Source of the DNA: Patescibacteria group bacterium
Lineage (GTDB): Bacteria > Patescibacteriota > Minisyncoccia > Portnoybacterales > UBA2143
Length of the DNA stretch: 64,000 nucleotides
NCBI GenBank assembly: GCA_018830295.1
Contig: JAHJSM010000001.1
Span: 129,980 to 193,979 of the forward strand
Direction: 5' to 3'
Shown here: positions 1-64,000 of the stretch, piece after piece
Position numbering within the stretch: position 1 is the first letter of the stretch
Layout: every line of letters starts with the position of its first letter
Notes under the pieces: generated by a model
Seen by the model: only the letters and a program-made list of their open reading frames with translations
Database searches by the model: none
What the model was told of the DNA's origin: nothing
Program-made: the position numbers and the translations under genes

Positions 1-573
1 AAACCAAAAAAGCAATAAAAAAGCAAAAAAGAAAATCGAATGAATGGGAGATATTAATCTACTAGAAAGCATAAAATCTGCATAGGTTTGCTGATGAATA
101 AATAAATTCCAAACTCTTATAGGATTTATTAAATTAATTGATAACAAAACAGTTATTGAAGCAATCAAAGAAATTGATTTTCTTTTAGTTAATTGATAAA
201 GCAAGGCATAAATAAGCAAAAATACAAAAGCAGGAAAAAGAAATCTATTCAAGGTAATTGTATTAATTAAATTAAGTCCAAAAATTTGACCAGTAAAACT
301 TGAAATATTTTCGGGAAGGAAAGGAAATAAATAAGGCAAATCCTTGCCTTCTGCCCAGCCACTATTAGCAAGCATATAATGACCATCCCTAACTTCTTGG
401 ATACGCATTAAAAAAACATATTCATCGCTAGCTCCACCCAGAGCAATTCCTTCATAAGAATCTTTCTCTGTAAGTTGAAAATAAATTTGAGGAAAGGTAG
501 TGATTACCCCAATTAAAATAGAGGTAATAATAGCTAATTTATGAATAGATATAGTTTTAAAAAATATTTTCAT
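1..573 (-). CDS. Polytopic membrane protein, 3'-partial (N-terminal 191 aa in window; possible GT-C-like glycosyltransferase or polymerase)
   Basis: Hand translation of the reverse complement from ATG at 573 is open to position 1 (MKIFFKTISIHKLAIITSILIGVITTFPQIYFQL...). There are multiple hydrophobic segments. It is not in the ORF track because it runs off the window edge. Confidence 0.5.
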   Translation of the reverse strand, partial: MKIFFKTISIHKLAIITSILIGVITTFPQIYFQLTEKDSYEGIALGGASDEYVFLMRIQEVRDGHYMLANSGWAEGKDLPYLFPFLPENISSFTGQIFGLNLINTITLNRFLFPAFVFLLIYALLYQLTKRKSISLIASITVLLSINLINPIRVWNLFIHQQTYADFMLSSRLISPIHSIFFFAFLLLFWF

Positions 574-577
574 TTTA

Positions 578-1435
578 TTATTTCTTCTTACCTATAAAAT
601 AAAAGCCATATGCTATGTTTTCCGAGCTTTTAAATTTATAAATTAGATAATCAAAAATTTTTATTGGACTAGTAATAATCATAAAAAACATAAATAAAAA
701 CTGATGAAGTTTTTGAAAACCAAAACTTAAAAGCGTAGCTAACCATTCATTAACGATATAAAGCATTGCTGAAGTAGGACCGCATCTAATACCAATCTCC
801 TTTTCTTTAAAATCCTTTAAAAGTTCTCTTAGTCCTTGTTTTGACCAACGATAATAATCATTTGGAGAAGAATGAAAACTAGCCACAAAAGGCGCCGCTA
901 AATAAATCAATCCGTTTGGTTTTAAAACTCTATAAATTTCTTTAACAATTTTTTTAGGATTTTTTACATGTTCTAAAACAAATTCATTTATCACTACATC
1001 AACTGAATTATTGTCAAAAGGCAAACGAGAGATATCAGAGACTATGTCAACATTATTAAAAGGATAAAAATCTATATTTACTACATTGTTATTTATTTTC
1101 TTTATTCCAGAACCTAAGTTAATTATTAATTTATCAGATTCAATATTTTTAATTACTTTTTTAGCACTTTTACCAACAAAAGAAGCTCCAAAAGCATAAT
1201 AAAAAATAAAAAATAATCTTGGATATTTTTTAAATAAAATCTTTAATTTATTAACTATAATATCGCTACTTTCTCGATTTAAAATTTCTGTTTTATTATC
1301 TAAAAAATAGAGCTTATCACCTATTATTTTATAAACTTTGTTACAACCAGAACAAACTAAATTTTGACTATCTAAATTAAGTTTGTTATGACAATCTAAA
1401 CAAACTAAATTTTTAAGTATTCTTTCTTTAATCAT
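578..1435 (-). CDS. Class I SAM-dependent methyltransferase with N-terminal Trm112-like zinc ribbon
   Basis: N-terminal CxxC...CxxC pairs (CLDCHNK...CSGCNK). MTase motifs VVNIDF, DVVINEFVLEHV and VLKPNGLIY. Confidence 0.7.
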   Translation of the reverse strand: MIKERILKNLVCLDCHNKLNLDSQNLVCSGCNKVYKIIGDKLYFLDNKTEILNRESSDIIVNKLKILFKKYPRLFFIFYYAFGASFVGKSAKKVIKNIESDKLIINLGSGIKKINNNVVNIDFYPFNNVDIVSDISRLPFDNNSVDVVINEFVLEHVKNPKKIVKEIYRVLKPNGLIYLAAPFVASFHSSPNDYYRWSKQGLRELLKDFKEKEIGIRCGPTSAMLYIVNEWLATLLSFGFQKLHQFLFMFFMIITSPIKIFDYLIYKFKSSENIAYGFYFIGKKK

Positions 1436-2117
1436 TTATTTTCAACTTTAATTTAAATACATATCTTATTGGTATAAAATTATACGGAATACCCCTTACT
1501 TTCTCTATCGTATAATCATCAAAAATTAAATTTTTTATTTTTTTCAAATCAAAAGAATGTAAATGCCATTCATCATCCATTTTTTTAGATATGTTTGGAA
1601 AAAGAAAATTAAATATTTTCATTCTTTGTAGGACTACCTTGATTCGATTAATTAGTTTCTCGTTAGGCGCTGAAATAACAATAATACTATTGTTTTTAGA
1701 TATTTTTTTAATCTCTTTTAAAACCTTAACAGGATTTTCTACATGCTCTAAAACCTCACTGCAAATTATCTTATCATATTTATTTCGACTAATTTTTATT
1801 GGCAAATTTTCTGCATTACCATTTATAAACCTAATGTTTTTATATCTTTTTTTAGCAATATTTAAAATATATTGTGAAATATCTACTCCAATTAATTTAT
1901 TACTATTTATCTTGTTTAGAATATCACCTACTCCACATCCGATTTCAATAACAATGTCCTTTTTATTAATTTTTAAAAAACTTAAAATGCATTCAACTCT
2001 TTTGTGTTCAATAAATCTAATCACAAAATTAAAATTATCATGATAATGCTCTAAGTCAAATTTTTTAATCATTTCATTATTCCATTTTACGAAATTGTCA
2101 TATCTTTTATTGCTCAT
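1428..2117 (-). CDS. Class I SAM-dependent methyltransferase
   Basis: Motif I VIEIGCGVGD, GVDIS, and CSEVLEHVENP typical of the Methyltransf_11/25 family. Confidence 0.7.
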   Translation of the reverse strand: MSNKRYDNFVKWNNEMIKKFDLEHYHDNFNFVIRFIEHKRVECILSFLKINKKDIVIEIGCGVGDILNKINSNKLIGVDISQYILNIAKKRYKNIRFINGNAENLPIKISRNKYDKIICSEVLEHVENPVKVLKEIKKISKNNSIIVISAPNEKLINRIKVVLQRMKIFNFLFPNISKKMDDEWHLHSFDLKKIKNLIFDDYTIEKVRGIPYNFIPIRYVFKLKLKIND

Positions 2118-2121
2118 AAAA

Positions 2122-2928
2122 TTATTTCTTTTCGCCTAAAACTGTCCAACTATTGTTATTAACTGAATGAATTTCTATGTCTTTAATATTATCAAAATTT
2201 TCAAACAAATCTAATACCTCTTGTTTGGTCCAATAATTAGCAACTTTTGGAATCAATTGATCGAAAACAATACTATGAATATGCCAAAATTTAAAATCCG
2301 ACAACTGTTTCAAATATAATCCTGGACCATTAAATGTTTTGACTGAAATCCACAAAGGAATAGAAACAAAATAACTTAAAAAATGAACTAACCATAAAGG
2401 CAATTTAGAGGTGAGTGCTTTTCTAACTGGATCAACCAATTTAACTATCCATTCATTATTATTATACCCATAAACCCAAATCAGAACTTTTCCGCCCGGC
2501 CTAACAGCTTTGATTAAATTCTTAATAGCTTTCTTAGGATTTTCTAAATGATGAATAACCCCAATGCAAAATACTATATCAAATTTATCTTGCCAAGACA
2601 TTTCATAAATACTACCAAATTTAACACGAGCATTATTAAAACAAGACAAATTTTTCTTAGTTACGGCAACACTTCGTTTATCAAAATCAAAAGCCACCAA
2701 TTCTTTGGCCCCATATTTTAAAGACCAATAACTATTACGGCCCATGCCACATCCAGCATCTAAAACTTTTTTATCTTCAAAATCACTTGGTTTCAATGGC
2801 TTAATCCATTTACAAAATTGTAACTCGTAATTTAAATCTATTACATTATATTTTTGCCATTCATAACCAAAACGTTTTTCTGAACTCATAATATTATAAA
2901 TATCTTTTAGCCCAATTTTGGAAAACAA
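2122..2928 (-). CDS. Class I SAM-dependent methyltransferase
   Basis: VLDAGCGMGRNS motif I, acidic loop AFDFD, IGVIHHLENP, RPGGKVLIW. The true start may be the internal Met (MSSEKRF, about 2889), which would remove the overlap with the upstream AsnB gene. Confidence 0.7.
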   Translation of the reverse strand: MFSKIGLKDIYNIMSSEKRFGYEWQKYNVIDLNYELQFCKWIKPLKPSDFEDKKVLDAGCGMGRNSYWSLKYGAKELVAFDFDKRSVAVTKKNLSCFNNARVKFGSIYEMSWQDKFDIVFCIGVIHHLENPKKAIKNLIKAVRPGGKVLIWVYGYNNNEWIVKLVDPVRKALTSKLPLWLVHFLSYFVSIPLWISVKTFNGPGLYLKQLSDFKFWHIHSIVFDQLIPKVANYWTKQEVLDLFENFDNIKDIEIHSVNNNSWTVLGEKK

Positions 2929-4744
2929 TTAAATTCCATAATATCTTCCGGTTATCTCTTCTGTTTTTTAAATGATCGTTTATTAATTTTTCTACAAACT
3001 CATAATGAAATAAACCCGTCTTGTCTATCTCTGCTTGGCTAAGAATTTCCATCATATATCCCTTCAAATCTTTTTTAAGCCATCTTGTTAAAGGAACGCC
3101 GAACCCCTTTTTATTGCGATAAATAATATTCTTAGGCAATTTATCCTTCATTAATTCTTTCAAAATATATTTCGTCTCAAATCCTCGCAATTTATAATTC
3201 AAAGGAAGAGAATTAACAAAGTCAGCCAAGCGAAAATCTAAAAAGGGCGCTCGCGCTTCTAAACTATTATACATACTCGAGCGATCAACTTTGAATAAAA
3301 TATCATCTTGTAGGTAATATTTCAAGAATAAGGCGTTAATTTTATTTAAATAATTTTTGTCCTGATAATTTTTTAAAAAATCTCCGGCGAATTTAAATAA
3401 TTCTCCCGATTCAACTTTAAACTTAAATAGATTTTCAAACCCGCTAATATATCCGCCTATATTCAAAAAATCGCGAAATAAAGCGGGAAAAGAAACACTC
3501 TGCGCGTATCTTTTGATTTTATAAGAAAGAGTTAAATTTTTATCAGAAACCGGTAGTAATCTTTCTAAAAATTTAGCAAAATTAACTTTAGATTTTAAAT
3601 TGACTAGACCTAATGAGGAAATAATTTTCTGGACCTGATGATTTGGATAACCCATCAATAATTCATCGCCTCCATCTCCGCCTAAAGCAACCTTAACTTT
3701 TTCCGCCGTAAACTCCGAAAGCAGATATGTCGGCAAAATAGAGGGATCGCCAAATGGTTCATCTAATTTTTCAGTAATTTTTGGAATAACATTTAATAAA
3801 TCTTGCGGTCCGAATTCTCGGTGATAATGTTCTGTTTTTAATAATTTGGCCACTTGTTGAGCGTAAGAGGATTCATCAAAACTTGATTCGCTAAATCCAA
3901 TGGAAAATGTTTTAATATCTTCTTTTTGTTTTTTGGCAAAATACGCGATGGTTGAGGAATCAATCCCTCCAGATAAAAAGATTCCGACAGGGACATCCGC
4001 GACTAATCGTCTTTTAACCGAATCGTTTAATAATTCTCCAAAATTTTTAACCGCTGACGGAAAAGCCATTTCTTCTCCGCCAAATTCTATTTGATAATAT
4101 TTACCCAAACTAACTTTATTGTCCTTAAAAACAAGTAATGCTCCATTTTCAAGTTTATGAATATTTTTAAAAATTGTGAGCGGTTGCGGAACATAATCAA
4201 AAGAAAAATATTGTTCAACCGCCAATTGGTTTAATTCTTTTTTAACCGAAGGGTGACATAAAATCGCTTTCATTTCGGAAGCAAAAATTAAAGTATCCCC
4301 CGCTAATGTCCAATAGAACGGTTTTTGCCCATAGCGGTCGCGAGATAAAACAATCTTTTTTTGTAGGCCATCCCAAATAGCGATGGCGAACATCCCGTTA
4401 AATTTTTTAAAACAATCAACGCCATCTTCTTCATATTGATGGACAATAACCTCGCTATCTGTTTGGCTCTTAAACTTATGTCCGCGCGCAATTAAATCTT
4501 TTCTTAACTCTTGAAAATTATAAATTTCTCCGTTGAAAACAACTTGAATTGTTTCATCTTCATTACTAATCGGCTGGCGTCCTTTGTCGCTTAGGTCAAT
4601 AATAGAAAGTCGCTGATGCCCCAGACCAACTCCATCCTGAACAAAAAAACCCTTATCATTGGGTCCGCGATACTCCAGAGAATGCGTCATTCTTTCTAAA
4701 ATATCTCTGTTTCCTTTGCCGTGATAGCCAGCTAATCCGCACAT
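2894..4744 (-). CDS. asnB: Asparagine synthetase (glutamine-hydrolysing), AsnB-like amidotransferase
   Basis: N-terminal MCG (Cys2 nucleophile of the Ntn glutaminase domain) and PP-loop SGGIDSS. Length of 616 aa fits. AsnB paralogues are commonly embedded in glycan clusters, where they amidate sugars. Confidence 0.8.
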   Translation of the reverse strand: MCGLAGYHGKGNRDILERMTHSLEYRGPNDKGFFVQDGVGLGHQRLSIIDLSDKGRQPISNEDETIQVVFNGEIYNFQELRKDLIARGHKFKSQTDSEVIVHQYEEDGVDCFKKFNGMFAIAIWDGLQKKIVLSRDRYGQKPFYWTLAGDTLIFASEMKAILCHPSVKKELNQLAVEQYFSFDYVPQPLTIFKNIHKLENGALLVFKDNKVSLGKYYQIEFGGEEMAFPSAVKNFGELLNDSVKRRLVADVPVGIFLSGGIDSSTIAYFAKKQKEDIKTFSIGFSESSFDESSYAQQVAKLLKTEHYHREFGPQDLLNVIPKITEKLDEPFGDPSILPTYLLSEFTAEKVKVALGGDGGDELLMGYPNHQVQKIISSLGLVNLKSKVNFAKFLERLLPVSDKNLTLSYKIKRYAQSVSFPALFRDFLNIGGYISGFENLFKFKVESGELFKFAGDFLKNYQDKNYLNKINALFLKYYLQDDILFKVDRSSMYNSLEARAPFLDFRLADFVNSLPLNYKLRGFETKYILKELMKDKLPKNIIYRNKKGFGVPLTRWLKKDLKGYMMEILSQAEIDKTGLFHYEFVEKLINDHLKNRRDNRKILWNLIVFQNWAKRYL

Positions 4745-4745
4745 A

Positions 4746-5690
4746 TTAAAAATTAATTTTTTCTTTAATTAAATAAACTGATTTCTTTTGAGATTCGTAA
4801 TAAGTTCTTATCAATATTTCCGCTAAAAGACCCATTAAAATAAACTGAATGCCAATAATAACCAAGAACGCGGTCAATAGCGGCAATGGAGTTAAAATTA
4901 ACGATACTCCAAAAAAGAATCTAAGATATAAAGCTAAAAAACCTGATAAGAAACTAAAAAGAAACAACCAAAATCCAATTCTGCCAAAAAAATGCATTGG
5001 ACGATTTAAATAATCCGTTAAGAATCTAATTGTTAAGATGTCTAATAAAACACGGAAGGTTCGTCCTATCCCATATTTTGATTTTCCGTATTGCCTGGGC
5101 TCATAAGCAATTGGAATTTCAACTATTTTCGCGCCATACCACATTGCGTAAGCCGGAATAAAGCGATGCATATCGCCATAAAATTTAATATCCTTGATAA
5201 CATCTCTCCTATATGCCTTCATTGTGCATCCGTAATCGTGTAACTTTAGCCCAACTATTTTTGAAATTAGCAAATTAGCAATAAGAGAAGTTAATCTTCT
5301 GGTAAAAAAACTTTCTTCCCATCTATGTTTTCTCCATCCAGAAACAACATCATATCCTTCGTCTAATTTTTCTAAAAGATTAGGAATATCTTCTGGCTTA
5401 TTTTCTAAATCAGCATCAATGGGAACAATAATTTCTCCCTTTGACATATCTATTCCTGCTGAAATTGCCGCTGTTTGACCAAAGTTTTTCCTAAAATTAA
5501 TTACTTTAAACGCATTATCGTTTTGAGAAATCTCTTTAAGCGCTTGATAACTATTATCAGTTGAACCATCATTCACGGCAATTATTTCGTATTGCGCATC
5601 TAATATAGACAAAACTTCTTTAAGTTTTTGGTACAACTTAAAAATACTTTCTTCCTCATTATAAATTGGGATAATAATGCTTAATTTCAT
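4746..5690 (-). CDS. GT2-family glycosyltransferase, polyprenyl-phosphate sugar transferase-like (DPM1/ArnC/GtrB-like) with C-terminal TM helices
   Basis: SIIIPIYNEEESI...NDGSTDNS and DADL motifs, with two C-terminal hydrophobic helices. Confidence 0.75.
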   Translation of the reverse strand: MKLSIIIPIYNEEESIFKLYQKLKEVLSILDAQYEIIAVNDGSTDNSYQALKEISQNDNAFKVINFRKNFGQTAAISAGIDMSKGEIIVPIDADLENKPEDIPNLLEKLDEGYDVVSGWRKHRWEESFFTRRLTSLIANLLISKIVGLKLHDYGCTMKAYRRDVIKDIKFYGDMHRFIPAYAMWYGAKIVEIPIAYEPRQYGKSKYGIGRTFRVLLDILTIRFLTDYLNRPMHFFGRIGFWLFLFSFLSGFLALYLRFFFGVSLILTPLPLLTAFLVIIGIQFILMGLLAEILIRTYYESQKKSVYLIKEKINF

Positions 5691-6811
5691 AATGGTTTAA
5701 TAAAAAGTAAAATATTTTTAACTCTTTCCGTCCAAGTATATTTCTGAACATTTTGCCATGCTTCTATTAGAATTTTAGCAGAAAAATCATCTTTTTTCAA
5801 CGCGCTCATAATTCCCTCTGCTAAAGCGCGCGAATTGTCTGGCTCAACTAAAACCGCATTGTTTTCGTTAAGAATTTCCCTCAAAGAAATCAAATCAGAA
5901 GCGACAATTGGTCTTTGGCTTGCCATATACTCAAACATTTTCATCGGCGAAGTCCAACTCTTGGAAATTTCCTCTTTGCCAGAATTAGGCAGAACCAAAA
6001 CATCGGCTGCTTTCAGATAATATGGAATTTCAGAATAAGGCCTGTGTCCCAAAATTAAAATATTATTTAAATTTTTGTTTTTATCTCTAAATCTTTCTTC
6101 ATCCTCTTTAGTCCCGCCAACAAAAACAACAATTGTGTCTTTTTCTAAAAATTTAGACGCGTTAGCCAATATTTGCGCTCCCTTCCATTTATATAAATGG
6201 CCACTATAAAGAACAATTTTTTTGTTTTGGGGCAAGTTTAATTTTTTTCTTGCCTCATCTTTTAAAATATCTATATCAAACTTACCTATATCAACCCCGT
6301 CTGGCGCGACTAAAATCTTATTCTCCGAAATCCCCTTTTCAATTAGAGATTTTTTTAATTGTTTGGTTATGACAATAACGGCTTTCGCTTTTTTGAAAAC
6401 CCTTTTGTGTAGAAAAAGATGTTTTGGCAAGTAATGAAGCTCTAAAATAAGATTTTTCTTAAAGAAAGATATTAGATACAAAAGAAAAGAATCCCGAGAA
6501 TAAATAATATCTGTTTTTTTGAATAATAAATAAAAAAATGCCGAAATAGAAAACGATAAACTTTGGACCCAAAAAAATATTTTAGGAATATTTAAAAAAA
6601 TGAAATCCAAAGAAAATATTTTTTTAATTTTAAAACTCTTTTTTACGCCATAAAAATCAAAAGAATTTTCTTTGATTTGATTAAACCGCCACGGCAAAAC
6701 TAATTCCAATTCTACTCCGGCATTTCCAAACGCCTCGCACATTTTCATAATTTGAATGCCGTGCGCTTTTTCTGTCGGTATTCTTGCATTAGTTAAATAA
6801 ACAAGTTTCAT
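5687..6811 (-). CDS. GT4-family (GT-B) glycosyltransferase
   Basis: C-terminal GT-B domain with the E-x7-E-like region (LPNSGKEEISKSWTSPMKMFEYMASQRPIV). The start codon overlaps the upstream gene's stop (operon coupling). Confidence 0.65.
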   Translation of the reverse strand: MKLVYLTNARIPTEKAHGIQIMKMCEAFGNAGVELELVLPWRFNQIKENSFDFYGVKKSFKIKKIFSLDFIFLNIPKIFFWVQSLSFSISAFFYLLFKKTDIIYSRDSFLLYLISFFKKNLILELHYLPKHLFLHKRVFKKAKAVIVITKQLKKSLIEKGISENKILVAPDGVDIGKFDIDILKDEARKKLNLPQNKKIVLYSGHLYKWKGAQILANASKFLEKDTIVVFVGGTKEDEERFRDKNKNLNNILILGHRPYSEIPYYLKAADVLVLPNSGKEEISKSWTSPMKMFEYMASQRPIVASDLISLREILNENNAVLVEPDNSRALAEGIMSALKKDDFSAKILIEAWQNVQKYTWTERVKNILLFIKPL

Positions 6812-7404
6812 TTTTTTAAGATATAAAAATGATGATACTGATTTTCAAAAGGGACAAAGTCATTTTGAATTTCAAAATATTTTTTGATAATGTTTCTTAT
6901 TTTCCTTGGTGAATACCCCTTTTTGCCTATTTCCCAATAATGAACTCTGCCTGATTTATGTTTTGGATGATAAGGAATCTTAAAGACAATTTTAATCTCT
7001 TTAATAAAAGGAATTTTAAAACTAATTTTAATCGGCGGACCAAAATGCGGCAAACTCAAAACGACATATTTTTTAGTTACCCTTTTTAATTCTAAGAGCG
7101 CCTTTTCGAAATCTTTAAAAGGTAAATGTTCTAAAATCTCCGCGCATAAAACAACACTAAATGAATTATTATCTATGGGCATTTTCATGACATCGGCTAT
7201 AAAATCAGGCCTCAAATCCTCGCTAATATCCAGGGTTTTTACTTTTAACCCCTGTTTTTTCAAACAATCAGCCACTGTCCCATTTCCGATGCCAATTTCC
7301 AAAACTGTTTTTGGTCTCAATTTCAAAACTTCGTCTATTTGATGCCAATAGCTTGTCCACCTATCTTTATAATCATATTTGAAAAAATTATAGTGTTTAT
7401 CCAT
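6808..7404 (-). CDS. Class I SAM-dependent methyltransferase
   Basis: VLEIGIGNGT motif I, LDISEDL, CAEILEHLP. Confidence 0.65.
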   Translation of the reverse strand: MDKHYNFFKYDYKDRWTSYWHQIDEVLKLRPKTVLEIGIGNGTVADCLKKQGLKVKTLDISEDLRPDFIADVMKMPIDNNSFSVVLCAEILEHLPFKDFEKALLELKRVTKKYVVLSLPHFGPPIKISFKIPFIKEIKIVFKIPYHPKHKSGRVHYWEIGKKGYSPRKIRNIIKKYFEIQNDFVPFENQYHHFYILKK

Positions 7405-7410
7405 TAATAA

Positions 7411-8058
7411 TTATTTTTTAGCGATAATAAAATAACCAAGCGGGCAAGGATGAAGTTTTTTAATTTTTTTAGGAATTAACTTATCAAATAACAACGCCTT
7501 ACTAAAAGCAATTAATCTTATGAAATTAAATATAAAAAAATTATGTAACAAATATACAATTACTGAAAATCTTTCTCCATAAGGAATAATTTCAAAATCA
7601 GAAAAACCGCTTTTTCCCAGCGCTCTTTCCAACCCCTGCGAAGTCAGCCGCCTAAAATCATTTGGCTCCCTGGCCTCGTTGAAAATAAAAGGCGAACTAA
7701 TGAATAAACGACCTCCTTTTTTTAAAACTCGATGAATCTCTTTGAGCAATTTTTTCGGATTTTTGATAATATAGATAACATTAAAAAGAAAAATATTATC
7801 TATTGAATTATTATCTAAGGGCAGTGACTGATTTAAATCAATTTTTAAATCTGGCGACTTGTCTAAATTATAATCCGCTCTAATTATCTTAATTTTTTTA
7901 AAATCTAGATATTTATAATAACTTGGATTGCTTCCAGCCGCCAAATCAATGCAAATACCCTTTAATTCTCGGCAATGTTCTTGAACACGCCAATTAAAAA
8001 GAATCCGCGCTATGCTTTTGCCTTGAAAAACCTGCTTAATAAAATCAAAAAATTTCAT
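7411..8058 (-). CDS. Class I SAM-dependent methyltransferase
   Basis: CIDLAAGSNP motif I-like, IFLFNVIYIIKNP, KKGGRLFIS. Confidence 0.55.
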   Translation of the reverse strand: MKFFDFIKQVFQGKSIARILFNWRVQEHCRELKGICIDLAAGSNPSYYKYLDFKKIKIIRADYNLDKSPDLKIDLNQSLPLDNNSIDNIFLFNVIYIIKNPKKLLKEIHRVLKKGGRLFISSPFIFNEAREPNDFRRLTSQGLERALGKSGFSDFEIIPYGERFSVIVYLLHNFFIFNFIRLIAFSKALLFDKLIPKKIKKLHPCPLGYFIIAKK

Positions 8059-8771
8059 AAATTTGCTCTAAATTGGACAAAAGAAGTTGTTGAATTAACA
8101 GAAACGCTTTTTAATTTAAATAAATTATCTCCTTGATTCACTTTTCCCCTTTCAACCGTCCGAGCTGCTTTAAAACCATTATTCTTTAAAGTATCTATAA
8201 TTTCTTTATTATATAATCCGCGAGGATAAGCAAAAAACTCGCATTTTTTACCAAGTTTTTTTTCTATTTCTTTTTTTGAATCAATAATTTCTTGTTGATT
8301 TGATTCTCGGTGATTAACCGTGTGCGGCTGAAAATCAACCAAACCGGAATTATGCATTTCTTGTATCTCATCCCAATTAAGCGCCTTTAATGTTATATTT
8401 TGAGAATTATTAATTTCTTTTCCAATTAACCCCGTAATCAAAAAAATGGTTGCTGGAAAATTATATTTTTTTAGAATGGGAAACACATTTGTGTAATTAT
8501 CATTATAGCCATCATCAAATGTTAAAACAACTATTTTTTTAGGTATTTTGTTGTTATATTTCAAAATATCAATCAGATCAGATAATTTAATAACATTATA
8601 ATTGTTATTTTTTAAATACTTCATCTGTGTTTCAAGCATTTCAGGCTTAACGGTAAAAAAAACATTATTATAATCTACCGAATGATACATCAAAATAGAA
8701 GCTCCTTTTTGACAAAGAAATAAATATTTAAAAAAATAAATAAAAATTTTAAGATATTTCTTTAAAAACAT
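8055..8771 (-). CDS. Polysaccharide deacetylase (NodB-homology domain, CE4)
   Basis: LTFDDGY motif (catalytic Asp-Asp) and HTVNHRE (His motif). Confidence 0.75.
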   Translation of the reverse strand: MFLKKYLKIFIYFFKYLFLCQKGASILMYHSVDYNNVFFTVKPEMLETQMKYLKNNNYNVIKLSDLIDILKYNNKIPKKIVVLTFDDGYNDNYTNVFPILKKYNFPATIFLITGLIGKEINNSQNITLKALNWDEIQEMHNSGLVDFQPHTVNHRESNQQEIIDSKKEIEKKLGKKCEFFAYPRGLYNKEIIDTLKNNGFKAARTVERGKVNQGDNLFKLKSVSVNSTTSFVQFRANL

Positions 8772-9813
8772 TGATTATTTTCAAAACCAAATTATCCAAA
8801 TTATGATTTTGGACCGACTGTTTTCTTAAATGTTTGCCAATTTCCTCCATCTTATCGCTTTGCGCCAAATTAAAAACTTTTTCAGATAAATCTATCGGGT
8901 CTTTTTCATTAAAAATCAACAAGTCGGCATAAGGAGAAAAATCATCTATAAATGTTTTGTTGCAAACCAAAACTGGCAAACCGCAAGCCATTGATTCCAA
9001 AACCGCTTTATCGGGCGAGCCGGTCGGACAAAGATTAACCGACAAATCAGATTCCTGGCAATACTTATACAATTCTTGATTGGGTATCGCTCCCTTAAAT
9101 TCAAAAATATCTTCCATCTTTTTATCGTGGATAATCTGTTTAATTTCGTCAAAATAAGATTGCTGACTTGGCAAGCCAGGACTGCCAATAATAGAAACTT
9201 TTATCGCTGAAGTAAATTTTTGATTGCTTCTTAAAATATCAACTGCCTTAATTAGGGTTTTGTAATCCTTAATCGGCGAAATCCGACCAATAGAAATAAT
9301 ACGGAAAACATCCCTCTTTTTCTTATTAACGGCTGGTCTGAATAAATCCGTATCAATCCCATGCCCAACCACATTTTTTTTCTTTGATTCCAACCCAAAT
9401 CCTTCTTGAGTGGGAGTAACAATTTTATCAGCCAAAATATTGATTAATCGAACTTTCCAATTGATCTCCTTGTGCGAATACCAAGTCACTGTCTTTTTTC
9501 TAAATATCTTGGCGTAAGGCGCGATTAAGATTGTGTATTCTGGGTTTTGATGGCAAAAAACTCCGTCAACTTCTCTAATAAATCTCAAGGCGCCTCTTTG
9601 AAAATTGATAAATTCTCTGAAACGATTTTTGCCTTTTTCTTTTCCCAAGGAAAAAACTTCAACATTATCTGGTAATCCCTCAAGATTGCCTTTTTCTAAA
9701 CAAATCACTTTCAAAACCTCCACATTAAGCGCGAATTTTTTGACCCACCCATAAGTAAAGCCCGCTTGAGCGTCGTCTCTATCAACTTTTCTTGTAATCA
9801 TCAATAATTTCAT
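8749..9813 (-). CDS. GT4-family glycosyltransferase
   Basis: GT-B C-terminal domain: PTGSPDKAVLESMACGLPVLV (E..G.P motif). Confidence 0.65.
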   Translation of the reverse strand: MKLLMITRKVDRDDAQAGFTYGWVKKFALNVEVLKVICLEKGNLEGLPDNVEVFSLGKEKGKNRFREFINFQRGALRFIREVDGVFCHQNPEYTILIAPYAKIFRKKTVTWYSHKEINWKVRLINILADKIVTPTQEGFGLESKKKNVVGHGIDTDLFRPAVNKKKRDVFRIISIGRISPIKDYKTLIKAVDILRSNQKFTSAIKVSIIGSPGLPSQQSYFDEIKQIIHDKKMEDIFEFKGAIPNQELYKYCQESDLSVNLCPTGSPDKAVLESMACGLPVLVCNKTFIDDFSPYADLLIFNEKDPIDLSEKVFNLAQSDKMEEIGKHLRKQSVQNHNLDNLVLKIINVFKEIS

Positions 9814-9815
9814 AA

Positions 9816-10421
9816 TTATTTAATCAAAAACACATGATAGCCCGACGGCTGTTCCCCTGAAAAAAACCTGTCAAAAAACCTAATCAAAGTCGTTAAAATC
9901 CATATTTTTCTCAAGGGCGTTAAATTAAAAACTGTTTCCATATTTCCCCTGACTGGACAGATTTCAATTTCGCTAAAATTCCTAAACAAATATCTGATGC
10001 CATCGTCCGTATAGCGATAATAGTCCTTGTAAACGCCTTTGTGCGCGTGATAAGGGTATAAGAAAGGAACATAGACAAGACACTTGCCGCCAACTCTTAA
10101 AACCCGATAAATTTCCTGAGCAGCTTTTCTTGGTCTTGGAACATGTTCTAAAACCGCTTTGCAAATTACCGCGTCCAATGATTCGTCCTCTAACGGAAGA
10201 TTTTGAACATCGCCGATAATATCTGGCTTGTACGATGTTTCTTTATCTAAGACCCGATAATTTGTCTTCTCAAAAAGAACCTTAAATTTATCTAATCCCT
10301 TTTGAAAACGAAAACCGCCGCCAATATCTAAAATATTTTTTTCTTTGGCGATTTCTCTAATTTTATCCTCAAAAAACCTTTCCCACTTAGTCATAATTGT
10401 TTTTTGTTGATGTTTTTCCAA
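9816..10421 (-). CDS. Class I SAM-dependent methyltransferase
   Basis: ILDIGGG motif I, CKAVLEHVPRP, RVLRVGGKCLV. The start is likely the internal Met (MTKWERFF, about 10394), giving a 4-nt coupling overlap with the upstream GT. Confidence 0.65.
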   Translation of the reverse strand: MEKHQQKTIMTKWERFFEDKIREIAKEKNILDIGGGFRFQKGLDKFKVLFEKTNYRVLDKETSYKPDIIGDVQNLPLEDESLDAVICKAVLEHVPRPRKAAQEIYRVLRVGGKCLVYVPFLYPYHAHKGVYKDYYRYTDDGIRYLFRNFSEIEICPVRGNMETVFNLTPLRKIWILTTLIRFFDRFFSGEQPSGYHVFLIK

Positions 10422-11542
10422 AACCCTATCATTTCCCCAATTATCTTCTCCTTCCCAAATCTTTCTTTGACCATTTTCCTCCCCGCCTCTCCTATTTCTC
10501 TCGCTTTTTCAGAATTGTTAAGTAAAAACAAAATCTTTTTAGCCAAAGCAACGCTGTCACCCACTGGAACTAAAAATCCATTCACGCCGTCAACAACAAT
10601 TTCTTTGGAGCCCGTCGTTGTTGTCGCAACCACTGGCAATCCGGCCGCCATCGCCTCAATCAAAACCTTGCCAAAACTTTCATTACACGAAGAAGAAACA
10701 TAAACATCGGAACTGTGGTAATAATTAATTAATTCCTTTTGGTTAATTTCTCCAACGCAAGTCAAGATTAAATTCTCGCTCTCTTTTGTTCTATCTTGAA
10801 GACAAATCCCCGCTCCGATTTGGCAAAAAGCCAAATTCCCGTATTTTTCATGAACCAAGTTAATCGTCTTGAATAAAGTCGGATAGTCCTTAGCGGAAGC
10901 ATCGCGCAGTCCAATATTGATAATTGTTTTATAATTCTTGTTTTTTAATCTTAATTCCTCCACTTTCTTCTCGTCGTCCTTTTCAAATTTTTCCAAATCA
11001 ACCGGCGTTGAAATAACTCTAATCTTATCTTTGGGAACATCCGCCCTAACTAATTTATCCTTAATCCCCGCGCTTACGACCCGAATTCCATCGGCTCCAT
11101 CAACCAAAAATTTGCTCAAAAAAAGCAAGAGCCAATTATACCAAAACAAATGCCACCATTTTTTGGGCTTGTTTAGCCAATGTTTGTTCTCCCAAAAATC
11201 GCCGTGAAAATGAATTAAAAGAGGCGTCTTAAATCTTTTCTTCAACAACCAGCCCGTCAATCCAGTTAAAAATGGGTCCTGACAAACAATCAAATCAAAT
11301 CTGTCTGGGAAATAGATATTTTTGGCAATTTGAAAAGCGTCCCAAATATAATTTAACTTAGCGGTTGAATTAGTTGGATAGACAGCCAAAGAACCGCTCG
11401 CCGCCTTTCTAAATCCTTTTTTAGAAAAAACAATAATATCCAATTTCCCCGCTCTCCGCGCATATTCCAAATGACGCTCAAAAGCGTCGCCGCTCTCGGC
11501 GCTTAACAATGTCCTGTCTGTGCTAACCATTAAAACTCTCAT
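10391..11542 (-). CDS. GT4-family glycosyltransferase
   Basis: SSSCNESFGKVLIEAMAAGLPVVAT is a canonical GT4 C-terminal motif. Confidence 0.7.
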   Translation of the reverse strand: MRVLMVSTDRTLLSAESGDAFERHLEYARRAGKLDIIVFSKKGFRKAASGSLAVYPTNSTAKLNYIWDAFQIAKNIYFPDRFDLIVCQDPFLTGLTGWLLKKRFKTPLLIHFHGDFWENKHWLNKPKKWWHLFWYNWLLLFLSKFLVDGADGIRVVSAGIKDKLVRADVPKDKIRVISTPVDLEKFEKDDEKKVEELRLKNKNYKTIINIGLRDASAKDYPTLFKTINLVHEKYGNLAFCQIGAGICLQDRTKESENLILTCVGEINQKELINYYHSSDVYVSSSCNESFGKVLIEAMAAGLPVVATTTTGSKEIVVDGVNGFLVPVGDSVALAKKILFLLNNSEKAREIGEAGRKMVKERFGKEKIIGEMIGFWKNINKKQL

Positions 11543-11750
11543 ATTTTTCTTGCGCAGGATGTCTTAGGAACCAGATATTAGTTTGTTCCTTATGTATAGT
11601 TCAAATCACACCAAAAGTTATGTCAACTGCAAAAGTATTGCTTGTTCATAATTCTTATTATCCCTATCATATCCCATCAACCATACTCGGTCAATCAAAA
11701 AATCCACTCTCAAAAGGGCGGATTTTGAAAAAATTATAACAGATTTTTAT

Positions 11751-12209
11751 TTACTTTTTGGTCTCTAATACTCTTTTCGCGCCTTCTCTTTCTTGCCTTC
11801 TTTCTCGCGAACCATACACAAAAACACCCACCAACGAACTTAAAGTAGAAAACCCTATTACACCGCTCAATACTGGATGCCCGAAAATAGCAATAGTTAC
11901 AGTGGCTAAAATTCCTGCTAATCCTATAATTAAACCAAAAACTAAACCCAATTTTGAATTTTTAATATCAGATCCGATAACCATGCTTTCTATTTCTCTC
12001 CTGTGTTTGGATTGACTCTCAGCCATGGTTAGAATTCTTTCAGCCGCTCCAGACACAATTTGATCGTATTGCTCTAAAACAACAGGTGGTGGCAAAGGTC
12101 CGCTACTGAAATGAGCTGTTGCTCGTCCAACAACAACTTGATGATTATTTAATGTCTTTGTCTTTGTTTTCTTGCTCATATTTATTAATTGACATTCTGA
12201 TATCGTCAC
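11751..12209 (-). CDS. DUF2335-like membrane protein
   Basis: PPPVVLEQYDQIVSGAAERILTMAESQSKHRRE resembles the DUF2335 N-terminal signature as I recall it. There are two C-terminal TM helices. Confidence 0.45.
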   Translation of the reverse strand: MTISECQLINMSKKTKTKTLNNHQVVVGRATAHFSSGPLPPPVVLEQYDQIVSGAAERILTMAESQSKHRREIESMVIGSDIKNSKLGLVFGLIIGLAGILATVTIAIFGHPVLSGVIGFSTLSSLVGVFVYGSRERRQEREGAKRVLETKK

Positions 12210-12372
12210 CTACTGCTATCCAGTCATTTAATAATGCTATATAATCTGCTTCATCGGCAGTCTTACTTTTATTGTAAATTTGAAGATTCGCCCCCAAATC
12301 CAAAACATGCGCTACGCCTCCAATAAAAGATGGTCTAGCGAAAAGATAAAATGTTGAACTTTTTTCATTCAT
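12145..12372 (-). CDS. Small hypothetical protein (75 aa), overlaps the start of the DUF2335 gene
   Basis: ORF only, with no recognisable motif. It overlaps the 5' end of the downstream gene in another frame. Confidence 0.25.
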   Translation of the reverse strand: MNEKSSTFYLFARPSFIGGVAHVLDLGANLQIYNKSKTADEADYIALLNDWIAVGDDIRMSINKYEQENKDKDIK

Positions 12373-12438
12373 AATAATTATTTCTATAATAGCATATTTT
12401 AACAGAAATAGACAATACCTTTTATCACATCTGACTGA

Positions 12439-13887
12439 TTAACCTCCCACAACAAAACGCCTTGCGATTTTAAATTCAATCGGCCATTTGAAAAATTTTA
12501 ACTTCCAGCGGAGTTTGCAAACGAGGATGAATAATAATTTAAGAAGCTTATTTGACTTGACTGTTGAACCGAGCGCGCTTTTGATTGAATGGGCGCCAAA
12601 TCTGACGAACGCTTCCAACGATTCCACAAAATCAGGGTCTTCCAGCCATGGAAAATTTTGAACATTCAAATAATTTAATTCATCTTTGACTCGGCTTTCC
12701 CAATCATCAAGCGACTTTGGCTCCTCCCAGCCGGCTTCCAAACATTCGCGATAAAGTTCCGAACCCGGATAAGGGCGGAACGCTTGCGGGCCAAGGATTT
12801 GAATTTTATCGCTCAATTTCGCCAATTCATCAATTAGTTTAAGCGTCTCCATCGCTTCACTCCTTGTTTCGCCCGGCAAGCCGACCATAAAAGAATACTG
12901 CGGAATGATGCCAATAGCAAGGCACATCTTCGCCGAATTAATCACATCCTCGGGCATAATATCCTTTTTAATCTTCTTCAAAATTCTCGGACAGCCCGAT
13001 TCCGCGCCAAAGGATAAAAGATAACAGCCAGATTTTTTGAGTTTGCCCAAAAAATTCTCATCAATCATTCCCTCTCTTAAGTAATTTGCCCTGACGGTCG
13101 TTTCCCAGGGAGTAATTAAATTTTTTTCTATCATGCCCTCAATAATTTTTTTCGCTCTTTCAATCTCAACAAAAAAGTTTTCATCCCAAAAACGCAATTT
13201 CTTCCCTTTAAAATACGGCTTTTCTTGAATAATTCTTAAATCCTCCAAAACCTGTTCGGCCGTTCTCGGCCGCCATTTATTTTTCAAAATCGCGTTGATG
13301 CAAAATGTGCAGCGATGAGGACACCCGCGAGAAGTTAACGAGGGGACTAAATGTAAACTGTCTAAAATCTCTTTGGGCATTAAATCCCAATTAAACAAAG
13401 GCATTTCCGCGGGATTGTGAAGCGCCTGCGGCTTGTTGATAACAACCTCGCCATTTTTCTTGTAGGCGATTCCGTCCACTTCTGACAAATCCCTCCCCTC
13501 CGCGATATGCCCCATAACCAATTCCCCTTCGCCATAGCAAACAGCGTCTATTAAGGGGTGCGCCGCCGTCTGCTCAACAAAAAAACTCGGATGGGCGCCG
13601 CCCCAAATAATTTTACAATTAGAATTTATTCTTTTTATTAAACGACTCGCCTCCAAAGCGCCCGGCGCCTGCGTCGTCATAACCGAAATCCCCGCGTAAT
13701 CGCAATTTTTAATTTCTTTCTCAACCAAATCCAAATAATTCTCCTGCCTCACGCCATCAACAATCACCACTTCTACGCCTCGACTATCCAAATATGTCCC
13801 AATACTCAAAAGCCCCACCGAAATGGAACTATCATAATTCTCCTTATTAACATTAAATGGAGGATTAATAAGTAAAACTTTTGTCAT
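12439..13887 (-). CDS. B12-binding radical SAM protein (class B radical SAM methyltransferase-like)
   Basis: N-terminal B12-binding-like domain (VLLINPP...GLLSIGTYL...VVIVD) and radical SAM triad SRGCPHRCTFC. Confidence 0.75.
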   Translation of the reverse strand: MTKVLLINPPFNVNKENYDSSISVGLLSIGTYLDSRGVEVVIVDGVRQENYLDLVEKEIKNCDYAGISVMTTQAPGALEASRLIKRINSNCKIIWGGAHPSFFVEQTAAHPLIDAVCYGEGELVMGHIAEGRDLSEVDGIAYKKNGEVVINKPQALHNPAEMPLFNWDLMPKEILDSLHLVPSLTSRGCPHRCTFCINAILKNKWRPRTAEQVLEDLRIIQEKPYFKGKKLRFWDENFFVEIERAKKIIEGMIEKNLITPWETTVRANYLREGMIDENFLGKLKKSGCYLLSFGAESGCPRILKKIKKDIMPEDVINSAKMCLAIGIIPQYSFMVGLPGETRSEAMETLKLIDELAKLSDKIQILGPQAFRPYPGSELYRECLEAGWEEPKSLDDWESRVKDELNYLNVQNFPWLEDPDFVESLEAFVRFGAHSIKSALGSTVKSNKLLKLLFILVCKLRWKLKFFKWPIEFKIARRFVVGG

Positions 13888-13968
13888 AAAAAAATATTTA
13901 TTTTATTTCGAAAATTCCCGGAAAAACTTTATGAAATAAAGTTTTGAGGATTTAATTGGAGAAATAAA

Positions 13969-15126
13969 TTAAATATTTATTGCTCCTTCAAAAACATTTA
14001 TCGTCTCCTCAACCAAATTATCCCAACTAAACCTCTTCAAATCCTCGCGCGCTTGTTTGGCTAATTTTCCCGCCAAATCTGGCTTATCCAAAATTGAAAT
14101 AATCGCTTCTAACCATTGTTTCTTATCTCTGTAATCAACCAAAAGCCCCGTCTCCCCGTTCTTAATCGTCTCTGGATTTCCGCCCGCCTTAGTCGTAATA
14201 ATGGGCGCGCCCATTTTCATCGCCTCTAAAAGCGTGTGCGACATTCCTTCGTAATTTGTGTTTAAAACAAAAACATCCGCCGCGCGCAAGTAGTCAACAA
14301 CCTCCCGCCGACCCAATTTTCCCGCAAAAAAAACGCTTTCCCGCAAACCAAGCTCCTTGCTCATTTTTTTCAAATTTTCCATTTCTGGTCCTTGCCCGAC
14401 AACAACAAATTTAATCTTTTTGTACCTTTCAACCAACTGCGGCATAATTTCAATAATCGTATCCACGCCCTTCCAAGGCGCCAGCCGGGCCACCGTCAAA
14501 ATCATTTTACCCTCATTCGGAGGTCGAACCTCCGAATTTTCTGTCGTATCTAAAAAATCAATTGAATTGTAAATAACTTTAATTTTTTCGCCAGCAACGC
14601 CAATTTGTTCAGCCAATTTTTCCAAAAAATGACTGACGACAATAACTCGGTCTGAACTCATTAATATTTTTCTTCTGATTTTCTTCCTTAATTCTATTCT
14701 CCAAGAATATTTTTTTTCCTGAAAAACCGCAATATCGTCATCGCCAATCAATCCGCGCGCTGAAGCGATTTCCCAAGCCGAATCTCCGACAAATCTATTG
14801 ACCAGCGGCTTTCTCAAAACTTTTTTAAGCGCCAAACCTGTCAATCCAGCCGTATATAAATCGTAACTATAAACAATATCCGACCTCGAAGCCAAAACAA
14901 ATCCGCTTATTAAATAAAGAAAACTTTTCAAAAAAGCGGGCCATTTATTAGAAATTCTTTTAACAAAATAAGGATACTGAACGCCATCCGCTTCGCCAAA
15001 CGACAAAACGCGAATTGTGTATCCTTTCTTAATCAACTCCCGCGCCAAAGCGTCCAGCTGCGTCGCCGGCCCCCCAATATCAGGAGGAAAAACCCCGCTC
15101 AAAATTAAAATCCTATTTTTCTTCAT
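13969..15126 (-). CDS. GT4-family glycosyltransferase
   Basis: NTNYEGMSHTLLEAMKMGAPIITT GT-B motif. Confidence 0.7.
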   Translation of the reverse strand: MKKNRILILSGVFPPDIGGPATQLDALARELIKKGYTIRVLSFGEADGVQYPYFVKRISNKWPAFLKSFLYLISGFVLASRSDIVYSYDLYTAGLTGLALKKVLRKPLVNRFVGDSAWEIASARGLIGDDDIAVFQEKKYSWRIELRKKIRRKILMSSDRVIVVSHFLEKLAEQIGVAGEKIKVIYNSIDFLDTTENSEVRPPNEGKMILTVARLAPWKGVDTIIEIMPQLVERYKKIKFVVVGQGPEMENLKKMSKELGLRESVFFAGKLGRREVVDYLRAADVFVLNTNYEGMSHTLLEAMKMGAPIITTKAGGNPETIKNGETGLLVDYRDKKQWLEAIISILDKPDLAGKLAKQAREDLKRFSWDNLVEETINVFEGAINI

Positions 15127-16237
15127 TAGTAATTTTCAAAAAAATCCGCTCCATCTCCCTACCTATTTTATCCCAATCATATTTCTCCCTAACCAATCTT
15201 AGCCCATTGTCTGTCAAAATTTTTCTTAATTCCCCATCCTCTAAAATCTTTTTAATTTTTTCGGCGATACTTTGGGGATTTTGAACTTCGCAAAATAAAC
15301 CTGTCTCGCCATCTTCCAAAAAATCGGGAATGCCGCCAACGAGCGTTCCAATTACGGGCAAACCTGAAGCCATCGCTTCCAGAAAAACATTTCCCAGTCC
15401 TTCCGACAAAGAAGGTCTGACAAAAACATCCGCCATAGAATAATATTTAGGCAAATCGCTATGGCTAATATGCCCAAGAAATAATACTTTATCTTGAAGA
15501 TTTAATTCCTCCGCCAAGTTCTTTAATTTTTTTTCATCAGGCCCTTCGCCGGCAATCAAAATCTTAAAAGGAAAATCCAAATATCGCCCCGCCCCAATCA
15601 AATCCTCAACCCCATTCTTCCCAACCAACCGCGAAACCGTCAAAATCAGTTTTTTATTATCTTTAATCTTTAATTTGTTTTTGAAATCTTTAATTGAAAA
15701 TTTAGTAATGTCCACCCCATTAGGAATCACCTCGCCCGCTTTCGCCCCCATTTTTAACGCCCAATCATACAAAAAGCCGCTAATCGCCTGAAAATAGTCC
15801 GCTCTCTGAAAAATCTGCTCAAACCATTTCTTAAAAACTCCGACTCTTCCCAAAATATACTCCGGCGTATCGCCTTCTTGTAGAGTCAAAAGCCATGGTT
15901 TGTTTGGATATTTTTTCTTAAACCGCAAACCCAAAAATCCGCCAAAGGAAGCCATAATTGACCATGTCAAATCATAATTGTTTTCCTTTTCCAATTGCTT
16001 CGCCTTCTGAAGCCCTAAAAAAGGCAAAAGATATTTATCAAAACCAAAGCCAAAACCAATCCGATAGATATTAACATTACCCACCCTCTCAAAATCAGCC
16101 AACCCGCGCTTGATTTTGGCAGTAATCATATCAAACCGCCAATCGGGCAGCCGTTTCGTAATCTCATCAACGGCCACCTCCGCCCCCCCGACCAAAGGCA
16201 AATACGCTGTGGAAAAAACAAGTATTTTCTTATTCAC
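15113..16237 (-). CDS. GT4-family glycosyltransferase
   Basis: PSLSEGLGNVFLEAMASGLPVIGT GT-B motif. Confidence 0.7.
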   Translation of the reverse strand: MNKKILVFSTAYLPLVGGAEVAVDEITKRLPDWRFDMITAKIKRGLADFERVGNVNIYRIGFGFGFDKYLLPFLGLQKAKQLEKENNYDLTWSIMASFGGFLGLRFKKKYPNKPWLLTLQEGDTPEYILGRVGVFKKWFEQIFQRADYFQAISGFLYDWALKMGAKAGEVIPNGVDITKFSIKDFKNKLKIKDNKKLILTVSRLVGKNGVEDLIGAGRYLDFPFKILIAGEGPDEKKLKNLAEELNLQDKVLFLGHISHSDLPKYYSMADVFVRPSLSEGLGNVFLEAMASGLPVIGTLVGGIPDFLEDGETGLFCEVQNPQSIAEKIKKILEDGELRKILTDNGLRLVREKYDWDKIGREMERIFLKITNEEK

Positions 16238-16354
16238 ATTTTTATGCTTGACAAGCGATTAATTTATTGATACCCTATTTAATAAGGAATTGCTTCCAAG
16301 TTGAACTGTGGCGTTTATCGTCGCGTTTCCGTAAGGAATAAACTTGGAAGTTTT

Positions 16355-16987
16355 TTATTTGGGCCAAATTTGCACATAAATTTCTCTATGAGCGACAATT
16401 TTTCTATAATCTTTAGCAAATTTTTTATTTTTCTGGATAGATCTGTTTATAACACCAGCAACATAGTCAGCCAATTGCAACAAATTATTGCTTTCCGACC
16501 TCTGCATTTTTAACTTTTTTATCAATTTTTTATCCCCTTCATTCATTCTTTTTCTTAGGTATTTTGTTAATTGCCTTCTAAAATCTAAATTGCCGCTCTT
16601 ATCAACTACAATAATAGCGTTCTCTAATTTGTCTTTCGCGTTCTGAAAAACTAATCCGCATGCGTATTTATAAAATGACTCTTTGTTGCGAAACCCATCG
16701 CCCCATAATTTTTTAGGGTCTTTGTTAATAACAACTCCATAATAAAAGAAATTATAAGGAGCAACGGCCTGTAAAAATGCTCTGCGAACTTTATCAGAAT
16801 TTCTTTTGAAGTGGAATTCGCTATTGTCAGACCATCCTAATTCTTTTTTCAAAAGAGCAATTTTTTGGTCGCAAAATAATGCTTCCTCTCTGTCTTCAAA
16901 AACAACCAAGGCAATCGTAAAAAATTTACTAGAACCTTTTTCTGTTTTCAAACCAGAATCCCCAGATTCATCAATAAAAATTAACAT
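16355..16987 (-). CDS. DUF3800 domain protein
   Basis: N-terminal MLIFIDESGDSG, the signature start of DUF3800. Confidence 0.6.
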   Translation of the reverse strand: MLIFIDESGDSGLKTEKGSSKFFTIALVVFEDREEALFCDQKIALLKKELGWSDNSEFHFKRNSDKVRRAFLQAVAPYNFFYYGVVINKDPKKLWGDGFRNKESFYKYACGLVFQNAKDKLENAIIVVDKSGNLDFRRQLTKYLRKRMNEGDKKLIKKLKMQRSESNNLLQLADYVAGVINRSIQKNKKFAKDYRKIVAHREIYVQIWPK

Positions 16988-17032
16988 CTTAAAACTTGAT
17001 TATAAACCACATTAAGTTTAATATACTATAAA

Positions 17033-18136
17033 ATGACCCAAAAATCAATTTTATACATCATCACCAAATCGGTCTGGGGCGGCGCGGCAAAATATGTCTA
17101 TGATTTAGCGACTCATCTTCCAAAAAGCGAATTTCAGATTACTGTCGCCGCGGGCGGAAAGGAAAAATTCGCCCAAAAAATAGCCCAAGCCCAAATTCCT
17201 TATATTGAAATAGCAAATTTCCAACGCCAAATTAGTTTTTTTAGAGAATTTTTCGCTTTTTTTGAAATCTTATCCCTTCTTTCCCGACTAAAACCCGATA
17301 TTATTCATGTTAACAGTTCCAAAGCGGGAGGCGTTGTCGGCGCGGCCGCCTGGTTTTATAAAATTTTCAGCCGGCGCTCGCCTCGCCTTATCTTCACCGC
17401 CCACGGATGGGCTTTTTCGGAAGACCGACCCAAAATACAAATTATTTTAATTAAAATAATTAGCAGAATAACCGCTTTGTTTTACCATCAAATAATCTGC
17501 GTTTCCGAATACGATCGCCAAACCGCCCTCAAAAACAAAATCGCCCCGGCGCGCAAACTAAAAACAATCCACAACGGAATTGATTTTGAAGCAATCTCAT
17601 TTCTCCCCCGCGAAGAAGCCCAAAGAAAACTAATCAACAAAACCTCACCCTTAGTCATCGGAACAATCGCCGAATGGACAAAAAACAAAGGGTTAAAATA
17701 CCTCTTAGAAGCGGTTAAAAAAATTAAAGATAAAGAATTTGATATAATTTTTATCGGCAGCGGAGAAAATCCCGACAAAAAACAAATCCAAGAATTAGTT
17801 GAAAAACACCCCCTCAAAAAAAATATCCACCTAATTGAATTCGTTGAAAACGCCGCCGCCTATCTCAAGGCATTTGACATTTTCGTCCTCCCCTCCCTCA
17901 AAGAAGGCCTGCCCTACACTATCTTAGAAGCCATGGCTGCTGAAGTGCCAATTATAGCCACTAATGTTGGTGGAATACCAGAAATACTTTCTTTAAATTT
18001 AATCCAACCAAAAAACAGCCAACAATTGGCTGAAAAAATTAAATACTTTATTAATAACCGCGAAAATATCAAACAAAAAATATCAAGCAAATTCTCTCTC
18101 GAAAAAATGGTCAAAGAAACAAAAGAACTTTATTAG
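17033..18136 (+). CDS. GT4-family glycosyltransferase
   Basis: PSLKEGLPYTILEAMAAEVPIIATNVGG. Divergently oriented from the DUF3800 gene. Confidence 0.7.
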   Translation: MTQKSILYIITKSVWGGAAKYVYDLATHLPKSEFQITVAAGGKEKFAQKIAQAQIPYIEIANFQRQISFFREFFAFFEILSLLSRLKPDIIHVNSSKAGGVVGAAAWFYKIFSRRSPRLIFTAHGWAFSEDRPKIQIILIKIISRITALFYHQIICVSEYDRQTALKNKIAPARKLKTIHNGIDFEAISFLPREEAQRKLINKTSPLVIGTIAEWTKNKGLKYLLEAVKKIKDKEFDIIFIGSGENPDKKQIQELVEKHPLKKNIHLIEFVENAAAYLKAFDIFVLPSLKEGLPYTILEAMAAEVPIIATNVGGIPEILSLNLIQPKNSQQLAEKIKYFINNRENIKQKISSKFSLEKMVKETKELY

Positions 18137-18145
18137 ATCTCAAAA

Positions 18146-19522
18146 ATGAAAATTATCCTCGTTTCTCCCTCATTCAATGTTCACACGATCGCGCCTCCTT
18201 TGGGGTTGGGCTACATCGCTTCAGTCCTTTTGGATAACGGCCATCAAGTTGAAATCCTGGATCCTTCAAGAAAAAAACTGTCTCTTGATGATGTCGCGGA
18301 AATTATAATCTCCGCGAACCCTGATGTCTTGGGCTTAAGCATTCTTACCTCCAGATACAACGCCAGCAAAGAATTAATCGCTAAAGTTAAAGAAAAGTCG
18401 CCTCAAATTAAAACTATTGTTGGCGGAGCCCATATTTCCGCCCTGCCCGAAATATCAGTTAAAGACATTAAAGCCGATTACGGCGCGATAGGAGAAGGAG
18501 AATATATTTTACTTGAACTTTTAGAACATCTTCAAGGAAAGAGAAAATTGGAAGATATTCTTGGTCTTGTCTATTGGCAAAACGAAATCATTAAAATCAA
18601 TCCCCGAAGACCCAATATTGAAAACTTGGATTCAATTCCCTTTCCAGCCTGGCATCTGATGGATCCCCGAGAATATCCACCTATGCCCCATCAATTCTTT
18701 TTTAAAAAGTATCCCGTGGCTCCGATCATGACCACGCGGGGTTGCCCTCATCTTTGCAGTTTTTGCGCGGCGGAATCAATTTGGGGCAGAAAATACAGAA
18801 CCAGAAGCGTTAAAAATATTGTTGATGAAATTGAACTATTAGTCACTAAATATGGCGTTAAAGAAATACATATTGAAGACGATAATTTTACTTTAATTAA
18901 AAAACACGCCTTAGATGTTTGCAACGAAATCATCAGACGAAAATTAAACATTGTCTGGAAATGCCCCAATGGCGTTCGGGCTGACAGTTTAGATGAAGAA
19001 TTGCTGGCGAAAATGAAAGAATCTGGTTGTTATCAATTGGCTTTTGGCATTGAATCGGGCAATCAAGAAATACTTAACAGCGTTAATAAGCGGCTTGATC
19101 TTAAAATCATACCGGGAGCGGTTAAAAGAGCCAAAGCGGCTGGGTTGGAAGTCCACGGGTTCTTTATGATTGGCTTTCCAGGCGAAACATACCAAACAGC
19201 CATGGACACAATCAAGTTTTCCAGATCCATCGGTCTTGATGTGGCCAATTATGCCACTTTGGCTTACTTGCCCGGGTCGGCTGTCTTTAAAGAATGGATC
19301 AAAAATAAAAAGACTGAGTCCATGGATTGGGGCAGTTTTAATTACTACACGCCCCAAGACACAGTCGGTCTTACTGCGGATCAACTTAAAAAAATTCAAA
19401 GAAAAGCCCTTCTCCGATTTTACTTCTCGCCCAAGGTCTTAATCAGCCACCTTTTGAAATTAAAACTCAAACAGATACCTTACTTGCCTCGAGCCATCTT
19501 TGATTATTTGATTGGAAATTAA
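18146..19522 (+). CDS. B12-binding radical SAM protein (class B radical SAM methyltransferase-like)
   Basis: B12-binding-like N-terminus (ILVSPS...GLGYIASVL...VEILD) and TRGCPHLCSFC. Confidence 0.75.
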   Translation: MKIILVSPSFNVHTIAPPLGLGYIASVLLDNGHQVEILDPSRKKLSLDDVAEIIISANPDVLGLSILTSRYNASKELIAKVKEKSPQIKTIVGGAHISALPEISVKDIKADYGAIGEGEYILLELLEHLQGKRKLEDILGLVYWQNEIIKINPRRPNIENLDSIPFPAWHLMDPREYPPMPHQFFFKKYPVAPIMTTRGCPHLCSFCAAESIWGRKYRTRSVKNIVDEIELLVTKYGVKEIHIEDDNFTLIKKHALDVCNEIIRRKLNIVWKCPNGVRADSLDEELLAKMKESGCYQLAFGIESGNQEILNSVNKRLDLKIIPGAVKRAKAAGLEVHGFFMIGFPGETYQTAMDTIKFSRSIGLDVANYATLAYLPGSAVFKEWIKNKKTESMDWGSFNYYTPQDTVGLTADQLKKIQRKALLRFYFSPKVLISHLLKLKLKQIPYLPRAIFDYLIGN

Positions 19523-19554
19523 AAAATTTAGCCAAACAAAAAACGCGCGACAAA

Positions 19555-21819
19555 CTATTTTTTATACTTCCCCGCCAAAACATCTTGGATAAACAAATCC
19601 GCTTGTTTAGCGTGATCCTCGCCAAATTTTTTTGTCTTCTCCGCTGCTTCAATTGCTTTATCGTTTTCTCCTAAATACGCGTAAGACAAAGCAATATTTA
19701 TTAAATAATTTGGATTATCGGGGTATATTTTCAATAATTCGTTGTAAAAAATGGCTGTCCATTTATAATCGCCCGAGTGGATGGCAGAATTAGCCATTCT
19801 TTCCAATGGTTCTTTTTGGCGATAAGCCAAACTATACTCATCCATTTTATCCAAATATGGCTGAACCTGCCCGCTTTCGCCCGTCACAAACAAAACCATA
19901 ATCATATTAATGTATGATTCAACTACTTGGTCATTGAGATTAATCGCTTTTTGCATGTTGGCTCTTGATCGCGCGAAATATTCTTTCGCTTTTTCTTCTT
20001 CGCCCAAAGAATGATAGTATTTCCCCAAATAAATTTGGCTATATCCCATTTCGTAATATATTTGCGGCCTGGTCGGGCTTAATTCCGCCGATTTTCCAAG
20101 TAAAGTTAACGCCTTATCCAACCGTCCAACATTAAACTGATATGTCTTATTAAGAAACCTAGCGAACATCAAATAATTGCGCGCGCTTATCTTCTCTTCC
20201 ACTTGTTTGTCAAATTCTTGCTCCGTTCTAAAGGCAGCTTGCTTGATCCAATCATCGTCCAAACCGCTTGAATTTCCAACCATCCCCGCGACAAACTCGC
20301 CTAATTGCTGCTGATATTCCTGATTGTTAGGCGTTCCCATTTCAATCACTTCAATAAATTTATTATACGCCTCCTGCGGTTTCTGCGCTCTCGCGTAGAT
20401 CATCGCGTCAATCAGTCCCTTGTTAGCGGAAGCAGGTTTAATGTTGGCGCTAAACAAAACAGGCAAAAAAGCGATTACCCCAATAGTTAATAAAACCAAA
20501 TACGGTTTTTTTGATTGGGAAAAACTCTTGGCGTAATCAGGGCAAAATTGTGACAAAAAAGCAATCGTGATAAATAATGGAATATATGTCACCAGCGCTT
20601 CAAAAATAAAAAAGTTTTGAATAAAATACGCGATCATAATCAAACTGAAAATAAGAGGAACTATAAACCTATCCGAAATTTTGCTTTGATAAAAATATCT
20701 CCAAACATAAATCAGAGGGATAAACAACAAACTTAAGTATAAAATCAAACCAATTAACCCGCCTGTAACCAGTCTGTCAGCGATGATATTATGACCGCGG
20801 TCAAACCAAACCACCGAACCCGCCTTGCGATAAATCTTAGGATTAAAATACTTATCAAAAACCTGATAAAAATTTTCGTATCCATAACCCAAAAATGGCT
20901 TTTCTTTAAACCCCCAATAGGCCGCTTGCCATGTCATTAAACGGTTTTCAGCCGTGGTATCAGTAAAAGAAATACTGGTCGCCCTCCTTAAAACATCGCT
21001 ATTAACCACCCAATCGGCTTTTTTAAATAAAAAAGCGCAACTAGTAAAAATTATCCCCAAAAGCAATATTAAAATAGCGCTGTTTCTAATAAGAATGTTT
21101 TTTCTAAAACGGACGAAAGCCAAATAAACAGTAAAGGCAAAAAGAGAAAGCCCTAAAGCCATAATGCCCCCGCGAGTCAAAGTATTCAAAACAATAAATA
21201 TCTGTAAAAGAATTCCTAAAACATAATACGAACGGAGACAAATGTTTTTTCTTAAAAAAAACAAAATCAAGCCAAAAAATATATTAAAATTTAAATACCC
21301 CGCCACATATCCAGCATTGCCAAGCGTTGAAGCCAGCCGCGCGCCGCCCGCCGATCCCATTATCCAACTAACATCTAAATATTGACCCAAAGCAAACAAA
21401 CTAACCAAAATGCCGCTTAAAAATGACGCCTCAAAAATTATCAGCCAATCTTTTGTTTTTCGGAAAAAACCGCTTAAAACTAAAAGAAATAGAAAAAGGT
21501 GCAAAAGCAAAACTAATCCCTCGCTTCTTTCATTATTGCTCCAAAAACTCAAATAAAAATTACTTCCTAAAAAAGAAGAAGCAAAAACAGTCGCGATATA
21601 CAGAGAAAATAGAATTAAAGCCAAATTTAGTTTGGGCCGATATTCTTTCTTCAAAACAGCCAATCCTAAAAAGGCCAAAAAAATCATTTCAACAATAACC
21701 TTAAAAGCCAATGTTTTTGGAACAATATATGGAAAAAAATAATTGCTTTTAACAATTAAAGGAATAAAGCAAATTCCAACCAACCCCGCCCAGATAATAT
21801 ATTTTAAAAATTTTTCCAT
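19555..21819 (-). CDS. O-antigen ligase/polymerase-like (Wzy_C) polytopic membrane protein with C-terminal TPR repeats
   Basis: At least 10 hydrophobic helices in the N-terminal 450 aa. The C-terminus has TPR-like repeats (AINLNDQ...YAYLGENDKAIE). Confidence 0.55.
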   Translation of the reverse strand: MEKFLKYIIWAGLVGICFIPLIVKSNYFFPYIVPKTLAFKVIVEMIFLAFLGLAVLKKEYRPKLNLALILFSLYIATVFASSFLGSNFYLSFWSNNERSEGLVLLLHLFLFLLVLSGFFRKTKDWLIIFEASFLSGILVSLFALGQYLDVSWIMGSAGGARLASTLGNAGYVAGYLNFNIFFGLILFFLRKNICLRSYYVLGILLQIFIVLNTLTRGGIMALGLSLFAFTVYLAFVRFRKNILIRNSAILILLLGIIFTSCAFLFKKADWVVNSDVLRRATSISFTDTTAENRLMTWQAAYWGFKEKPFLGYGYENFYQVFDKYFNPKIYRKAGSVVWFDRGHNIIADRLVTGGLIGLILYLSLLFIPLIYVWRYFYQSKISDRFIVPLIFSLIMIAYFIQNFFIFEALVTYIPLFITIAFLSQFCPDYAKSFSQSKKPYLVLLTIGVIAFLPVLFSANIKPASANKGLIDAMIYARAQKPQEAYNKFIEVIEMGTPNNQEYQQQLGEFVAGMVGNSSGLDDDWIKQAAFRTEQEFDKQVEEKISARNYLMFARFLNKTYQFNVGRLDKALTLLGKSAELSPTRPQIYYEMGYSQIYLGKYYHSLGEEEKAKEYFARSRANMQKAINLNDQVVESYINMIMVLFVTGESGQVQPYLDKMDEYSLAYRQKEPLERMANSAIHSGDYKWTAIFYNELLKIYPDNPNYLINIALSYAYLGENDKAIEAAEKTKKFGEDHAKQADLFIQDVLAGKYKK

Positions 21820-21932
21820 AAGTAAAAAAATTATTTTCTTATTTATATATTACCAGAAAAAAATATTTTTACAATAAAAAATTAAAAAGCAAGCCCAAAA
21901 CAGACCTGCCTTTTAACTTTTTATTAGCTTTA

Positions 21933-23468
21933 TTATTGCTTAGCCGCGTAGCCGCCAGTATCTCCGCCATAGCACCATCCTGTGACGCTATTGACAGTAA
22001 TCTTATACCATCCATTCTGTTCATCAAGCAAATCATAGACCTCTCCTTCAGAAACATTAGTCAAAATTTCTCCCTCTGTGGAAGGCAAATTTCTTACTCT
22101 TAAAGTGGATACTTTAATAATAATGGTTTCTGAACTTGATACTTCTCCTTCCGTAATATCCGCGCCGGTCGCGTAAGCGTTTCTGTCGGTTTCGTTAATC
22201 TCGTAAATAGAATCTGAATCGTGCCCTCGGTTGGCAAACCGCGCCGCGGTCATATTCATCCATCGCTTTGTTCCAGTATCTCCGCTGGCGATTAGTTGAT
22301 AGACCTTAGAATCGCCAACTGCTCTAACTAAATCGGAAACAGTATACTCATTCATAACTGATTGAGCGACATCTTTAACATCATCCCATGGACTTCCATT
22401 TCCATTCTTATCAAAGTGCTCGTAACTCTCAAAAACATGAGGGCTTAAGATTAAGCGCTTGAACATTTTGCCATTTGCCAATTTAACAATATAGATGTCA
22501 AATTGAGCCATACCAGAGGCGTTTGGATTGCGGATAAGATCGCCATCAATGATAGTTGTTGGCGCCTCTTCAACTAATTCTTCTTCATCTTCTGTCCCTT
22601 CTGTTAATCCCATAACGGCAAAATAGGTAAAGTGATCCGTTTCAGCCGTTAAAGTATTAGTTTCCGCGTTAACTGTTGTTACAAGAGCAACCCATTGCGA
22701 AGTTGATTCTTTCCAATAAAATACTCTTAAGTTTGATTCATTTAATCCGCTGATTTGTTCATCAGTGTAAGTGAAAGTCAAAGTTAATGTTTGGTTAAAA
22801 TTAGTTATTGCTTGCGTGCCGGAAGTTGCTGTAAAATCATATATATACCCGCCAACAACACTTCTGCTGGATGGGGTTGGTCTTGAAGCAGTAACTGTTC
22901 CTTCAGATTCAGCTGTTATAAGGATGTTTGTGGAAACGCTCACTGCCCCGATTGGCAAACTAACAGCCGCTGTGGCATTTTGGTCAGTCGTTAAAGTGGT
23001 CTTTCCGCCGCCGCCAGCCGTCGCCGTCACCGCGCCTGTGGTTGTCGTTGGAGTGGTCGGAGTTGCTGGTACAGCAACGCCGCCTCCACCGCCACTTCCG
23101 CCAGAAGGCGGATCAGTGCTCGCGCAAACCTCACTTGAAGGAGTAACTGTCAAACTTGCTACCGGAGCTCCTGTAGCGCTTATTTCAGAATATGTATTAT
23201 TGCACGAAACAGCTAAAATATCGCCAGTAGTATTTAAGATTTTTCTATCATAAGACCTGATTGTTAGTGTTGAATTTGTTGATAAACTAAAAACAATATT
23301 ATTAGCGCCAACGACCATATCGTCAACTATTGATTCGTCTTGAATTACAAGTGTAACGCCACCAACTTCAATATTAGTATTAGCGTCAAAAATCATTTGA
23401 TCTGCCACAGCTCCAACCGTCATTGGCGCAATCAGTAAAGCTAAAATTGTTATTACAATTTTTTTCAT
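21933..23468 (-). CDS. Secreted Thr/Gly-rich protein with a conserved paralogous domain and C-terminal SH3b-like domain
   Basis: Signal peptide MKKIVITILALLIAPMTVGA. Residues about 300-440 are paralogous to the N-terminal region of the 1203-aa protein. The C-terminus GEVYDLLDEQNGWYKI...GWCYGG is SH3b-like. Confidence 0.6.
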   Translation of the reverse strand: MKKIVITILALLIAPMTVGAVADQMIFDANTNIEVGGVTLVIQDESIVDDMVVGANNIVFSLSTNSTLTIRSYDRKILNTTGDILAVSCNNTYSEISATGAPVASLTVTPSSEVCASTDPPSGGSGGGGGVAVPATPTTPTTTTGAVTATAGGGGKTTLTTDQNATAAVSLPIGAVSVSTNILITAESEGTVTASRPTPSSRSVVGGYIYDFTATSGTQAITNFNQTLTLTFTYTDEQISGLNESNLRVFYWKESTSQWVALVTTVNAETNTLTAETDHFTYFAVMGLTEGTEDEEELVEEAPTTIIDGDLIRNPNASGMAQFDIYIVKLANGKMFKRLILSPHVFESYEHFDKNGNGSPWDDVKDVAQSVMNEYTVSDLVRAVGDSKVYQLIASGDTGTKRWMNMTAARFANRGHDSDSIYEINETDRNAYATGADITEGEVSSSETIIIKVSTLRVRNLPSTEGEILTNVSEGEVYDLLDEQNGWYKITVNSVTGWCYGGDTGGYAAKQ

Positions 23469-23493
23469 ATTTGTTTCTAATGATAAATAATAT

Positions 23494-24393
23494 TTATCTT
23501 ATTGCTTGCCAAAAGAATGTTCGAACACCCGTAGATGTTCCTTCAATACTGCCAGTATTATATATCCTTAAGGAAATCTCATTAGAGATCGTGGAGGAAG
23601 CGGCTTGGATAATAAAGTTTTCTGGCAAAGAACTGGTTGCGGTAACAAATATATTATCACCGGATGCTACCCCAGTCGCGGAAGCGCACTCAGCATAAGC
23701 AGTGCTTGAAGCATTAACTGTAGTAGCGGCAATATTACAAGTGCCAAACATAAATTTAGTAATCGTATTGCCGCCACCAATGTCAAAAGTTCCATCAACA
23801 TCAGCATTTCCGCCAACATGAAGCGTTCCTTGAGTATTTAGCGCCTCCGTAGTAGTGGCTAAACCACCAATCTCTACATCATCCGCGACATATAAATCAC
23901 CGCCGCTGAAATCAAAAGTACCTTCAACGCCATCCGGACCGATATACAGATAATCTGTAGTAGTGGCTGAAGTAGACGTAGCGTGGTCAAAAGTCGCTAA
24001 ACCGGTCACATTTAATGTGCTGTAAAACGAAGCCGCGCCAGTGAAAAGCGAAGTGCTGGTAGCTTGCAAGGCCCCATCTAAATAAGTAACTCCGCCAACA
24101 TTTACATCATTTGCAACAAATAAATCTCCTGCCGTAAAATTCATATTAGAATCTTCAGTAAAATCTGGACCGATATATAGATAATCTGTAGTAGTGGCTG
24201 AAGTAGAAGTAGCGTGGTCAAAAGTCGCTAATCCAGTGAAAGTTGACGCGCCAGTAACAGTTAATGTCCCGGCTGTTTCAATATTAGCGCCAATTGTAGT
24301 AGCGGCATAAACGCTTATAGTAACCAAAAAAACAGAAATAAAAACACTCAATAAACTAGATAAGAAACGATGACTTTTAATAAATTTTTCCAT
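23494..24393 (-). CDS. Secreted/anchored repeat protein (internal duplication of about 75-aa units)
   Basis: N-terminal hydrophobic anchor. GLATFDHATSTSATTTDYLYIGPD occurs twice with similar flanks. Confidence 0.5.
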   Translation of the reverse strand: MEKFIKSHRFLSSLLSVFISVFLVTISVYAATTIGANIETAGTLTVTGASTFTGLATFDHATSTSATTTDYLYIGPDFTEDSNMNFTAGDLFVANDVNVGGVTYLDGALQATSTSLFTGAASFYSTLNVTGLATFDHATSTSATTTDYLYIGPDGVEGTFDFSGGDLYVADDVEIGGLATTTEALNTQGTLHVGGNADVDGTFDIGGGNTITKFMFGTCNIAATTVNASSTAYAECASATGVASGDNIFVTATSSLPENFIIQAASSTISNEISLRIYNTGSIEGTSTGVRTFFWQAIR

Positions 24394-24693
24394 ATTTCAA
24401 TTAATTATTATTTTCTTATTGTTATTTACTATGGGTTAATAAACAACAATAAATAACATTAAATTAATAAACTATTTTTCGACCTTTTTTATATATAATA
24501 ATCAAGAACGCAAACCAACCTCCTTGTGTCTCTGTTTATTCTGATACCCATGTGAATTATAGCACAAGAACAAAAATTAAAAAAACTGCCAATTGTGGAT
24601 AAGTTGATTAAATAAACTAAACCCCCCTCGCAAGAAATCAAGGGTTTTTAGCGTCTACTAATCCAATTTAATGTTAGTAATAGCGCGATTAAT

Positions 24694-25380
24694 TTAATGT
24701 CCTTCTAATTCAATTAATTCTTGTTTTAAAACCGCGTTATCAGGTTCAATCTCTAACGCTTGTTCTAAATAATCAATTGCTTTGGGTATATTATTTTCTT
24801 GCGTAAAATAACTGGCTAAATAAGTATAAAAATCAATATTCCCGGGATATTCTTTGATTCCGCTCAATATCAATGACTCTATCTCATTTTTTTTCTCTGG
24901 AAAATCGCTTCTATACAAATCGGCTAATGAGCGATAATATTGGGAACGCCAAGGATGCAATTCAATCGCCTTTTTGTAATAATCAACGGCCTTTGATTTC
25001 TCCTCCCAAAAAGAACCGTATAATTCGCCCAAGTTAGCGTGAGCCGGAGCAAAACTTGGTTCTATCTCTATAATTTGAAGAAAAACGACTTCTGCTTTTT
25101 CATATTCTTCCAACATCATATAGATATTGCCCACTTTTAAGAGAGTATTATAATCATTTGGATTGTTTTCTAATGAAGAATTGAGCCGACTTAATTCGGC
25201 AAATAATCTATCTATCTGTTCCTGGTCGTATCCAATCGCCAAATACTTTTCAAAATCCCAAGTTTCTTCAACCGTTGGTTGGCTCTTGCTTGAAAAGAAA
25301 TAATCTTTAAACAAAAAAACTGTCGCCCCTGCCGAGCATAAAAAAAATACAATTAATAAAATAATAAATTTTTTGTTCAT
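24694..25380 (-). CDS. TPR-repeat protein with N-terminal signal peptide or anchor
   Basis: TPR-like 34-aa repeats (AEVVFLQIIEIEPSFAPAHANLGELY...). Confidence 0.55.
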   Translation of the reverse strand: MNKKFIILLIVFFLCSAGATVFLFKDYFFSSKSQPTVEETWDFEKYLAIGYDQEQIDRLFAELSRLNSSLENNPNDYNTLLKVGNIYMMLEEYEKAEVVFLQIIEIEPSFAPAHANLGELYGSFWEEKSKAVDYYKKAIELHPWRSQYYRSLADLYRSDFPEKKNEIESLILSGIKEYPGNIDFYTYLASYFTQENNIPKAIDYLEQALEIEPDNAVLKQELIELEGH

Positions 25381-25409
25381 TAGAACTAATTTTAAATGAA
25401 TTTAATCAA

Positions 25410-25445
25410 AAAGTAAAGAGCCCCGAAGGGCTCTTTACTCTCATG
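25410..25445 (-). terminator. Rho-independent terminator downstream of the 1203-aa surface protein gene
   Basis: Perfect 11-bp stem GTAAAGAGCCC / GGGCTCTTTAC with a 4-nt loop, followed on the minus strand by TTTTTGATT. Confidence 0.7.
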
Positions 25446-25465
25446 CTAACAAGAAATTAGCATTT

Positions 25466-28400
25466 TTACTCGTACAATGTCTGTGGCGAAGAGGTCGTCT
25501 GTAATCCTTCGATTAAGTAACCATTCCACCATTGAGCAACTGTAGTCGTAGCGTTTGAGTTGGCGCCATAGTGAGTGCTATTGTTAGACCAGAGATCTGA
25601 CCAAACAAAGTTGCCTTGATTGTCCTCGCTATAAGAATTTGAGTTATTCAAGACAACAGCAGCTTCGGCGGTAGTAGTAGCCGTATCTCCGCATAGATAA
25701 GTGGAAATACTTTCGCCTGTAGTGGCGTCTAATCCGGTAATTGTGCCAACCATCAATTGGAACCTAGCCGTATCGCCAGCCGGGACAACATAAGGCATAA
25801 ATGTCTGTGTAGCCGTATTCTTCCCGTGCAAGTCGTAATGGAAAGATTCAGCCCAAGTGCTGTTATCGTTAACCATTGTTCCATCGTTGCCAGCCGAAAC
25901 CGTGCTATAAGAGGTCTCTCCGCTCAACTTGGCCTGAAGATAAGCTCCATTAACATTGATGTCGCCTCCGCCGCTTGTGGCCGTCCAGAAGTTCAATTGA
26001 GATACAGCGATTGCTTCGGTCGTGTCATTCGCTATGTTGAAGTCAAACATAACTGCGCTGCTCTGTAACGCGGTCGCGCTCAAAGTGTTTAAGCTAACCT
26101 TTGGCTGCGCTAAATGAAGAGTCATCGCGCTACTCGTGCTTTGAGTATAGGTTTCTGACGCTTCGCTGCCCGAAGCCGCGCCATAGCCCTTAATGCCATC
26201 AGTTCCGCCTAATCCAACTTTGATGTCGGCTCCTGACGCGCCGGTCTGACCAGTGCCAATACCAGCTAATTTTGCCTTAACATAAATAACCAATCCTGCA
26301 GTGCTGTCCTTAGGAACTTGCAAAATACCTTTGCTGAATGACCATGTTCTGGTGGTCTGTCCAGTTGAAATGTTTCCAGAAGCAAACGCCGTGCTTTCTC
26401 CAGCTTTATAGAGATAGAACATTGTTACATCATCTGAATCGCCAGCAACTGTTCCGTTGGCTGTTCCGCCATCTTGCAAATTAAGCACTAATTGAGTTAC
26501 ATCAATATTTTCATTGCTAGCGGTTAACTTGATTCTGGCAACTTCAACGGTCTCGCCGGCCGTGACTATCTTTGACGAAGGAGTGCCTGAATCCAAATTA
26601 ATAGTCAAAGTGCCAGACGCGGCAGAAGTCATAGTCGGACCATCATCTTCTGTTAATGTTTCAGTAACTGTATTCCCGGTTGTTACGCCATAAGCAATAA
26701 TAGAAGCTCCGCCATTATCTGTTAATCCCCAATTTTCCGTAGCGTTAGAAGCAACTGATGTTTTATTACCCATCAGAGCGATATTAACGCTTGTTCCAGC
26801 GGCAATAATAATCGCGTCGCTGAAAGCGAATGTTGAGGTAGCCAACGCGCTTGCGATAGCGCTATTGATCGGCGAATATGCCACATCCGAACCGTCATCC
26901 CAAACAGCGTCTCCGTCAACATCCTTAAATATAGTTAAGGAACCCGTATTTGTAGCCGCCTGCCCTCTGCCAGCCATAAGAATTGAAGTTACTCTAATGT
27001 CTTCTCCTGAAGAAGTAGCATCAAATGTCCACGAGGACAAAACAACATTATTCTGACCAGCAATGATTGTGGCAGCCGCAGGCAAAGCGTTTCTAGTTAC
27101 TGTCAAAGAAGCCGCTTTAACTGTCTGAGTGTTTCCATTAACAGCTGAAGACGGGGTGCCTGTAATACTATTTCCCGTTACATCGCCAGTAGCTGTAAAG
27201 CCGGAAGGGGTAATACTCACATAAATAGTATCATCGCTTGCCCAACCGCCGCTTGTGGACAAATCACCTCTAACCTTATAGACAGTATCGCCAACCGGCA
27301 CGGTAAATGTGTCTGTCCATGCAACTGTTACGGCATTATTGGTAATATCGGTCGGACCCGCGACAGCATTGCCGCTTGGGTCAACTAATTCCAAACCGGA
27401 CAAAGCGTCCTTAATGTGAGTAAGCGCGCCCGAAGAGGTAATAGTCAATGTGACAGCGCTAATAGTAACTGGTTCGCCGGTTACGGTAAACTTATACGCG
27501 CCGAGATATTGGTTGTTGCCAACCGCGATATTCCCAGATGATACATCGTTGCTTTTTGTAACTTGCAATGTTCCATTGCCAATTACAAATTCATTATCAC
27601 TTAAGCGAGGATTTGTAGCGCTAGAGCCAGTGCCACTATATGTCGGAGTAATGTTGTATCCATAAGTTAAGCCCTTAACCAATAAATCAGTATTTCTGTA
27701 AATAGCTAATTTAACAGTTCTAGCAGAACCATCCGCAACAGTCGCTTTAACCTGGAACTGATTCGTCTGTCCTTTGTCAAGAGTAATTGTGCCAAAACTA
27801 AAGTTGACATATTTACTGCTCGCCACAACGCCATCAGCAATCTTTGTTCCGTCCTGCAATAACTCAAAATCAACAAGATCGCTTCCTAAACTCGCGCTTC
27901 CTTCTTGGTAAACTTTTACCTGGCTGAATTCAACTTTTTCATCCGAGCCCGCCGCAACCTGGAATGAGAAGAAAGTATAATCTTCTTTTCCTACTGGAGT
28001 GGGAGAAGCCGTTGTCGAAGAAGCGTTTCTGTAAGCGCCTTGCGAAATCGTCGCTGTGCCAATCGTAATTGTGCTGTTGATGGTCATCGTATTGCCGGTA
28101 AGAGGCAATGAAGCGTTCAATGTCGCGCTATCTTTCAATGTCAAACCAGATAAAGCCAAAGCGGGAACCTCGCCAGCGTAACTAGCCAAAGTCGCTTTCG
28201 CGGCCATGTTTCCAGCCAGAATAACTGACTTGGTTGTGCCATTGGCAATCGTGAAGTCATCGGTAAAGGTCGCTTCGTGCAAAGAGTTAAAGGTTTTGCT
28301 CGTATTATTGAGAGGTAAGTTTGTGCTTGCGTCAATAATATCTATTGAGCTAAAGCTCAAATCATTAGCCAAACTAACTCTTTGAACAACCAACGAATCA

Positions 28401-29077
28401 ACGATGACATCGCCGCCAGTCGCGGTCAAATTAACCTTGGTAAAGGCCAATCTCGCCGCTCCGCCAACCGCAATACCTGCCGCTGGAGTGTCAGCCGCTA
28501 AGGTAACTCCTAAAGTCCCTACGCTCGCAACTGCTCCGGGCGGGAAAACCGTGCTCGCGTTCGCAACATCGGCTCCTGCCGTGTATCCTGCTGTGTCGGT
28601 GCCGTTAATCGTGTAAATCGCGTCAGCGTCAAAAACCGCCAAAAACTCCGCGGCAGTCATATTGAGCCAATACTTATTACCGTCATCAGCGCCATCCGCG
28701 GCGTACAATCTGTAAACTTTGTCATTTCCATCTTCTCTGACTAAATCGGTCGTGGTGAGGGAATCCATGGTTGCTTGATCAACATCCATAACATCATCCC
28801 AGTTGTCACCATTTCCGTTTTTATCAAAGTGCATATAACTCTCAAACACATGAGGAGATAGAATTAATCTCTTGAAACTTTTATCACCAACTATCTTGAC
28901 GATATAAATGTCAAGTTGAGCCATGCCTTCAGCATTAGGATTGCGAACTAAATCGCCGTCCACAACGCTTACAGCGCCAACGCTCGCGATCGGGGCTAAC
29001 ATAGCGATTCCCGAAAGAAAACATATGGTGGTAATAGAAGTAAAAATAGAAACTGATTTCTTTAATATTTTACTCAT
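25466..29077 (-). CDS. Giant secreted surface protein (1203 aa; Thr/Ser/Ala/Gly-rich, Ig-like/beta-rich repeats; S-layer or adhesin-like)
   Basis: Signal peptide. The N-terminal conserved domain is shared with the 21933..23468 protein. The rest is a long low-complexity T/S/G-rich region. A strong terminator lies downstream. Confidence 0.6.
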   Translation of the reverse strand: MSKILKKSVSIFTSITTICFLSGIAMLAPIASVGAVSVVDGDLVRNPNAEGMAQLDIYIVKIVGDKSFKRLILSPHVFESYMHFDKNGNGDNWDDVMDVDQATMDSLTTTDLVREDGNDKVYRLYAADGADDGNKYWLNMTAAEFLAVFDADAIYTINGTDTAGYTAGADVANASTVFPPGAVASVGTLGVTLAADTPAAGIAVGGAARLAFTKVNLTATGGDVIVDSLVVQRVSLANDLSFSSIDIIDASTNLPLNNTSKTFNSLHEATFTDDFTIANGTTKSVILAGNMAAKATLASYAGEVPALALSGLTLKDSATLNASLPLTGNTMTINSTITIGTATISQGAYRNASSTTASPTPVGKEDYTFFSFQVAAGSDEKVEFSQVKVYQEGSASLGSDLVDFELLQDGTKIADGVVASSKYVNFSFGTITLDKGQTNQFQVKATVADGSARTVKLAIYRNTDLLVKGLTYGYNITPTYSGTGSSATNPRLSDNEFVIGNGTLQVTKSNDVSSGNIAVGNNQYLGAYKFTVTGEPVTISAVTLTITSSGALTHIKDALSGLELVDPSGNAVAGPTDITNNAVTVAWTDTFTVPVGDTVYKVRGDLSTSGGWASDDTIYVSITPSGFTATGDVTGNSITGTPSSAVNGNTQTVKAASLTVTRNALPAAATIIAGQNNVVLSSWTFDATSSGEDIRVTSILMAGRGQAATNTGSLTIFKDVDGDAVWDDGSDVAYSPINSAIASALATSTFAFSDAIIIAAGTSVNIALMGNKTSVASNATENWGLTDNGGASIIAYGVTTGNTVTETLTEDDGPTMTSAASGTLTINLDSGTPSSKIVTAGETVEVARIKLTASNENIDVTQLVLNLQDGGTANGTVAGDSDDVTMFYLYKAGESTAFASGNISTGQTTRTWSFSKGILQVPKDSTAGLVIYVKAKLAGIGTGQTGASGADIKVGLGGTDGIKGYGAASGSEASETYTQSTSSAMTLHLAQPKVSLNTLSATALQSSAVMFDFNIANDTTEAIAVSQLNFWTATSGGGDINVNGAYLQAKLSGETSYSTVSAGNDGTMVNDNSTWAESFHYDLHGKNTATQTFMPYVVPAGDTARFQLMVGTITGLDATTGESISTYLCGDTATTTAEAAVVLNNSNSYSEDNQGNFVWSDLWSNNSTHYGANSNATTTVAQWWNGYLIEGLQTTSSPQTLYE

Positions 29078-29272
29078 TAATCTGTTTAATTTTAATCTCT
29101 AAGATTAGCTAATTCATATGGTATTAGATAACCTTATTCGATCTTTTTTCGTTTCTCAGCCATATCGACCTGAAAACAAATTATTTTACGGCTGACTAAT
29201 TTATAACTCATACAAGTCCGACTGTCAAGGATTTCGACCCCTCAACAACCAAACCCCAAATTTTTAAATGTA

Positions 29273-29331
29273 GGGGGCTGCCCCCCGCAACGGGGGCAGC
29301 CCCCATCTTTACTGTTTGGGGGGCAGCCCCC
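29273..29331. repeat. REP-like GC-rich palindromic repeat cluster (family A: GGGGGCWGCCCCC units)
   Basis: gggggctgccccccgcaacgggggcagccccc plus an extra gggggcagccccc unit, in the 3'UTR of the anti-sigma gene. Confidence 0.8.
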
Positions 29332-29338
29332 ATCTTAA

Positions 29339-30088
29339 CTACTCACAAACATTAATCACCTCTTCCGTCGTTGTCGTTCCTCCCGTCTCCAATTCTCTCA
29401 AAAAGGTAAGTATCTCATAACCCGGCGTTGTCGTCCCCATTCCCTCTTCTCCATCAACCAACAAAACAGCCAAAATCTGCTGCCCAATATCCTTAATCGT
29501 CTCATCCGCTTCCACTAATTCATTCTTAATATCAGAAGACGCGTTTTCCTTAACTTTATCCAAATCCTCCTTAATCTGCTTCGTTCTGATTACAACCGCG
29601 ACCGCTTCTTCTTTTGAAATTTTATCAATATCTTGGCTGAAATTAGCCAAATTTCCTTTGAAATCAACAACTACCTTTCTCGCTTTTGCGTCCGATTCGC
29701 CTGAAACAAGGGAATTTTTCGTTATTTTCGTCAATTCTTCCAACCGACGGCAAGCGAAATCCGCCTGCAATTGGCTCTTTTCTCCACCTAATAAAGCCGC
29801 GCTTTGAACGCTTTCACCCGCTCTTTTAACGGAATAAAGCAATTCCCCAGGCAAACTCATTTGCGCCGCCTTTAAGGTCATCCAAGGTCCTCCAATAAAA
29901 ATCAAAGCCAGACAAGCCGCCAAAGCCATTGACTGCGTTTGTCTAATCCATTCAAAAAAGCCAACTGGCTCATCAAAGCCAATCTTCGCCATCAAATCCC
30001 GTCGCGCCAAATCAACCCATTCTCCCGATGGCTCAACTTTCCGCAATCCCTTGATTTTTTTAATTAAATCTCTATCTCTTGTCTCCAT
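29339..30088 (-). CDS. Putative membrane-anchored anti-sigma factor
   Basis: Immediately downstream of the ECF sigma gene. Short cytoplasmic N-terminus, single TM (MALAACLALIFIGGPWMTL), then an extracytoplasmic domain. Confidence 0.45.
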   Translation of the reverse strand: METRDRDLIKKIKGLRKVEPSGEWVDLARRDLMAKIGFDEPVGFFEWIRQTQSMALAACLALIFIGGPWMTLKAAQMSLPGELLYSVKRAGESVQSAALLGGEKSQLQADFACRRLEELTKITKNSLVSGESDAKARKVVVDFKGNLANFSQDIDKISKEEAVAVVIRTKQIKEDLDKVKENASSDIKNELVEADETIKDIGQQILAVLLVDGEEGMGTTTPGYEILTFLRELETGGTTTTEEVINVCE

Positions 30089-30141
30089 ACTAAGTATGAC
30101 GAACCCCCGCTCATTTTGTTACACAGTAAGGGGGGAAAGAT

Positions 30142-30242
30142 GGGGGCTGCCCCCGTTGCGGGGGCAGCCCCCATCGGGGAAATCGGGGGCAGCCCCCATC
30201 TTCTAGGCATCGGGGGCTGCTCCCGCAACGGGGGCAGCCCCC
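30142..30242. repeat. REP-like repeat cluster (family A, 3 units), overlapping the 3' end of the sigma factor CDS
   Basis: Units at 30142-30172 (full hairpin), 30185-30197 (half) and 30212-30242 (full hairpin, one mismatch). Each is followed by ATC(T/G). Confidence 0.8.
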
Positions 30243-30745
30243 ATCTTACACTTCAACTCCTTCAACGCCCTATGAATCAACACCCTAACCGTTCCTTCGG
30301 GCTTTTCTAAAATTTGGGCGATTTCCTTGTTTGAAAAGTCATCCAAATAGCGCCAAATGATAATATTTTGATATTTATTCTCAATCTGACCAAGCGCCTT
30401 TTTTACTTCCTCCACATCAGAATCTATATTCAATCGGCTGTTTAAATCAAATTTATCTTCAATTTTAGATAAAATACTGTCTTCTGGGTCCATAATAAGA
30501 TCCGTCCGCGATTTTTTGCGATAAAAATCAATCACCAAATTATTGGCTATTTTATAAAGCAAAGCCCTTGGATTCTCAATAACTGTCTTATCCGAGCCGT
30601 CTTCCGAGACATTCCGCCAAAAACGCAAAAAAACCTCCGAAGTCAAATCCTCCGAGTCCCGAGGCGAACTAACCTTCAAGTAAACAAAACGATAAATCCG
30701 CCCCGCATACCTATCATAAATTTTAACAAACTCCCTCTTCTTCAT
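30203..30745 (-). CDS. RNA polymerase sigma-70 family ECF sigma factor
   Basis: Region 2 (EVFLRFW...YRKKSRTDL) and region 4 HTH (YLDDFSNKEIAQILEKPEGTVRVLIHRALKELK). The C-terminal 15 aa (CKMGAAPVAGAAPDA) are encoded by a REP copy. Confidence 0.75.
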   Translation of the reverse strand: MKKREFVKIYDRYAGRIYRFVYLKVSSPRDSEDLTSEVFLRFWRNVSEDGSDKTVIENPRALLYKIANNLVIDFYRKKSRTDLIMDPEDSILSKIEDKFDLNSRLNIDSDVEEVKKALGQIENKYQNIIIWRYLDDFSNKEIAQILEKPEGTVRVLIHRALKELKCKMGAAPVAGAAPDA

Positions 30746-30754
30746 AGGTTTAGA

Positions 30755-30832
30755 GGGGGGGCAGCCCCCGTTTTTGCGGGGGCAGCCCCCCGATTGGAGA
30801 AGGGGGCTGCCCCCGTTGCGGGGGCAGCCCCC
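30755..30832. repeat. REP-like repeat cluster (family A) between the RAYT gene stop and the sigma factor start
   Basis: Two half-units and one full 31-nt hairpin. The cluster ends 10 nt upstream of the sigma factor ATG. Confidence 0.8.
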
Positions 30833-30838
30833 AAGAAA

Positions 30839-31408
30839 CTATTCAAAATCAAGTTTTTCCTTAATTTGAAGGTCAACTACCTCCTCTTCTGTAACTCGTT
30901 TATACCATTCCGGCGAATTATCCCCCATTATCACCTCTTTGTCGCAAAGCGTTCCTTCGCGCGCTCCGATATAGTCGGGATAACTTGACCATTGATAATC
31001 CTCCAACTTACTAACCAAACCCGCAGAAAGAGGATTTAGGTGAATATATGACGAAAGATGCAGAAGATATTCATCTTTATCAATAATCTTACACCCGAAT
31101 CGACCTTGAAAAAGATGCCCTGTTTTACTATATTTCTTGTTGAAATACATTGAATAACTTGTATGTAAAGATGAAACGAACTTGGAAATAGGCGTTTCTG
31201 TATTTTGCCTTATTGCTAAATGAATGTGATTAGGCATTAAGCAATAAAAAACAATTGTAACATTATATTTTTTGTTATATTCTCTTGCTTTCTTTAAATA
31301 AAAAATATAATCTTCTTCATCTAAAAAGATATCTTTTTTATTATTACCACGATTATAAACATGGTAATACGCTCCTTCATAGTAAATTCTTGGTTTATAT
31401 TCTGCCAT
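30839..31408 (-). CDS. REP-associated tyrosine transposase (RAYT; IS200/IS605 TnpA-like Y1 HuH transposase)
   Basis: YYHVYNRGNNKKDIF and MPNHIHLAI (HuH) match the RAYT/COG1943 pattern. SYIHLNPLSAGLV is comparable to the YIYINPVKHG helix of E. coli RayT. The protein is flanked on both sides by REP hairpins. The start is placed at MAEYKP (ATG at 31408). The longer ORF to 31456 reads through a REP. Confidence 0.75.
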   Translation of the reverse strand: MAEYKPRIYYEGAYYHVYNRGNNKKDIFLDEEDYIFYLKKAREYNKKYNVTIVFYCLMPNHIHLAIRQNTETPISKFVSSLHTSYSMYFNKKYSKTGHLFQGRFGCKIIDKDEYLLHLSSYIHLNPLSAGLVSKLEDYQWSSYPDYIGAREGTLCDKEVIMGDNSPEWYKRVTEEEVVDLQIKEKLDFE

Positions 31409-31416
31409 ATGTATTT

Positions 31417-31471
31417 TGGGGGCTGCCCCCGTTGCGGGGGCAGCCCCCATTTCCACGCGGGGGCTGCCCCC
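31417..31471. repeat. REP-like repeat pair (family A) immediately upstream of the RAYT gene
   Basis: Full 31-nt hairpin at 31417-31447 and a half-unit at 31458-31471. Confidence 0.8.
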
Positions 31472-31527
31472 AATTGTTTTCTATACAGTATAGGCGAAAA
31501 GAGATAAAACAGCAAGAGTTTTGTTCA

Positions 31528-34500
31528 TTACTCCCCAAATGCGTACAAAGTTCCGTCGTCGGAGGCGATGTAGATTGTTCCTGTGGAATCAATCGCGGCT
31601 CCTTGGGAAATGACATCGTTTAATTCTTCGGATTGCCATTTGAGAGAGCCGTCGGGGTTAACCGCGTAAAATGTTTTGCTGTTGGAACCGATGTAAATTG
31701 TTCCTTCCTTGTCAATGATTGGCGAGGCGTGAATTTTTCCTTGCGCGTTGAAAGTCCACTTAGTGCTATCATCTGTCTTATTTAAGGCGTGAAGATAATA
31801 ATCATGACTGCCAACATAGATCACATCTTGCCCAACGACTGGTATTGAATTACTAATCTCGCCAACCTGAACAAGATTAGACCATTTTAGACCACCATCA
31901 GATGAATTGAGAGCGTATAAACCATAAATACCGCCAACAAAAATTGTTCCATTATCATCCAAAGCGGGGGCGGTATCAAATGTGCTTGAAGCGCTTTTCC
32001 AAACGATGCTTCCGTCTTGAGGGTTAAGGGCGTAGACATTTCTACTGTTGTCGCCAGGACCTATTTGGCTAACAGTATAAATAATTCCATCTGAATCCAA
32101 AACTGGCGCTTTGACCCAATCTCCATTACTTAAATCCTGATTTTGCCAAACTAATTCTCCGTTGGGATTGAGGGCGTAAAGACCGTATTTAGAGCCGACA
32201 TAGATGGTTCCGTCGGAGGTGATTGTTGGTGAGGAGCCGTCGTGAATATTGTATTTCCATTTTAATTGGCCTTCTGAAGATAAAGCGTATAGATAATGAT
32301 AATTGTCAGATATGTAAATTGTTCCATCCGAAGCGATGGCGGGCGTCTGGATGGTTCCTATGGTTTGAGTGTTATAAAACAATTCCGCTGTTCCTGTGGC
32401 GTTGTCAAAGCTAACTTTGTAGAGGTTGCCGCTGCCTGCGCCGATATATATTTCCCCCTTCAAACCAATAACAGGAGACGATGGGCTGCTGCTTCCTAAA
32501 ATTATTTCCCTCGGAGTACTGGTCGGAGTTCCTGTAGCTGTTCCCGTATTAGAACTTAATCCGCTATGCCGGATATCGCCTTGAAGCATAGGCCAAGCCG
32601 TGTCGGCTAATTCAGGGAAGACAGCGTCTGGCTCAATTAAACTTAAAGAATTTTGCGGATTGGGAACGGTTTGCAAAACAAAGTCCTGACTGTTGTCATC
32701 TCTGTCTATATTATTCCCGCTCCAATGATGCGCGCCGTTGACCGCCAAAAGTTCCGCCGTAGAACTAGCAAATGCTTGGCGTTCTAAACTACCCCAAGGA
32801 AAACTATCAGTATCAACTGGCTTTCCCTCCGCTCCCAAACTATCTTTTCCCCAAGCGATCAAATCAACTGTTTCGTTATCACTTTTTAATAACTTGATTT
32901 TGCCTCCTGCGGCGGATAGATCTAAATAAGTCGGATCGCCCGTGGAAAGAGCCATGGCCGTCAAATCTGGCTCCATACCATAAGAATAACCAGCAGAACT
33001 AGTAGCGGAAGTTAAGAGATAATAACTATGGCTGGGTAAGTTGAAATTAGGCAAGGAACTAGTTGCTTCGCCGTCAACATTAAAATATATGCGATACCAA
33101 GTAGTAGTTGATTGAGACGAAGCGCGTCGCATAGACCAACCGCTCAAATTGATTGGATCATTGGTTGGGTTGTACAATTCAATAAATTCGTCGGTCTTGC
33201 GGCTATCGCCCAGCTGAACGGATATTTCGCTAATAACTATATTCTCCGCTATGGCTGATGGGCTGGAAGAGGCGATATTGGAAATTTCAGAAAGATTTCC
33301 CATATCATCTTCGGACTTTATTGCCCAGTAATATGTTTTGCTTGGCGTTAAGTTAGATATAGTTAAATTTTCCGTGCTGCTCGCGGAAGACGGCGACGGC
33401 TCGCCGACAATATCAGTTGAAGACGCCCAGTTGAGAGCGGTGATTTCGTAGGAAGTGGAGTATCTGATGATGTATGACGAAACAACGATGCTGTCACCCG
33501 GGGCAGTCCAGGAGAGGGCGACTGTCCCTCGGGTGACTCCCGAAGTTGCTGACAAGTCGGAAACAACCGACGGGGGAGTCGTGTCAACAATTAAATTTAG
33601 CAATACATCCTCGCTTTCGTTTTGAGCCGCGTCAATCGCTTTTACGGCGAGATTGTTTTCGCCTTCCAATAAATCAAGAATGCAATCCCAATCGCCCAAT
33701 CCGTCCGCGGTTGTCGTTGCTGCCGTTGTTGAGGCGAGGGAGACAGAAACAAGAAAACCAGGTGAAGATGTTCCAATCAAATTGATTTGATTAAAACCCA
33801 AAATATCCCCCGAAGCATGAGATGTGATGGAGACCACGGGAACGGAGACGGGGGCTGCCCCCGCAACGGGGGCAGCCCCCGATGCCCCACCCCCAATCGG
33901 AAAAGAAAATCCAAAAGGATGAGGAGACGGAACCGCTGGCTCTTCTTCTACCTCTTCTTCAATTTTCTCTTCTTCAACAATAATTATTTCCTCTATTTTC
34001 TCTACCTCTTTTACTTCTTTTATTACTTCAACTTCTTTTATTTCCTTTACTTCTTCTATCACTTCTACCTTCTCTATTACTTCTACCTTCTCTATCACTT
34101 CTATATTTTTTACTTCCTTAACAACAGGATTATTAACCAATGCCCCGCCAATTCCTGCTGATTGAAATGTTAAACCATTATTTCCGCCAAATAGTTCATC
34201 CCAAAAATTCCCAACAACCTCCATCACATATCCAGCATTTATCGGTCTTGTTTCTTCGGGATTGTAATACATAGATTGTTCCCAAGGATATTTAGATGTT
34301 CCGCCGCCTAATTCAATAACAAAAATACTTTTGCTCGCTTCTATTTCTTTGCTTTTGCCAAGTTTTGCCAAATGAAGCAAATCTATTCCTAATATGGGCG
34401 ACTTTGTTAGAGTTATCGCGCCATTAAATTGAGCAATATATTCCTGTGTTATTTCTTTTAGTTTGTAATTGTTATACGCGATTTTATAGCCGTCTTTACT

Positions 34501-35094
34501 CCATTTTTCTATTCTATCCCACATAAAAAAATTACAAATCTCATCACCTTCCTCATCAACACAAACAGCGTGCGAACCATTGGCAACATAAGCCCAAATA
34601 TGATTTGTTTTAGGACTTTCAATTTCTGTATCAAAGGTTTTTCTATGATGAGCCGTTCCAACTGTTCTAATAACTTCTTTTGTTTCTTTATCAACAAAGA
34701 CAAAGACCGCTTCCCAGTCGCTATAGTGTTTATTTTTAACTGTTACTGGATTATTATTGAAAACAAAAAAAGTCCAATACTCATAAACCCAATGGTCGCC
34801 CTCGTCTTCTATGTGGTAGAAAACGACAATATTGTTGGTTTTTTCAGCAAAAGAGAGATTATTATATTTCGCTCTAGCTTCCGCTCCTTCAATTTCTTCT
34901 CCGTTGACAAAATAAAAATCCAACGGGTCGGTTGGATAATATTGCTCATCAGGGTCAAATTGAAAATTAGGCGCGTAATTTAAGACAGAAGGAGGATTAT
35001 TCCCGTCATTCTGCCCCAAAACAAAAAAAGCAATCGAGCAAATAAAAAAAACAAAAAGTAAGATATATGACTTTGGAAAATAAAAGTTTTTCAT
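31528..35094 (-). CDS. Giant secreted multidomain surface protein (about 1188 aa): N-terminal domain, charged E/V/K/I-rich repeat linker, FN3-like domain, lamin-tail domain (LTD), C-terminal PQQ-like beta-propeller
   Basis: Signal peptide MKNFYFPKSYILLFVFFICSIAFFVLG. LTD-like IVISEISVQLGDSRKTDEFIELYNPTNDPINLSGW. C-terminal repeated G(T/E)IY(I/V)GS...Y(A/L)(L/V)N..(D/N)GS.KW motifs typical of PQQ-like propeller blades. An in-frame REP copy lies at 33850-33880. The start is placed at ATG 35094. The ORF extension to 35193 reads through REPs. Confidence 0.65.
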   Translation of the reverse strand: MKNFYFPKSYILLFVFFICSIAFFVLGQNDGNNPPSVLNYAPNFQFDPDEQYYPTDPLDFYFVNGEEIEGAEARAKYNNLSFAEKTNNIVVFYHIEDEGDHWVYEYWTFFVFNNNPVTVKNKHYSDWEAVFVFVDKETKEVIRTVGTAHHRKTFDTEIESPKTNHIWAYVANGSHAVCVDEEGDEICNFFMWDRIEKWSKDGYKIAYNNYKLKEITQEYIAQFNGAITLTKSPILGIDLLHLAKLGKSKEIEASKSIFVIELGGGTSKYPWEQSMYYNPEETRPINAGYVMEVVGNFWDELFGGNNGLTFQSAGIGGALVNNPVVKEVKNIEVIEKVEVIEKVEVIEEVKEIKEVEVIKEVKEVEKIEEIIIVEEEKIEEEVEEEPAVPSPHPFGFSFPIGGGASGAAPVAGAAPVSVPVVSITSHASGDILGFNQINLIGTSSPGFLVSVSLASTTAATTTADGLGDWDCILDLLEGENNLAVKAIDAAQNESEDVLLNLIVDTTPPSVVSDLSATSGVTRGTVALSWTAPGDSIVVSSYIIRYSTSYEITALNWASSTDIVGEPSPSSASSTENLTISNLTPSKTYYWAIKSEDDMGNLSEISNIASSSPSAIAENIVISEISVQLGDSRKTDEFIELYNPTNDPINLSGWSMRRASSQSTTTWYRIYFNVDGEATSSLPNFNLPSHSYYLLTSATSSAGYSYGMEPDLTAMALSTGDPTYLDLSAAGGKIKLLKSDNETVDLIAWGKDSLGAEGKPVDTDSFPWGSLERQAFASSTAELLAVNGAHHWSGNNIDRDDNSQDFVLQTVPNPQNSLSLIEPDAVFPELADTAWPMLQGDIRHSGLSSNTGTATGTPTSTPREIILGSSSPSSPVIGLKGEIYIGAGSGNLYKVSFDNATGTAELFYNTQTIGTIQTPAIASDGTIYISDNYHYLYALSSEGQLKWKYNIHDGSSPTITSDGTIYVGSKYGLYALNPNGELVWQNQDLSNGDWVKAPVLDSDGIIYTVSQIGPGDNSRNVYALNPQDGSIVWKSASSTFDTAPALDDNGTIFVGGIYGLYALNSSDGGLKWSNLVQVGEISNSIPVVGQDVIYVGSHDYYLHALNKTDDSTKWTFNAQGKIHASPIIDKEGTIYIGSNSKTFYAVNPDGSLKWQSEELNDVISQGAAIDSTGTIYIASDDGTLYAFGE
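33850..33880. repeat. REP family A hairpin embedded in frame inside the giant surface protein CDS
   Basis: gggggctgcccccgcaacgggggcagccccc translated as ...GGGASGAAPVAGAAPVSV... in the CDS frame. Confidence 0.8.
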
Positions 35095-35105
35095 CCAGGA
35101 TCTTT

Positions 35106-35160
35106 GGGGGCTGCCCCCGTTGCGGGGGCAGCCCCCTTCCCCAAATCGGGGGCTGCCCCC
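35106..35160. repeat. REP-like repeat pair (family A) in the short intergenic region upstream of the giant surface protein gene
   Basis: Full hairpin at 35106-35136 and half-unit at 35147-35160. Confidence 0.8.
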
Positions 35161-35165
35161 TTTAT

Positions 35166-35798
35166 CTAATTCTCGCTGCCCCAAACTCCCCACCCCAAAA
35201 ACACCCCAAAAATAGCGCTCATTAAAGAAAAAGTTAATAGATAACTAATCATTTGACAATCAAACAAAAAACCAAACGAATTTCCAATCACAGGCGCGAT
35301 TAAGGAGCCAAGAGCGAATCCAACCCCGCCTCTCCAAGTCAAAGACCATTTTTTAAGTTTGAAGAATAGGGAGTAGAGAAAACTGACAATAATGCCCATT
35401 ATGAAGAAAAATAGCCAAAAGTCGCCTACTGTAATATTTGGATCTAAATTCAAAAACTTATTAAATGTCGCAGCGCTTGCAAGTGGCTCCATAAAAAAAC
35501 TTGAGAGATAAATTCCAATAAGATACAAAGGATACTGGAATATCGCCGTCACAATAAATCCAATCACCAATCCCACAAAAACAACTAAAACCGACACTGC
35601 CATTTTCTTCGCGCTTTTCGAAAACCATTGCAAAGCAATTCCGCCGAATATACTTAAAGCGATAGCAAATGAGTAATGAAAAGTATATTCTATATCAGGA
35701 ATTCCCATATACATCACCACCCCCCAAATCAACCCGCCTAAACCAAACCCCAACGCGACGGTCAATAAATACTTCTTTAACGATATTATGTTGTCCAT
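35166..35798 (-). CDS. Polytopic membrane protein (about 6 TM), function unknown
   Basis: Six hydrophobic helices. No recognisable catalytic motif. Confidence 0.5.
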   Translation of the reverse strand: MDNIISLKKYLLTVALGFGLGGLIWGVVMYMGIPDIEYTFHYSFAIALSIFGGIALQWFSKSAKKMAVSVLVVFVGLVIGFIVTAIFQYPLYLIGIYLSSFFMEPLASAATFNKFLNLDPNITVGDFWLFFFIMGIIVSFLYSLFFKLKKWSLTWRGGVGFALGSLIAPVIGNSFGFLFDCQMISYLLTFSLMSAIFGVFLGWGVWGSEN

Positions 35799-35834
35799 AA
35801 AATTCTCCTTTCTTTTTAATTTTAACTTTTAATC

Positions 35835-35869
35835 GGGGACAGTCCCCATTCAAAATGGGGACTGTCCCC
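35835..35869. repeat. Inverted pair of family B palindromic units (GGGGACAGTCCCC ... GGGGACTGTCCCC) forming a 13-bp stem hairpin
   Basis: ggggacagtcccc-attcaaaat-ggggactgtcccc, 37 nt upstream of the membrane protein start. Confidence 0.75.
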
Positions 35870-35976
35870 AAAAGATATATCCCTATCCCAATGAAATGAT
35901 TTGAAATCCTTTTTCTCCCATTATATCACAAAATCGCTTGCGGAAAAATGGGAGGGTATAACAGCAACAACAACAA

Positions 35977-36037
35977 GGTCAGACCTTCAGAAAGAGAATT
36001 GAGGTCAGACCTTTTCAGTTTTGAAAGGTCTGACCTC
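35977..36037. promoter_or_regulatory. Three copies of the palindromic 11-mer AGGTCWGACCT (two direct, one inverted): candidate terminator and/or operator sites
   Basis: aggtcagacctt at 35977 and 36002, and aaggtctgacct at 36026. Located 30 nt downstream of the pseudo-protease gene stop. Confidence 0.45.
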
Positions 36038-36066
36038 AATGCTTCTTAACCCAAGGATTTTTTTTA

Positions 36067-36819
36067 TTAAAACCCTGCAAATAATTTGATTTGACTGGAG
36101 GGGATTGTTTCAATGAGGCCTTTTTGGTCTACTAGGTTTAGACCGATGACCTCGCCCTTGATATTAACCAACGGACCGCCATTGGCTGAAGAATTTTGCT
36201 CAGTTAAATTGATTTTGAGAATTTTCGCGTAAATACTTCTAATGATGCCTAAATTAACAAAACGATTTAACCCTTCTTCTGTTAATTCGGCGCCTATTAA
36301 AATAATCCTCTGTCCTAATCGCAAGTCCTCAAAATCAACAAAAGAAACGACTGGCAAATTACTCTCGCCTATTTTAAGCAAAGCCAGATTACTTCCCACG
36401 TCTTTTTTCACGACTTCCGCCGCCAAAGAATGACTATTTCTAAAAATTAAATACCGGTCGGCTTTAGTGGAAATATTGTCAGCCGCCGTTATAATCAAGC
36501 CATCGCTCGCAATCACGAAACCCGAACCCTGACTAATTATTTTCTCCCCTTGAAGCGCCTGGACAATAACCAAGCAAGGTCCGACCTTACTCACGGCGTC
36601 TTCTATCGCCGTATTTTCAGTAATAACAATTTTTTCTGTTGGATTGATAATAGTTGTCCCATTTCCCGATTGATGAATAAATTTAATTTTAGAAAATGAA
36701 GGAATTGTGGAAAGATACGGTAAAAAAAACTGGTCAGCCAAAACGCCGCCCAGCCCTCCAATGACCAAAATTGCGAACAAATTAAAAACTTTTTTACGCA
36801 TAAACAAGATTTGCCTCAA
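36067..36819 (-). CDS. Membrane-anchored trypsin-fold (S1C/HtrA-like) protein with the catalytic triad apparently substituted (predicted inactive pseudo-protease)
   Basis: N-terminal TM. GSGFVIASDGLIITAADNI aligns to DegP GSGFII..GYIVTNNHVI (H to D). SNLALLKI aligns to TDIALLKI (D to N). NSSANGGPLVNIKGEVIGLN aligns to NPGNSGGPLLNLNGEVIGIN (S to N). Confidence 0.6.
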   Translation of the reverse strand: MRQILFMRKKVFNLFAILVIGGLGGVLADQFFLPYLSTIPSFSKIKFIHQSGNGTTIINPTEKIVITENTAIEDAVSKVGPCLVIVQALQGEKIISQGSGFVIASDGLIITAADNISTKADRYLIFRNSHSLAAEVVKKDVGSNLALLKIGESNLPVVSFVDFEDLRLGQRIILIGAELTEEGLNRFVNLGIIRSIYAKILKINLTEQNSSANGGPLVNIKGEVIGLNLVDQKGLIETIPSSQIKLFAGF

Positions 36820-36823
36820 ACGA

Positions 36824-37201
36824 CTACCAATTCAATTCTATCTTGCGGCTAATACTCATATATTCCCCCTTTGAAGTAATAGTATCCGAGCCATTGTAGT
36901 CGGCAGTATATTTCGCGCGAGCGTTAAAGTCAAGACTATCCGCAACAGTTCCCCCGCCAGCAACATCGCATCCAATTCCCATTTCTTTCCTCACCTCATA
37001 CAAACATCTCTCCGCGCCGGCGTCAGCGGCGTAAAGCGCGATGACTGATTGGCCTGTTTGCCCGGCTAATCTAGTCTGCTGGATTGTTAGAGTAGCTATC
37101 CCTATCACAATCGTTGAAATCATACTCAAAACCAAAACCGCCAAAACAATGGAAATCGCCCCTTTTTGAAAATTTTTTTCCACTAGTTGTCTTTTTGCCA
37201 T
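36824..37201 (-). CDS. PilX-N-like minor pilin / pseudopilin
   Basis: QKGAISIVLAVLVLSMISTIVIGIATLTI matches the PilX_N-type N-terminal hydrophobic segment. Confidence 0.45.
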   Translation of the reverse strand: MAKRQLVEKNFQKGAISIVLAVLVLSMISTIVIGIATLTIQQTRLAGQTGQSVIALYAADAGAERCLYEVRKEMGIGCDVAGGGTVADSLDFNARAKYTADYNGSDTITSKGEYMSISRKIELNW

Positions 37202-37211
37202 TTATTATATC

Positions 37212-37724
37212 TTAGAACCGCCTTGAAGCAATGGTGCTTTGCAAATCCATTTCAAACTCTTCTTCCACCTGTCCATCTACTGTTCCTATCTTCATGACTG
37301 TCGTAACGAGCGCGCGCGCGGGAAAGGACTCTTTCGTGACATAAAATCCGCCCACCACTTCAAGATCCGAAGGACTTAAATCCTGCCAAACTCCCGCATT
37401 TACTCGCCTTTGAATTTTGTCGCTGGAAAATTGATAATCAATGCTATCTCCATTAGAATTAATAATACTTAAAGAAATCAAACCATCACCTGAAGCTGAA
37501 ATAATTTCGCTCGCTCGGATTTCCTTATTCATTGTTTCTAAAATATAGCCAGCTGATTCTTGAACATTCTGCATCACAAAGACCCTTCGCTGGGTTTTAA
37601 TAACAGAAATAGATATTGTTGACACGCTTAACATAATTAAACTAAAAGTAGCCATAGCCACCAATAACTCAACTAATGTAAATCCGTTCTTTTTATCTTT
37701 GTTTTTCATTATTTCCAATTCCAT
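37212..37724 (-). CDS. Type IV pilin-like / pseudopilin protein (class III signal peptide)
   Basis: KNG|FTLVELLVAMATFSLIML is a canonical prepilin cleavage/methylation motif. Confidence 0.7.
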   Translation of the reverse strand: MELEIMKNKDKKNGFTLVELLVAMATFSLIMLSVSTISISVIKTQRRVFVMQNVQESAGYILETMNKEIRASEIISASGDGLISLSIINSNGDSIDYQFSSDKIQRRVNAGVWQDLSPSDLEVVGGFYVTKESFPARALVTTVMKIGTVDGQVEEEFEMDLQSTIASRRF

Positions 37725-38218
37725 AACCTATCTTCCGCGGTTAGATTCCGCCAAGCGCCGCCCCTTTGCCATTTAACTTCCACAACCACCTTAACTTCAT
37801 CAGAAGATATTTTCGTTAAACTAATTTTACGATAAAATTGACTATTATCGCCTGAATCATATTGATAAAGCCCGCTCACAGTATTAAATTTCAAAGGCAT
37901 TTCAGAAAAAGCCAACAAATTAGGATTGTCGTATTGAACCAAATAATCGCCGCTTAAAACTGTGTCATACCAATCGCTCCAATCCGACTGCGTCCTCCTC
38001 ATATATCTAACCATCTCTATCCCCTCCTGCGCCAAGCCCGAAGCGGTTAATCGCGCTTGACTCAAAGAAGCAGCCCGCAAAGAGGCCTGACTTAAATCTA
38101 AGATGCCAATCATGCCAACGGAAACAATAAAAATCGCGACAATTACGCCGATTAGAGAAAACCCAGATTTGGGGGCTGCCCCCGTTTTAGGGGGCAGCCC
38201 CCAAATAGATACTTTCAT
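37709..38218 (-). CDS. Type IV pilin-like / pseudopilin protein with a REP copy inside the leader-peptide coding region
   Basis: KSG|FSLIGVIVAIFIVSVGMIGIL prepilin-like segment. The leader MKVSIWGLPPKTGAAPKSG is encoded by a family A REP variant at 38171-38201. Confidence 0.55.
   Translation of the reverse strand: MKVSIWGLPPKTGAAPKSGFSLIGVIVAIFIVSVGMIGILDLSQASLRAASLSQARLTASGLAQEGIEMVRYMRRTQSDWSDWYDTVLSGDYLVQYDNPNLLAFSEMPLKFNTVSGLYQYDSGDNSQFYRKISLTKISSDEVKVVVEVKWQRGGAWRNLTAEDRLWNWK
38171..38201. repeat. REP family A variant (loop GTTTTA) within the pilin leader coding sequence
   Basis: gggggctgcccccgttttagggggcagccccc. Confidence 0.75.
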
Positions 38219-38224
38219 ATAGTT

Positions 38225-38782
38225 CTACTCAACTTGAATCAACCCAGCTGTGGTAACCCGAATCGTCTTAGATAAGGAAGAATTTGTAACCTTTAACGAG
38301 ATAGTCCCCGAAAGACCTGGCGTATTATTGCCGTTAATATAGGTGGTTGGCTGGGGCGGTTCAAAAAATATGCTCATTTTCCCGGCAGGCGTTGAAACCG
38401 AATCTACCTCAACGCCTTGAGGAAACAAGGAAACTTCTTCGATAATATCGTCCGATGACTGGTAAGTTGAATTATCGTTTACATCCCCGTAGATAATATA
38501 ATACGAATCGCCTTCTTCAAGATAAACGCCGTAGCCGTAATAGGCGCCCGCGATGTCAAAACCGCTCAAAGCCATATTTTGCGCTTTTCTAATATCGGAA
38601 ACCAATTTCTGAACGGACTGAGCCAAAATATATTTTCTTTGGCCTTGCCTGTAATTTGCTAAAGTGATGGCGGAGATTAAGCTGATAATGAACATTACTA
38701 CTAATAATTCCGTCATTGAAAAACCTCTCTCTCGCCAAAAAATATTTTTCATAATTTTTACCAAGGAATAATCTCCTTCCAA
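38225..38782 (-). CDS. Type IV pseudopilin (GspH/FimT-like)
   Basis: RERG|FSMTELLVVMFIISLISAITLA. The true start may be the internal Met MKNIFWRERG (about 38752), giving a 10-aa leader. Confidence 0.65.
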   Translation of the reverse strand: MEGDYSLVKIMKNIFWRERGFSMTELLVVMFIISLISAITLANYRQGQRKYILAQSVQKLVSDIRKAQNMALSGFDIAGAYYGYGVYLEEGDSYYIIYGDVNDNSTYQSSDDIIEEVSLFPQGVEVDSVSTPAGKMSIFFEPPQPTTYINGNNTPGLSGTISLKVTNSSLSKTIRVTTAGLIQVE

Positions 38783-40014
38783 TCGGGCAAACTCTCTTGG
38801 ACGCCAATTGTTTGGGTTTTTGAACAGGTGTATCCGTCTGAATCAGTTACCCTTAAAACAACATCCTTCTCGCCCGTCGTTGTAAATTGAATTGTCGGAT
38901 CTTGCGCGCTGGAAGAACCTGGATTACCGTTTTCAAATGTCCAAGACCAAGATGATTTTGACGCCCCGCCGTAAACAACCGACTGGTCGGAAAAAAGAAC
39001 ATCTTCTTCCACGCTTGGCTCGGTTGGCAACCAATTGAAATTAATTGATGGATACCGATGCGGTTCGGTCGCGAAAGAAGGACCAACCACCCAGCCGGAA
39101 TCATTACCCTCGCTGTCATAGACCTTTACCCGCCAATAATATGTCGTGCTGTATCCCAGTTGACCGGCCACGGGCGTTTCGGCAACTGTCACTGTTTGAT
39201 TATTTGTCGTCGGACTCGGATTAGATAATCCGCCAAAGTCGCGATCTACCTCAAGAGAACTAAAATCGCTGTTGTTGTCAACTTGGAATTGAAATCTTTC
39301 TTCATCGTCGCCGCTTGGGTCATAATAATTCCAAGAAAAATAGTGAGCCGCGTTGCCGCAATATGTCGTTGAATCTCCGACAGAAACACTAAGATCAGAA
39401 ACAATAGGCGACTGGACATCAATGATTACTTTGTAATTGCCGCCCGCGGCGGCATCGGCGCCGTTAAAACTAATCCAACCAACAACATCGCTACCCCAAG
39501 CCCATCCATGCCAGTCGCCATCCGCGCCAATATACGCCGGGTTGGCCTGACCATGATCAAACCTAATCCATCCGTCCCAACCGCCGCCATAAGAGAGCGC
39601 TCTAGCCCAACCATTAATATTAACATTTGATCTACCCAACTGATTTGACGGAACGGCCTTGGCAATGCAACTACTACCTGGACAAGGATCATTAGAAGGA
39701 GGAACCCCCGTATCGCTTTCGTTAAAACTAATCCAACCAATATGTTCCGACCATGCGTACCCGGAAAAATTACCATTACTCACATCTACATTAACTCCAT
39801 AATTAACAGCGCTTCCGTCAGAAAGATTATTAAAACTAATCCAACCGATGTTTTCCGACCAAGCAAATCCAACAACATTGTCTTCTAATCCAGCTTGAAC
39901 AATAGTAATTTTTTGACCAATACCAAAAAAAACAACAATGGCAACAATTAAAAAAATACTAATAAAAATGACTACTGATGCCAATTGTGTTTTTAAATGA
40001 AAAAATTTTAGCAT
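38758..40014 (-). CDS. Membrane-anchored repeat protein with four G(F/Y/W)AWSE.IGWISFN-type repeats and C-terminal FN3-like and PKD-like domains (putative pilus-associated adhesin)
   Basis: N-terminal signal anchor. Repeats GFAWSENIGWISFNN, GYAWSEHIGWISFNE, GWARAL..GGGWDGWIRFDH, GWAWGSDVVGWISFNG. The C-terminus has a PKD-like segment (WSWTFENGNP...VVLRVTDSDGYTCSKTQTIG). Confidence 0.5.
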   Translation of the reverse strand: MLKFFHLKTQLASVVIFISIFLIVAIVVFFGIGQKITIVQAGLEDNVVGFAWSENIGWISFNNLSDGSAVNYGVNVDVSNGNFSGYAWSEHIGWISFNESDTGVPPSNDPCPGSSCIAKAVPSNQLGRSNVNINGWARALSYGGGWDGWIRFDHGQANPAYIGADGDWHGWAWGSDVVGWISFNGADAAAGGNYKVIIDVQSPIVSDLSVSVGDSTTYCGNAAHYFSWNYYDPSGDDEERFQFQVDNNSDFSSLEVDRDFGGLSNPSPTTNNQTVTVAETPVAGQLGYSTTYYWRVKVYDSEGNDSGWVVGPSFATEPHRYPSINFNWLPTEPSVEEDVLFSDQSVVYGGASKSSWSWTFENGNPGSSSAQDPTIQFTTTGEKDVVLRVTDSDGYTCSKTQTIGVQESLPDWKEIIPW

Positions 40015-40164
40015 AGAAATAAAACCACAAAACAGTTATCCGCTTATCACCACGATTCAATTACATTCTAACAAAAAACTTGCATCCAAACAAAAAAAAG
40101 TTATCCACAACAAAAATATTTATTAAGATTAACTTTTTTATTTAAAAAAATTATCTCTCCTTTT

Positions 40165-41163
40165 TTAAAATAATGTCCTTGAAAAAGAAACAATGAAGCT
40201 TTTAAAAAAAATAGTAATTAAAAGACCAAGAAACATCCAAAAAGCGAAGGAAATGTGAGTTTTTTGTTTTTGCGGAACAAATGAGAGCAAAGATGAAATA
40301 AGTATAAATACAAACATAAAAACTATTGAATTTTCAATTGAGAGAAAAAGTTTTGACCATATCGCTCGGGAATAAAAAATATAATTTATTATTAAATAAA
40401 AACTTATTACAACAAAAATAGTGATAACAATCCAAACTTTTCTTAAAAACTTTTCCAAAATTTTGCGAAAGACAATAATTAATAAAAACAAAATACCCTG
40501 CAATTCACTACTAAGCTGAACTCTAAGTTCTGTTTTGATTAATTGAAAGAATATAAAAATCATAAAATACCCAGTTCCAATCTTCAAATAATTATAATAA
40601 TCTTTTTTTAATGAATTTTTTAATTTTAAAATTCTTTCTTTGAGATTTAACATTTTCCCCTTAAAAGCCATTATGTCCCTGAAAAAAAGAAAAAAATTCT
40701 GACAAATTAAAAAAAGCAAAATTGGAATAAAAGTATTGATCAACAAAGAAAGAGAGGGAAAATAAGGAAACGCCGCGTCTTGATAATACTTAAGAGGCAA
40801 CAATAAAGAAAAAACAAAAAACAATTTAGCATCGCCAGCTGACCACAGATTAAAATACCAAAGAGCGTAACCAATTATTAAAGCAATAGCGCAATTAAGA
40901 AACACTTTCCCAAAATAATCCCACCTAATGGTAATAATCTGCCAAGAAGCGTCTACCGCCTCATGTTTAATGTTTGTATAGTAAAAAACCATTACTGGTT
41001 CAGCTATTAAATTCCAAATAGCTAAAACAATTAGTATCGCGACGCCATAAATCAATCCCGATACAATCCATTTATTTTTTATTTTTCCCTCTTTAAAATC
41101 TTGGTAGCTCGTAATTACACCGATTAAAAAAAGGCATGGTAAAAATAGGAAATCAAGTATCAT
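40165..41163 (-). CDS. A24-family prepilin peptidase, FlaK/PibD/TadV-type (no N-terminal zinc-finger domain), with extra C-terminal TM helices
   Basis: SYQDFKEGKI resembles the archaeal FlaK/PibD motif (VQDFRSREI) with the first catalytic Asp. SAGDAKLF matches the GGDVKL second catalytic Asp motif. Confidence 0.6.
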   Translation of the reverse strand: MILDFLFLPCLFLIGVITSYQDFKEGKIKNKWIVSGLIYGVAILIVLAIWNLIAEPVMVFYYTNIKHEAVDASWQIITIRWDYFGKVFLNCAIALIIGYALWYFNLWSAGDAKLFFVFSLLLPLKYYQDAAFPYFPSLSLLINTFIPILLFLICQNFFLFFRDIMAFKGKMLNLKERILKLKNSLKKDYYNYLKIGTGYFMIFIFFQLIKTELRVQLSSELQGILFLLIIVFRKILEKFLRKVWIVITIFVVISFYLIINYIFYSRAIWSKLFLSIENSIVFMFVFILISSLLSFVPQKQKTHISFAFWMFLGLLITIFFKSFIVSFSRTLF

Positions 41164-41164
41164 A

Positions 41165-42094
41165 TTAACTAATTGGGTTTAACTCTTTATCGCCATAATG
41201 CTTTATATAATCTCGCCAAATTCCTTCGCAAATATCGTAGGCCTTGCAACCATTGCATCTGTCTGTTTTAACGCGAGCCAATTGTTTTCTGGAATTTTCT
41301 ACATTTAAATTTGTAAAATCAGGCGCCAAATGTTCTGTGTGAAAAGTTTTTGATTCCTGAAATTCGCTAATTTGACCTTCGTATCCCACAAAATGACAAA
41401 AAGGAACATAACGAACTGTCCAATGAGGAATTTTATTTTTTCTTCCCAATTCCAAGCATTGACGAACATAGGGGGCAATTTTAGAAATTTTCGGAACAAA
41501 TCGAAAAAAATTATTATTAGCAGCTCCGTAAGTAGGATCCACAAAAATAAATTCAGAATTTTTAAATCCAAATTTTATAATTAACTGCCCAATTTTTTTT
41601 AAATACAAATAATTTTGCTTAATAATAATCGTATTGGTGCCTAACCGTTTGAGCCCCAAATCCTGAATATTTTTTATGCCTCGCGCCATTTGCTCAAAAC
41701 TTCCTTTTGATTGAGTTAGTAAATCATGTAGCTTCGCGTTATGCCCATGAATGGAAAAAATCAAATCAGTTAAACCAGCTTGAACAATTCTTTTAGCAAA
41801 TTTTTCATAAGCAAAAAGTCGACCGTTAGTAGCCATCACTATATTCTTAAATTTCAATTGAGAAGCAAATTTAATTAAATCAAGAATGTCAGGTCTAATG
41901 GTCGGTTCGCCCCCAATTAATTCTAAATAAGTAAAACCATTATTCCTGGCCCATGCCATTTCCTTCATAACTTGTTCGGTGGTTTTATCGACTAAATCTC
42001 TTTTATCAACATTCAAACAAAATTGGCAATTGTTGTTGCAACGATAACCAGTAATAATGACTATTTTATTAATTTTTTTACTTTTATTTTTCAT
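41165..42094 (-). CDS. Radical SAM protein (family 1: CX3CX2C plus C-terminal CX2CX5C-EG-W..Y...G motif)
   Basis: YRCNNNCQFC, IGGEPTIRP, SIHGHNAKLHD...KGSFEQ, C-terminal CNGCKAYDICEGIWRDY. The start is placed at MKNKSKK (ATG 42094), which overlaps the upstream gene's stop by 11 nt. The ORF extension to 42280 lies inside the neighbouring gene. Confidence 0.7.
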   Translation of the reverse strand: MKNKSKKINKIVIITGYRCNNNCQFCLNVDKRDLVDKTTEQVMKEMAWARNNGFTYLELIGGEPTIRPDILDLIKFASQLKFKNIVMATNGRLFAYEKFAKRIVQAGLTDLIFSIHGHNAKLHDLLTQSKGSFEQMARGIKNIQDLGLKRLGTNTIIIKQNYLYLKKIGQLIIKFGFKNSEFIFVDPTYGAANNNFFRFVPKISKIAPYVRQCLELGRKNKIPHWTVRYVPFCHFVGYEGQISEFQESKTFHTEHLAPDFTNLNVENSRKQLARVKTDRCNGCKAYDICEGIWRDYIKHYGDKELNPIS

Positions 42095-43019
42095 AAACAG
42101 GTTGGAATTCACTATCGCCAAAAAGTTTGGAATAACTATTCCAGACACCTTCGCAATTTTGGTAGTATTTGCACTCTTGGCATCTTTTAAATTTAGTTTT
42201 ATTTTTAATTCGCTCAAAATCAATACTTTCCACAATAATGTCTGGCGCGCCAACCTTGGTGTTAAAAGGGCTGGACTCAACCATTTTATCTTCGTGACCA
42301 GACAAACAGCAAAAAGGGATATTAAAAACTATTCCTTTATCTAATTCTAATTTGTCAATTAAATTAAGCGTTTTTTTTAAATAAGGCGCGACTTTTTTAA
42401 TACTAATTCCCACTTCACGCCAATTCTTGGCCATTCTCCCTGTATATAGGGGGTAAATAAAGCAAAAACTTCCGATCCCCATCTGACTAAAAAAATCAAC
42501 AAATTGCAAGTACTCTTTGTAATTATATTTGTTTATAACTGTATTTATCTCTATACGAACCTTTAATTCTTGTAAATTTTCGATAGTTTTTAATATATTT
42601 TTAAAAGCTCCTGGAACATTTACTAAATAATCATGTATTTTATCTTTATGGCTATGAATTGAAATTTTCACAAAATCTAAACCTGATTCGACTAAATGCT
42701 TGCAATAATCAGGATACGCGAGGGCAATGCCATTTGTTTCTATTCTAACAATATCAAATTTTAAATGTTTAGCGAAATTTATTAAGATTTGCAAATCTTT
42801 TCTTACTGTCGGCTCTCCGCCACCGATTCCTAAATACTTAAAACCATCTTTTTTAGCGTCATAAATTATTTTCAGAAGCTCTCTTGTTGAATTGTTAACA
42901 TTCCTTTTTTCTGGATCAATAGAACAAAACCTACAATTCGCGTTACAGACATAACCAGGCAATAACTCAAAGAGGTCTCTATCTTCCTTTTTTAATATTT
43001 TTGTATAATTTCCAAACAT
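42084..43019 (-). CDS. Radical SAM protein (family 1)
   Basis: VCNANCRFC, IGGGEPTVR, SIHSHKDKIHD...PGAF, C-terminal CQECKYYQNCEGVWNSY. Confidence 0.75.
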   Translation of the reverse strand: MFGNYTKILKKEDRDLFELLPGYVCNANCRFCSIDPEKRNVNNSTRELLKIIYDAKKDGFKYLGIGGGEPTVRKDLQILINFAKHLKFDIVRIETNGIALAYPDYCKHLVESGLDFVKISIHSHKDKIHDYLVNVPGAFKNILKTIENLQELKVRIEINTVINKYNYKEYLQFVDFFSQMGIGSFCFIYPLYTGRMAKNWREVGISIKKVAPYLKKTLNLIDKLELDKGIVFNIPFCCLSGHEDKMVESSPFNTKVGAPDIIVESIDFERIKNKTKFKRCQECKYYQNCEGVWNSYSKLFGDSEFQPVYEK

Positions 43020-43023
43020 AAGT

Positions 43024-43323
43024 TTAAACTAATTTTTTATACTGTTCGCCTTCCTCGGTTAAACTCCAAAAATATTCGCCTTTTTTAAGTTCTTTTTTAA
43101 CTAAATTTCTTTTAGATAATTTTTCACCAATAAAAAAAACTTCGCTCCTGTCGCTACAGGTGGCGCACATTTTAATTTTTTTTGCCAATATCAAAACTCT
43201 TTTGCTCGAGATATTGTTTTCAGTTTTTAATATTAATATCAAACATTTTTCAAGGTCGGTTAATGGTCTGTTGCCCTCGGAAGTTTTTATTAATAATCTT
43301 GAAGTTTTTTTAGAATTAATCAT
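43024..43323 (-). CDS. Small winged-helix-like protein (99 aa), function unknown
   Basis: LTDLEKCLILILKTENNISSKRVLILAKKI helix-turn-helix-like segment followed by a beta-hairpin-like EVFFIGEKL...KGEYFWSLTEEG. Confidence 0.3.
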   Translation of the reverse strand: MINSKKTSRLLIKTSEGNRPLTDLEKCLILILKTENNISSKRVLILAKKIKMCATCSDRSEVFFIGEKLSKRNLVKKELKKGEYFWSLTEEGEQYKKLV

Positions 43324-44560
43324 TTTTTAAAAATTTTTTAAAAGCTTTAATAAAAATATCAACTTCCTCTTCTGTGTTGTAAATAAAAAAAGATAATCTC
43401 ATGGAAATAGGAGAGCCAAAAAAATCATGCAAAGGCTGAGCACAATGATGGCCACAACGAACCGCGATAGCATGATCCTTTAATTCATAATTTAAGTAAA
43501 GATTAAAATCATAAAGAGATAATTTTTTGGATTTTAGATAAAACGCTATTAATGAGCTGGGCTTCTGCTGCTTATAATCGATTAAAAATTTAACTTCACT
43601 AATATTTCGCAACTGTTGTTGAGCATAATGAGTGAGGGATTCAATTTTTCTAGTAATCTTTTGATAGCCGATGTCAGACAAAAAATTAATAGCGGAATTA
43701 AGACCGGCTATTCCTGCGTAATGCTGTATGCCGGCTTCAAATCCCGATGATGATGGAAGATATTTAACATAAATATTATTACCTTTTATTTTTACTGATT
43801 GAACGGTTCCGCCACCAACATTAAAAGGGCTAAAATTTTTAAGATGGCCTTCGCGAACATATAAAACACCTATGCCCGTCGGAGCGCCAAGTTTGTGCCC
43901 TGAAAAAACAAGATAATCTATTTTATTTTCTTGAACATCTTCTTTATGCGAGGCGACATATTGCGCGTCATCAACTAAAATCTTCGCTCCTTTACTATGC
44001 GTCAAATCAGCAATTTTTTTCACTGGATAAACTAACCCTGTAACATTAGACAAATGAGTAATCGCGACTAACGCTGTTTTCTTGGTAATAATTTTATTTA
44101 ATTTATCTAAATCTAAAGTTCCATCTTTGTTAGGCGATAAAATTTTAATTTTTAATCCCCTTTTCTTGCTTTGTTCATAATACGGAAGTAAATTACTATG
44201 ATGCTCAAGAGTTGTCAGCACTATTTCATTTTTTTCCTTACTTATTGGCAGTGAGGCCGCGATTAAATTAATGCCTTCAGTCGTATTTTTAGTCCAAATT
44301 ATGTCATCAGATAATGAAGCGTTTATAAATTGCCTTACATTTTCTTTGGTCTTCTCGACTAATTCTTGAACTTGCCAACTTAAATAATGGCTTGAACGAT
44401 TACCGCCGCAAACCCCTAGGTTTTGATAATAATCATTAACTGCTTTAATTACGGACTTTGGTTTTAGCGCCGTACAGGCATTATCAAAATAAATTAATTT
44501 TTTACCATTAATTTTTTTCTTCAAAACGGGAAATTCATTTTTTATATTAATAATGTTCAT
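43316..44560 (-). CDS. Class V aminotransferase-fold cysteine desulfurase (SufS/NifS/CsdA-like)
   Basis: PLP-lysine motif FSGHKLGAPTGIGVLYV. The length and overall pattern fit SufS-like enzymes. Confidence 0.7.
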   Translation of the reverse strand: MNIINIKNEFPVLKKKINGKKLIYFDNACTALKPKSVIKAVNDYYQNLGVCGGNRSSHYLSWQVQELVEKTKENVRQFINASLSDDIIWTKNTTEGINLIAASLPISKEKNEIVLTTLEHHSNLLPYYEQSKKRGLKIKILSPNKDGTLDLDKLNKIITKKTALVAITHLSNVTGLVYPVKKIADLTHSKGAKILVDDAQYVASHKEDVQENKIDYLVFSGHKLGAPTGIGVLYVREGHLKNFSPFNVGGGTVQSVKIKGNNIYVKYLPSSSGFEAGIQHYAGIAGLNSAINFLSDIGYQKITRKIESLTHYAQQQLRNISEVKFLIDYKQQKPSSLIAFYLKSKKLSLYDFNLYLNYELKDHAIAVRCGHHCAQPLHDFFGSPISMRLSFFIYNTEEEVDIFIKAFKKFLKND

Positions 44561-45400
44561 TTACTTAATTGGTCTGACTTTAGTTTTTTGGCCAAAAAAC
44601 TTTAAATAATCCTTTCTCACTCCACAACAATAAGACGATAAAGAACAACGCTCGCATTCTATCATTTTTATCTTTTCCCTCAAAGAATATTCTGGTTTTT
44701 CGCCACGGCTTATTTTTTGATAATCAATGTGATGCTCCTTATATTCTTCTAAATAGCAAGGGGGAATGTGGTCAATAATAAATTTTATATCAAATTTTTG
44801 GCATTTCCTAAATGCTTCCAATAAAAAAGGTCTCGCTTTTTTATAACTGATTAAAATTTCGGGATTTTCCCCAGTCGCTCCTATTATTTTTATAAAACTA
44901 AATTGGATATATTCCACTTTTGGAAAATTTTTATTAACAAAAACAACATAGTTTTTTAAGCGCTTATAATTTAAAGAATTAACAATGCAAGTTAAGCGAA
45001 AATTCGCTCTTCTTTCTTGTAGATTTTTTATTCCTATTATTTTTTTATTGAACAATCCTTTGGTTTGAGTTATTTGGTTATGCGCTGAAGAAATATGAGA
45101 AGGAAAATTTATATTAAACAAATCCACACCAGAATTAATAAGATCAATCGCTAATTTTTTATAATAACAAGTTATTCCGTTGGTCTGCAATTCAACAAAT
45201 AATTTCTTATCTTTCGCTTTTCTAATTACCCAAAAAAGATCCTTCGATAAAGTCGGTTCTCCGCCACTTATAACCAAACCGCTTTTTTCTTGATTAATTA
45301 TCTGCTTAAAAAATTCTTTTTCCAACTGGTCTTTTCTCCCTTTAGCCGAACAAAAAAGACAGTTTTGGTTGCATTGATTTGTGATAGAAATAATACTCAT
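44561..45400 (-). CDS. Radical SAM protein (family 1, short)
   Basis: NQCNQNCLFC, SGGEPTLSK, C-terminal CERCSLSSYCCGVRKDYLKFFG. Confidence 0.7.
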   Translation of the reverse strand: MSIISITNQCNQNCLFCSAKGRKDQLEKEFFKQIINQEKSGLVISGGEPTLSKDLFWVIRKAKDKKLFVELQTNGITCYYKKLAIDLINSGVDLFNINFPSHISSAHNQITQTKGLFNKKIIGIKNLQERRANFRLTCIVNSLNYKRLKNYVVFVNKNFPKVEYIQFSFIKIIGATGENPEILISYKKARPFLLEAFRKCQKFDIKFIIDHIPPCYLEEYKEHHIDYQKISRGEKPEYSLREKIKMIECERCSLSSYCCGVRKDYLKFFGQKTKVRPIK

Positions 45401-45432
45401 TTTGATTTATAGCTAAACGGTTTTTTTTATTA

Positions 45433-47757
45433 TTAATTATTGTTTTTTAACAATTTTTTTATCAATTTGTCTTTATCCCAAAAAAATAGCCCGTAAATAA
45501 ACATTTTTCTAAAATCTTTTGGTAAAAAATATACTTTGTCTTTATTAATTTTGACTTTTTTAAACTTTTTTAACGCTAAAAATGCATGTTTAAAACTAGG
45601 AATTAAACTCTTGCTAAAAAAAAATTTAAACTCTTTTTTGGAAACAGGCCGCCCTTTTGTAAAATGGCCTAACACATAATCTCTCATATCATCTATTAAT
45701 TTACAAGGAACCCCTTGATAGACGCGGTTTGAGGCGTTAAATCCATCTTTAATTGGCGAATTATTTTGGTATCTATTAACTCCGATTATTTTTGAAACGG
45801 AAAAAGAGCCGATGCCAAACATTGAACATGGACGAGGAATATTATAATAAGGAGTTATTTGTTCTGTCTTATCTTTGGGTGAAAAATTAACACCATACCA
45901 TTCGCTTAGACAAATCTTTTTAGAATCCGGATAAGTATAGTTAAATTTAATAGCTATTTGCTGTAGCAACTTTAATGTCCGGTCAATTTTTTTTTGAATT
46001 TGAAGATAAAAAGTTGCTTCATTATCTTTAAAATACTTTTTTAAATAAAAATTTGTCGGTTTCAACGGAAATAAAGAAATATTATCTGGCTTTAATTTGA
46101 TAATATTTTGAAAACTCTTCCTAACTGTTTCGTGGCTATCGCCCTTAAGGCCGATCAACAAATCCACATTAACTGTAAATCCAAAAGATTGCGCGTCTAA
46201 TATTGATTTTTTTACTAATTCATAAGTTTGATAGCTACGATTGGCATATTTTAACACTCTTGGGTCTAAAGATTGAACCCCAAAACTAACCCTGTCAAAA
46301 CCAAACTTCTTAATAATTTGCAATTTTTTGCGAGTAGTAGTAAAAGGATTACACTCATATGTTTTTTCGCCCAAATTACTAAAATTATAATCGTTAAATA
46401 AATTAACTAAAAAATTATCTAATTGCTTTTCATTTAATATAGAGGGACTGCCTCCACCAATATAAATATTATTGAATTCCACACCCGAAAAAACATCTTT
46501 GTAAAAAGCCATCTCTTTAATAATCCGCGCGAGATAACGATTAACTGATTCCTTGTCTTTGGTTACTACCGAAGGAGTCATACAGTAACTACACTTTGAT
46601 TCGCAAAATGGTATGTTAATGTAATAGCTAAGTAAATCTTTTCTTTTGCCTTTCTTAATCTCTTTAATGGCTTTTACCCACATTTTTTTAATCTCAAAAG
46701 CGTTATATGAATTAAATTTATTTAATCGAAAGAACATTGAATTGAAAAAGTATTTTGTTGCTTCTGATCTTTGATAAGATAAAAAATCAGTTAGCCTGGT
46801 TAACGCTTCTAAATGAGCGGTTGTTTTGTCTATTTTTATGGAATCTATTGGATGATGAAAGTTTCCAGTTGCTTTAATCTTTATTCCATCCAGATTTAAC
46901 CATGACTTTATCTCCGGCGTTTTAATATAGTTCAGATAACTTTTGTGCATTCCTAAGCAATATTTTTTTAATTTACATTTTTGGCACTCCGCCAAATAAA
47001 CAACTTCTTCGGCAGGCAATGTTCTCCAAGCATATGGCCATAAAGACGGCTCCAGTGCGCAAAGCGGAAAATGATATAAGCGAAAGTCATTAAATAATTT
47101 AAAATATTTTTTAGCTTCTTCCAGCGCGGGCTGTATCTGCGTATATGTAATCCCGACATTGTTTTTGTTGACTTCCGCTTTTCCTTCAAACTCCAAAAAA
47201 ATTAAAACAATCCTATCGGCTTCAGTAAAATTATTTTTAATGAATTCAAAAAAATTTGGTATTATCGCTAAATTATGGCGATTGGCGATAATTCTTATTT
47301 CAACCTTTTGATTTACTCCTTTCTCGCGCAACAGCTTTTTTAACCCCTCTATTGTTTGGTGAAAACTGCCGGGTATCTGCGTGATGCCGTCATGAATTTC
47401 GGCATTATGGCCATGCAGAGGAATGGCAAAATCAATATTCTGATAAGACAAGCATTCTTTTCTAAAACTGTCATAGAAAAACATTCTTCCGTTGGTTAAA
47501 ATCCTTATAATAACTTTTGGAAATCTTTTCCGTATGTAGTTTAGTAGTTTAAATAAATAAGGACAAATTGTTGTTTCGCCGCCAGTTAAACTTATGCTCC
47601 CAAGTGTTGTGTAGTTATTCTCTTTTAACTTTTCTTCAAAATAATTAACAACTGATTCAAAAGTAAAACAATCTTCTTGGATCATTTCTTCCGTGTTGGT
47701 GCACATTACACAGCGATTATTACACTTGTTCCAAATTGGCATTTCAATATGATTCAT
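45433..47757 (-). CDS. Fusion of two radical SAM domains: N-terminal family 1 domain plus C-terminal HemN-like (class C radical SAM methyltransferase-like) domain
   Basis: Domain 1: WNKCNNRCVMC, TGGETTICP, LHGHNAEIHD, CQKCKLKKYCLGMHKSY. Domain 2: YINIPFCESKCSYCM and IYIGGGSPS (HemN/HemW-type). Confidence 0.75.
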   Translation of the reverse strand: MNHIEMPIWNKCNNRCVMCTNTEEMIQEDCFTFESVVNYFEEKLKENNYTTLGSISLTGGETTICPYLFKLLNYIRKRFPKVIIRILTNGRMFFYDSFRKECLSYQNIDFAIPLHGHNAEIHDGITQIPGSFHQTIEGLKKLLREKGVNQKVEIRIIANRHNLAIIPNFFEFIKNNFTEADRIVLIFLEFEGKAEVNKNNVGITYTQIQPALEEAKKYFKLFNDFRLYHFPLCALEPSLWPYAWRTLPAEEVVYLAECQKCKLKKYCLGMHKSYLNYIKTPEIKSWLNLDGIKIKATGNFHHPIDSIKIDKTTAHLEALTRLTDFLSYQRSEATKYFFNSMFFRLNKFNSYNAFEIKKMWVKAIKEIKKGKRKDLLSYYINIPFCESKCSYCMTPSVVTKDKESVNRYLARIIKEMAFYKDVFSGVEFNNIYIGGGSPSILNEKQLDNFLVNLFNDYNFSNLGEKTYECNPFTTTRKKLQIIKKFGFDRVSFGVQSLDPRVLKYANRSYQTYELVKKSILDAQSFGFTVNVDLLIGLKGDSHETVRKSFQNIIKLKPDNISLFPLKPTNFYLKKYFKDNEATFYLQIQKKIDRTLKLLQQIAIKFNYTYPDSKKICLSEWYGVNFSPKDKTEQITPYYNIPRPCSMFGIGSFSVSKIIGVNRYQNNSPIKDGFNASNRVYQGVPCKLIDDMRDYVLGHFTKGRPVSKKEFKFFFSKSLIPSFKHAFLALKKFKKVKINKDKVYFLPKDFRKMFIYGLFFWDKDKLIKKLLKNNN

Positions 47758-47777
47758 GATGTCTTATATGTTAACTA

Positions 47778-48266
47778 TTAAACCCAACCATGCGCTTTGC
47801 CAAAGGCCATAATCACTAAAGCGCAAACTGGCTTATCTTTACATATTATTTCTTCCGTCGCGATATTTATTTCTTTTTTAAATTTTTCTTTTCTATATTT
47901 CATTATTTCGCTCAATGAATTTTTTATGTCTTTCTCAACTTTTTTTTTGCTATTGCCTTGAATTTCAACAACTATTCCATTCCCTGAATTACCTTCTTCT
48001 TTTATCCAACCTAAGCCAGCGCAAATGGTTTCTCCTTTATTAAGGGTTCTGGATTGAGATAAAATAACATAAACTTTCTTGCCGTAATCGTTATAAGAAT
48101 AATTCGGTTTTTTATTTATAATCTTAGAGTTGTGGGGCAGAACCGACGACAAGCAAATTAAATTTAGATTAATCATACCTGCTTTTTCCAACGCTTTGCA
48201 GTAAGCGCCTTCTTCAGTGGCTCCCTCGCCGCTTCCTTGGGTTAAAAAAATTTTTATTTTTTTCAT
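47778..48266 (-). CDS. pdaD: Pyruvoyl-dependent arginine decarboxylase (PdaD)-family protein
   Basis: TQGSGEGATEEGAYCKALEKAGMINLNLICLSSVLP aligns with M. jannaschii PdaD [36 protein letters not shown], including the Ser-Ser self-cleavage site. Length is about 160 aa. Confidence 0.7.
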   Translation of the reverse strand: MKKIKIFLTQGSGEGATEEGAYCKALEKAGMINLNLICLSSVLPHNSKIINKKPNYSYNDYGKKVYVILSQSRTLNKGETICAGLGWIKEEGNSGNGIVVEIQGNSKKKVEKDIKNSLSEIMKYRKEKFKKEINIATEEIICKDKPVCALVIMAFGKAHGWV

Positions 48267-48277
48267 TAATTTTAATT

Positions 48278-49147
48278 TTAATTAAACTTTACTAATACGG
48301 CGTGATATTTATTGTTTATTTTTAATTTTTTTAAAATTTTATTTCTCTTAAAAATTGTGATTTTATCATTGCTAACCAGACAATGAGTACCCAAGAGAAA
48401 CTCTTTTAATTGATTTTCCTTAAAAGAATCATTGCAACGAGGATATTTCCTATAAAGAATTACATCTTTATAATAGATGCTGGAATTATTTACAACGCCT
48501 TTGAAAAGTAACTGGATTCTTTTATGAAAAAAATCATTTGCGTCGCTGTCTTGCAGAGCATCAAACCAAATTAATAATGGAAAACGCAAATTTTTTTCAA
48601 TTTCAGCGGCATAATTCGGGTTTTCCTTCCTAACAGCTTCTAATATATTTTTATTGTATTTCAACGCATTTTTACAATGGTACGAACAGGGTTGATAGAA
48701 ACTTAAACTAAAGTTTAAACCATATAAAAAATTATTTAAAAGAAAATTCTTTTTCTTTTCAGTTATCCTTTTAAAAAGAATCTCTTTCTTTGTTTTTTCG
48801 TCATAATTTCCAACATCAAAATTTAAATAATTATCTATACAACACTTTGGATAGCCCAACGCTTCGGAAAAATCTCTTAATTGAGATACTGTGGCAAAAT
48901 TACTATATTCTGGATCTTCCTTAGCAAATCTTTGGGCAATTTTTTTGTCTTTGGAAATATAAATATCAAAAAAAATTTCCTTATTAAAAACAGAGTTTTT
49001 TCTCTTAACTTTATTAGAAATTGCAAACAAGCCCTGATTTTGACAAAATTGATTAATCTTCTTGAGCTCGTCTAATGTACTACAACATTCCTTCGTTAAT
49101 TGTTTTAAGCCATATTTAACAGCTATAAAATCTATTTTTTGCAACAT
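48278..49147 (-). CDS. Hypothetical Cys-containing protein (289 aa)
   Basis: ORF in operon context. Scattered Cys (KECCST, YPKCCIDNY, YQPCSYHCKN). No recognised domain. Confidence 0.4.
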   Translation of the reverse strand: MLQKIDFIAVKYGLKQLTKECCSTLDELKKINQFCQNQGLFAISNKVKRKNSVFNKEIFFDIYISKDKKIAQRFAKEDPEYSNFATVSQLRDFSEALGYPKCCIDNYLNFDVGNYDEKTKKEILFKRITEKKKNFLLNNFLYGLNFSLSFYQPCSYHCKNALKYNKNILEAVRKENPNYAAEIEKNLRFPLLIWFDALQDSDANDFFHKRIQLLFKGVVNNSSIYYKDVILYRKYPRCNDSFKENQLKEFLLGTHCLVSNDKITIFKRNKILKKLKINNKYHAVLVKFN

Positions 49148-49163
49148 TTAATTTGTAATGATA

Positions 49164-50285
49164 TTACCGCGCTATTTTCCAAATAAGATTTAATAAATGT
49201 CTAAAGTTGTCTTTATCTTGGGATAAATTAATCCTTATATATCCGCTTTTATTAAACACTTCACCGGGCATTATTGAAATACTATATTCCTTGGCTAATA
49301 TTTCAGCTAATTTAAAAGTGTTTATGCCTCTTATTCTGGGAAAACAGACGCAACCGCCTTCCAGTTCGTAATTTAAAATTATTTTTCTTTCTTTTACTAA
49401 TCTGCTATTTTTTAACGCGAACCAATTATCTTTAATATTTCTTATGTAATCTTTGGTAATTTTGTTTATATTATTTATGGCCAACCCTGTTATTGTCTCA
49501 CTAATTAATGGAACACAATGTGTTGTATGGTCTTTATAATCCCTTATTTTGCTTAATGTTTTTTTGTCGGCGATCATCCAGCCAACTCTGATTCCCACAA
49601 TTCCGGCGCATTTAATAATAGAACCGGTGGCAAATACTCTGTCATAAAAATTTTTAACTATTCCATAACCAGAGAAAAATATTTTTTTTGAAGTATTGAT
49701 TGGTAAAAATCTATAATGTTCGTCAAAAAGAATATCAACCTTATTTTTCTTTGCCGCCTCGGCAATTTCAATTATTTCTTTTTTGTTAAAAGTAAAGCCC
49801 AATGGATTGTGAGGAATGTTAAGAATTAATAAATTCGGCTTAATTTTATTTATTTTAAAAATCAATTTTTCCAATAATTCCGCTTTCCCCTTATATTGCA
49901 ACGCGTCCAAAAAATGCACTTTTGCCTTTAGCGCTTGAGGGATAAGATAGAGTAAAGGAAAAGCCGGATACAAAAGAAGAACTTTTGATTTACTATTTAA
50001 AAAAATATTAAAAAAGATATACAAAGCTTCCGAGGTTCCGCTGGTTACTATTATATCATTTGGCTTTACGCTTTCGTACGCGCGCGATATTTTCTTTCTT
50101 AAATCTAAGGAACCCCAAGTAGAGTTATTTCCTAAAAAAATATTATTGAGAAATGAATTATTTATTTTAATTTTTTGTAAAAATTTGTCCAAGGTAAAAT
50201 CAGGAACGCCGCTTTCAGAAAAATTATGCTTACAGGGTCCAGTTTTAATAAACCAATCTTCCATTTTAACTTTTTTTAAAATCAT
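49164..50285 (-). CDS. PLP-dependent class I/II aminotransferase-fold enzyme (HisC/CobD-like)
   Basis: TSGTSEALY, DEHYRF, and a putative PLP-Lys in GSIIKCAGIVGIRVGWMIA. Confidence 0.6.
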   Translation of the reverse strand: MILKKVKMEDWFIKTGPCKHNFSESGVPDFTLDKFLQKIKINNSFLNNIFLGNNSTWGSLDLRKKISRAYESVKPNDIIVTSGTSEALYIFFNIFLNSKSKVLLLYPAFPLLYLIPQALKAKVHFLDALQYKGKAELLEKLIFKINKIKPNLLILNIPHNPLGFTFNKKEIIEIAEAAKKNKVDILFDEHYRFLPINTSKKIFFSGYGIVKNFYDRVFATGSIIKCAGIVGIRVGWMIADKKTLSKIRDYKDHTTHCVPLISETITGLAINNINKITKDYIRNIKDNWFALKNSRLVKERKIILNYELEGGCVCFPRIRGINTFKLAEILAKEYSISIMPGEVFNKSGYIRINLSQDKDNFRHLLNLIWKIAR

Positions 50286-51202
50286 ATTTCTTGAGTGCGG
50301 TTAAATTTTTGAATTAATTTTAAATTTCTCTTTTCTTTATTGTTGTTGCGAAAAAGAATATTACGATTAGATGATATGCTCTCATCATCCAATCCTACAA
50401 AAATTGGATATTTTTTAAGATCAACTTTATTTTTTATCTCTGATAAAATTTGCGCGATATTTTCTAAAGTTATTAATTTGTATTTTTTTCGATTGTATAA
50501 ATTTTCAAGCAAGGTTCCATGGGTAATAAAAATTGGGAAAAGAGCAATTCTTCCTTTATATTTATGTTTTTCGTAAAAATTGATAACTCTTAAAATTGAA
50601 TTTTTTGTTTCTTTTAAGGAATCTTCTATAGATAGCATTGGAACTCCCGCTAAGATATAAGAGCATATTGAAACGCTTATCTCTGACAGTTTCTTAACAC
50701 ACTCCTCGTAATCTTTCAATGCTAAATTTTTTTTTAAAATCACATTACGAACATAATTTGAATAGGACTCTAATCCGATTCCGTATTCTAACCCTATATC
50801 TCCATTTAATATTCCCTTTATTTGCCGTAATTTATCTAAATCGCAATATTCCGTCCTCCCCTCGATTAAAACACTCTTAATGTTTTTTAACTTTTTAATT
50901 TCTTCCATTAATCTTAATACTTGTTTATAATCAATTTGTTTTTCGTCTAAAATAGAGCCTGAACTTAAAATATCAATACGCCTGATTTTGTTTTGCTCTA
51001 CGATTTTTTTAAGAGATTTAAATTGGGATACTATGTTATAGTTCTTAATATTTTTACAATGGACATCAAAACCACAAATAAAACATCTCTTCCCCTGAAT
51101 AATTTTTCGACAAGGAGGAGTTTTAAAAACTATCATTAATCTATTTTGTGTTTTTCCGTTTATAAATATCTTGTTTGTCGACCAATAAGCCGGTTTTTCC
51201 AT
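50282..51202 (-). CDS. Putative radical SAM-like protein with non-canonical CX8CX2C motif (YhcC/TIGR01212-like?)
   Basis: PPCRKIIQGKRCFICGF. The Gly-rich segment ILSSGSIL lies about 40 aa after the cluster motif. Gene is within the radical SAM operon. Confidence 0.4.
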   Translation of the reverse strand: MEKPAYWSTNKIFINGKTQNRLMIVFKTPPCRKIIQGKRCFICGFDVHCKNIKNYNIVSQFKSLKKIVEQNKIRRIDILSSGSILDEKQIDYKQVLRLMEEIKKLKNIKSVLIEGRTEYCDLDKLRQIKGILNGDIGLEYGIGLESYSNYVRNVILKKNLALKDYEECVKKLSEISVSICSYILAGVPMLSIEDSLKETKNSILRVINFYEKHKYKGRIALFPIFITHGTLLENLYNRKKYKLITLENIAQILSEIKNKVDLKKYPIFVGLDDESISSNRNILFRNNNKEKRNLKLIQKFNRTQEI

Positions 51203-51227
51203 AAATTTATAAAATAATCACAAGTAA

Positions 51228-52280
51228 TTATTTCCAATTCAATAATTTAAGCGATTTTATTTCATCATTAACATTTTTCGCGGAATAAAACTTTAGATAC
51301 TCCCTTTGAATGCCATTGCATTTATTTCTATAATAACAATTCTGGCATTCGTCTACATAATAAAACATTTTGTCGTAAGCGCCAATAAGTTCTTTTTTAT
51401 TAATAAGCCAATTTTCAGTCGGACCAGAATAATAAGTTTCATATATATTTGGATCGTACTGCGCTAAAACGCCATTAAAATGACAAATATGAAAATTATA
51501 AATAAAATACTTCTTTTTTTTTAAGTCATTTTGATTAAACGCGCAAATCGGAAAACCTTCAAAATGAATTTTTCCAGGATATTTATTAACTACTTGAATA
51601 ATTTTTTTACTAGCTCCAGTTAGTTTATATTTTAAGCTCTTATAGGGGCTGCCTATAGCGTGACCAAAAGGCATTAAATTAATTATTCTAACACCTTCTT
51701 GATAATCTTTTTTGTTATTTGAAAATTGGAACAAAAAATCCAATATTTTAATTATATTAGAATCTTTTTTTAAAATAATATCTATGCCGCTTATATTTAA
51801 ATAACTATTAACGGCTCTACTAAAGCCGCGGCGCCACTTCTCGAATATATCGCTCCCATGTCCCGACCAATTACTAAATGTTTTTTGATTATAAAAATTC
51901 ACGGAAACAGCTATGTATACTTTATGTAAATGTTTTTTAACCGACTCTAATTTTTCCCATACTGAATCGTTGGCAAAAGCTAGTCCGTTAGTGTTAAAGG
52001 TTATATAATTTACTTTAGCGTTATTAAATGAAAATTTGATTATTTCAGCAATATCCGGATGAAGAATAACCTCTTGGCCCGTAAAGATAATATTATCCAA
52101 ACCAAGGCTAACCGCCTTAGTTATTTTAATCTTTAATACATCCAACGGAACAAAAGATTTTTTTCTTACTTGAGGTAATTTGCAAATCTCGCACTGAAAA
52201 TTACAAACATCCGAGGCATGAATATACGCTGCCTTTATCGCGTGAAAATTATAAAACGGATAATTATTGTATTTAATCAT
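51228..52280 (-). CDS. Radical SAM protein (family 1)
   Basis: SDVCNFQCEIC, and C-terminal CQNCYYRNKCNGIQREYLKFY. Confidence 0.7.
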   Translation of the reverse strand: MIKYNNYPFYNFHAIKAAYIHASDVCNFQCEICKLPQVRKKSFVPLDVLKIKITKAVSLGLDNIIFTGQEVILHPDIAEIIKFSFNNAKVNYITFNTNGLAFANDSVWEKLESVKKHLHKVYIAVSVNFYNQKTFSNWSGHGSDIFEKWRRGFSRAVNSYLNISGIDIILKKDSNIIKILDFLFQFSNNKKDYQEGVRIINLMPFGHAIGSPYKSLKYKLTGASKKIIQVVNKYPGKIHFEGFPICAFNQNDLKKKKYFIYNFHICHFNGVLAQYDPNIYETYYSGPTENWLINKKELIGAYDKMFYYVDECQNCYYRNKCNGIQREYLKFYSAKNVNDEIKSLKLLNWK

Positions 52281-52291
52281 AGCTTAAGTCG

Positions 52292-53314
52292 TTAAGATAA
52301 TTTCGCGCGTATCGCTTTGATTTCTGCTTCAACTTTTTTCCGCCCAAAAATTTTTACATATTCCTCAAAAATGCCATTACACTCATTAATAAAATAACAG
52401 CCCTTGCAAGCGTTTAAATGATATCTGTATTTTTTCATTTTATCTTTTATTAATTTAATATTTTTTGAAGTTTTTAGCGTGGAATCCATTCCTGAAGAAA
52501 TATTATGCGTCATGAAAAGATCGTAGCAATTTATTTGCTTTTTGTCATTCAAAAAAATTTGGCCGGCAATATCTATTATATGCACATTATTTTTTGTTTT
52601 CTCCAAAATTTCTTTTGGGAAAATACAAAAAGGATAATCTTCAATCTCAACTGATTCAAAATTGTCCAATAAATCAATAAAATTTAATCCAAAATTACTT
52701 AATTCTTTTAGCGGAACAACTAATTTTTTAAAAATATGTTTAGCGCTTCCTATTGGCTGGATATTTAACAAATCAATATTCTTTACTCCTAATTTTATGT
52801 CGCGCGTTATTAATTGACGGAGATAAGGAAAGTTTTTTTTCCAAACAAGATGAGTAACTAAAACTGATTTTGGATTTACGGAAAGACAATTTCTTATTCC
52901 CCGTGTGGTTTTTATAAAACTGCCCTTATTTTTTGTCCAAGATTCATGTAATTTTGCGTTGTGGCCATAAAGCGTAATATTAATACTATCAAAAATAGAA
53001 AAAACTTTTTTCGCAAAAGTATTATTCGCTAATGTTATCCCATTTGAAGTTAAATATATTTTTTTATACATCTCTCTCGCCTTTTCGGATAGTATTAGAA
53101 AATCCGGATGAATTGTTGGCTCCCCGCCAATAATTTCAATTACATGATATCCAGCCCGAGCCCCTGCTTTTATATCTTTAAGTATCTCAGCCGTTGAGCG
53201 CGGTTTATATAAACGCGGCGTTCCGCAACCAAGACAGCGGCAATTACAAGGACCTTCTGTTGTGACGGTAAAAACTTTATTCCACTTTTTTTGCTTAACT
53301 ACATTGTTATTCAT
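52292..53314 (-). CDS. Radical SAM protein (family 1)
   Basis: GPCNCRCLGC, IGGEPTIHP, YGHNAKLHE...KGSF, C-terminal CKGCYFINECNGIFEEY. Confidence 0.75.
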   Translation of the reverse strand: MNNNVVKQKKWNKVFTVTTEGPCNCRCLGCGTPRLYKPRSTAEILKDIKAGARAGYHVIEIIGGEPTIHPDFLILSEKAREMYKKIYLTSNGITLANNTFAKKVFSIFDSINITLYGHNAKLHESWTKNKGSFIKTTRGIRNCLSVNPKSVLVTHLVWKKNFPYLRQLITRDIKLGVKNIDLLNIQPIGSAKHIFKKLVVPLKELSNFGLNFIDLLDNFESVEIEDYPFCIFPKEILEKTKNNVHIIDIAGQIFLNDKKQINCYDLFMTHNISSGMDSTLKTSKNIKLIKDKMKKYRYHLNACKGCYFINECNGIFEEYVKIFGRKKVEAEIKAIRAKLS

Positions 53315-53323
53315 AAGATTGGT

Positions 53324-54367
53324 TTATTTATTAAATATTTCCGAATATTTAATAAATCGTTTCAAAAGTTTTTTATAGATAAACTTATCTCCGTCAAATA
53401 CACTGCCGTACATAAAATTATTGTTAATCTTGGAAGTGGCGCCATCGCCGATACCTAACAGGCTGGCATTATGGACTCTGTTATTGTAAATTTGAACATT
53501 TATCGCGTCAAACCGATCTGCCAACCCGCTAAAAGGGAATGCCCCATAACCAGCTCTTTCAAGTATTTCCAATCCTTGATTTTTCCAAGATATTCTTTCT
53601 TTCACCGTTGGACCCTTATATGTGCCATCATGCCAAACTAAAGTCGCTGGGTTATGTTCAAAATAATACAAATGTATCTGGTTTGGCTTCATATCAACAA
53701 TTTGAACAACATCATTCAAGAAAGAAGTTTGCGATTGATCCTTTAAGCCGCAAATCAACTCTAAATTTACCAAAATTCCAAGCTTCTTGCATTTTTCAAC
53801 CAACTCTTTGATTGACTTTCTTGGAGTAAAAGATCGATTGTTTGATCCTAATACTTTTTTATCCAACGATTGCGCGCCTATAGTTAATCTATTTATGTTG
53901 TATTTTTTTAAAATTTCAAGCTTGTTTTTATTTAATGTTTTTGGACAGCCCTCAAATGAAGAATGGGCGTTTTTAAAATTAAAATATTTATGTAAATTTT
54001 TTAATAATTCATCTAAAGCATTTTCAGAGAGAATTGAAGGAGTGCCGCCTCCGAAATAAAGAGTGTCAAAACCTACCCCATTAAAAATTGAAGCAAATCT
54101 TCTAATTTCTTTAATTAAGCCGTTTGTATATTTATCCGCTTTTTCCCGCGAACTGGGGATTGAAAAACAATCGCAAAAATAACAAGCGCTTTGACAATAA
54201 GGTATATGGATATAGAGACCTATTTTATTATTATTTTTTTTTATAAATTTTATCTCCTCTTCCCATTTATCTAATATTAAATCAGCGGCCAAATCTTTCG
54301 CCTTTTTGCCAAACATAAACTCCTGATAATATTTATATTTTTTGTTGATGCAGCTAATAATTTTCAT
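53324..54367 (-). CDS. HemN-like radical SAM protein (class C radical SAM methyltransferase-like / HemW-like)
   Basis: LYIHIPYCQSACYFCDC and LYFGGGTPS. Confidence 0.75.
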   Translation of the reverse strand: MKIISCINKKYKYYQEFMFGKKAKDLAADLILDKWEEEIKFIKKNNNKIGLYIHIPYCQSACYFCDCFSIPSSREKADKYTNGLIKEIRRFASIFNGVGFDTLYFGGGTPSILSENALDELLKNLHKYFNFKNAHSSFEGCPKTLNKNKLEILKKYNINRLTIGAQSLDKKVLGSNNRSFTPRKSIKELVEKCKKLGILVNLELICGLKDQSQTSFLNDVVQIVDMKPNQIHLYYFEHNPATLVWHDGTYKGPTVKERISWKNQGLEILERAGYGAFPFSGLADRFDAINVQIYNNRVHNASLLGIGDGATSKINNNFMYGSVFDGDKFIYKKLLKRFIKYSEIFNK

Positions 54368-54418
54368 TTACGCCTAAGGCCTTTTGTAAAATGTTTTTAA
54401 GCAAAATTAAGTATCTTA

Positions 54419-57400
54419 TTATAATGCATTGCTCTTATTGATTAAATTATAAACCTTTTTCTCGTCAAAAAAGAATAAAGAACATGCGTATCTCTCAAGC
54501 GGATCTGTGGGTAAAAACACCAAATCTCCCTTAAATTTTATTTTGTTTAACTTTTTTAAGGAATTAATTGCCTCTTTAAAATTTGTTTTAAAGTCAGCAT
54601 TAAAAAACTTTTTAAAACTTTTTTGCGAAAAACACAGCCGGCAAGATAACTGCTGCAGGATAAAATACCTCATTTCATCCTTAAGATTGTATTCTAGCGC
54701 CCAGTAATTTTTTTCATTTGGATTAAAACCAAAGCTTTTTTCTCTGGAAATAAGATGATGCTGCGAAGAATTAAAAATATACGAACTTGCCCTGGTGCCT
54801 AAGGCGAATAATGAGCAAGGAGAAGAAAAGTTTATTGGAGAAGTATAGTCATAATCATACTTATACGACGCTTTAAAATTTTTATTGTAAAATACAGGTT
54901 CAGCGGATGAAAAAATTTCAAACCCCTTATCTATAATATAATACTCTAATTTATCTTCCATTGATTTTAATTTTTGTCGCGCTTCACCAGCTTTTTTATT
55001 AAGTTTTTTATTAAAAGAACAATAATTATTATTACAATACTTTTCCAAATATTCTTGCGTCGGCTTTAAGGGATATATTGTAATCGTATCGGGACGCATT
55101 TTGGTTAATTCTATAAAACTATCCACCACTATTTCGGCTGTATCATTCTTAAGCCCAACCATTATGTCGGTATTTACCTCAAAACCAAATTCCTTGGCCT
55201 TGGAAATAAGTTCTGGTAAAAATTTATAATCTCCATAATTTCTTTTCGTATAAGTTCGCACTTTATTATTAAAAGTTTGCACGCCCATACTTATTCGATT
55301 AAATCCAAATTGTTTAAGTAATTTCAACTTTTTTATTGAAATGCTTTGGGGATTAGATTCAAAAGTTTTTTCTCCATCTTCTTTAAATTTAAAATATCTG
55401 AATAAAATACTTAACAACCCGCTAAGCTGCTTTTCTGATAATATTGAAGGCGTGCCACCACCAATATATAAGCTACTAAATTCTGCGTCAGTAAATGTAT
55501 TTTTAAAAAATTTAATTTGCTTAATTAAGTTTTTAATATAATCCTCTAATTTTTCTTTATTGGCAATCTCTGAATAATACATACAATAACTGCACTTAGA
55601 CTCGCAAAATGGAATGTGGATATAAAAATTTAAAACATCATTTACTTTTTTGTTTTTAATTAAATGGATATGGCTTTCCCATTTCTTCCTTATTAGATCA
55701 GCGCCAACAAACCTTTTTTCTCCCACCCAATGCATCAAATCAGCAAGAAAAAAAATATTATAGTATGGTTTATAATCTTTTAAAAAGTTTTTGTATAATT
55801 CATAATTTTTTTTAGGAGAGTTTTTTTTCTTGATAACAGGTTTAAATTCTTTCCACCCAAAAATTTCCGGATATTCGCGCCATGGACCTTCGCAAATTGA
55901 ATAAAAATCACATTTTTTACAATTAGAACCCCTGCTTTTGCCACGATTAACTCTGTATTTCTTGTAATCATCAATTTTGAACATATCTTCAACCACCATT
56001 GCATCAGGTATGATTTGCTCAGCAATATATTTTTCATAATCCTTCATAAAACAATAAGGTATTGCTTCTGTCATTACTCTTTTGCCGGCTTTTATGCCAA
56101 TATCTAATCCCTTTTTTACATATGGCATAATCTCCGACTTTTTTGGCACAATTAATTTTCTATTTTTCCAAGCGGCGCCTGCTATATGAACAAATGCAAA
56201 TTGAAACTGATCTACATTTAAATCAACCAATAGTTTTGCTATTTTAGGCAGATAGCGATAATTAAATTTTGTAATCACCGTGTTCGTTATGACTCTCTGG
56301 TTTAAACTTTTTAAATTTTTAATACCTTGAATGGTTTGGTCAAAACTGCCTTTTACATTAGTCAAATAATCATGTAACTTTCCTGTATGTCCGTGAACGG
56401 CTGGCGAAAACTCATTTGCCCCAGCTTCTATTGTTTTGCGACAAAATTCTTTATACGCGAACATGCGGCCATTGGTTTGGACCTGAATAATTTGATACCC
56501 CAATTTTTTCGCACGCCTTATTAAATCCAAAAAATTAGGATGTATCGTGGGCTCGCCGCCAGTAAAAACGACTGATTGGCAACTTTCCTTTGCTTGAATT
56601 AATTCTTTTATAATCTCCGATTTTTTTCTAAACAAACATTTTTTTCTTTTGTCGCCTTGTACACAAAAACAACAATGATTATTACATTGGTATCCTATTT
56701 TTATATCTATTCTCTTATTCTCCTTCAGCTTTAATCCTTCTTTCTCTGCTATATTGGATTTATTTTTCATTGAATCAACAAAATTATTAAGAGTATTATC
56801 AATTGCTTTATTTGATTGTAAGATTTTATGGTCAAATAATTCCTTTGTATTTAATTCAATTTTATTAATTTCTTTATGAAAATCCAAATTTTTCAAACAT
56901 TCTAAGATATTATTATCCTTAATATTGCTAATTTTAAATTTTTTCTTAACGGACTGAAATTCTTTTAACATAATAGCGTTGGTAAAAAAAACATCACCAT
57001 TGCAATCAACAACCATCCCAGTATTAAAGAAGAATAAATCGTTATCTATGTCAACATTTTTGACATAGATTTCTCTATGCTTTTTTAAAAATTCTGATAC
57101 GAAATTTAGCTGTCTTTCTAAAATTTTTATTTTTTGAAAGGACCATGGTCTATAAGCTGCCGGTAAAAAATTAAACCCCTTAACGCCTAAATTATGTACA
57201 TAAACAAAATTTTGGAAAAACTTATCCACGGTATTCGGAGCTATCACCATGTTTACAATCACGCGAGATTGATTATTCTTGATTAAATTGATTGTTTTCT
57301 GATAAGTTTGAGGAGAAATACCTTTTCTATTTAGCATTTGAGAAGTTTTATCTCCATCAATACTAATCGAAAGATTCACTTTATTTTCTTTAAGCCAGCT

Positions 57401-57688
57401 AAAAATATTATCATCCAATAAAACGCCGTTAGTGCATAATTCAATATCTATCTTATGACTTTTTTTTCTAACATAAGCAATGATATTTTTTAACAAATCA
57501 ATTTTTAAGAGGGGCTCACCGCCAAAAATTTTTATTTTGCCTTTGTTATCGCCCAATAAACACAAATATAAATCAATTGCCTTAAAAGCAATTGATTTGT
57601 TGATAAATATATTTTTTTTTAGCACCGCGCAATACTTGCAATCTAGATTACATTGGTTGGTGACAATAATTATTAATGGATACTTCAT
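54419..57688 (-). CDS. Triple radical SAM-domain fusion protein (1089 aa): anSME-like domain plus family 1 domain plus HemN-like domain
   Basis: Domain 1: TNQCNLDCKYC, FGGEPLL. Domain 2: YQCNNHCCFC, FTGGEPTIHP, VHGHTGKLHD, CKKCDFYSICEGPWREY. Domain 3: NFYIHIPFCESKCSYCM, LYIGGGTPS. Confidence 0.75.
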   Translation of the reverse strand: MKYPLIIIVTNQCNLDCKYCAVLKKNIFINKSIAFKAIDLYLCLLGDNKGKIKIFGGEPLLKIDLLKNIIAYVRKKSHKIDIELCTNGVLLDDNIFSWLKENKVNLSISIDGDKTSQMLNRKGISPQTYQKTINLIKNNQSRVIVNMVIAPNTVDKFFQNFVYVHNLGVKGFNFLPAAYRPWSFQKIKILERQLNFVSEFLKKHREIYVKNVDIDNDLFFFNTGMVVDCNGDVFFTNAIMLKEFQSVKKKFKISNIKDNNILECLKNLDFHKEINKIELNTKELFDHKILQSNKAIDNTLNNFVDSMKNKSNIAEKEGLKLKENKRIDIKIGYQCNNHCCFCVQGDKRKKCLFRKKSEIIKELIQAKESCQSVVFTGGEPTIHPNFLDLIRRAKKLGYQIIQVQTNGRMFAYKEFCRKTIEAGANEFSPAVHGHTGKLHDYLTNVKGSFDQTIQGIKNLKSLNQRVITNTVITKFNYRYLPKIAKLLVDLNVDQFQFAFVHIAGAAWKNRKLIVPKKSEIMPYVKKGLDIGIKAGKRVMTEAIPYCFMKDYEKYIAEQIIPDAMVVEDMFKIDDYKKYRVNRGKSRGSNCKKCDFYSICEGPWREYPEIFGWKEFKPVIKKKNSPKKNYELYKNFLKDYKPYYNIFFLADLMHWVGEKRFVGADLIRKKWESHIHLIKNKKVNDVLNFYIHIPFCESKCSYCMYYSEIANKEKLEDYIKNLIKQIKFFKNTFTDAEFSSLYIGGGTPSILSEKQLSGLLSILFRYFKFKEDGEKTFESNPQSISIKKLKLLKQFGFNRISMGVQTFNNKVRTYTKRNYGDYKFLPELISKAKEFGFEVNTDIMVGLKNDTAEIVVDSFIELTKMRPDTITIYPLKPTQEYLEKYCNNNYCSFNKKLNKKAGEARQKLKSMEDKLEYYIIDKGFEIFSSAEPVFYNKNFKASYKYDYDYTSPINFSSPCSLFALGTRASSYIFNSSQHHLISREKSFGFNPNEKNYWALEYNLKDEMRYFILQQLSCRLCFSQKSFKKFFNADFKTNFKEAINSLKKLNKIKFKGDLVFLPTDPLERYACSLFFFDEKKVYNLINKSNAL

Positions 57689-57732
57689 AACGCTTCATAT
57701 TCCAATTCTGTTAATTATTTGTCTATATTTTT

Positions 57733-58029
57733 TTACCACGAACCGTGAGAACCGTGGGAACCGTGGGAACCGTGGGAACCGTGGGAACCGTGGGAAGAAT
57801 GCGAACCGTGCGAAGCGTGGGAACAATGAGTTGGACAGGGAGTACAACAGTTACATGTCCCAGCCATAGTAGGATCAGGCTTCATTAAGCCGCCGCTAGC
57901 TAGTCCAATAGTTATCAAAGCCAACCCAATTTTTCGAATGCTTTTTTTACTAATTTTCCCCTCTTCTTCGTTTAAAAAATTTCTAAGATTTTTTTTAATT
58001 TTGGGAACTTGATGGTTTTTATTTTTCAT
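57733..58029 (-). CDS. His-Xaa-Ser repeat precursor-like peptide (HxsA-like; candidate RiPP precursor), with internal hydrophobic anchor
   Basis: C-terminus ...GTCNCCTPCPTHCSHASHGSHSSHGSHGSHGSHGSHGSHGSW. Hand translation of the reverse complement was verified through the stop. Hydrophobic segment IGLALITIGLASGGL after a 33-aa basic N-region. Confidence 0.65.
   Translation of the reverse strand: MKNKNHQVPKIKKNLRNFLNEEEGKISKKSIRKIGLALITIGLASGGLMKPDPTMAGTCNCCTPCPTHCSHASHGSHSSHGSHGSHGSHGSHGSHGSW
57741..57830. repeat. Perfect 9-nt tandem repeat (GGAACCGTG)n encoding (HGS)n
   Basis: gaaccgtg(g/a)gaaccgtgggaaccgtgggaaccgtgggaaccgtgggaaccgtggga... with at least 6 perfect and 3 degenerate units. Confidence 0.85.
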
Positions 58030-58051
58030 AGATTATCTAAATAATTAATGA

Positions 58052-58930
58052 CTATTTCGTCGGAAAAAAATCTTTATGAACTTTATTGTGACAATAAGAC
58101 GCCTTGAACTTGTCATAAAAAAAAGACAAATCCCGGCTAAAATAATATTTACAATATTGATAAATTCTAAGTTCAGGGATCGACTCGCATAGAATAGAGT
58201 CGTTTTTGGCCACTGCAATCAAATACGCGATATTGTCGCTAAACTCGCCCGCGCATGAAGTTGTTCTATCGGTAGCCGCGTCATCTTCCTGCTCTACTTG
58301 TGAATCACACATCAGAGTCGAATCAAAAATTACTGGTTCTTTACTTTGAAAGCTTCTGTGATAATTTTCGCATATTGCCCCCAAACCCGCTTTTATCTCG
58401 TCTAAATCATCAGGTAATTCTGTTAATTTTTGCTCTTTTTCAATTAAAATATAAGGTAAAAAAGCTTCTCTACATTCCGTTACATATTGCTCTAAACCTA
58501 TCCCATTTTTCAACTTATCGGTCAAAACAAAGAAAAAATCATAATCGCGTTCACACCTCTCTTTTCTTAGTTCAAAATCAATTTCTCGATTCTCGTAATA
58601 GCATAAATCTCTATTATTCTGATCTGCGGCTCGCATGACAAGCAATCTTTTAAGTATTGTAGGTAATTCGCTATCTGAATCAGCTTCTGTAAAATCCAAT
58701 TTATCTAAATTAAAATCAAGTATGCATTTTTCTTTTTCTTTATTAATAATTTGATTAAACCGATCCTCCGCGTCAATTGCTTCTTCTGTAATAACTTCTT
58801 CTTCAACTATCAAGCCATCGGCTATTAAATCTTTATTTTTAAAATAATAATTCCCTACAATTGATAATGAAATTAAAATAACGATAAAAACCGCTATTAA
58901 CCAAATATTTTGTTTAAATATTTCTAGCAT
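58052..58930 (-). CDS. Membrane-anchored Cys-rich protein (292 aa), function unknown
   Basis: N-terminal TM (IWLIAVFIVILISLSIVG). At least 12 Cys in the soluble domain. Confidence 0.45.
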   Translation of the reverse strand: MLEIFKQNIWLIAVFIVILISLSIVGNYYFKNKDLIADGLIVEEEVITEEAIDAEDRFNQIINKEKEKCILDFNLDKLDFTEADSDSELPTILKRLLVMRAADQNNRDLCYYENREIDFELRKERCERDYDFFFVLTDKLKNGIGLEQYVTECREAFLPYILIEKEQKLTELPDDLDEIKAGLGAICENYHRSFQSKEPVIFDSTLMCDSQVEQEDDAATDRTTSCAGEFSDNIAYLIAVAKNDSILCESIPELRIYQYCKYYFSRDLSFFYDKFKASYCHNKVHKDFFPTK

Positions 58931-60378
58931 AACTTTTTATTAAATTGGTGACGACTAGTAGCCCATTCCAAGAAAATCTTTTTTATTTTATCATCTTCTT
59001 GCATTTTTTTAAAGATATAATCAAAGATACCTTGACTTAATTGACATCTACTACTTGTGGGTAATTGAGGAAAAATATTGCCCGATTCAACATAACTAAT
59101 AATAGGACAAGTTCCGCAATAAGGTTTATAGACGCAATTGTCACAAGGCAAATTGTCCAAACAAGAAGCTAAACACATCGTTCTTATAGTCGGATTATCA
59201 ATAATATCATCGTAACTATCCGTTAAGACGCTTCCTATTTTAAAAGTTTCTTCACCTATCATCCGTCCCTCATCACATGTATAAACATCTCCGTTATAAT
59301 TATAGAGCGCTTGACCTATACCAGCTCCACAAGGCGAGCGTAATTCAAAATAATTCGGGTCCTTATCAGTTAGTATTTTTGTCAGCATGTTGGTGGCAAT
59401 CATTTCTCGAAAGCGAAGCCCTTTTTTAATATTAAGCTCTAAAATATAATCCAAACTCTTTCTGTAAAATTCTAAAAACTGACTCGTTGAATATCCTATT
59501 TTCTGCCAGGTCTTCCTAGCCATTCCCAAAGGCGTGAGCGGTCTTAAAATAATATTATCCAATCCTAACTCAATGTACTGGTCAATAATTTTTTCATAAA
59601 CAGGAAGAGAATAACGCGTAACTGTTGTCAGAGCGCCTGGTTGGTAAATATAATACTTTTTATATTTTTTAAGTATTTTTTTTAACCACTTAACCGTATT
59701 TTGATGACTATTTTTATTTATTAAAATTCTATTTTTATTATGTAATTTCTCCGGTCCATCTAGGGAAGTGCAGAAAATAACTCCTTTCTTAAGCAAATAA
59801 TTCATTTTTTCTTCGTCCATTCCTGTAAAATTAGAAACCAATCTTAATTCTAAATCCCTTTTTTCTTCCTTGTTCTTTTTTAGGGCATACTCAATAATAA
59901 ACTTAACAACTGGCCAATTTAATAACGGCTCTCCACCTTGGAATTCAATGGCAATATTTTTGTTAGGAGAAGAAAAAATGTAATCAACAATTTTTCTTGC
60001 AGTTTCCTCGCTCAAATCTTTATTCTTATCGTCCACGAAGCACGAAGATGCTTGGCAATAAACGCATTTATGGTCACAACGCAAAGTAACAACAACTATA
60101 TGAAGACTGGGTCCAGCAGAAAAAAGAAATTGATTTTTTCTTCTGTATTTTTCAACATGTTGCTCTAAATTAAATTCATCGCCAATAAAGTTTTTTCTTT
60201 TCAGCTCTAGATATTTTGAAGATTTTTTTTCTAATTTTCCCTGAAGGTATTGATCAAAATCCATGGGAGATAAAAAAATATAATCTCCAATATCATTAGT
60301 TAAAAGATAGTCTTTATTCGTTTTTTTAAATCTGAAAAAACCCAATTTTGAATAATTTACTTTTTTACAATCAATCAT
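58924..60378 (-). CDS. Radical SAM peptide maturase with C-terminal SPASM domain (anSME/HxsB-like)
   Basis: RCDHKCVYCQ, QGGEPLLN, and the C-terminal Cys-rich SPASM-like CGAGIG...YTCDEG...CLASCLDNLPCDNCVYKPYCGTCP. Confidence 0.75.
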   Translation of the reverse strand: MIDCKKVNYSKLGFFRFKKTNKDYLLTNDIGDYIFLSPMDFDQYLQGKLEKKSSKYLELKRKNFIGDEFNLEQHVEKYRRKNQFLFSAGPSLHIVVVTLRCDHKCVYCQASSCFVDDKNKDLSEETARKIVDYIFSSPNKNIAIEFQGGEPLLNWPVVKFIIEYALKKNKEEKRDLELRLVSNFTGMDEEKMNYLLKKGVIFCTSLDGPEKLHNKNRILINKNSHQNTVKWLKKILKKYKKYYIYQPGALTTVTRYSLPVYEKIIDQYIELGLDNIILRPLTPLGMARKTWQKIGYSTSQFLEFYRKSLDYILELNIKKGLRFREMIATNMLTKILTDKDPNYFELRSPCGAGIGQALYNYNGDVYTCDEGRMIGEETFKIGSVLTDSYDDIIDNPTIRTMCLASCLDNLPCDNCVYKPYCGTCPIISYVESGNIFPQLPTSSRCQLSQGIFDYIFKKMQEDDKIKKIFLEWATSRHQFNKKLC

Positions 60379-60575
60379 TTTTTCATTAAGCTTAAAATGT
60401 AATTTGAAAACTCATCTTCAAAAACATTTTTTAATTCAAATGGCGCGTTGGTAATTTCAACCAAAAAATAATTTTCGTTCTGTTCTAAGGTAAAATCAGC
60501 TAAACCGCTATAATCTTTTATAGCCCTCTTGATTACTGATTTCGGATATATTTTTTTATTAAATTGAATTAACAA
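60375..60575 (-). CDS. Small protein (66 aa), paralogous to the N-terminus of the next gene. Candidate Hxs-system accessory (HxsD-like?) or peptide chaperone
   Basis: NKKIYPKSVIKRAIKDYSGLADFTLEQNENYFLVEI. Similar to the DNKIYPLEAIYSTAHVFLDRAYVFLDENSEKKIIV of the upstream gene. Confidence 0.4.
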   Translation of the reverse strand: MLIQFNKKIYPKSVIKRAIKDYSGLADFTLEQNENYFLVEITNAPFELKNVFEDEFSNYILSLMKK

Positions 60576-61015
60576 TTTATTTTTTTCTTTTTAACTTTAT
60601 CGCCTTCATATTTTTCTTCCCAAGGCACAGCGATACCCAAGGGGTCATCTTTATAATTATCCCCCGAACTGTTCTGAGACAATCCAAACATAGGCGAAGC
60701 TGAAACTAAAGCAGTGCCAACAACAAAATCTCTGACCTTTTTATTTCTCTCAGCAATTTTCACCCTCAAGAGGTAATTTAAAAGTTCATTGCAAAACTCT
60801 CCGTACAACTCTTTTAGCTTTTCGGAGCTTATTTTTTTCTTGCCTTTTAAATTAACAATAATTTTTTTCTCGGAATTTTCATCTAAAAAAACATAAGCTC
60901 TATCTAAAAATACATGGGCAGTGCTATAAATGGCCTCTAAGGGATAAATCTTATTATCAAGAAAAAAAGTTATTTGATTTTTCTGAGAATTAATTTGAGA
61001 TTTTATCATTTTCAT
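60569..61015 (-). CDS. Small protein (148 aa) with an N-terminal domain paralogous to the 66-aa protein
   Basis: See paralogy above. No other motif. Confidence 0.4.
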   Translation of the reverse strand: MKMIKSQINSQKNQITFFLDNKIYPLEAIYSTAHVFLDRAYVFLDENSEKKIIVNLKGKKKISSEKLKELYGEFCNELLNYLLRVKIAERNKKVRDFVVGTALVSASPMFGLSQNSSGDNYKDDPLGIAVPWEEKYEGDKVKKKKINC

Positions 61016-61027
61016 TCAACGCGCGCG

Positions 61028-61834
61028 TTATTTTATTAATACTTCTATCACCCCTTCCGCGCCTTCCAACTTTTGCAATGCCTTGCCGACAATAGCTCCT
61101 TGGCATTTGCTATAATTATCGCATTTCATGCCATAACCGGGCCTGGAAGAGCTAATAATATTGTCGCCAATTTTAATCGGCCCATTTTCCGCGGTGACTT
61201 TTGTTGGCACTCTGCCTAAAAGCGCTATTGGCGGATAATTTTCATTATCAAAATTCTCCAAAGCGCCCATAGTTAAATTGGGCTTAGTGGAAACAACTCC
61301 AATTACCATAGTACTATATGCTTTGTCGGACTTTTTTATGTTCATTTCTTTATCTTCATCCAAAACAACTATATCGCCCGGTTCTAATTGACTATCTCCA
61401 TCGCCGCTTGCTTGATAACGCTCGGCGATGTCGCATCCCGGACCTGAATATGAATTAGCATAAACCGCGTTAAATTTAGATGTATTATTTAGGTCAAGAT
61501 AATAAGCAGTGTTGTCTCTATCATAACCATAGCTAAAATCAACTCGATTCATATTACTCATCCCCGCCGGGTCAACATAGTAGCCAGTGTTGTTTTGGTC
61601 ATAGAAAATAGGAGCTCTCATATCAGAGCTGGAAATAAGAGAGCCAGATTTTGTTTGAGCAGTTGAACCGACATTTAAGGGCGCGGCGACATTGCTTCCC
61701 GGAGGCGCGGAAACGGGAGTCGTCCATGCTAGAATAAGGCCATTAACCCAGAATACAGAAGCAATCGCGACAATAATAATGGAAAAATAGAGAGCGATTG
61801 TTTGTGTTTTTTTTGTCATTTTTTTTGTGGACAT
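61028..61834 (-). CDS. Membrane-anchored secreted hypothetical protein
   Basis: N-terminal TM (TIALYFSIIIVAIASVFWV). Ser/Gly/Asn-rich ectodomain. Confidence 0.45.
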   Translation of the reverse strand: MSTKKMTKKTQTIALYFSIIIVAIASVFWVNGLILAWTTPVSAPPGSNVAAPLNVGSTAQTKSGSLISSSDMRAPIFYDQNNTGYYVDPAGMSNMNRVDFSYGYDRDNTAYYLDLNNTSKFNAVYANSYSGPGCDIAERYQASGDGDSQLEPGDIVVLDEDKEMNIKKSDKAYSTMVIGVVSTKPNLTMGALENFDNENYPPIALLGRVPTKVTAENGPIKIGDNIISSSRPGYGMKCDNYSKCQGAIVGKALQKLEGAEGVIEVLIK

Positions 61835-61852
61835 GTGTTTTATATTATTTAT

Positions 61853-62452
61853 TTATTCCACAGGTGGCGCGTCAACCTGTCCTGGCATCATCGGCATAAA
61901 TTGAACAATTATTTCTATCGCCTTAAATTCCTTGATATCTTTAATGTTTTCTTGCGCCGTGACAGTTATCTGCTGACCGACCTTAATATCATTAAAACTA
62001 ATTTCTGTCTTAATAAACATTTCTGGAGGCATAATCGGTTCTGCTGTCGCTTCAAAATTTCCCATCTGTTCTTCCATTTTCTGATTAAACCCTTCCATTT
62101 CTGCTTGATATTGGGCTTGGTCTTTTTCCTTAAACTGATAAATCTTGGTATTCTCATCTGTTTCAATAATTCTATTGTCTAAGTCCGAATCAGCCAAAAG
62201 CGTTAAGGGTTGAATCTTAAGATAAATATTATTATCTTTTATTACTTTCACGATTCCGCTAATAGAAGTTATCTCCATATCTCCCATCATGGGCGCGAAA
62301 CCAGATTCCTCCAATCTTTGCTTAGCCGCGTCCCAGCCGGCTTGATATGTATCACTGCCGCTGTCTGGTTTGTAATAATTGGCGAAGGCAAAGCCAAGCC
62401 CAAAGAAAACCAAGGCGGTGATAACGATGATTGTTGTTATTTGTTTGGTCAT
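61853..62452 (-). CDS. Membrane-anchored hypothetical protein
   Basis: N-terminal TM (ITTIIVITALVFFGLGFAF). Acidic ectodomain. Confidence 0.45.
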   Translation of the reverse strand: MTKQITTIIVITALVFFGLGFAFANYYKPDSGSDTYQAGWDAAKQRLEESGFAPMMGDMEITSISGIVKVIKDNNIYLKIQPLTLLADSDLDNRIIETDENTKIYQFKEKDQAQYQAEMEGFNQKMEEQMGNFEATAEPIMPPEMFIKTEISFNDIKVGQQITVTAQENIKDIKEFKAIEIIVQFMPMMPGQVDAPPVE

Positions 62453-62522
62453 AGTTATTTTACTATTTTTATTTGTTACGGATTAAATGGGATTAACTCT
62501 ATTTTTCGCGCAAAAACCATTT

Positions 62523-62978
62523 TTACAACTCAATACAATATTCCGGATCAACGCAGTCGCAGCCAAAAACCGTTCCATCGCTATCGTCATTCAAAGCCGC
62601 GTTGTTAACGCCCTCCAATGTCGCATTCAAAACAAAACCTTGGTTATTAGACGAAACCCAATATTCGTAAGTCCCCATACCCGGATCGCCTGGAATTGAA
62701 GCAATATACCCACTTCCTTCTATGGCTGTTTTCATAACTGCCCATTGATTACTACCGCTCACCCCAGGATAACCTGCATCCGAGTGGTCATCGTAATACA
62801 GCGTCAGACCCAAAGCGATCTGTCTCATATCACTTACCCTTCGGACATCTCGCGCTTTCTCTCGAGCTGTGTTCAAAGAAACCAAAACAATTGTTGACAA
62901 AACGCCAATAATCGTAATAACCACCAACAACTCAATCAAGGTAAAACCTTTTTGATTCTTCTTAAAAATTTGTAACAT
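62523..62978 (-). CDS. pilA: Type IV major pilin (PilA-like)
   Basis: QKG|FTLIELLVVITIIGVLSTIVLVSLNTAREKAR is a canonical class III signal peptide and N-terminal alpha-helix. C-terminal Cys pair (GCDCVDPEYC). Confidence 0.8.
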   Translation of the reverse strand: MLQIFKKNQKGFTLIELLVVITIIGVLSTIVLVSLNTAREKARDVRRVSDMRQIALGLTLYYDDHSDAGYPGVSGSNQWAVMKTAIEGSGYIASIPGDPGMGTYEYWVSSNNQGFVLNATLEGVNNAALNDDSDGTVFGCDCVDPEYCIEL

Positions 62979-63019
62979 TTTTTTATAACTTATTTATCTT
63001 TCATTCTACCACTTTTTTA

Positions 63020-63808
63020 TTAAAAAACAAACAAGAAGTTTATCCACAATTGTCCGCAGAGCATCACTAGAACAGTCGCGCCCGCCAGAAATGGTCCGAA
63101 GGGGATTTGAGATTTGAGTCCTTTTTTGCCAAAAATAATCAGGGCAACGCCGACAACCGCCCCCGTCAAAAAAGCGAGAAAAAGCGCCGCTAAAATATTG
63201 GGCCAGCCCAAAATCAATCCCATTAAAAAAGCCAATTTAACATCGCCCATCCCCATCCATTTCCCTTTTGAAAAAAGAACCAGCGACAAAAAAAATCCAC
63301 CAGCCAATATTGCGCTTAATATTGAAAATTTGAAAATTGAAAATTCATTGAAAATTGAAAATTGAAAATTGAAAATTCCAGCAATAATTATCGCGGGAAA
63401 AACAATTTTGTCGGGGATAATGTAATGCCGTAAGTCATAGACGAAAATGACTATCAAAAAACAAATAATTATCAGATAATAAAATAAATTTAGAGTTTGA
63501 AAATTAAGAATTGAAAATTCATTGAAAATTGAAAATTGAAAATTGAAAATTAATAGAAATAGACACGCAGTGGTTATTTCTATGACCGGATACTGCCAAC
63601 TGATTTTCTTCCCGCAAGAACGGCATTTGCCAAGCAAGAAAACAAAACTCAAAACCGGAATTAAATCATACCACGACAAAACAGCCCCGCATTGAGGACA
63701 ATGGGAGCGCTTCGCGACAATTGATTCCTTGGTTTCTAAGCGGCAAATGACAACATTCAAAAAACTGCCAACAGAAAGACCAAGGATGAAGATGAGAAAA
63801 TAAAGCAT
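63020..63808 (-). CDS. pilD: Prepilin peptidase PilD (A24 family, with N-terminal zinc-binding domain)
   Basis: N-terminal GSFLNVVI...CPQCG...CRSCG, first Asp motif DLRHYIIPD, second GMGDVKLAF. Two Phe-rich insertions are encoded by heptanucleotide repeats. Confidence 0.8.
   Translation of the reverse strand: MLYFLIFILGLSVGSFLNVVICRLETKESIVAKRSHCPQCGAVLSWYDLIPVLSFVFLLGKCRSCGKKISWQYPVIEITTACLFLLIFNFQFSIFNEFSILNFQTLNLFYYLIIICFLIVIFVYDLRHYIIPDKIVFPAIIIAGIFNFQFSIFNEFSIFKFSILSAILAGGFFLSLVLFSKGKWMGMGDVKLAFLMGLILGWPNILAALFLAFLTGAVVGVALIIFGKKGLKSQIPFGPFLAGATVLVMLCGQLWINFLFVF
63324..63377. repeat. Heptanucleotide tandem repeat (GAAAATT)n inside pilD, patch 1 (4 perfect plus about 3 interrupted units)
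   Basis: gaaaatt t gaaaattgaaaatt cattgaaaattgaaaattgaaaattgaaaatt. Confidence 0.8.
63499..63551. repeat. Heptanucleotide tandem repeat (GAAAATT)n inside pilD, patch 2 (4 perfect units plus flanking degenerate units). About 39 nt are identical to patch 1
   Basis: gaaaattcattgaaaattgaaaattgaaaattgaaaatt is shared by 63339-63377 and 63513-63551. Confidence 0.8.
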
Positions 63809-63816
63809 TATTTATT

Positions 63817-63846
63817 GGGGACAGTCCCCTCTTGGGGACAGTCCCC
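63817..63846. repeat. Direct pair of family B palindromic units (GGGGACAGTCCCC x2), 9 nt upstream of the pilD start
   Basis: ggggacagtcccc-tctt-ggggacagtcccc. Confidence 0.75.
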
Positions 63847-63889
63847 GGATTTGTCCATTTTTAAGCTTTTCGGCTATTAAGCTATTATC

Positions 63890-64000
63890 ATTACGGCTGA
63901 ATACAGTACTCTGGAGCTCCTGCTGTATCAGCGCAGTTACAGCCCAAAATCGTTCCGTCAAGATCATCCCTCAAAGCGGCGTTATTGTCATCCTCTAATG
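63890..64000 (-). CDS. Type IV pilin paralogue, C-terminal fragment (5' end outside the window)
   Basis: The reverse complement ends ...GCNCADTAGAPEYCIQP*. The nucleotide sequence is clearly similar to the 3' end of the 62523..62978 pilin gene (...GCDCVDPEYCIEL*). Confidence 0.5.

Follow-up and report, generated by a model that had tools for sequence, protein, structure and literature searches.

We confirmed that positions 578-19522 of the window (the whole 64,000-nucleotide stretch of DNA that was analyzed) form a genuine cell-surface glycan locus. The region is composite, with two separate modules, A and B, rather than a single operon making one glycan. The model that we favor, with somewhat better than even confidence, combines an Arn/Gtr-like lipid-carrier decoration pathway (module A) with an oligosaccharide/ligase pathway (module B). 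Domain identities, the GT-C fold of one membrane protein, gene packing, synteny, gene fusions and neighborhood statistics are its observed parts.

Composition and layout of the locus

As listed in an earlier note on this DNA, 578-19522 encodes six class I SAM methyltransferases and two radical SAM enzymes with B12-binding domains, together with seven glycosyltransferases (six GT4 and one GT2 of the polyprenyl-phosphate type), a NodB-family enzyme and an AsnB-type enzyme; Pfam annotation, in which every domain call exceeded its gathering score, agrees with this inventory. Methyltransferases account for 6 of the 19 locus genes (32%) versus 2.7% of 921 open reading frames from comparison loci, a density that is therefore not due to chance. 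Two parts of the earlier description were not borne out. The genes are not all co-oriented, because the two at 17033-19522 lie on the plus strand, nor do they make up a single 19-kb unit: this strand switch, together with intergenic gaps 81-229 nt long (117 nt at the edge of DUF3800), indicates at least four transcription units. Along the minus-strand run from 11542 to 578, intergenic spacing is -31 to +6 nt. The host is an uncultured ultra-small bacterium of the Patescibacteria (CPR).

Close relatives lack module A (1 to about 9800; GC 25-34%), a variable cassette centered on an ArnC-like GT2 and on the membrane protein encoded at 1-573. Module B (9816-21819) has the GC content of the host, is conserved in relatives (synteny with loci L093-L095) and encodes GT4 and B12-radical SAM enzymes, a WaaL-like Wzy_C-TPR protein and a secreted protein rich in Thr and Ser. 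From the left to the right side of the region, GC3 rises from 0.14-0.29 to 0.39-0.46. The cluster, and module A with it, extends at least 6.9 kb beyond the left window edge, as seen on contig L001, which is 100% identical to window positions 1-7968; its leftward genes encode a GT-C membrane protein, a third B12-radical SAM enzyme, a GT4, a GT2, a non-B12 radical SAM enzyme and a second GT2. With respect to export and transfer, which the earlier note had also raised, the locus offers oligosaccharyltransferase/ligase candidates (the GT-C protein at 1-573 and the Wzy_C-TPR protein at 19555-21819), but neither the window nor L001 encodes a flippase (GtrA, Wzx, ABC or LPG_synthase_TM) or an initiating phosphoglycosyltransferase. 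On this DNA, each of the two pathways therefore lacks steps.

Module A and its GT-C transferase family

The partial membrane protein at 1-573 (minus strand), to which the earlier note had drawn attention, runs off the left edge of the window. It makes up the first 191 of the 579 residues of a GT-C-fold glycosyltransferase, whose complete gene occupies 7429-9168 of L001 and starts at window position 573. About ten transmembrane (TM) helices are followed by a 190-aa soluble C-terminal domain, and an acidic DE is conserved in the first loop. The AF2 model (pLDDT 90.1) is that of an 80%-identical ortholog rather than of the window protein itself, and its top 27 Foldseek matches in the PDB are all GT-C enzymes (PglB, STT3, AftA, DPY19, ArnT and AglB), with values of 4e-8 for PglB and a TM-score of 0.54 for AftA. 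On this modeled structure, the protein is assigned to the GT-C-fold transferases. Its PMT_2 score is only 18.5 bits against a cut-off of 26.1, and sequence comparison places it in a new, previously unannotated family without a Pfam model. The family counts at least 2,200 clusters, with 2,208 representatives recovered at E<=1e-10. Long members carry N-terminal fusions to GtrA_DPMS_TM (5 of 10), GT2 (3 of 10) or GT4 (1 of 10). An association of methyltransferases with the GT-C system is supported as a family-wide feature: a methyltransferase lies within three genes of the GT-C gene in 41 of 67 metagenome loci, a GT2 does so in 39 of the 67, and a B12-radical SAM gene occurs anywhere in the locus in 28.

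The putative polyprenyl-phosphate GT2 of module A (4746-5690, minus strand; Glycos_transf_2 3e-36) is ArnC/GtrB/PgfS-like and ends in a TM hairpin (segments at 234-289). Full-length alignments rank ArnC first, at 215 bits and thus below the cut-off of 529, and PgfS and AglJ next; its orthologs beside GT-C genes are 63% (L088) and 45% (L089) identical. The AsnB-type glutamine amidotransferase (2894-4744, minus strand; Asn_synthase 9e-97) surpasses the NCBIfam cut-off for TIGR01536 (484 versus 267) and falls below that for TIGR03108 (558 versus 817). Its N-terminus, MCG, keeps the Cys2 nucleophile, and the gene order GT2-AsnB-MT-MT-GT-C recurs among GT-C neighborhoods elsewhere, so that the sugar amidation proposed earlier for this enzyme fits. 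GT4a (5687-6811, minus strand, Pfam) has a 59% identical ortholog in L088. The enzyme at 8055-8771 (minus strand; Polysacc_deac_1 1e-27) is a PgaB/IcaB-like de-N-acetylase of the NodB family and is hydrophobic at its N-terminus; it shows the motifs TFDDG and HTVNH, and its best NCBIfam matches, PgaB and IcaB, are both below cut-off. GT4b (8749-9813, minus strand, Pfam), where the variable cassette meets the conserved block, has an ortholog of 66% identity in L095 and none in L093.

Five of the class I methyltransferases belong to this module, all encoded on the minus strand. The fusion to a Trm112-like zinc ribbon described earlier was found in MT1 (578-1435; Methyltransf_11 4.6e-15), which has two CxxC pairs (Trm112p 21.0 bits, cut-off 22) and a hydrophobic C-terminal tail with a TM segment at 247-265; an ortholog of 59% identity lies directly upstream of the GT-C gene in Portnoybacteria. 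MT2 (1428-2117; Methyltransf_31 7e-21) reaches no NCBIfam cut-off, and the Portnoybacteria cassette contains no ortholog of it. MT3 (2122-2889, Pfam), of 255 aa from its ATG, has a hydrophobic segment at 176-194 and a 70% identical ortholog in L088; the open reading frame list gives an alternative TTG start at 2928. MT4 (6808-7404, Pfam) occupies a position taken by a B12-radical SAM gene in the Portnoybacteria cassette, and MT5 (7411-8058, Pfam), with a hydrophobic tail, has a 66% identical ortholog in L088. The motif-I glycine loop is kept in all six methyltransferases of the locus, in degenerate form in MT5.

Module B and the B12-binding radical SAM enzymes

In the conserved block, MT6 (9816-10421, minus strand, Pfam) is 62-78% identical to its orthologs in L093 and L095. 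GT4c (10391-11542, minus strand, Pfam) opens the long series of closely spaced minus-strand genes, and there is a promoter-like site at 11694-11666. GT4d (13969-15126) and GT4e (15113-16237), both on the minus strand, overlap each other upstream of the gene for the radical SAM enzyme B12a, and GT4f (17033-18136) is on the plus strand; all three were called by Pfam. The gene for a two-TM DUF2335 protein (11751-12209, minus strand) and a DUF3800 gene (16355-16987, minus strand), both Pfam assignments, are missing from the syntenic relatives L093-L095. Together with the DUF3800-IX RNA motif that accompanies the latter (16292-16355, plus strand), they are regarded as unrelated insertions that interrupt the cluster and lie outside the pathway.

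The Wzy_C protein (19555-21819, minus strand; Wzy_C 1.3e-16) has about 14 TM helices, and its gene adjoins that of B12b in an arrangement kept in L093-L095. It shares its domain with the multi-TM proteins WaaL, PglL and PilO, and the best solved match is WaaL (7tpg, 7e-6); unlike them, it carries a C-terminal TPR and belongs to an organism without a lipid A core. It is a candidate ligase or O-oligosaccharyltransferase, and sequence alone does not separate ligase, polymerase and oligosaccharyltransferase roles. Farther along, a 1203-aa Thr/Ala/Ser/Gly-rich protein (25466-29077, minus strand) with a signal-peptide-like N-terminus, 23% Ser+Thr and no Pfam domain has a 62% identical ortholog at the equivalent position in L093. 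Its conserved adjacency makes this secreted protein a candidate glycan acceptor; in the neighboring secreted proteins, N-sequons are weakly enriched (z = 1.8 and 2.3).

Both radical SAM enzymes of the window were assigned by Pfam. B12a (12439-13887, minus strand; motif CPHRCTFC) has 72-73% identical orthologs in L093 and L095, HpnJ as its best NCBIfam match (151 bits versus a cut-off of 578) and QCMT (9ccb) as its best PDB match. B12b (18146-19522, plus strand) belongs to a very widespread uncharacterized family (over 4,664 homologs; over 571 genome loci). Of 76 loci, from many phyla, 36 have a GT2, GT4 or GT-C gene directly beside the family member. The third enzyme, B12c, is encoded on L001 to the left of the window, and its best NCBIfam match is again HpnJ. 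All three enzymes keep CxxxCxxC, and none reaches a curated NCBIfam family. They share the N-terminal B12 domain and CxxxCxxC core of class B cobalamin radical SAM methyltransferases, including those acting on sugars (GenK, GenD1 and Fms7), although activity here is predicted and the locus context is one of envelope glycan and lipid-carrier genes, not antibiotic or RiPP clusters. C-methylation by these enzymes is putative but plausible.

The enzymes might instead perform other radical chemistry on sugars, for example contracting the ring of a de-acetylated amino sugar as HpnJ does, deoxygenating in the manner of AprD4 or epimerizing, or might modify the polyprenyl carrier or a membrane lipid; we consider this unlikely, yet the strongest of the alternatives. 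The top NCBIfam matches include the non-methylases HpnJ and BchE (for B12b, they follow a P-methyltransferase), AprD4 and OxsB count among the nearest enzymes of solved structure, and CrtI-like FAD oxidoreductases near about 10 of 76 B12b homologs hint at lipid chemistry. The surroundings also mirror the HpnI/HpnK/HpnJ system for the hopanoid cyclitol-ether side chain, in which a glycosyltransferase, a deacetylase and a B12-radical SAM enzyme act on a lipid-linked amino sugar. However, all of these NCBIfam matches fall far short of their cut-offs (HpnJ, 151-187 bits against 578), hopanoid genes are absent and the deacetylase is of the NodB type, not the HpnK type. Most characterized enzymes of this architecture are methyltransferases, as are four of the six closest solved relatives of the B12b family profile (QCMT, TsrM, TokK and CysS), and the Portnoybacteria enzyme at the MT4 position fits interchangeable methylation steps.

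Substrates, known systems and the proposed model

Phospholipid head groups, proteins or small molecules could be the substrates of some or all class I methyltransferases, with a glycolipid or modified lipid as product in place of a protein- or wall-linked glycan. Phosphoethanolamine N-methyltransferases are among the best PDB matches of MT3, several GT4 enzymes are weakly similar to lipid glycosyltransferases, and related loci carry LPG_synthase_TM domains, in one case as a methyltransferase fusion. We regard this as improbable, in that the PDB matches span the generic Rossmann core for SAM binding only and methyltransferases are specifically enriched beside GT-C and GT2 genes. Membership in quinone or other small-molecule methyltransferase families, which the earlier note had considered fatal to its proposal, was not found: every NCBIfam match was far below cut-off.

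Equally doubtful is the proposal of that note that one co-transcribed cluster makes a single O-, N- and C-methylated, amidated oligosaccharide for en bloc transfer onto neighboring giant surface proteins or pilins: every required enzyme class is present, the ligase-like gene and the secreted protein keep their adjacency in relatives, and only 2 nt separate cassette from conserved block (9813 and 9816), so that part of the region could be one transcript, but the sharp GC3 contrast, relatives that keep module B without module A, a GT-C transferase and lipid-loading GT2 of module A's own, the strand switch, gaps and two inserted genes, and the lack of a phosphoglycosyltransferase or Wzx for such a route in the window and L001 argue against it.

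The two-pathway model finds precedents in known systems. The Arn pathway (ArnB/A/C/D/E-F/T), which adds aminoarabinose to lipid A, likewise loads a sugar onto undecaprenyl phosphate by a GT2, for which ArnC is the best NCBIfam match; the NodB-family enzyme takes the position of ArnD, and both systems have a GT-C transferase. An ArnC-like GT2 also adjoins the GT-C gene in four other CPR loci (L088, L089, L091 and L092), and L092, with a distant family member, further carries DegT, an epimerase, a formyltransferase (Formyl_trans_N), NodB and GtrA, a full Arn-like set. In contrast, the CPR envelope is without lipid A, the window cassette has AsnB, five or six methyltransferases and a B12-radical SAM enzyme instead of DegT and formyltransferase, the GT2 scores below the ArnC cut-off, and the GT-C protein represents a distinct family without a Pfam model. 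Three-component systems (GtrA/GtrB/Gtr-type, CsbB/GtcA/YfhO, PgfS/PgfM and PpgS/Rv3779) share the polyprenyl-phosphate GT2 and GT-C transferase; the natural fusions to GtrA and GT2 domains recall them, as do the GT-C genes of the PMT_2 and YfhO types that the Portnoybacteria cluster contains. The locus differs in having no GtrA-type flippase in the window or L001 and in its heavy tailoring by methylation, amidation and radical SAM chemistry, which is absent from the known systems.

The substrates, order of steps, methyl transfer by B12 enzymes and acceptors of the model are inferred as follows. Module A would be a three-component decoration pathway of the Arn/Gtr/CsbB-YfhO kind, in which polyprenyl phosphate receives a sugar from the ArnC-like GT2 on the cytoplasmic side of the membrane. 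This sugar would be tailored by NodB de-N-acetylation, AsnB amidation, GT4a extension and methylation by class I methyltransferases, three of which may be kept at the membrane by hydrophobic tails, and is probably also modified by a B12-radical SAM enzyme. The methyltransferases and AsnB might work on the nucleotide sugar, the lipid-linked sugar or the finished glycan. After flipping, the new GT-C transferase would pass it to an acceptor outside the membrane. In module B, an oligosaccharide would be built or tailored by MT6, two B12-radical SAM enzymes and five or six GT4 enzymes; this product may be ligated by the WaaL/PglL-like Wzy_C-TPR protein to an acceptor, possibly the neighboring conserved Thr/Ser-rich secreted protein.

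Gene content and division of the glycan locus

The domain content that the earlier note had listed for 578-19522 was confirmed to belong to real genes, with all domains above the Pfam gathering scores. On the minus strand, these genes encode six class I methyltransferase domains (MT1 to MT6, at 578-1435, 1428-2117, 2122-2889, 6808-7404, 7411-8058, and 9816-10421), AsnB (2894-4744), a family 2 glycosyltransferase (GT2, 4746-5690; PF00535 at residues 4-168), five GT4 enzymes (GT4a to GT4e, at 5687-6811, 8749-9813, 10391-11542, 13969-15126, and 15113-16237), a NodB deacetylase (8055-8771; PF01522, 97 bits), and a protein with B12-binding and radical SAM domains (B12a, 12439-13887; PF02310 and PF04055). 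A further GT4 enzyme (GT4f, 17033-18136) and a second B12-radical SAM enzyme (B12b, 18146-19522; PF02310 and PF04055) are encoded on the plus strand, so that the genes are not all co-oriented as had been supposed. Nor is the cluster uninterrupted, as genes for DUF2335 (11751-12209) and DUF3800 (16355-16987, minus strand) break into it. The partial membrane protein at its left edge (573-1, minus strand) proved on checking to be the start, 191 residues, of a 579-aa protein, and the window edge thus truncates the cluster. Contig L001 (GCA_022012985.1, public, 14.9 kb), which is 100% identical to window positions 1-7968, carries past this gene, in order, a third B12-radical SAM gene (B12c), a GT4, a GT2, a non-B12 radical SAM gene, and another GT2.

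The idea of one 19-kb unit did not hold, because third-position GC content (GC3), synteny, intergenic gaps, and a strand switch all divide the locus. Genes in 578-8771 and in the left extension on L001 have GC3 values of 0.14-0.29, and the values are about 0.35 for 8749-10421 and 0.39-0.46 for 10391-19522. Between 11542 and 578, neighboring genes are spaced by -31 to +6 nt, and this tight packing continues into L001; gaps of 208, 229, 81, and 117 nt surround DUF2335, B12a, and DUF3800, and the strand switches at 16987/17033. Close relatives, with B12b orthologs 76-89% identical, retain MT6, GT4c, B12a, GT4d, GT4e, GT4f, B12b, and a gene encoding a Wzy_C-TPR protein at 60-89% identity and, beyond the latter, genes for a TPR protein, a secreted protein of ~1200 aa, a DUF5667 protein, and an ECF sigma factor. 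The genes that the same relatives carry on the left side of MT6 or GT4b are quite different. We therefore regard 9816-21819 as a conserved block (module B) and the region left of ~9800 as a variable, low-GC cassette (module A). No tRNA or integration signals were found in a search made for the low-GC cassette. Promoter and terminator scans returned 88 promoter-like sites versus 69.5 expected and 16 terminator-like sites versus 15. Recent tandem duplication as the source of the methyltransferase density was ruled out, because the methyltransferases are just 25-34% identical to one another; together with identities of 26-29% among the B12 enzymes and 21-33% among the GT4 enzymes, these values indicate that the paralogs in the cluster are old.

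Several other elements were observed in the window. The DUF3800 gene abuts a DUF3800-IX RNA recognized by Rfam (16292-16355, plus strand; 50.3 bits versus 36.8), and the pair represents an insertion within the glycan locus that is missing from three syntenic relatives. The DUF2335 protein, with two transmembrane (TM) segments, lies between GT4c and B12a with gaps of 208 and 229 nt on either side; neither DUF2335 nor DUF3800 was found in the close relatives. An IS200-like Y1 transposase gene (30839-31456) is located between the ECF sigma gene and a gene for a 1221-aa LTD/fn3/PQQ-propeller surface protein. Type IV pilin-like genes are clustered at 36824-38782, with a further pilin at 62523-62978 and a prepilin peptidase at 63020-63808. 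A His-Xaa-Ser (Hxs) radical SAM system in expanded form occupies a second low-GC island (40165-60378, minus strand). Its HxsB (58924-60378) passed TIGR03978 (519 bits versus a cut-off of 370), and the system has some eight radical SAM domains of the HxsC/HxsC4-like type and three of the HemN-like type; two of these domains are fused in one protein (45433-47757) and three in another (54419-57688). Aminotran_5, a pyruvoyl ArgDC-like protein, DUF483, and an aminotransferase are encoded in the island as well, and a 332-aa multi-TM protein (40165-41163) whose match to Peptidase_A24 is weak (E = 0.0014) lies at its edge. A short ORF (57727-57828) immediately upstream of the three-domain fusion gene encodes HCSHASHGSHSSHGSHGSH...HGSHGSHGSW, which looks like an HxsA precursor.

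The GT-C membrane protein and the predicted tailoring enzymes of module A

The 579-aa membrane protein comprises ~10 TM helices and a soluble tail of ~190 aa. A Pfam search with it gave nothing above threshold (PMT_2, a partial match, 18.5 bits versus 26.1, E = 0.0024), and its direct HMM link to neighboring PMT_2 proteins was weak (E = 0.009), so that the fold was assigned by structure prediction and fold search rather than by this link. An AlphaFold (AF2) model of an ortholog 80% identical to the window protein, built from a 28-sequence alignment, had a pLDDT of 90.1 and a pTM of 0.89. When this model was searched against the PDB with Foldseek, the top 27 matches were all GT-C-fold proteins (PglB at 4e-8, STT3, AftA with a TM-score of 0.54, DPY19, ArnT, and AglB). 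The protein also has a conserved Asp-Glu (DE) in loop 1, and the ortholog model predicts that it is a GT-C-fold glycosyltransferase. An N-oligosaccharyltransferase of the STT3/PglB/AglB type was rejected, as the protein lacks WWDxG, having only a conserved YLxWD, and ends in a short C-terminal domain (~190 aa). The neighboring secreted proteins showed weak N-sequon enrichment (z = 1.8 and 2.3).

The ~55 close homologs of the GT-C protein either come from Patescibacteria or are unnamed metagenome sequences. Searching 1.84 billion representatives with a profile recovered 2,208 family members at E<=1e-10 and 1,194 at the stricter E<=1e-30. The family, with at least 2,200 clusters at 50% identity, is large and is without a Pfam or curated model. 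Among 10 longer members tested, N-terminal fusions to GtrA (five), GT2 (three), and GT4 (one) were found, and these domains are partner components in known polyprenyl-phosphate-sugar decoration systems. In 67 metagenome loci of the family, a class I methyltransferase gene lies within three genes in 41 and is directly adjacent in 23, a GT2 gene lies within three genes in 39, and a B12-radical SAM gene occurs at any position in 28; the gene order GT2-AsnB-MT-MT-GT-C is found repeatedly. The GT-C system is thus characteristically rich in methyltransferases. The window, with six methyltransferases and three B12 enzymes, stands at the top of the range, and the runner-up has four and three.

GT2 aligned over nearly its full length (residues 2-312 of 316) to the ArnC model NF007986, followed by PgfS and AglJ as next-best matches. 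ArnC proper, the undecaprenyl-phosphate Ara4FN transferase, was rejected at 215 bits versus a cut-off of 529. The GT2 domain is followed by a C-terminal TM hairpin (hydrophobic segments 234-289), and this architecture is that of a polyprenyl-phosphate GT2 of the GtrB/DPM1/ArnC type. All six methyltransferases exceeded the Pfam cut-offs for Methyltransf_11/25/31, with motif-I glycine loops INLGSG, IGCGVG, AGCGMG, IGIGNG, LAAGS (degenerate), and IGGGF; their PDB matches span the SAM-binding core only, and three have hydrophobic tails. The possibility that they are quinone or small-molecule methyltransferases (UbiE/MenG, UbiG, BioC, or ArsM), on which the earlier reading could have failed, was rejected, as the best scores were 19-58 bits versus NCBIfam cut-offs of 103-575. 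The Trm112-like zinc ribbon ascribed to MT1 is present as an N-terminal zinc ribbon, with a Trm112p score (21.0 bits) short of the cut-off of 22. AsnB scored 484 bits against TIGR01536 (cut-off 267) and retains the Cys2 nucleophile in its MCG N-terminus, and its best sub-threshold match was the XrtA/PEP-CTERM exopolysaccharide amidotransferase; it belongs to the glutamine-hydrolyzing asparagine synthase family, and either a sugar acid or aspartate may be its substrate. NodB has PF01522, the catalytic motifs TFDDG and HTVNH, and a hydrophobic N-terminus, and did not reach the cut-offs of the PgaB and IcaB equivalog models.

Other Patescibacteria also carry orthologous cassettes. A Candidatus Portnoybacteria locus (L088) has the order NodB-MT-B12rSAM-GT4-GT2-AsnB-B12rSAM-MT-MT-GT-C-PMT_2-YfhO-(LPG_synthase_TM+MT)-GT2-GT2-GT4, with orthologs of NodB, MT5, GT4a, GT2, AsnB, MT3, MT1, and GT-C at 48-70% identity. 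A small GIY-YIG endonuclease gene (4610-4876 of this locus) sits between its GT2 and AsnB and is not in the near-identical metagenome contig L087. A Nealsonbacteria locus carries GT2-GT-C and then three B12-radical SAM genes, and another locus (L091) has the order MT-GT2-GT-C-MT-B12-B12. In contig ERZ4903055 (L092, 1-21788), a GT-C member 34% identical lies beside a DegT aminotransferase, an epimerase/dehydratase, Formyl_trans_N, an ArnC-like GT2, NodB, and GtrA, which make up a complete Arn-like set. A Wzx-type Polysacc_synt gene was observed at the end of this locus.

B12-radical SAM enzymes and the conserved block

All three B12 enzymes have the class B (cobalamin-dependent) radical SAM architecture (PF02310 and PF04055), with CxxxCxxC motifs CPHRCTFC, CPHLCSFC, and CPFNCTYC. 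None reached a curated NCBIfam family, including the methylase families, and the best matches were HpnJ (151-187 bits versus 578), the Sden_1168 P-methyltransferase (202 versus 575), BchE, and PhpK. The B12b family comprises more than 4,664 homologs in more than 571 genome loci and ranges over Omnitrophota, Planctomycetota, Desulfobacterota, Actinomycetota, DPANN and Bathyarchaeia archaea, and Patescibacteria. Of 76 of its loci, 36 have a GT2, GT4, or GT-C gene directly beside the family gene and 47 have one no more than three genes away; immediate neighbors include a small GT2 (22), another B12-radical SAM gene (12), and a CrtI-like flavoprotein (~10), and PMT_2-type GT-C proteins account for 17 neighboring ORFs. 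The flavoproteins, CrtI/amine-oxidase-like FAD proteins directly beside the B12b-family gene in ~10 of the 76 loci, were seen among L005-L084, and B12-radical SAM paralogs commonly form tandem arrays of three to six genes (e.g., L063, L122, and L155). The closest solved relatives of the family profile are QCMT (structure 9ccb; PMC12931638), AprD4, TsrM, TokK, CysS, and OxsB. Because four of these six are methyltransferases, methyl transfer is the most likely predicted function of the B12 enzymes. A literature search found nothing specific on polysaccharide or CPR glycan clusters that contain B12-radical SAM enzymes, and we know of no such enzyme described as acting on a lipid-linked sugar.

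In module B, the Wzy_C-TPR protein has ~14 TM helices, scored 61.2 bits against Wzy_C (cut-off 31.7), and matched the WaaL structure 7tpg at 7e-6, which places it in the Wzy_C (O-antigen ligase/polymerase/O-OTase) family. The N-terminus of the neighboring 1203-aa protein resembles a signal peptide, its Ser+Thr content is 23%, and it has no Pfam domain. The conserved arrangement at 19555-30745, which is also present in relatives L093 and L095 and consists of genes for Wzy_C-TPR, the TPR protein, the ~1200-aa secreted Thr/Ser-rich protein without a Pfam domain, DUF5667 (anti-sigma-like), and the ECF sigma factor, suggests a surface protein and glycan unit under envelope-stress control. In a paper on the Saccharibacteria pilus, pilin O-glycosylation is only predicted.

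A model for envelope decoration and its implications

The flippase or oligosaccharyltransferase that the earlier note had asked after was found in part: a Wzy_C family protein is present as a candidate, and neither a flippase nor an initiating phosphoglycosyltransferase is encoded in the window or L001. A Wzx/Wzy-dependent en-bloc pathway was rejected accordingly, as PF02397, PF00953, and PF01943 had 0 matches in window ORFs >=100 aa and in L001, where the required phosphoglycosyltransferase and Wzx were not found; genes for a flippase and an initiating transferase may lie elsewhere in the genome. We instead model module A as working like the Arn, Gtr, and CsbB/YfhO systems. Around the domains, fold, fusions, synteny, gene packing, and neighborhood statistics observed here, we infer the substrates, the tailoring stage, the B12 chemistry, and the acceptors as follows. 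GT2 would place a sugar on polyprenyl phosphate, and this sugar would be tailored by NodB, AsnB, GT4a, the methyltransferases, and one B12-radical SAM enzyme; a flippase would then carry it over the membrane, where GT-C would hand it to an acceptor outside. In module B, an oligosaccharide would be built or tailored and then ligated by the Wzy_C-TPR protein, possibly onto the conserved secreted protein.

The locus is not a new kind of system and follows the same logic as the known Arn/Gtr and ligase pathways. A tentative and rather doubtful proposal is that the GT-C family defines a new system of envelope decoration. In such a system, a polyprenyl-phosphate-linked sugar would receive an amide and multiple methyl groups before crossing the membrane, and cobalamin-dependent radical SAM enzymes would contribute C-methylation, or another kind of radical chemistry, on the lipid-linked sugar. 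What had been observed from the sequence at the outset was borne out with corrections, and its interpretation was partly supported.

Patescibacteria live attached to host cells, and to our knowledge their surface chemistry is almost unknown. A variable low-GC cassette beside a conserved block suggests diversification of the surface glycan, such as phage or host recognition drives. The value of the locus lies in two large uncharacterized enzyme families, both consistently tied to methylation. The testable parts are the big, unannotated GT-C transferase family with its consistent methyltransferase companions, and the B12b family, whose thousands of members in bacteria and archaea are linked with genes for lipid-carrier glycosylation. 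Lipid-linked sugars would be a new substrate class for B12-radical SAM enzymes if the enzymes of this locus do act on them.

What the first reader, a model, noticed from the sequence alone, without database searches (positions are those of the whole stretch)
29273..35160. REP/RAYT system: IS200-like Y1 transposase flanked by GC-rich 31-nt hairpin repeats that are scattered through about 9 kb
The 190-aa protein at 30839-31408 has the RAYT hallmarks: Y-H-V-x-N-R-G N-terminal strand, HuH motif (NHIHL), and a C-terminal Y...N helix. Immediately on both sides are clusters of the hairpin GGGGGCTGCCCCC-GTTGC-GGGGGCAGCCCCC. Further copies, in both loop orientations (GTTGC or GCAAC), occur at 29273, 30142, 30185, 30212, 33850, 35106, 35147 and 38171. 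In a genome of this low GC these 80-100% GC elements are conspicuous. RAYT-with-REP systems are well known in proteobacteria. Here the REP is an unusually GC-rich perfect hairpin whose half-sites are themselves palindromes (G5C-W-GC5), and the host looks CPR-like.
Basis: partly seen in the sequence, partly recalled or inferred. Interest (0 to 1): 0.75.

Follow-up and report, generated by a model that had tools for sequence, protein, structure and literature searches.

The report
RAYT transposase with miniature palindromic repeats
A single-copy, domesticated-looking tyrosine transposase gene in an ultra-small (CPR/Patescibacteria) bacterium sits among dozens of copies of a tiny GC-rich hairpin repeat that it most likely mobilises; this is a known kind of system (REP/RAYT) in a group of bacteria and a protein subclass where it had not been described.

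Summary
There are 22 copies of GGGGGCWGCCCCC in 29273-38202 (0.01 expected by chance). Most are inverted doublets (CTG...CAG, spacer GTTGC/GCAAC) that fold into a 14-bp hairpin. They bracket a 189-aa Y1/HUH gene at 30839-31408(-).

The protein is RAYT-like, not IS200-like. It has NHIH, FQ and YIHLNP motifs. It scores 73.5 bits on NCBIfam REP_Tyr_transpos against 20 bits on IS200. Its best structural match is E. coli TnpA_REP (4ER8).

The gene is single-copy. It holds the same syntenic slot (LTD surface protein - RAYT - ECF sigma - DUF5667 - 1200-aa protein) in eight other Patescibacteria lineages at 56-76% identity. Each lineage has a different short palindrome flanking the gene.

The exact 31-mer occurs on 33 contigs of related metagenomes, in 43-53 distinct contexts. 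Some copies lie in frame inside housekeeping genes. The repeat is therefore dispersed, not a local duplication.

There is no GTAG-like tag, and the 'ATCT guide' idea fails. Motifs and nearest relatives place the protein in TnpA_Y1 subclass 2.1 (RAYT Group 1, 'TIRYT'), whose TIR motif GGGGWSAS matches the window's second repeat variant, GGGGACAG.

This is a new member of a known kind, of moderate interest.

The parts
30839..31408 (-). RAYT-like Y1/HUH tyrosine transposase gene (189 aa). HUH = H61/H63 in NHIH, catalytic Y121 in YIHLNP, FQ at 100-101, WSS at 140-142.
   Evidence: Pfam Y1_Tnp 60.9 bits. NCBIfam REP_Tyr_transpos 73.5 bits against IS200 20.2 bits. Invariant columns in a 35-sequence alignment. 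AF2 model pLDDT 90.3. Best PDB match 4ER8 TnpA_REP, E 2.8e-8. 9 synonymous against 2 non-synonymous codon changes relative to L020.
30757..30832 (.). Repeat cluster just beyond the RAYT stop codon: a CAG-GTTTTTGC-CAG pair followed by a CTG-GTTGC-CAG doublet. 30787-30839 forms one arm of the composite inverted repeat that brackets the gene.
   Evidence: Inverted repeat I2 with arms 30787-30839 and 31411-31463, 53 nt, 83% complementary.
31418..31471 (.). Repeat cluster 9 nt before the RAYT start codon: a doublet plus a single CTG unit. This is the other arm of the bracket.
   Evidence: The 62-nt stretch folds as ssDNA at -26.9 kcal/mol, z = -5.0.
30142..30242 (.). Cluster between the DUF5667 gene and the ECF sigma gene: doublet, single unit, doublet. 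The last doublet (30212-30242) supplies the final 12 codons and the stop region of the sigma gene.
   Evidence: The sigma protein ends ...KELKCKM+GAAPVAGAAPDA, whereas four orthologues end at ...LKKxM.
29273..29331 (.). Cluster between the 1203-aa gene and the DUF5667 gene: a doublet (spacer CGCAAC) plus a single unit.
   Evidence: At the orthologous site in L026 the spacer is inverted.
33850..33880 (.). Doublet in frame inside the 1188-aa LTD/fn3/PQQ surface-protein gene. It encodes GAAPVAGAAP in an inter-domain linker.
   Evidence: The ORF is open for 454 and 773 codons on either side. None of five homologues carries the peptide, and the region is a variable linker after the conserved PFG(L/F)SF.(P/I)GG motif. 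An independent copy lies in the L016 orthologue about 45 aa away.
35106..35160 (.). Cluster before the start of the 1188-aa gene: a doublet plus a single unit. It is the inverse of the 30778-30834 cluster.
   Evidence: Inverted repeat I1, 57 nt, 88%. It is polymorphic among relatives: L047 has one unit here and L023 has the third unit flipped.
38171..38202 (.). Doublet (spacer GTTTTA) inside the leader-peptide codons of a PilV-like prepilin gene (37709-38218, minus strand).
   Evidence: The window leader is MKVSIWGLPPKTGAAPKSG|FSLIG. The L056 orthologue has MFKIFKSNKA|FSLIG, with 65% identity over the rest. N_methyl and PilV hits.
35835..35869 (.). Second repeat variant: GGGGACAGTCCCC-ATTCAAAAT-GGGGACTGTCCCC. 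The G:C pair at positions 5/9 is replaced by A:T.
   Evidence: It folds at -19 kcal/mol, z = -7.3. GGGGACAG fits the TIRYT motif GGGGWSAS.
63817..63846 (.). Two more units of the GGGGACAGTCCCC variant, 25 kb from the main group.
35973..36042 (.). Third palindrome family, AGGTCWGACCT (three units, one hairpin). The same motif flanks the orthologous RAYT in L066.

Best explanation
This is a REPtron-like locus of a Patescibacteria (Portnoybacteria-related) genome. It holds a vertically inherited, single-copy Y1/HUH endonuclease of the RAYT/TnpA_REP class (subclass 2.1-like, short form without the C-terminal DnaA_C-type HTH) together with the non-autonomous palindromic repeats that the enzyme most likely mobilises.

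The repeat unit ('REP') is the 13-nt near-palindrome GGGGGCWGCCCCC. The usual mobile form in this lineage is an inverted doublet ('REPIN') of 31 nt, CTG unit - GTTGC - CAG unit.

Shown here:
- The catalytic motifs are intact.
- The predicted fold is RAYT-like.
- The gene is bracketed by inverted repeat clusters.
- The doublet forms a very stable ssDNA hairpin.
- The same 31-mer sits in more than 40 unrelated contexts in close relatives.
- Orthologous RAYTs in other lineages carry other palindromes of the common form RGGNC-W-GNCCY.

Inferred by analogy with E. coli, S. maltophilia and Marinomonas TnpA_REP (PMC3479197, PMC8266576):
- The enzyme binds the folded hairpin on transiently single-stranded DNA.
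- It cleaves through Tyr121, with the HUH histidines holding a metal ion.
- It rejoins strands, so that repeats are excised, copied or inserted without target duplication.

Because no GTAG-like tag exists, recognition probably reads the conserved palindrome itself (outer GG/CC and the central CWG).
For: Repeat statistics.

Protein class.

Subclass:
- The motif table of Quentin 2018 gives subclass 2.1 as NHVH/NH[YF]H, FQ, Y[IV]HLNP, an SS tail and a HuH-Y distance of 58-67.
- The window protein has NHIH, FQ, YIHLNP, WSS and a distance of 60.
- Its nearest longer relatives (40-50% identity, about 315 aa) carry Bac_DnaA_C, the subclass 2.1.2 hallmark.

Single copy.

Synteny of the RAYT slot at 56-76% identity: L016, L021, L056, L058, L062/63, L064 and L067 by Pfam-annotated neighbours; L066 by sequence match of its neighbouring genes to the window's surface-protein C-terminus and sigma N-terminus.

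Lineage-specific flanking palindromes lie on both sides of the gene in 10 of 11 loci.

Dispersal:
- 34 stretches on 33 contigs, of which 31 do not align to the window.
- 43-53 unique flank contexts, and 44 of 53 share the spacer GTTGC.
- Copies lie inside Mur-ligase, GltX, DprA and glycosyltransferase genes.
- The half-site pair occurs on 10 contigs of Cand. Portnoybacteria MHMZ01.

Hairpin stability: -20.4 kcal/mol, z = -5.9.

Turnover at orthologous sites.
Against: - No biochemical link between this protein and these repeats can be shown here.
- There is no conserved flanking tag, and no empty-site/filled-site pair that would define the mobile unit exactly.
- Within the window the main repeat is confined to 9 kb around the gene. 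The source genome itself could not be found, so genome-wide dispersal is shown only in relatives at 85-99% identity.
- Several repeat families coexist in one genome, and the family that flanks the orthologous RAYT differs between lineages (G5 here, AGGTCWGACCT in L066, GGAGCWGCTCC in L016, the last two also carrying G5 elsewhere). 'Cognate' assignment is therefore not clean.
- In MHMZ01 the G5 pairs have 11 different spacers and locus-specific stem extensions, which fixed-unit transposition does not explain.
- The NCBIfam equivalog cut-off is missed (73.5 against 80).
- Published surveys report subclass 2.1 / Group 1 as not REP-associated.
Confidence: 0.8

Rival explanations
1. The hairpins are host elements that do not depend on the transposase, for example transcript-end or mRNA-stabilising hairpins, or sites for a dimeric DNA-binding protein. 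They would spread or be maintained by replication template-switching and selection. The Y1 protein would be a domesticated enzyme with another job that merely sits in a repeat-rich operon.
For: - Clusters fill nearly every intergenic gap of a co-directional gene string.
- Each 13-mer is a two-fold symmetric site.
- In MHMZ01 the pairs have variable spacers, three of them palindromic, and locus-specific stem extensions of 4-8 nt in 5 of 11 loci. Some have A-tract/T-tract flanks, like bidirectional terminators.
- Spacer inversion at orthologous sites is what template switching at hairpins produces.
- Group 1 RAYTs are reported as not REPIN-associated.
Against: - Ten of 11 orthologous or related RAYT genes are flanked on both sides by whichever palindrome is repeated in that lineage.
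- In the window lineage 44 of 53 copies share an identical 31-mer, spacer included, in unrelated contexts. That indicates movement of a fixed unit.
- Copies lie in frame inside essential genes, where a terminator or operator makes no sense.
- Few copies have a T-run on the coding (minus) strand.
Confidence: 0.13
2. It is an active autonomous IS200/IS605-type insertion sequence, and the hairpins are simply its subterminal ends and their debris.
For: Pfam names the domain 'Transposase IS200 like'. Hairpins lie directly at both gene ends. IS608 and ISDra2 TnpA are the next-best structural matches.
Against: - The gene occupies the same syntenic slot in eight other lineages at 56-76% identity.
- There is one copy in the window and none in about 170 kb of repeat-rich relatives' contigs other than the orthologue.
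- The Y motif is Y...NP, not Y...Q.
- The NCBIfam IS200 score is 20.2 against a cut-off of 55.
- There is no tnpB gene.
- The two gene flanks are inverted copies of the same repeat rather than distinct left and right ends.
- Repeats outnumber the gene by more than 20 to 1.
Confidence: 0.03
3. The repeats are a local duplication or an assembly artefact confined to this 9-kb stretch.
For: Within the 64-kb window all G5 units lie in 29273-38202.
Against: - The same 31-mer occurs on 33 contigs from five metagenomes, and 31 stretches are unrelated to the window.
- The half-site pair occurs on 10 contigs of an independent NCBI MAG.
- Flanks differ at every site.
- The GA variant recurs at 63.8 kb.
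Confidence: 0.01

Closest known systems
TIRYT / TIRtron (Di Nocera et al. 2013, PMC3733652) = TnpA_Y1 subclass 2.1 (Quentin et al. 2018, PMC6006769) = RAYT Group 1 (Bertels et al. 2017, PMC5581495)
   Same: - The motif signature matches: NHxH, FQ in place of WQ/WE, Y[IV]HLNP, a serine-containing tail and a HuH-Y distance of about 60.
- The nearest longer relatives have the Bac_DnaA_C tail typical of subclass 2.1.2.
- The gene is flanked by inverted repeats carrying GGGGWSAS (the window has GGGGACAG at 35835 and 63817, and GGGGGCAG in the main family).
- Some described TIR families are self-complementary and occur as dimers or clusters in moderate copy number.
   Different: - The window protein is a 189-aa short form without the HTH tail.
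- The host is a CPR bacterium.
- The repeat is a 13-nt unit used mainly as a 31-nt doublet with a fixed spacer, and it is frequent enough to fill almost every intergenic gap near the gene.
- Quentin 2018 found no REP-like sequences for subclass 2.1.
- Membership was tested by motifs and relatives' domains only, not by phylogeny with the reference sets.
E. coli TnpA_REP (RAYT Group 2, subclass 2.2) with REP/BIME; structure 4ER8
   Same: - It is the best structural match: E 2.8e-8, TM 0.68 on the target, aligned over all 165 residues.
- HUH and Y...NP align.
- It is a single-copy gene bracketed by inverted REPs (a REPtron), with mosaics of REP variants in clusters as in BIMEs.
- The mechanism is ssDNA hairpin binding plus cleavage and strand transfer (PMC3479197, PMC8266576).
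   Different: - Only 19% identity, and the phmmer E-value is 0.15.
- E. coli REPs are imperfect palindromes with a bulge and an obligatory 5' GTAG. Here the palindromes are perfect and have no tag.
- WQ/WE is replaced by FQ.
REPIN-RAYT systems of Pseudomonas and enterobacteria (Bertels & Rainey 2011, PMC3116915; bioRxiv 10.1101/2021.07.10.451892)
   Same: - Inverted REP doublets form hairpins.
- The RAYT is single-copy, vertically inherited and flanked by its repeats.
- Different lineages or paralogues carry different repeat families.
   Different: - Those REPINs are about 100 bp and almost exclusively extragenic. Here they are 31 nt, and at least 6 of 52 copies are intragenic.
- Those authors state that only Group 2 and 3 RAYTs have REPINs, whereas this protein is Group 1-like.
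Rickettsia palindromic elements and intragenic REPs (reported in PMC3733652 and PMC6006769)
   Same: Short palindromic repeats are inserted in frame in protein-coding genes, tolerated in linkers and loops.
   Different: RPEs are longer (about 100-150 bp; from my own knowledge) and have no known dedicated transposase. Here the insert is about 10-11 codons, mostly read as GAAPVAGAAP.

Membership tests
RAYT / TnpA_REP (class 2 TnpA_Y1) | HUH motif plus catalytic Tyr in a Y-x-x-x-N-P motif (class 1 / IS200 has Y-x-x-x-Q) | tested here: met
   NHIH (H61, H63) and YIHLNP (Y121, N125, P126). These columns are invariant or nearly so in 35 homologues.
RAYT / TnpA_REP (class 2 TnpA_Y1) | Y1_Tnp fold closest to TnpA_REP | tested here: met
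   AF2 model pLDDT 90.3, pTM 0.86. The top Foldseek PDB hit is 4ER8 at E 2.8e-8. IS608 and ISDra2 follow at E 2e-6 or weaker.
RAYT / TnpA_REP (class 2 TnpA_Y1) | Score above the NCBIfam REP_Tyr_transpos (NF047646) equivalog cut-off | tested here: not met
   73.5 bits against a cut-off of 80. It is still far above IS200 (20.2 against 55).
RAYT / TnpA_REP (class 2 TnpA_Y1) | Single copy, vertically inherited, same genomic slot in related genomes | tested here: met
   One tblastn hit in the window. Conserved neighbours (LTD surface protein; ECF sigma; DUF5667; 1200-aa protein) in eight other lineages at 56-76% identity. P0094 (52% identity) is in another context.
RAYT / TnpA_REP (class 2 TnpA_Y1) | Gene bracketed by its repeat in inverted orientation (REPtron) | tested here: met
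   Arms 30787-30839 and 31411-31463, 53 nt, 83% complementary. The same holds in 10 of 11 related loci.
RAYT / TnpA_REP (class 2 TnpA_Y1) | Flanking repeat is dispersed through the genome in many more copies than the gene | tested here: inconclusive
   Met in relatives at 85-99% identity: 33 contigs and 43-53 contexts. In the window itself the copies are confined to 9 kb, and the source genome was not retrievable.
RAYT / TnpA_REP (class 2 TnpA_Y1) | Protein cleaves and rejoins its cognate single-stranded repeat | not testable with these tools
   This needs a cleavage/strand-transfer assay as in PMC8266576.
Canonical GTAG- or CGTC-tagged REP | Conserved GT[AG]G (or CGTC) tetranucleotide at the foot of the hairpin | tested here: not met
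   Flank composition of 43 unique doublets: the strongest signal is A at +1 (53%). ATC plus ATT account for 28% of flanks. There is no GTAG or CGTC.
REPIN (Bertels & Rainey) | Two REPs in inverted orientation at a fixed short distance forming a hairpin, in excess over singlets | tested here: met
   Window: 8 of 9 short-spaced pairs are CTG..CAG with a spacer of 5-6 nt, and 18 of 22 units are paired. The stem is 14 bp at -20.4 kcal/mol.
REPIN (Bertels & Rainey) | About 100 bp, almost exclusively extragenic, partner RAYT of Group 2 or 3 | tested here: not met
   The doublet is 31 nt. At least 6 of 52 copies lie within long ORFs. The protein motifs are Group 1 / subclass 2.1.
TnpA_Y1 subclass 2.1 / TIRYT | Motifs NHVH or NH[YF]H; FQ or W[EQ]; YIELNP or Y[IV]HLNP; SS tail; HuH-Y distance 58-67 | tested here: met
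   NHIH (the hydrophobic residue is I rather than V, Y or F), FQ, YIHLNP, WSS, distance 60. No phylogeny with the reference set was possible.
TnpA_Y1 subclass 2.1 / TIRYT | C-terminal HTH domain (Bac_DnaA_C, HTH_23 or HTH_28) | tested here: not met
   The window protein has only Y1_Tnp. Eight of 10 nearest long relatives have Bac_DnaA_C. Subgroup 2.1.2 is described as heterogeneous, with presence or absence of this domain.
TnpA_Y1 subclass 2.1 / TIRYT | Flanking inverted repeats carrying GGGGWSAS | tested here: inconclusive
   GGGGACAG is met by the second variant (35835, 63817). The units that actually flank the gene read GGGGGCAG, with one mismatch at W.
IS200/IS605 insertion sequence | Several near-identical gene copies with distinct left and right subterminal hairpins, often with tnpB; Y...Q motif | tested here: not met
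   and the synteny calls.

The most novel reading that the evidence does not exclude
A clade of 'REP-less' subclass 2.1 / Group 1 RAYTs has been kept at one chromosomal slot through the diversification of Portnoybacteria-like CPR bacteria. Meanwhile its partner palindrome has been repeatedly re-specified (at least nine different RGGNC-W-GNCCY-type units at 52-99% protein identity). The repeats would be made and remodelled in place, not only transposed: doublets would arise by fold-back or template-switch copying at a single 13-nt unit, possibly primed by a RAYT nick. That would explain the variable spacers and locus-specific stem extensions in MHMZ01, the spacer inversions at orthologous sites, and the one-unit versus three-unit polymorphism. 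If so, this would be a natural specificity-switch series for HUH enzymes and a distinct way of generating REPINs in streamlined genomes.
Probability: 0.2. Interest if true: 0.65.

Novelty: new member of a known kind. Interest (0 to 1): 0.45.

Why it matters
- It extends REP/RAYT-type systems to the Candidate Phyla Radiation, whose roughly 1-Mb genomes are usually regarded as streamlined and repeat-poor. In the searchable library no listed paper combined REP with CPR, and the one paper naming a REP-associated tyrosine transposase and CPR together only mentions an archaeal K07491 hit.
- It ties a real, dispersed doublet population to the RAYT subclass that two surveys describe as lacking REPs or REPINs.
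- Because the gene sits at a fixed syntenic slot while the flanking palindrome changes from lineage to lineage, the set of orthologues is a ready-made series for mapping which protein residues read which bases.
- Practical consequences:
  - The repeats probably fragment CPR assemblies. In L020 the contig ends right after the clusters.
  - They mislead gene callers. P0001 is called with a repeat-encoded N-terminus.
  - They add 10-12 residues to real proteins, including a sigma factor tail, a prepilin leader, and Mur ligase, GltX and DprA in relatives.

Tried and rejected
1. It holds for 5 of 13 window sites but only 28% of flanks in 43 unique copies, and no tag was found.
2. Target-site duplications. 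None is visible in the flanks of intragenic or intergenic copies.
3. Empty-site versus filled-site pairs to define the mobile unit. No clean empty site was found among the fetched loci. Only a one-unit versus three-unit polymorphism (a 42-nt difference between two direct 13-mers) and flips turned up.
4. Known RNA families. Nothing reaches a gathering score; there are only spurious miRNA-hairpin matches.
5. Intrinsic terminators. The terminator-like calls on repeats are mostly on the non-coding strand or have weak T tails.
6. Locating the source genome. An exact-protein look-up found nothing, and the GTDB representative scan did not contain the window. The nearest is JGI metagenome contig Ga0180015_1010725 (L020, 98% nt, 99% aa).
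7. A close homologue of the 1188-aa protein lacking the insert. The best hit is only 54% identical, so the inserted length could not be measured.
8. Same-column orthology of the intragenic copy in the window and in L016. Both lie in the same linker but about 45 residues apart, so they are probably independent.
9. A second RAYT paralogue that might own the G5 family. None occurs in the window or in the fetched loci, but the sampling is small.
10. Short contigs of RAYT homologues (79 of 120 have a longest contig under 5 kb) as evidence of repeat-driven assembly breaks. This was not used, because the collection's median contig is about 1 kb anyway.

Full report
**1. The observation**

GGGGGCWGCCCCC with at most one mismatch occurs 22 times. 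All copies lie between 29273 and 38202. Dinucleotide-preserving shuffles give 0.01 matches on average.

The reverse complement of the CTG form is the CAG form, so each 13-mer is a palindrome except for its central base. That base gives the unit an orientation.

Eighteen of the 22 units are paired. Eight pairs are inverted doublets: a CTG unit, a 5-6 nt spacer, then a CAG unit. One pair is a direct CAG/CAG pair. Four single units each lie 10-14 nt from a doublet.

As single-stranded DNA the 31-mer forms a 14-bp stem with a 3-nt loop (-20.4 kcal/mol, z = -5.9).

- GGGGACWGTCCCC at 35835/35857 and 63817/63834, where the G:C pair at positions 5/9 is replaced by A:T.
- AGGTCWGACCT, three copies at 35976-36036.

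All three families share the form RGGNC-W-GNCCY.

**2. The gene**

The ORF at 30839-31408(-) encodes 189 residues. An alignment with 34 homologues fixes the start at the ATG at 31408. The longer GTG-initiated frame merely reads through the upstream repeat. The 99%-identical metagenome protein P0001 was in fact called with such a repeat-encoded N-terminus.

Family and motif evidence:
- Pfam gives Y1_Tnp at 60.9 bits.
- NCBIfam gives REP_Tyr_transpos at 73.5 bits, just under its 80-bit equivalog cut-off, and IS200 at only 20.2 bits against a cut-off of 55.
- H61, H63, Q101, Y121, H123, P126 and W140-S141-S142 are invariant in the alignment, and N125 is nearly so.

Structure evidence:
- An AlphaFold2 model built on that alignment has pLDDT 90.3.
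- Its best match among solved structures is E. coli TnpA_REP bound to a REP hairpin (4ER8; E 2.8e-8, aligned over all 165 residues).
- The IS608 and ISDra2 transposases come next.

Against the 98%-identical gene in L020 there are 9 synonymous and 2 non-synonymous codon differences.

**3. Single copy and vertical inheritance**

tblastn finds one copy in the window. It finds no further copy in about 170 kb of repeat-rich contigs from relatives, apart from the orthologue.

Homologues at 56-76% identity were traced to their contigs:
- P0013/L016
- P0015/L021
- P0076/L056
- P0027/L058
- P0025/L062-63
- P0002/L064
- P0003/L066
- P0010/L067

In all of them the gene occupies the same slot: downstream of a large LTD-domain surface protein and upstream of (sometimes an NTP-transferase and) an ECF sigma factor, a DUF5667 protein and a roughly 1200-aa protein. 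For L066 the neighbouring products carry no recorded Pfam hits. They match the window's surface-protein C-terminus and sigma N-terminus by sequence. That is the order in the window.

P0094 (52% identity) lies elsewhere.

This pattern is what is described for RAYTs and is the opposite of an active IS.

The syntenic contigs and the best-named homologues are Candidatus Portnoybacteria / Patescibacteria.

**4. The repeats go with the gene and change with it**

In the window the gene is bracketed by inverted composite arms (30787-30839 and 31411-31463; 53 nt, 83% complementary).

In the related loci the orthologous gene is flanked by a different short palindrome, and that palindrome recurs elsewhere in the same locus. 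This holds on both sides of the gene in 10 of 11 loci.

| Locus | Identity to window RAYT | Flanking palindrome |
|---|---|---|
| L020 | 99% | GGGGGCWGCCCCC |
| L064 | 76% | AAGGACACCCC-TAA-GGGGTGTCCTT |
| L066 | 72% | AAGGTCWGACCTT |
| L067 | 66% | AGGACWGTCCCT |
| L021 | 64% | AAGGACGTCCTT |
| L016 | 62% | GGAGCWGCTCC |
| L062 | 62% | CGACCTAGGTCG |
| L058 | 60% | AGGGACWGTCCCT |
| L056 | 56% | AAGGC(CGT)GCCTT |
| L060 | 52% | AGGACWGTCCT |

(Sources.)

Symmetric changes that keep each unit a palindrome argue that the palindrome itself is what matters.

**5. Dispersal**

The exact 31-mer occurs on 34 stretches of 33 contigs from five related JGI metagenomes. Thirty-one of these stretches do not align to the window. 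The three that do are 85-91% identical, so they come from related strains or species.

After de-duplication there are 43-53 different flank contexts, and 44 of 53 share the spacer GTTGC. That is what movement of a fixed unit predicts.

Independently, pairs of the half-site occur on 10 contigs of the NCBI MAG MHMZ01 (Cand. Portnoybacteria RIFCSPHIGHO2_02_FULL_39_12). This MAG carries the P0013-type RAYT.

One caveat remains: the source genome itself could not be retrieved.

Within the window the main repeat is limited to the 22-40 kb stretch that is syntenic with relatives and has 42-46% GC. The 30%-GC flanks encode glycosyltransferases, asparagine synthase, radical-SAM enzymes and aminotransferases, and they have none of the main repeat.

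**6. Copies inside genes**

Three window copies lie inside reading frames:
- The copy at 33850-33880 is in frame in the 1188-aa surface-protein gene and encodes GAAPVAGAAP. It lies in a hypervariable linker after a conserved PFG(L/F)SF.(P/I)GG motif, and none of five homologues has it.
- The copy at 30212-30242 replaces the stop codon of the ECF sigma gene and adds 12 residues that four orthologues lack.
- The copy at 38171-38202 lengthens the leader of a PilV-like prepilin from about 10 to 19 residues compared with its L056 orthologue.

In relatives, copies lie in frame in a Mur ligase, GltX, DprA (two copies) and GT4 glycosyltransferases. They are mostly read as G-A-A-P-x-x-G-A-A-P.

In-frame intragenic REPs are known from other systems.

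**7. Turnover**

At orthologous sites in strain pairs three kinds of change are visible:
- The 5-nt spacer is inverted (GTTGC/GCAAC) in two pairs: the window against L026, and L032 against L036.
- A single unit is flipped (window 35148 CTG against L023 CAG).
- One site has one unit in L047 but a doublet plus a unit in the window, a 42-nt difference bounded by direct 13-mers.

These changes show that the elements are dynamic. They do not by themselves show transposition.

**8. What does not fit the classical picture**

- There is no conserved tag at the foot of the hairpin. The strongest flank signal is A at +1 (53%), ATC/ATT follow 28% of ends, and no target duplication is visible. The canonical REP definition (GTAG or CGTC tag) is therefore not met.
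- Published REPINs are about 100 bp, extragenic and tied to Group 2/3 RAYTs. These are 31 nt, partly intragenic, and tied to a protein whose signature matches Quentin's subclass 2.1, which equals Bertels Group 1.
- That signature is NHIH, FQ, YIHLNP, a WSS tail and a HuH-Y distance of 60.
- The nearest relatives outside the CPR clade (40-50% identity, about 315 aa) carry the Bac_DnaA_C domain that marks subclass 2.1.2. The window protein lacks it.
- Subclass 2.1 corresponds to Di Nocera's TIRYTs. Those genes are flanked by inverted repeats carrying GGGGWSAS, some self-complementary and present as dimers or clusters in moderate numbers.
- GGGGACAG, the left half plus centre of the window's second variant, fits that motif exactly. 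The main variant differs at one position.

TIRYT/TIRtron is therefore the closest known system. Canonical REP and REPIN membership fails on defined features, but the way it works is most likely the same.

**9. Unresolved points**

- Several families coexist in one genome, and the family that flanks the orthologous gene differs between lineages. G5 is also present away from the gene in L016/MHMZ01 and L066. Either one enzyme tolerates the whole RGGNC-W-GNCCY class or unsampled paralogues exist.
- In MHMZ01 the 11 G5 pairs have 11 different spacers. They are mostly in the opposite unit order (CAG...CTG). Three spacers are palindromic, and 5 of 11 pairs have stem extensions of 4-8 locus-specific bases, against 1 of 43 in the window lineage. 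That looks like palindromes formed or selected in place rather than a transposed unit.

**10. Rivals**

- Autonomous IS: excluded by synteny, copy number, motifs and family scores.
- Local duplication or artefact: excluded.
- RAYT-independent host hairpins (terminators, operators, template-switch products): this keeps some weight because of the MHMZ01 pattern and because Group 1 RAYTs are not known REPIN partners. It does not explain the constant association with the gene across lineages, the identical 31-mer in unrelated contexts, or the in-frame copies in essential genes. The copies also rarely look like terminators on the coding strand.
- No Rfam family matches.

**11. Verdict**

Two corrections apply: there is no guide tetranucleotide, and the protein is subclass 2.1 / TIRYT-like rather than a classical REP partner.

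The system is a new member of a known kind. It has features a specialist would find worth following: a CPR host, a miniature unit, a fixed syntenic slot with changing repeat specificity, and intragenic copies. It is not a new principle. Interest 0.45.

Noticed in passing
window 29078-29178 (minus strand), upstream of the 1203-aa gene: A non-coding leader is conserved in five lineages. It reads GGTCGATACGGCTGAAAAA ... AAGGTCGAATGAGATTGTCTAAT-loop-AATTAGCCAATCTCAGAGA and forms a hairpin of about 16 bp. Two pairs change on both sides in the window copy. A conserved TCTTGACA box lies further upstream. There is no Rfam match. It may be a regulatory 5' leader of the sigma-linked surface-protein gene.
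   Followed up: partly
window 1-10000 and 40000-62000 versus 22000-40000: There is a sharp GC contrast. The flanks are about 30% GC and are full of glycosyltransferases, asparagine synthase, radical-SAM enzymes and aminotransferases. The syntenic core is 42-46% GC. The main repeat occurs only in the core.
   Followed up: partly
L002-L015 (Cand. Portnoybacteria MHMZ01): The G5 half-site pairs there have 11 different spacers, three of them palindromic. They are mostly in CAG..CTG order, and 5 of 11 have locus-specific stem extensions of 4-8 nt. One example is a 48-nt perfect palindrome in L008. Transposition of a fixed unit does not explain this.
   Followed up: partly
window 29273-29304 vs L026; L032:554-584 vs L036; window 35148 vs L023: At orthologous sites in related strains the hairpin spacer is inverted (GTTGC/GCAAC) and a single unit is flipped.
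   Followed up: partly
L047 (Ga0180732_1005473) 937-1614 and 4969-5668: A relative carries two copies of the 210-aa membrane-protein gene (window 35166-35798). Each copy is preceded by the same start-of-gene sequence and a G5 repeat, which suggests a segmental duplication with repeats at the junctions.
   Followed up: no
window 30839-31408: The RAYT gene has 32.6% GC, clearly lower than its neighbours (38-46%), although it is syntenic and so not recently acquired.
   Followed up: no
window 33984-34118: A repeat with 9-nt period inside the 1188-aa gene encodes an (E/V/K/I)-rich low-complexity linker just before the intragenic repeat copy.
   Followed up: no
window 63497-63545: A tandem TTGAAAA heptamer run lies in the intergenic region next to the two GGGGACAGTCCCC units.
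   Followed up: no
P0169, P0182 (relatives): Some relatives of the protein are fused to other domains: CYTH in P0169, and a Pol-beta-type nucleotidyltransferase in P0182.
   Followed up: no

Follow-up and report, generated by a model that had tools for sequence, protein, structure and literature searches.

A cluster of palindromes around a transposase gene

The stretch of DNA analysed here (the window) covers 64 kb of a 744-kb contig from a Patescibacteria genome, and the repeat census refers to these 64 kb. A self-complementary 13-nt unit of the form G5-C-W-G-C5, GGGGGCWGCCCCC, occurs 22 times in the window against 0.01 expected, and all 22 copies are confined to positions 29273-38202, the ~9 kb around a transposase gene (Table 1). 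The unit is a half-site that is mostly paired into a 31-nt hairpin, GGGGGCTGCCCCC-N5-GGGGGCAGCCCCC, for which the window holds six matches at one mismatch or fewer and 100 shuffles predict none. The 31-mer is not the full element: flanks of AAGAT/ATCTT or ATTT/AAAT add a few bases, and the AAGAT flank is present at three of eight oriented copies. Copies are arrayed with alternating orientation, chiefly in the spacers that separate co-directional genes, and every intergenic spacer between 29.1 and 35.2 kb contains palindromes, as hairpins and as half-units. All genes of the region run in one direction, so transcription passes through the repeats.

All six frames of the canonical hairpin are free of stop codons. 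This property explains several extra open reading frames (30116-30310+, 30794-30988+ and 31321-31616) that figure in the ORF list and that an earlier sequence-only reading of this DNA had called artefacts. The same reading placed one 31-nt hairpin in three coding regions, and all three copies are real, lineage-specific insertions or replacements. The description of the three as the same 31-nt hairpin holds for the surface-protein gene, where the match is exact, and for the sigma factor gene, with one mismatch, but not for the pilin-like gene, which carries a 32-nt variant within a 42-nt block.

Table 1. Genes and palindromic elements of the region, in window coordinates
Feature	Position	Strand	Remarks
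REP cluster	29273-29331		Hairpin with 6-nt loop and one extra unit; in the 1203-aa gene/DUF5667 spacer
REP array	30142-30242		Five units, fills sigma/DUF5667 spacer; last hairpin (30212-30242) within the sigma ORF
ECF-type sigma-70 factor	30203-30745	-	Has regions 2 and 4, the latter ending at residue 164-165
Sigma tail, 15 codons after ..KELK	30206-30250	-	CKMGAAPVAGAAPDA, in place of native KQL* tail
REP cluster	30757-30832		Four units, flanks 3' end of transposase gene
Y1 HUH transposase, RAYT type, IS200-like	30839-31411	-	Pfam Y1_Tnp, NCBIfam REP_Tyr_transpos
REP cluster	31418-31471		Three units, flanks 5' end of transposase gene
1188-aa secreted/surface protein	31528-35094	-	N-terminal domain, charged repeat, Big_13, fn3, LTD, PQQ-like propeller
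Exact 31-nt hairpin in surface-protein ORF	33850-33880		Residues 406-415, GAAPVAGAAP
REP cluster	35106-35160		Three units, fills spacer upstream of surface-protein start
Type IV pilin-like (PilV-like) gene	37709-38218	-	N-terminal methylation motif; predicted cleavage G19|F20
42-nt insert in pilin leader	38165-38206	-	ATTT-GGGGGCTGCCCCC-TAAAAC-GGGGGCAGCCCCC-AAAT-CT; 14 codons, IWGLPPKTGAAPKS

The repeats and the transposase form a REP/RAYT system

The product of the central gene matches Pfam Y1_Tnp (E=1.7e-16), and its best NCBIfam model is REP_Tyr_transpos at 73.5 bits, slightly under the curated equivalog cut-off of 80 bits, compared to 20 bits for IS200. The HUH residues H62 and H64 and the tyrosine Tyr122 (SSYIHLxP) are invariant across four relatives. 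It is a single, vertically inherited transposase gene that is syntenic in relatives, each of which has its own flanking palindromes. In the window these short, G+C-rich palindromes border the gene on both sides, and in the related loci L007, L008 and L016 the gene is likewise flanked on both sides, by other palindromes. Gene callers extend the transposase to 203 aa, and the called start falls inside a repeat.

These features are those of the REP/RAYT systems (REPtrons, such as E. coli TnpA-REP and the Pseudomonas REPINs), in which a single-copy, syntenic, vertically inherited Y1 HUH gene is flanked on both sides by G+C-rich palindromes, the palindromes are lineage-specific and change along with the transposase, and copies form arrays of alternating orientation. 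There are also differences. Most described REPs have a GTAG/CGTC tetranucleotide, whereas none adjoins the hairpin in the flanks of the eight oriented copies in the window, although GTAG occurs in a related composite repeat of L016. The 13-nt unit, the restriction of the copies seen in 64 kb to a single ~9-kb neighbourhood, and the NCBIfam score also set the window apart. We conclude that this Patescibacteria (CPR) genome has a REP/RAYT system, made up of the repeats and the transposase, and that the elements are REP-type mobile palindromes, as had been proposed. Two observations attest to mobility: the 42-nt block of the pilin-like gene is present in the window and in L003 and missing from L001 and L002, and both array copy number and repeat family vary between 99%-identical strains. 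The RAYT presumably mobilises these repeats. Our literature search found no description of REP/RAYT for CPR bacteria, to which the present small-genome host belongs.

Two other classes of small mobile repeat are known within genes. Rickettsia palindromic elements (RPEs; Ogata et al. 2000, cited in PMC3733652 and PMC3184786) are also palindromic mobile repeats, inserted in frame into protein genes that stay functional; RPE-1 is much longer and has no associated transposase, whereas the window insert, of 31-42 nt, has a RAYT-type gene beside it. We therefore do not assign it to the RPEs, which it resembles in its in-frame tolerance. Fusions of MITEs and other small repeats to ORFs (BRE, RUP, BOX; Delihas 2011, PMC3184786) likewise lengthen genes at the 3' or 5' side or lie inside them. 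A MITE, however, consists of a core bounded by terminal inverted repeats, is accompanied by target-site duplications and derives from an IS whose transposase is of the DDE type, whereas the whole window element is one hairpin and a 4-nt ATCT repeat is found at one insert only; membership of this class was rejected.

The sigma factor tail follows the downstream repeat

At the end of the sigma ORF, the final 15 codons overlap the hairpin copy at 30212-30242, which encodes at least MGAAPVAGAAP; the 'KM' of the tail is probably also element-derived, judging by the flank pattern, the junction not being fixed by a REP-free allele. The TAG stop (30203-30205) falls in the spacer between REP units. REP-free sigma orthologues finish in ...KELK-KQL*, and L007 reads KELK-KQL-TAG, indicating that in the window the REP array displaces the last three codons and the stop. 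Sigma ORFs of L006 and L011, which are independent assemblies from other samples, also run into a REP array, and a further 180-aa cluster member, P0258, known as a protein sequence only, has the tail ..KELKSKMGAAPVAGAAPDA.

The sequence of the tail is not constant. The window has GAAPVAGAAPDA, whereas L014, which is 99.06% identical over 9.7 kb, has SRLDLLKEN*, derived from a different repeat family, and the more distant lineage L016 has RGQPPK*, which is the window's unit read in another frame. The sigma tail is thus whichever repeat happens to be downstream. The presence of two repeat families in one spacer across 99%-identical strains is a useful population-genetic observation in its own right.

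A 42-nt block separates empty and filled pilin alleles

The pilin-like ORF begins MKVSIWGLPPKTGAAPKSG|FSLIG. Its hairpin is the 32-nt variant, at 38171-38202; the loop is GTTTTA (6 nt), and the phase of reading (GLPP..GAAP) differs from that of the other two copies. A 92%-identical allele in L001 and L002 represents the empty site, from which the filled alleles of the window and of L003, an independent assembly, differ by exactly 42 nt; ATCT is repeated at both edges of this insert. The insert is therefore polymorphic among close relatives, and the locus as a whole is a recombination mosaic. Pilin orthologues without the REP have leaders of 5-8 aa. Since the insert lies upstream of the G|F site, it should be missing from the mature protein, given the inferred leader cleavage.

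The coding copies could owe their place inside genes to error, through mis-called gene ends, a split or degenerate surface gene, or a chimeric assembly. Gene callers do over-extend ORFs through stop-free repeats, at the surface protein and the transposase alike, many N-terminal REPs are mis-annotations according to Di Nocera et al. (PMC3733652), and the surface-protein copy depends on one assembly. Against this, the pilin ATG is shared, along with the sequence upstream of it, with the empty-site allele, and the interval from the hairpin to the obligatory G|F site offers no alternative start (ATG, GTG or TTG) in frame. Furthermore, full-length surface-protein orthologues are colinear across the hairpin, the sigma and pilin cases recur in independent assemblies from other samples, and repeats of 31-42 nt are shorter than the k=141 that the MEGAHIT-style contig name suggests. 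We consider such an artefact very improbable.

The surface-protein copy occupies a hypervariable linker

The surface-protein hairpin is preceded by the charged VKE/IEE repeat and followed by the first strand of an Ig-like domain, and the residues that it encodes sit within a 17-aa interdomain linker (residues 404-420) that is 65% G+A+P and has no D or E. Homologues aligned at 38-54% identity have linkers of 13-51 aa that are acidic and Ser/Thr-rich, and hypervariable in both length and sequence; the total length of 17 aa is typical of them. A structure model places the start of this first Ig-like strand at residue 421, five residues past the REP-coded stretch, but with a mean pLDDT of 51 the model is of low confidence and supports a linker only weakly. 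The copy is known from the source contig only, and a close REP-free orthologue was not found among the homologues, so this case lacks an empty-site comparison. Gene callers lengthen the protein to 1221 aa through the repeats upstream of its start.

With all three genes compared, the G/A/P segment proves absent from REP-free orthologues at these positions: the sigma factors end in KQL*, the pilin leaders are short and the linkers of surface-protein homologues have another composition. This was the orthologue comparison proposed by the sequence-only reading, and it favours insertion. Ordinary drift in low-complexity regions, which are common in linkers and termini, might in principle produce segments that resemble the repeat by chance. 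However, the copies are identical to the repeat at 31/31 nucleotides in the surface gene, 30/31 in the sigma gene and, for the pilin copy, 26/26 stem nucleotides, such segments are absent from orthologues, and the empty and filled pilin alleles are separated by one clean block. Nucleotide identity and the empty site refute convergent composition, which has a negligible chance of being correct.

Probable tolerated insertion rather than domestication

We favour, with a probability of about 0.85, the view that REP/RAYT hairpins spread into the three coding regions and persist there as neutral or nearly neutral survivors and not as domesticated linkers. Palindromes would have spread from around the RAYT gene into nearby spacers and into the three genes, where the stop-free canonical element would let the ORFs read through. 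The sigma copy would have landed past region 4, displacing the native end of the ORF, and the surface-protein copy in the hypervariable interdomain linker, extra residues being presumably harmless in both; the pilin copy would add exactly 14 codons to a prepilin leader, to be cut off at G|F. Insertion followed by purifying selection would then leave the neutral or nearly neutral copies. Because the canonical element has no stop in any frame, read-through requires no selection, and the coding copies would persist because a stop-free element met landing sites where extra residues are harmless. [quoted passage not shown]

The sequence-only reading had instead regarded the Gly-Ala-Ala-Pro peptides as co-opted, functional flexible linkers or tails kept by selection. 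Both canonical intragenic copies (n=2) do share one orientation and the GAAPVAGAAP phase, the most innocuous among the six possible peptides, and the surface-protein copy falls exactly in an interdomain linker of typical length. However, three cases give the coincidence of frame no statistical weight. Both a 99%-identical strain and a further lineage have unrelated repeat-encoded sigma tails, the polymorphic pilin insert is in a leader expected to be cleaved, and the acidic linkers of homologues are quite unlike the REP-coded composition. The peptides encoded in the sigma and pilin genes are thus not conserved across the carrier lineages, as the sigma tails differ and the pilin insert is polymorphic. 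Given the stop-free element, the variable tails, the polymorphic leader insert and a surface linker that was already hypervariable, the terms domesticated and exapted are not supported, and co-option of this kind is improbable. Selection for in-frame events, which had also been suggested, holds trivially, since insertions that disrupt a gene are not retained.

Selection could alternatively act on the RNA, with stable mRNA hairpins kept as a 3' stabiliser or decay barrier after the sigma gene, a brake on translation initiation in the pilin leader, or a pause site in the surface gene, a role compatible with neutral insertion. The predicted stability of the hairpin RNA is -37.5 kcal/mol (range -29 to -39.6 kcal/mol, z-scores -4.8 to -6.5), in the pilin gene the hairpin begins at ORF position +13, the repeats are transcribed with the co-directional genes, and E. 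coli REPs are known 3'-UTR regulators (bioRxiv 10.64898/2026.03.23.713779). In contrast, no U-tract follows the intragenic hairpins, no Rfam family was matched, and a fixed regulatory role is opposed by the polymorphism and the turnover of repeat families between near-identical strains. We regard RNA-level regulation as unlikely. A further and improbable proposal is that in this CPR lineage the activity of the RAYT may be directed chiefly at its chromosomal neighbourhood, in which case stop-free hairpins could generate strain-level variation in cell-envelope genes, namely in the length of the prepilin leader, the linker of the surface protein and the tail of the ECF sigma factor, with some copies kept by selection for the peptide or the mRNA hairpin.

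Tolerated insertion of REP hairpins in permissive spots, here a tail, a leader that should be cleaved and a variable linker, is already known from other bacteria, and the finding leaves the understanding of REPs unchanged. Intragenic GTAG/CGTC REPs at N-termini, C-termini and internal or linker sites were reported in 2013 and judged largely neutral, as inserts in linkers, loops or termini (Di Nocera, De Gregorio and Rocco, PMC3733652). As in that study, REPs lie wholly inside ORFs and a repeat can supply the stop codon. The hosts there were Proteobacteria, Opitutus, Rickettsia and others, and the genes often served DNA repair, whereas the window involves an ECF sigma factor, a pilin leader and a surface protein, with strain-level empty and filled alleles and replacement of one repeat family by another.

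The region documents a REP/RAYT-type system for a Patescibacteria genome of about 0.74 Mb, and provides clean natural examples of a stop-free palindrome absorbed into coding sequence by C-terminal replacement, by insertion in a leader peptide and by insertion in a linker. Its practical value lies chiefly in annotation, as illustrated by the 1221-aa versus 1188-aa call, the transposase start within a repeat and the spurious small ORFs, and protein databases also acquire repeat-encoded tails.

Repeat unit, hairpin and clusters

The 29.2-38.2 kb portion of the window is populated by a 13-nt self-complementary unit of the form G5CWGC5, GGGGGCTGCCCCC, and by the reverse complement of this unit, GGGGGCAGCCCCC. 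In the commonest arrangement, the two pair to give a 31-nt hairpin whose 5-nt loop is GTTGC or GCAAC. Searching the 64-kb window with the 13-mer gave 22 matches compared to 0.01 expected, all 22 of which are located within 29273-38202, and a search for the 31-mer that allowed up to three mismatches returned six matches, each with at most one mismatch, and none in 100 shuffles. The REP (short mobile palindrome) copies group into seven clusters: four are intergenic, one extends across the 3' end of an ECF sigma factor gene, one is contained in the ORF of a surface protein, and one is found in a pilin-like gene. The sequence-only reading had placed the same 31-nt hairpin in all three genes, which holds for the sigma factor and the surface protein, but the pilin-like copy departs from it in length and loop.

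REP clusters in the window
Feature	Coordinates	Size and loop	Location
REP cluster	29273-29331		fills intergenic spacer
REP cluster	30142-30242		overlaps sigma gene 3' end
REP cluster	30757-30832		fills intergenic spacer, beside transposase gene
REP cluster	31418-31471		fills intergenic spacer, beside transposase gene
REP cluster	33850-33880		within surface-protein ORF
REP cluster	35106-35160		fills intergenic spacer
REP copy	38171-38202	32 nt, 6-nt loop	first codons of pilin-like gene

The canonical element contains no stop codon in any of the six frames. This accounts for several spurious ORFs in the region, which had been correctly suspected of being artefacts of the repeats, and for the over-extension of automated gene predictions on the contig from which the window comes (ENA ERZ27247117 k141_539904, 744,622 bp; repeat counts are for the 64-kb window). 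On that contig the call for the surface protein (1221 aa, 31528-35193) starts at a GTG overlapping the gene upstream, and that for the transposase (203 aa, 30839-31456) starts within a repeat.

Predicted stabilities of the RNA hairpins range from -29 to -39.6 kcal/mol (z-scores -4.8 to -6.5), and an effect at the RNA level is possible for structures of this predicted stability. Intrinsic terminators within the ORFs can be ruled out, as no U-tract follows the hairpins. Comparison with Rfam at a permissive E-value gave only sub-threshold matches to generic hairpins (miRNA precursors). Among GTDB species representatives, an exact-pattern scan found the hairpin in one contig alone, a count that underestimates the family given that the 13-nt unit also occurs in other arrangements, such as that of the related locus L016.

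A transposase gene of RAYT type

Two of the REP clusters flank an ORF on the minus strand (30839-31411, 190 aa) that matches Pfam Y1_Tnp (IS200-like) with an E-value of 1.7e-16. Among NCBIfam models it is matched best by REP_Tyr_transpos, at 73.5 bits, slightly below the 80-bit cut-off, compared to just 20 bits for the IS200 model, and a PDB sequence search with the protein gave no match. Four relatives, at 57-60% identity, all retain the HUH motif (H62, H64) and the tyrosine Y122 in SSYIHLxP unchanged. In the related contigs examined, including relatives whose surface protein is approximately 50% identical, the transposase gene is located near the sigma gene, directly upstream of it in L004, L005 and L007 and separated from it by one NTP-transferase gene in L016 and probably in L008. 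Each lineage flanks the gene with palindromes of its own, GGGGCGTCCC...AAAGGGTGTA in L008, AAGGYCTGACCTTTTT in L007 and L004, and a composite of G5CWGC5 units around a GTAG hairpin in L016. Taken together, the profile matches, invariant motifs, synteny and lineage-specific palindromes point to a vertically inherited RAYT (REP-associated Y1 HUH transposase) with co-evolving REPs.

In L016, whose sigma factor is 69% identical, the same 13-nt units are found as the outer arms of a longer palindrome with a GTAG-tagged inner hairpin (817-874, 1481-1540 and 2790-2860); this composite borders the Y1 transposase gene, which is syntenic, and also extends over the 3' end of the sigma gene.

Insertion into three genes

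At the pilin-like gene, empty and filled alleles can be compared directly. Orthologues mostly have 158 aa and carry a leader of the type MSKRNQKG before the F. The empty allele in loci L001 and L002, an allele with 92% identity, reads ATG AAA ACA TCT followed by GGG TTT, and the window reads ATG AAA GTA TCT, 42 nt, and then GGG TTT. The insert has the form ATTT-GGGGGCTGCCCCC-TAAAAC-GGGGGCAGCCCCC-AAAT-CT and contributes 14 codons, encoding IWGLPPKTGAAPKS. The same 42-nt block is present in L003, which is 89% identical. Downstream of the hairpin, no in-frame ATG, GTG or TTG occurs before the obligatory Gly-Phe cleavage site is reached, and the context of the ATG is common to the window and the empty allele, indicating that the hairpin is truly within the ORF. 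The locus is a recombination mosaic, with the window agreeing with L001 at 97-100% over most of the gene and exactly with L003 in the insert and the next 21 nt, and consequently gain and loss of the insert cannot be polarized inside the group. The insert is absent from all outgroups and is therefore derived and polymorphic. Type IV prepilins are processed by a prepilin peptidase that cleaves off the leader; the insert is upstream of the predicted cleavage site, between G19 and F20, and by analogy should be removed from the pilin.

Within 38165-38209, ATCT is found at both edges of the 42-nt insert, and ATCTT directly follows the units at 29292, 29319, 30185 and 30230. This sequence could mark a target or a cleavage site, taking the place of the absent GTAG tag.

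In the 180-aa sigma factor, Pfam assigns residues 113-165 to region 4. Its orthologues (79-87% identity) have 168 aa and terminate in KELK-KQL or similar. The REP-free locus L007 ends in GAGTTGAAA AAG CAA TTG TAG, and the window and two independent assemblies, L006 and L011, share the end GAGTTGAAG TGT AAG ATG GGG GCT GCC CCC GTT GCG GGA GCA GCC CCC GAT GCC TAG, after which further units follow. Comparison of these ends indicates that a REP array took the place of the last three sigma codons and the stop, with the new stop supplied by the spacer between units. A second tail is seen in strain L014. Over 9.7 kb downstream this strain matches the window at 99.06% identity, and its sigma protein is identical as far as KELK. 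Its sigma/DUF5667 spacer (869-1184) contains, in place of the G5CWGC5 array, an array of approximately 316 nt of another palindrome family, AAGGTCWGACCTT, and SRLDLLKEN forms the end of the protein. Repeat families have thus turned over at a single spacer between near-clonal strains. In L016 the sigma ORF enters a G5CWGC5 unit in another phase and ends in AANRGQPPK, the stop coming from the repeat's own GTAG. One position thus has three distinct tails, each encoded by a repeat, which means that the sequence that happens to be downstream determines the tail as a by-product, and that the tail is not an exapted module.

In the surface protein, the hairpin encodes residues 406-415, inside a 17-aa stretch that follows a conserved FG(L/F)xF(F/P)xGGG motif and leads up to an Ig-like (Big_13) domain. 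The corresponding stretch has 13-51 aa in the six homologues of the alignment, with an acidic, Ser/Thr-rich composition; its counterpart in the window has no acidic residues and is 65% G+A+P. The overall length of the stretch is in line with the homologues, so that the repeat would seem to have taken the place of resident sequence in a highly variable linker rather than purely adding to it. Four orthologues (P0002-P0005, 44-47% identity) are colinear with the protein over its full length, which rules out a gene fusion at the hairpin; the alignments of P0001 (54%) and P0006 (41%) cover 64% and 77% of the query, respectively. An AlphaFold model from a 7-sequence alignment has a mean pLDDT of 51 with the N-terminal half unresolved; the repeat-coded residues appear as low-confidence coil and the first confident Ig-like strand begins at residue 421, which is weakly consistent with a linker. 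A protein search gave 13 matches, the best at 54%, and no closer REP-free orthologue; a JGI metagenome scan with the insert-spanning segment found a single relative at 34%, an exact-sequence cluster look-up showed the protein to be absent from that collection, and a look-up via the upstream neighbor of the gene led to the source contig only. Neither a closer orthologue nor an independent assembly turned up, and this case therefore lacks an empty-site comparison.

Insertion without evidence of exaptation

The REP insertions in the three genes are a real feature, and all three are in frame. The alternative, that the G/A/P-rich segments resemble REPs through convergent composition, is ruled out by orthologue alignment: REP-free sigma factors end in KQL, pilin leaders resemble MSKRNQKG and surface-protein linkers are acidic and Ser/Thr-rich. 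The mechanism put forward in the sequence-only reading is half right. Insertion is confirmed; domestication or exaptation of the repeats as linkers is not supported, given three different sigma tails, a polymorphic pilin insert and permissive sites. A stop-free element would leave an ORF open at an internal or leader site provided that its length is divisible by three, and at the 3' end of a gene would do so without any length condition. The sigma 3' end, the pilin leader and the surface-protein linker are all permissive. The two canonical intragenic copies, in the sigma factor and the surface protein, share orientation and phase, but two events are too few for a statistical claim.

Small repeats fused in frame to genes are known, the Rickettsia RPEs being the classic example. 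Such fusions have been reviewed by Delihas (PMC3184786), and a catalogue by Di Nocera et al. (PMC3733652) lists REPs located within ORFs, whether at the N-terminus, at the C-terminus or internally; the authors noted that REPs can supply stop codons, and argued that intragenic copies are neutral because they are located in termini, flexible linkers or loops. In contrast to these intragenic REPs, the system described here lacks a GTAG/CGTC tag, is built from a self-complementary 13-nt unit, appears confined to the neighborhood of the transposase within the 64 kb seen, and has a CPR host. A literature search found no published description of REP/RAYT systems in CPR/Patescibacteria.

Other palindromes and surroundings

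Between the transposase and sigma genes, L014 (310-364) has one 21-nt unit fewer than the window (30757-30832), indicating that repeat arrays vary in copy number between 99%-identical strains. A second palindrome family, GGGGACAGTCCCC/GGGGACTGTCCCC, is present at 35835-35869 and 63817-63846 of the window and at 2685-2722 of locus L012. A copy on the GTDB MAG contig JAHIHE010000152.1 is contained in a 130-aa ORF (..ETGTVPRPEGLSPRE..), so in-frame copies inside genes may exist for this family as well. The third family, AAGGTCWGACCTT, is also found at window 35976-36040.

The 64-kb window contains no tRNA genes, its large ORFs are on the minus strand with two exceptions, and its G+C content is 25-32% at 1-10 kb and 40-64 kb and 36-46% at 10-40 kb. 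L004 has no surface-protein gene. Between the Trypsin_2 and Y1 transposase genes, L004 carries an NgoPII-type restriction-modification pair and SocA_Panacea genes (3140-9033, compare window 35200-36000), and L008 an epimerase and small ORFs; given these differences in cargo among relatives, the interval is a variable region.
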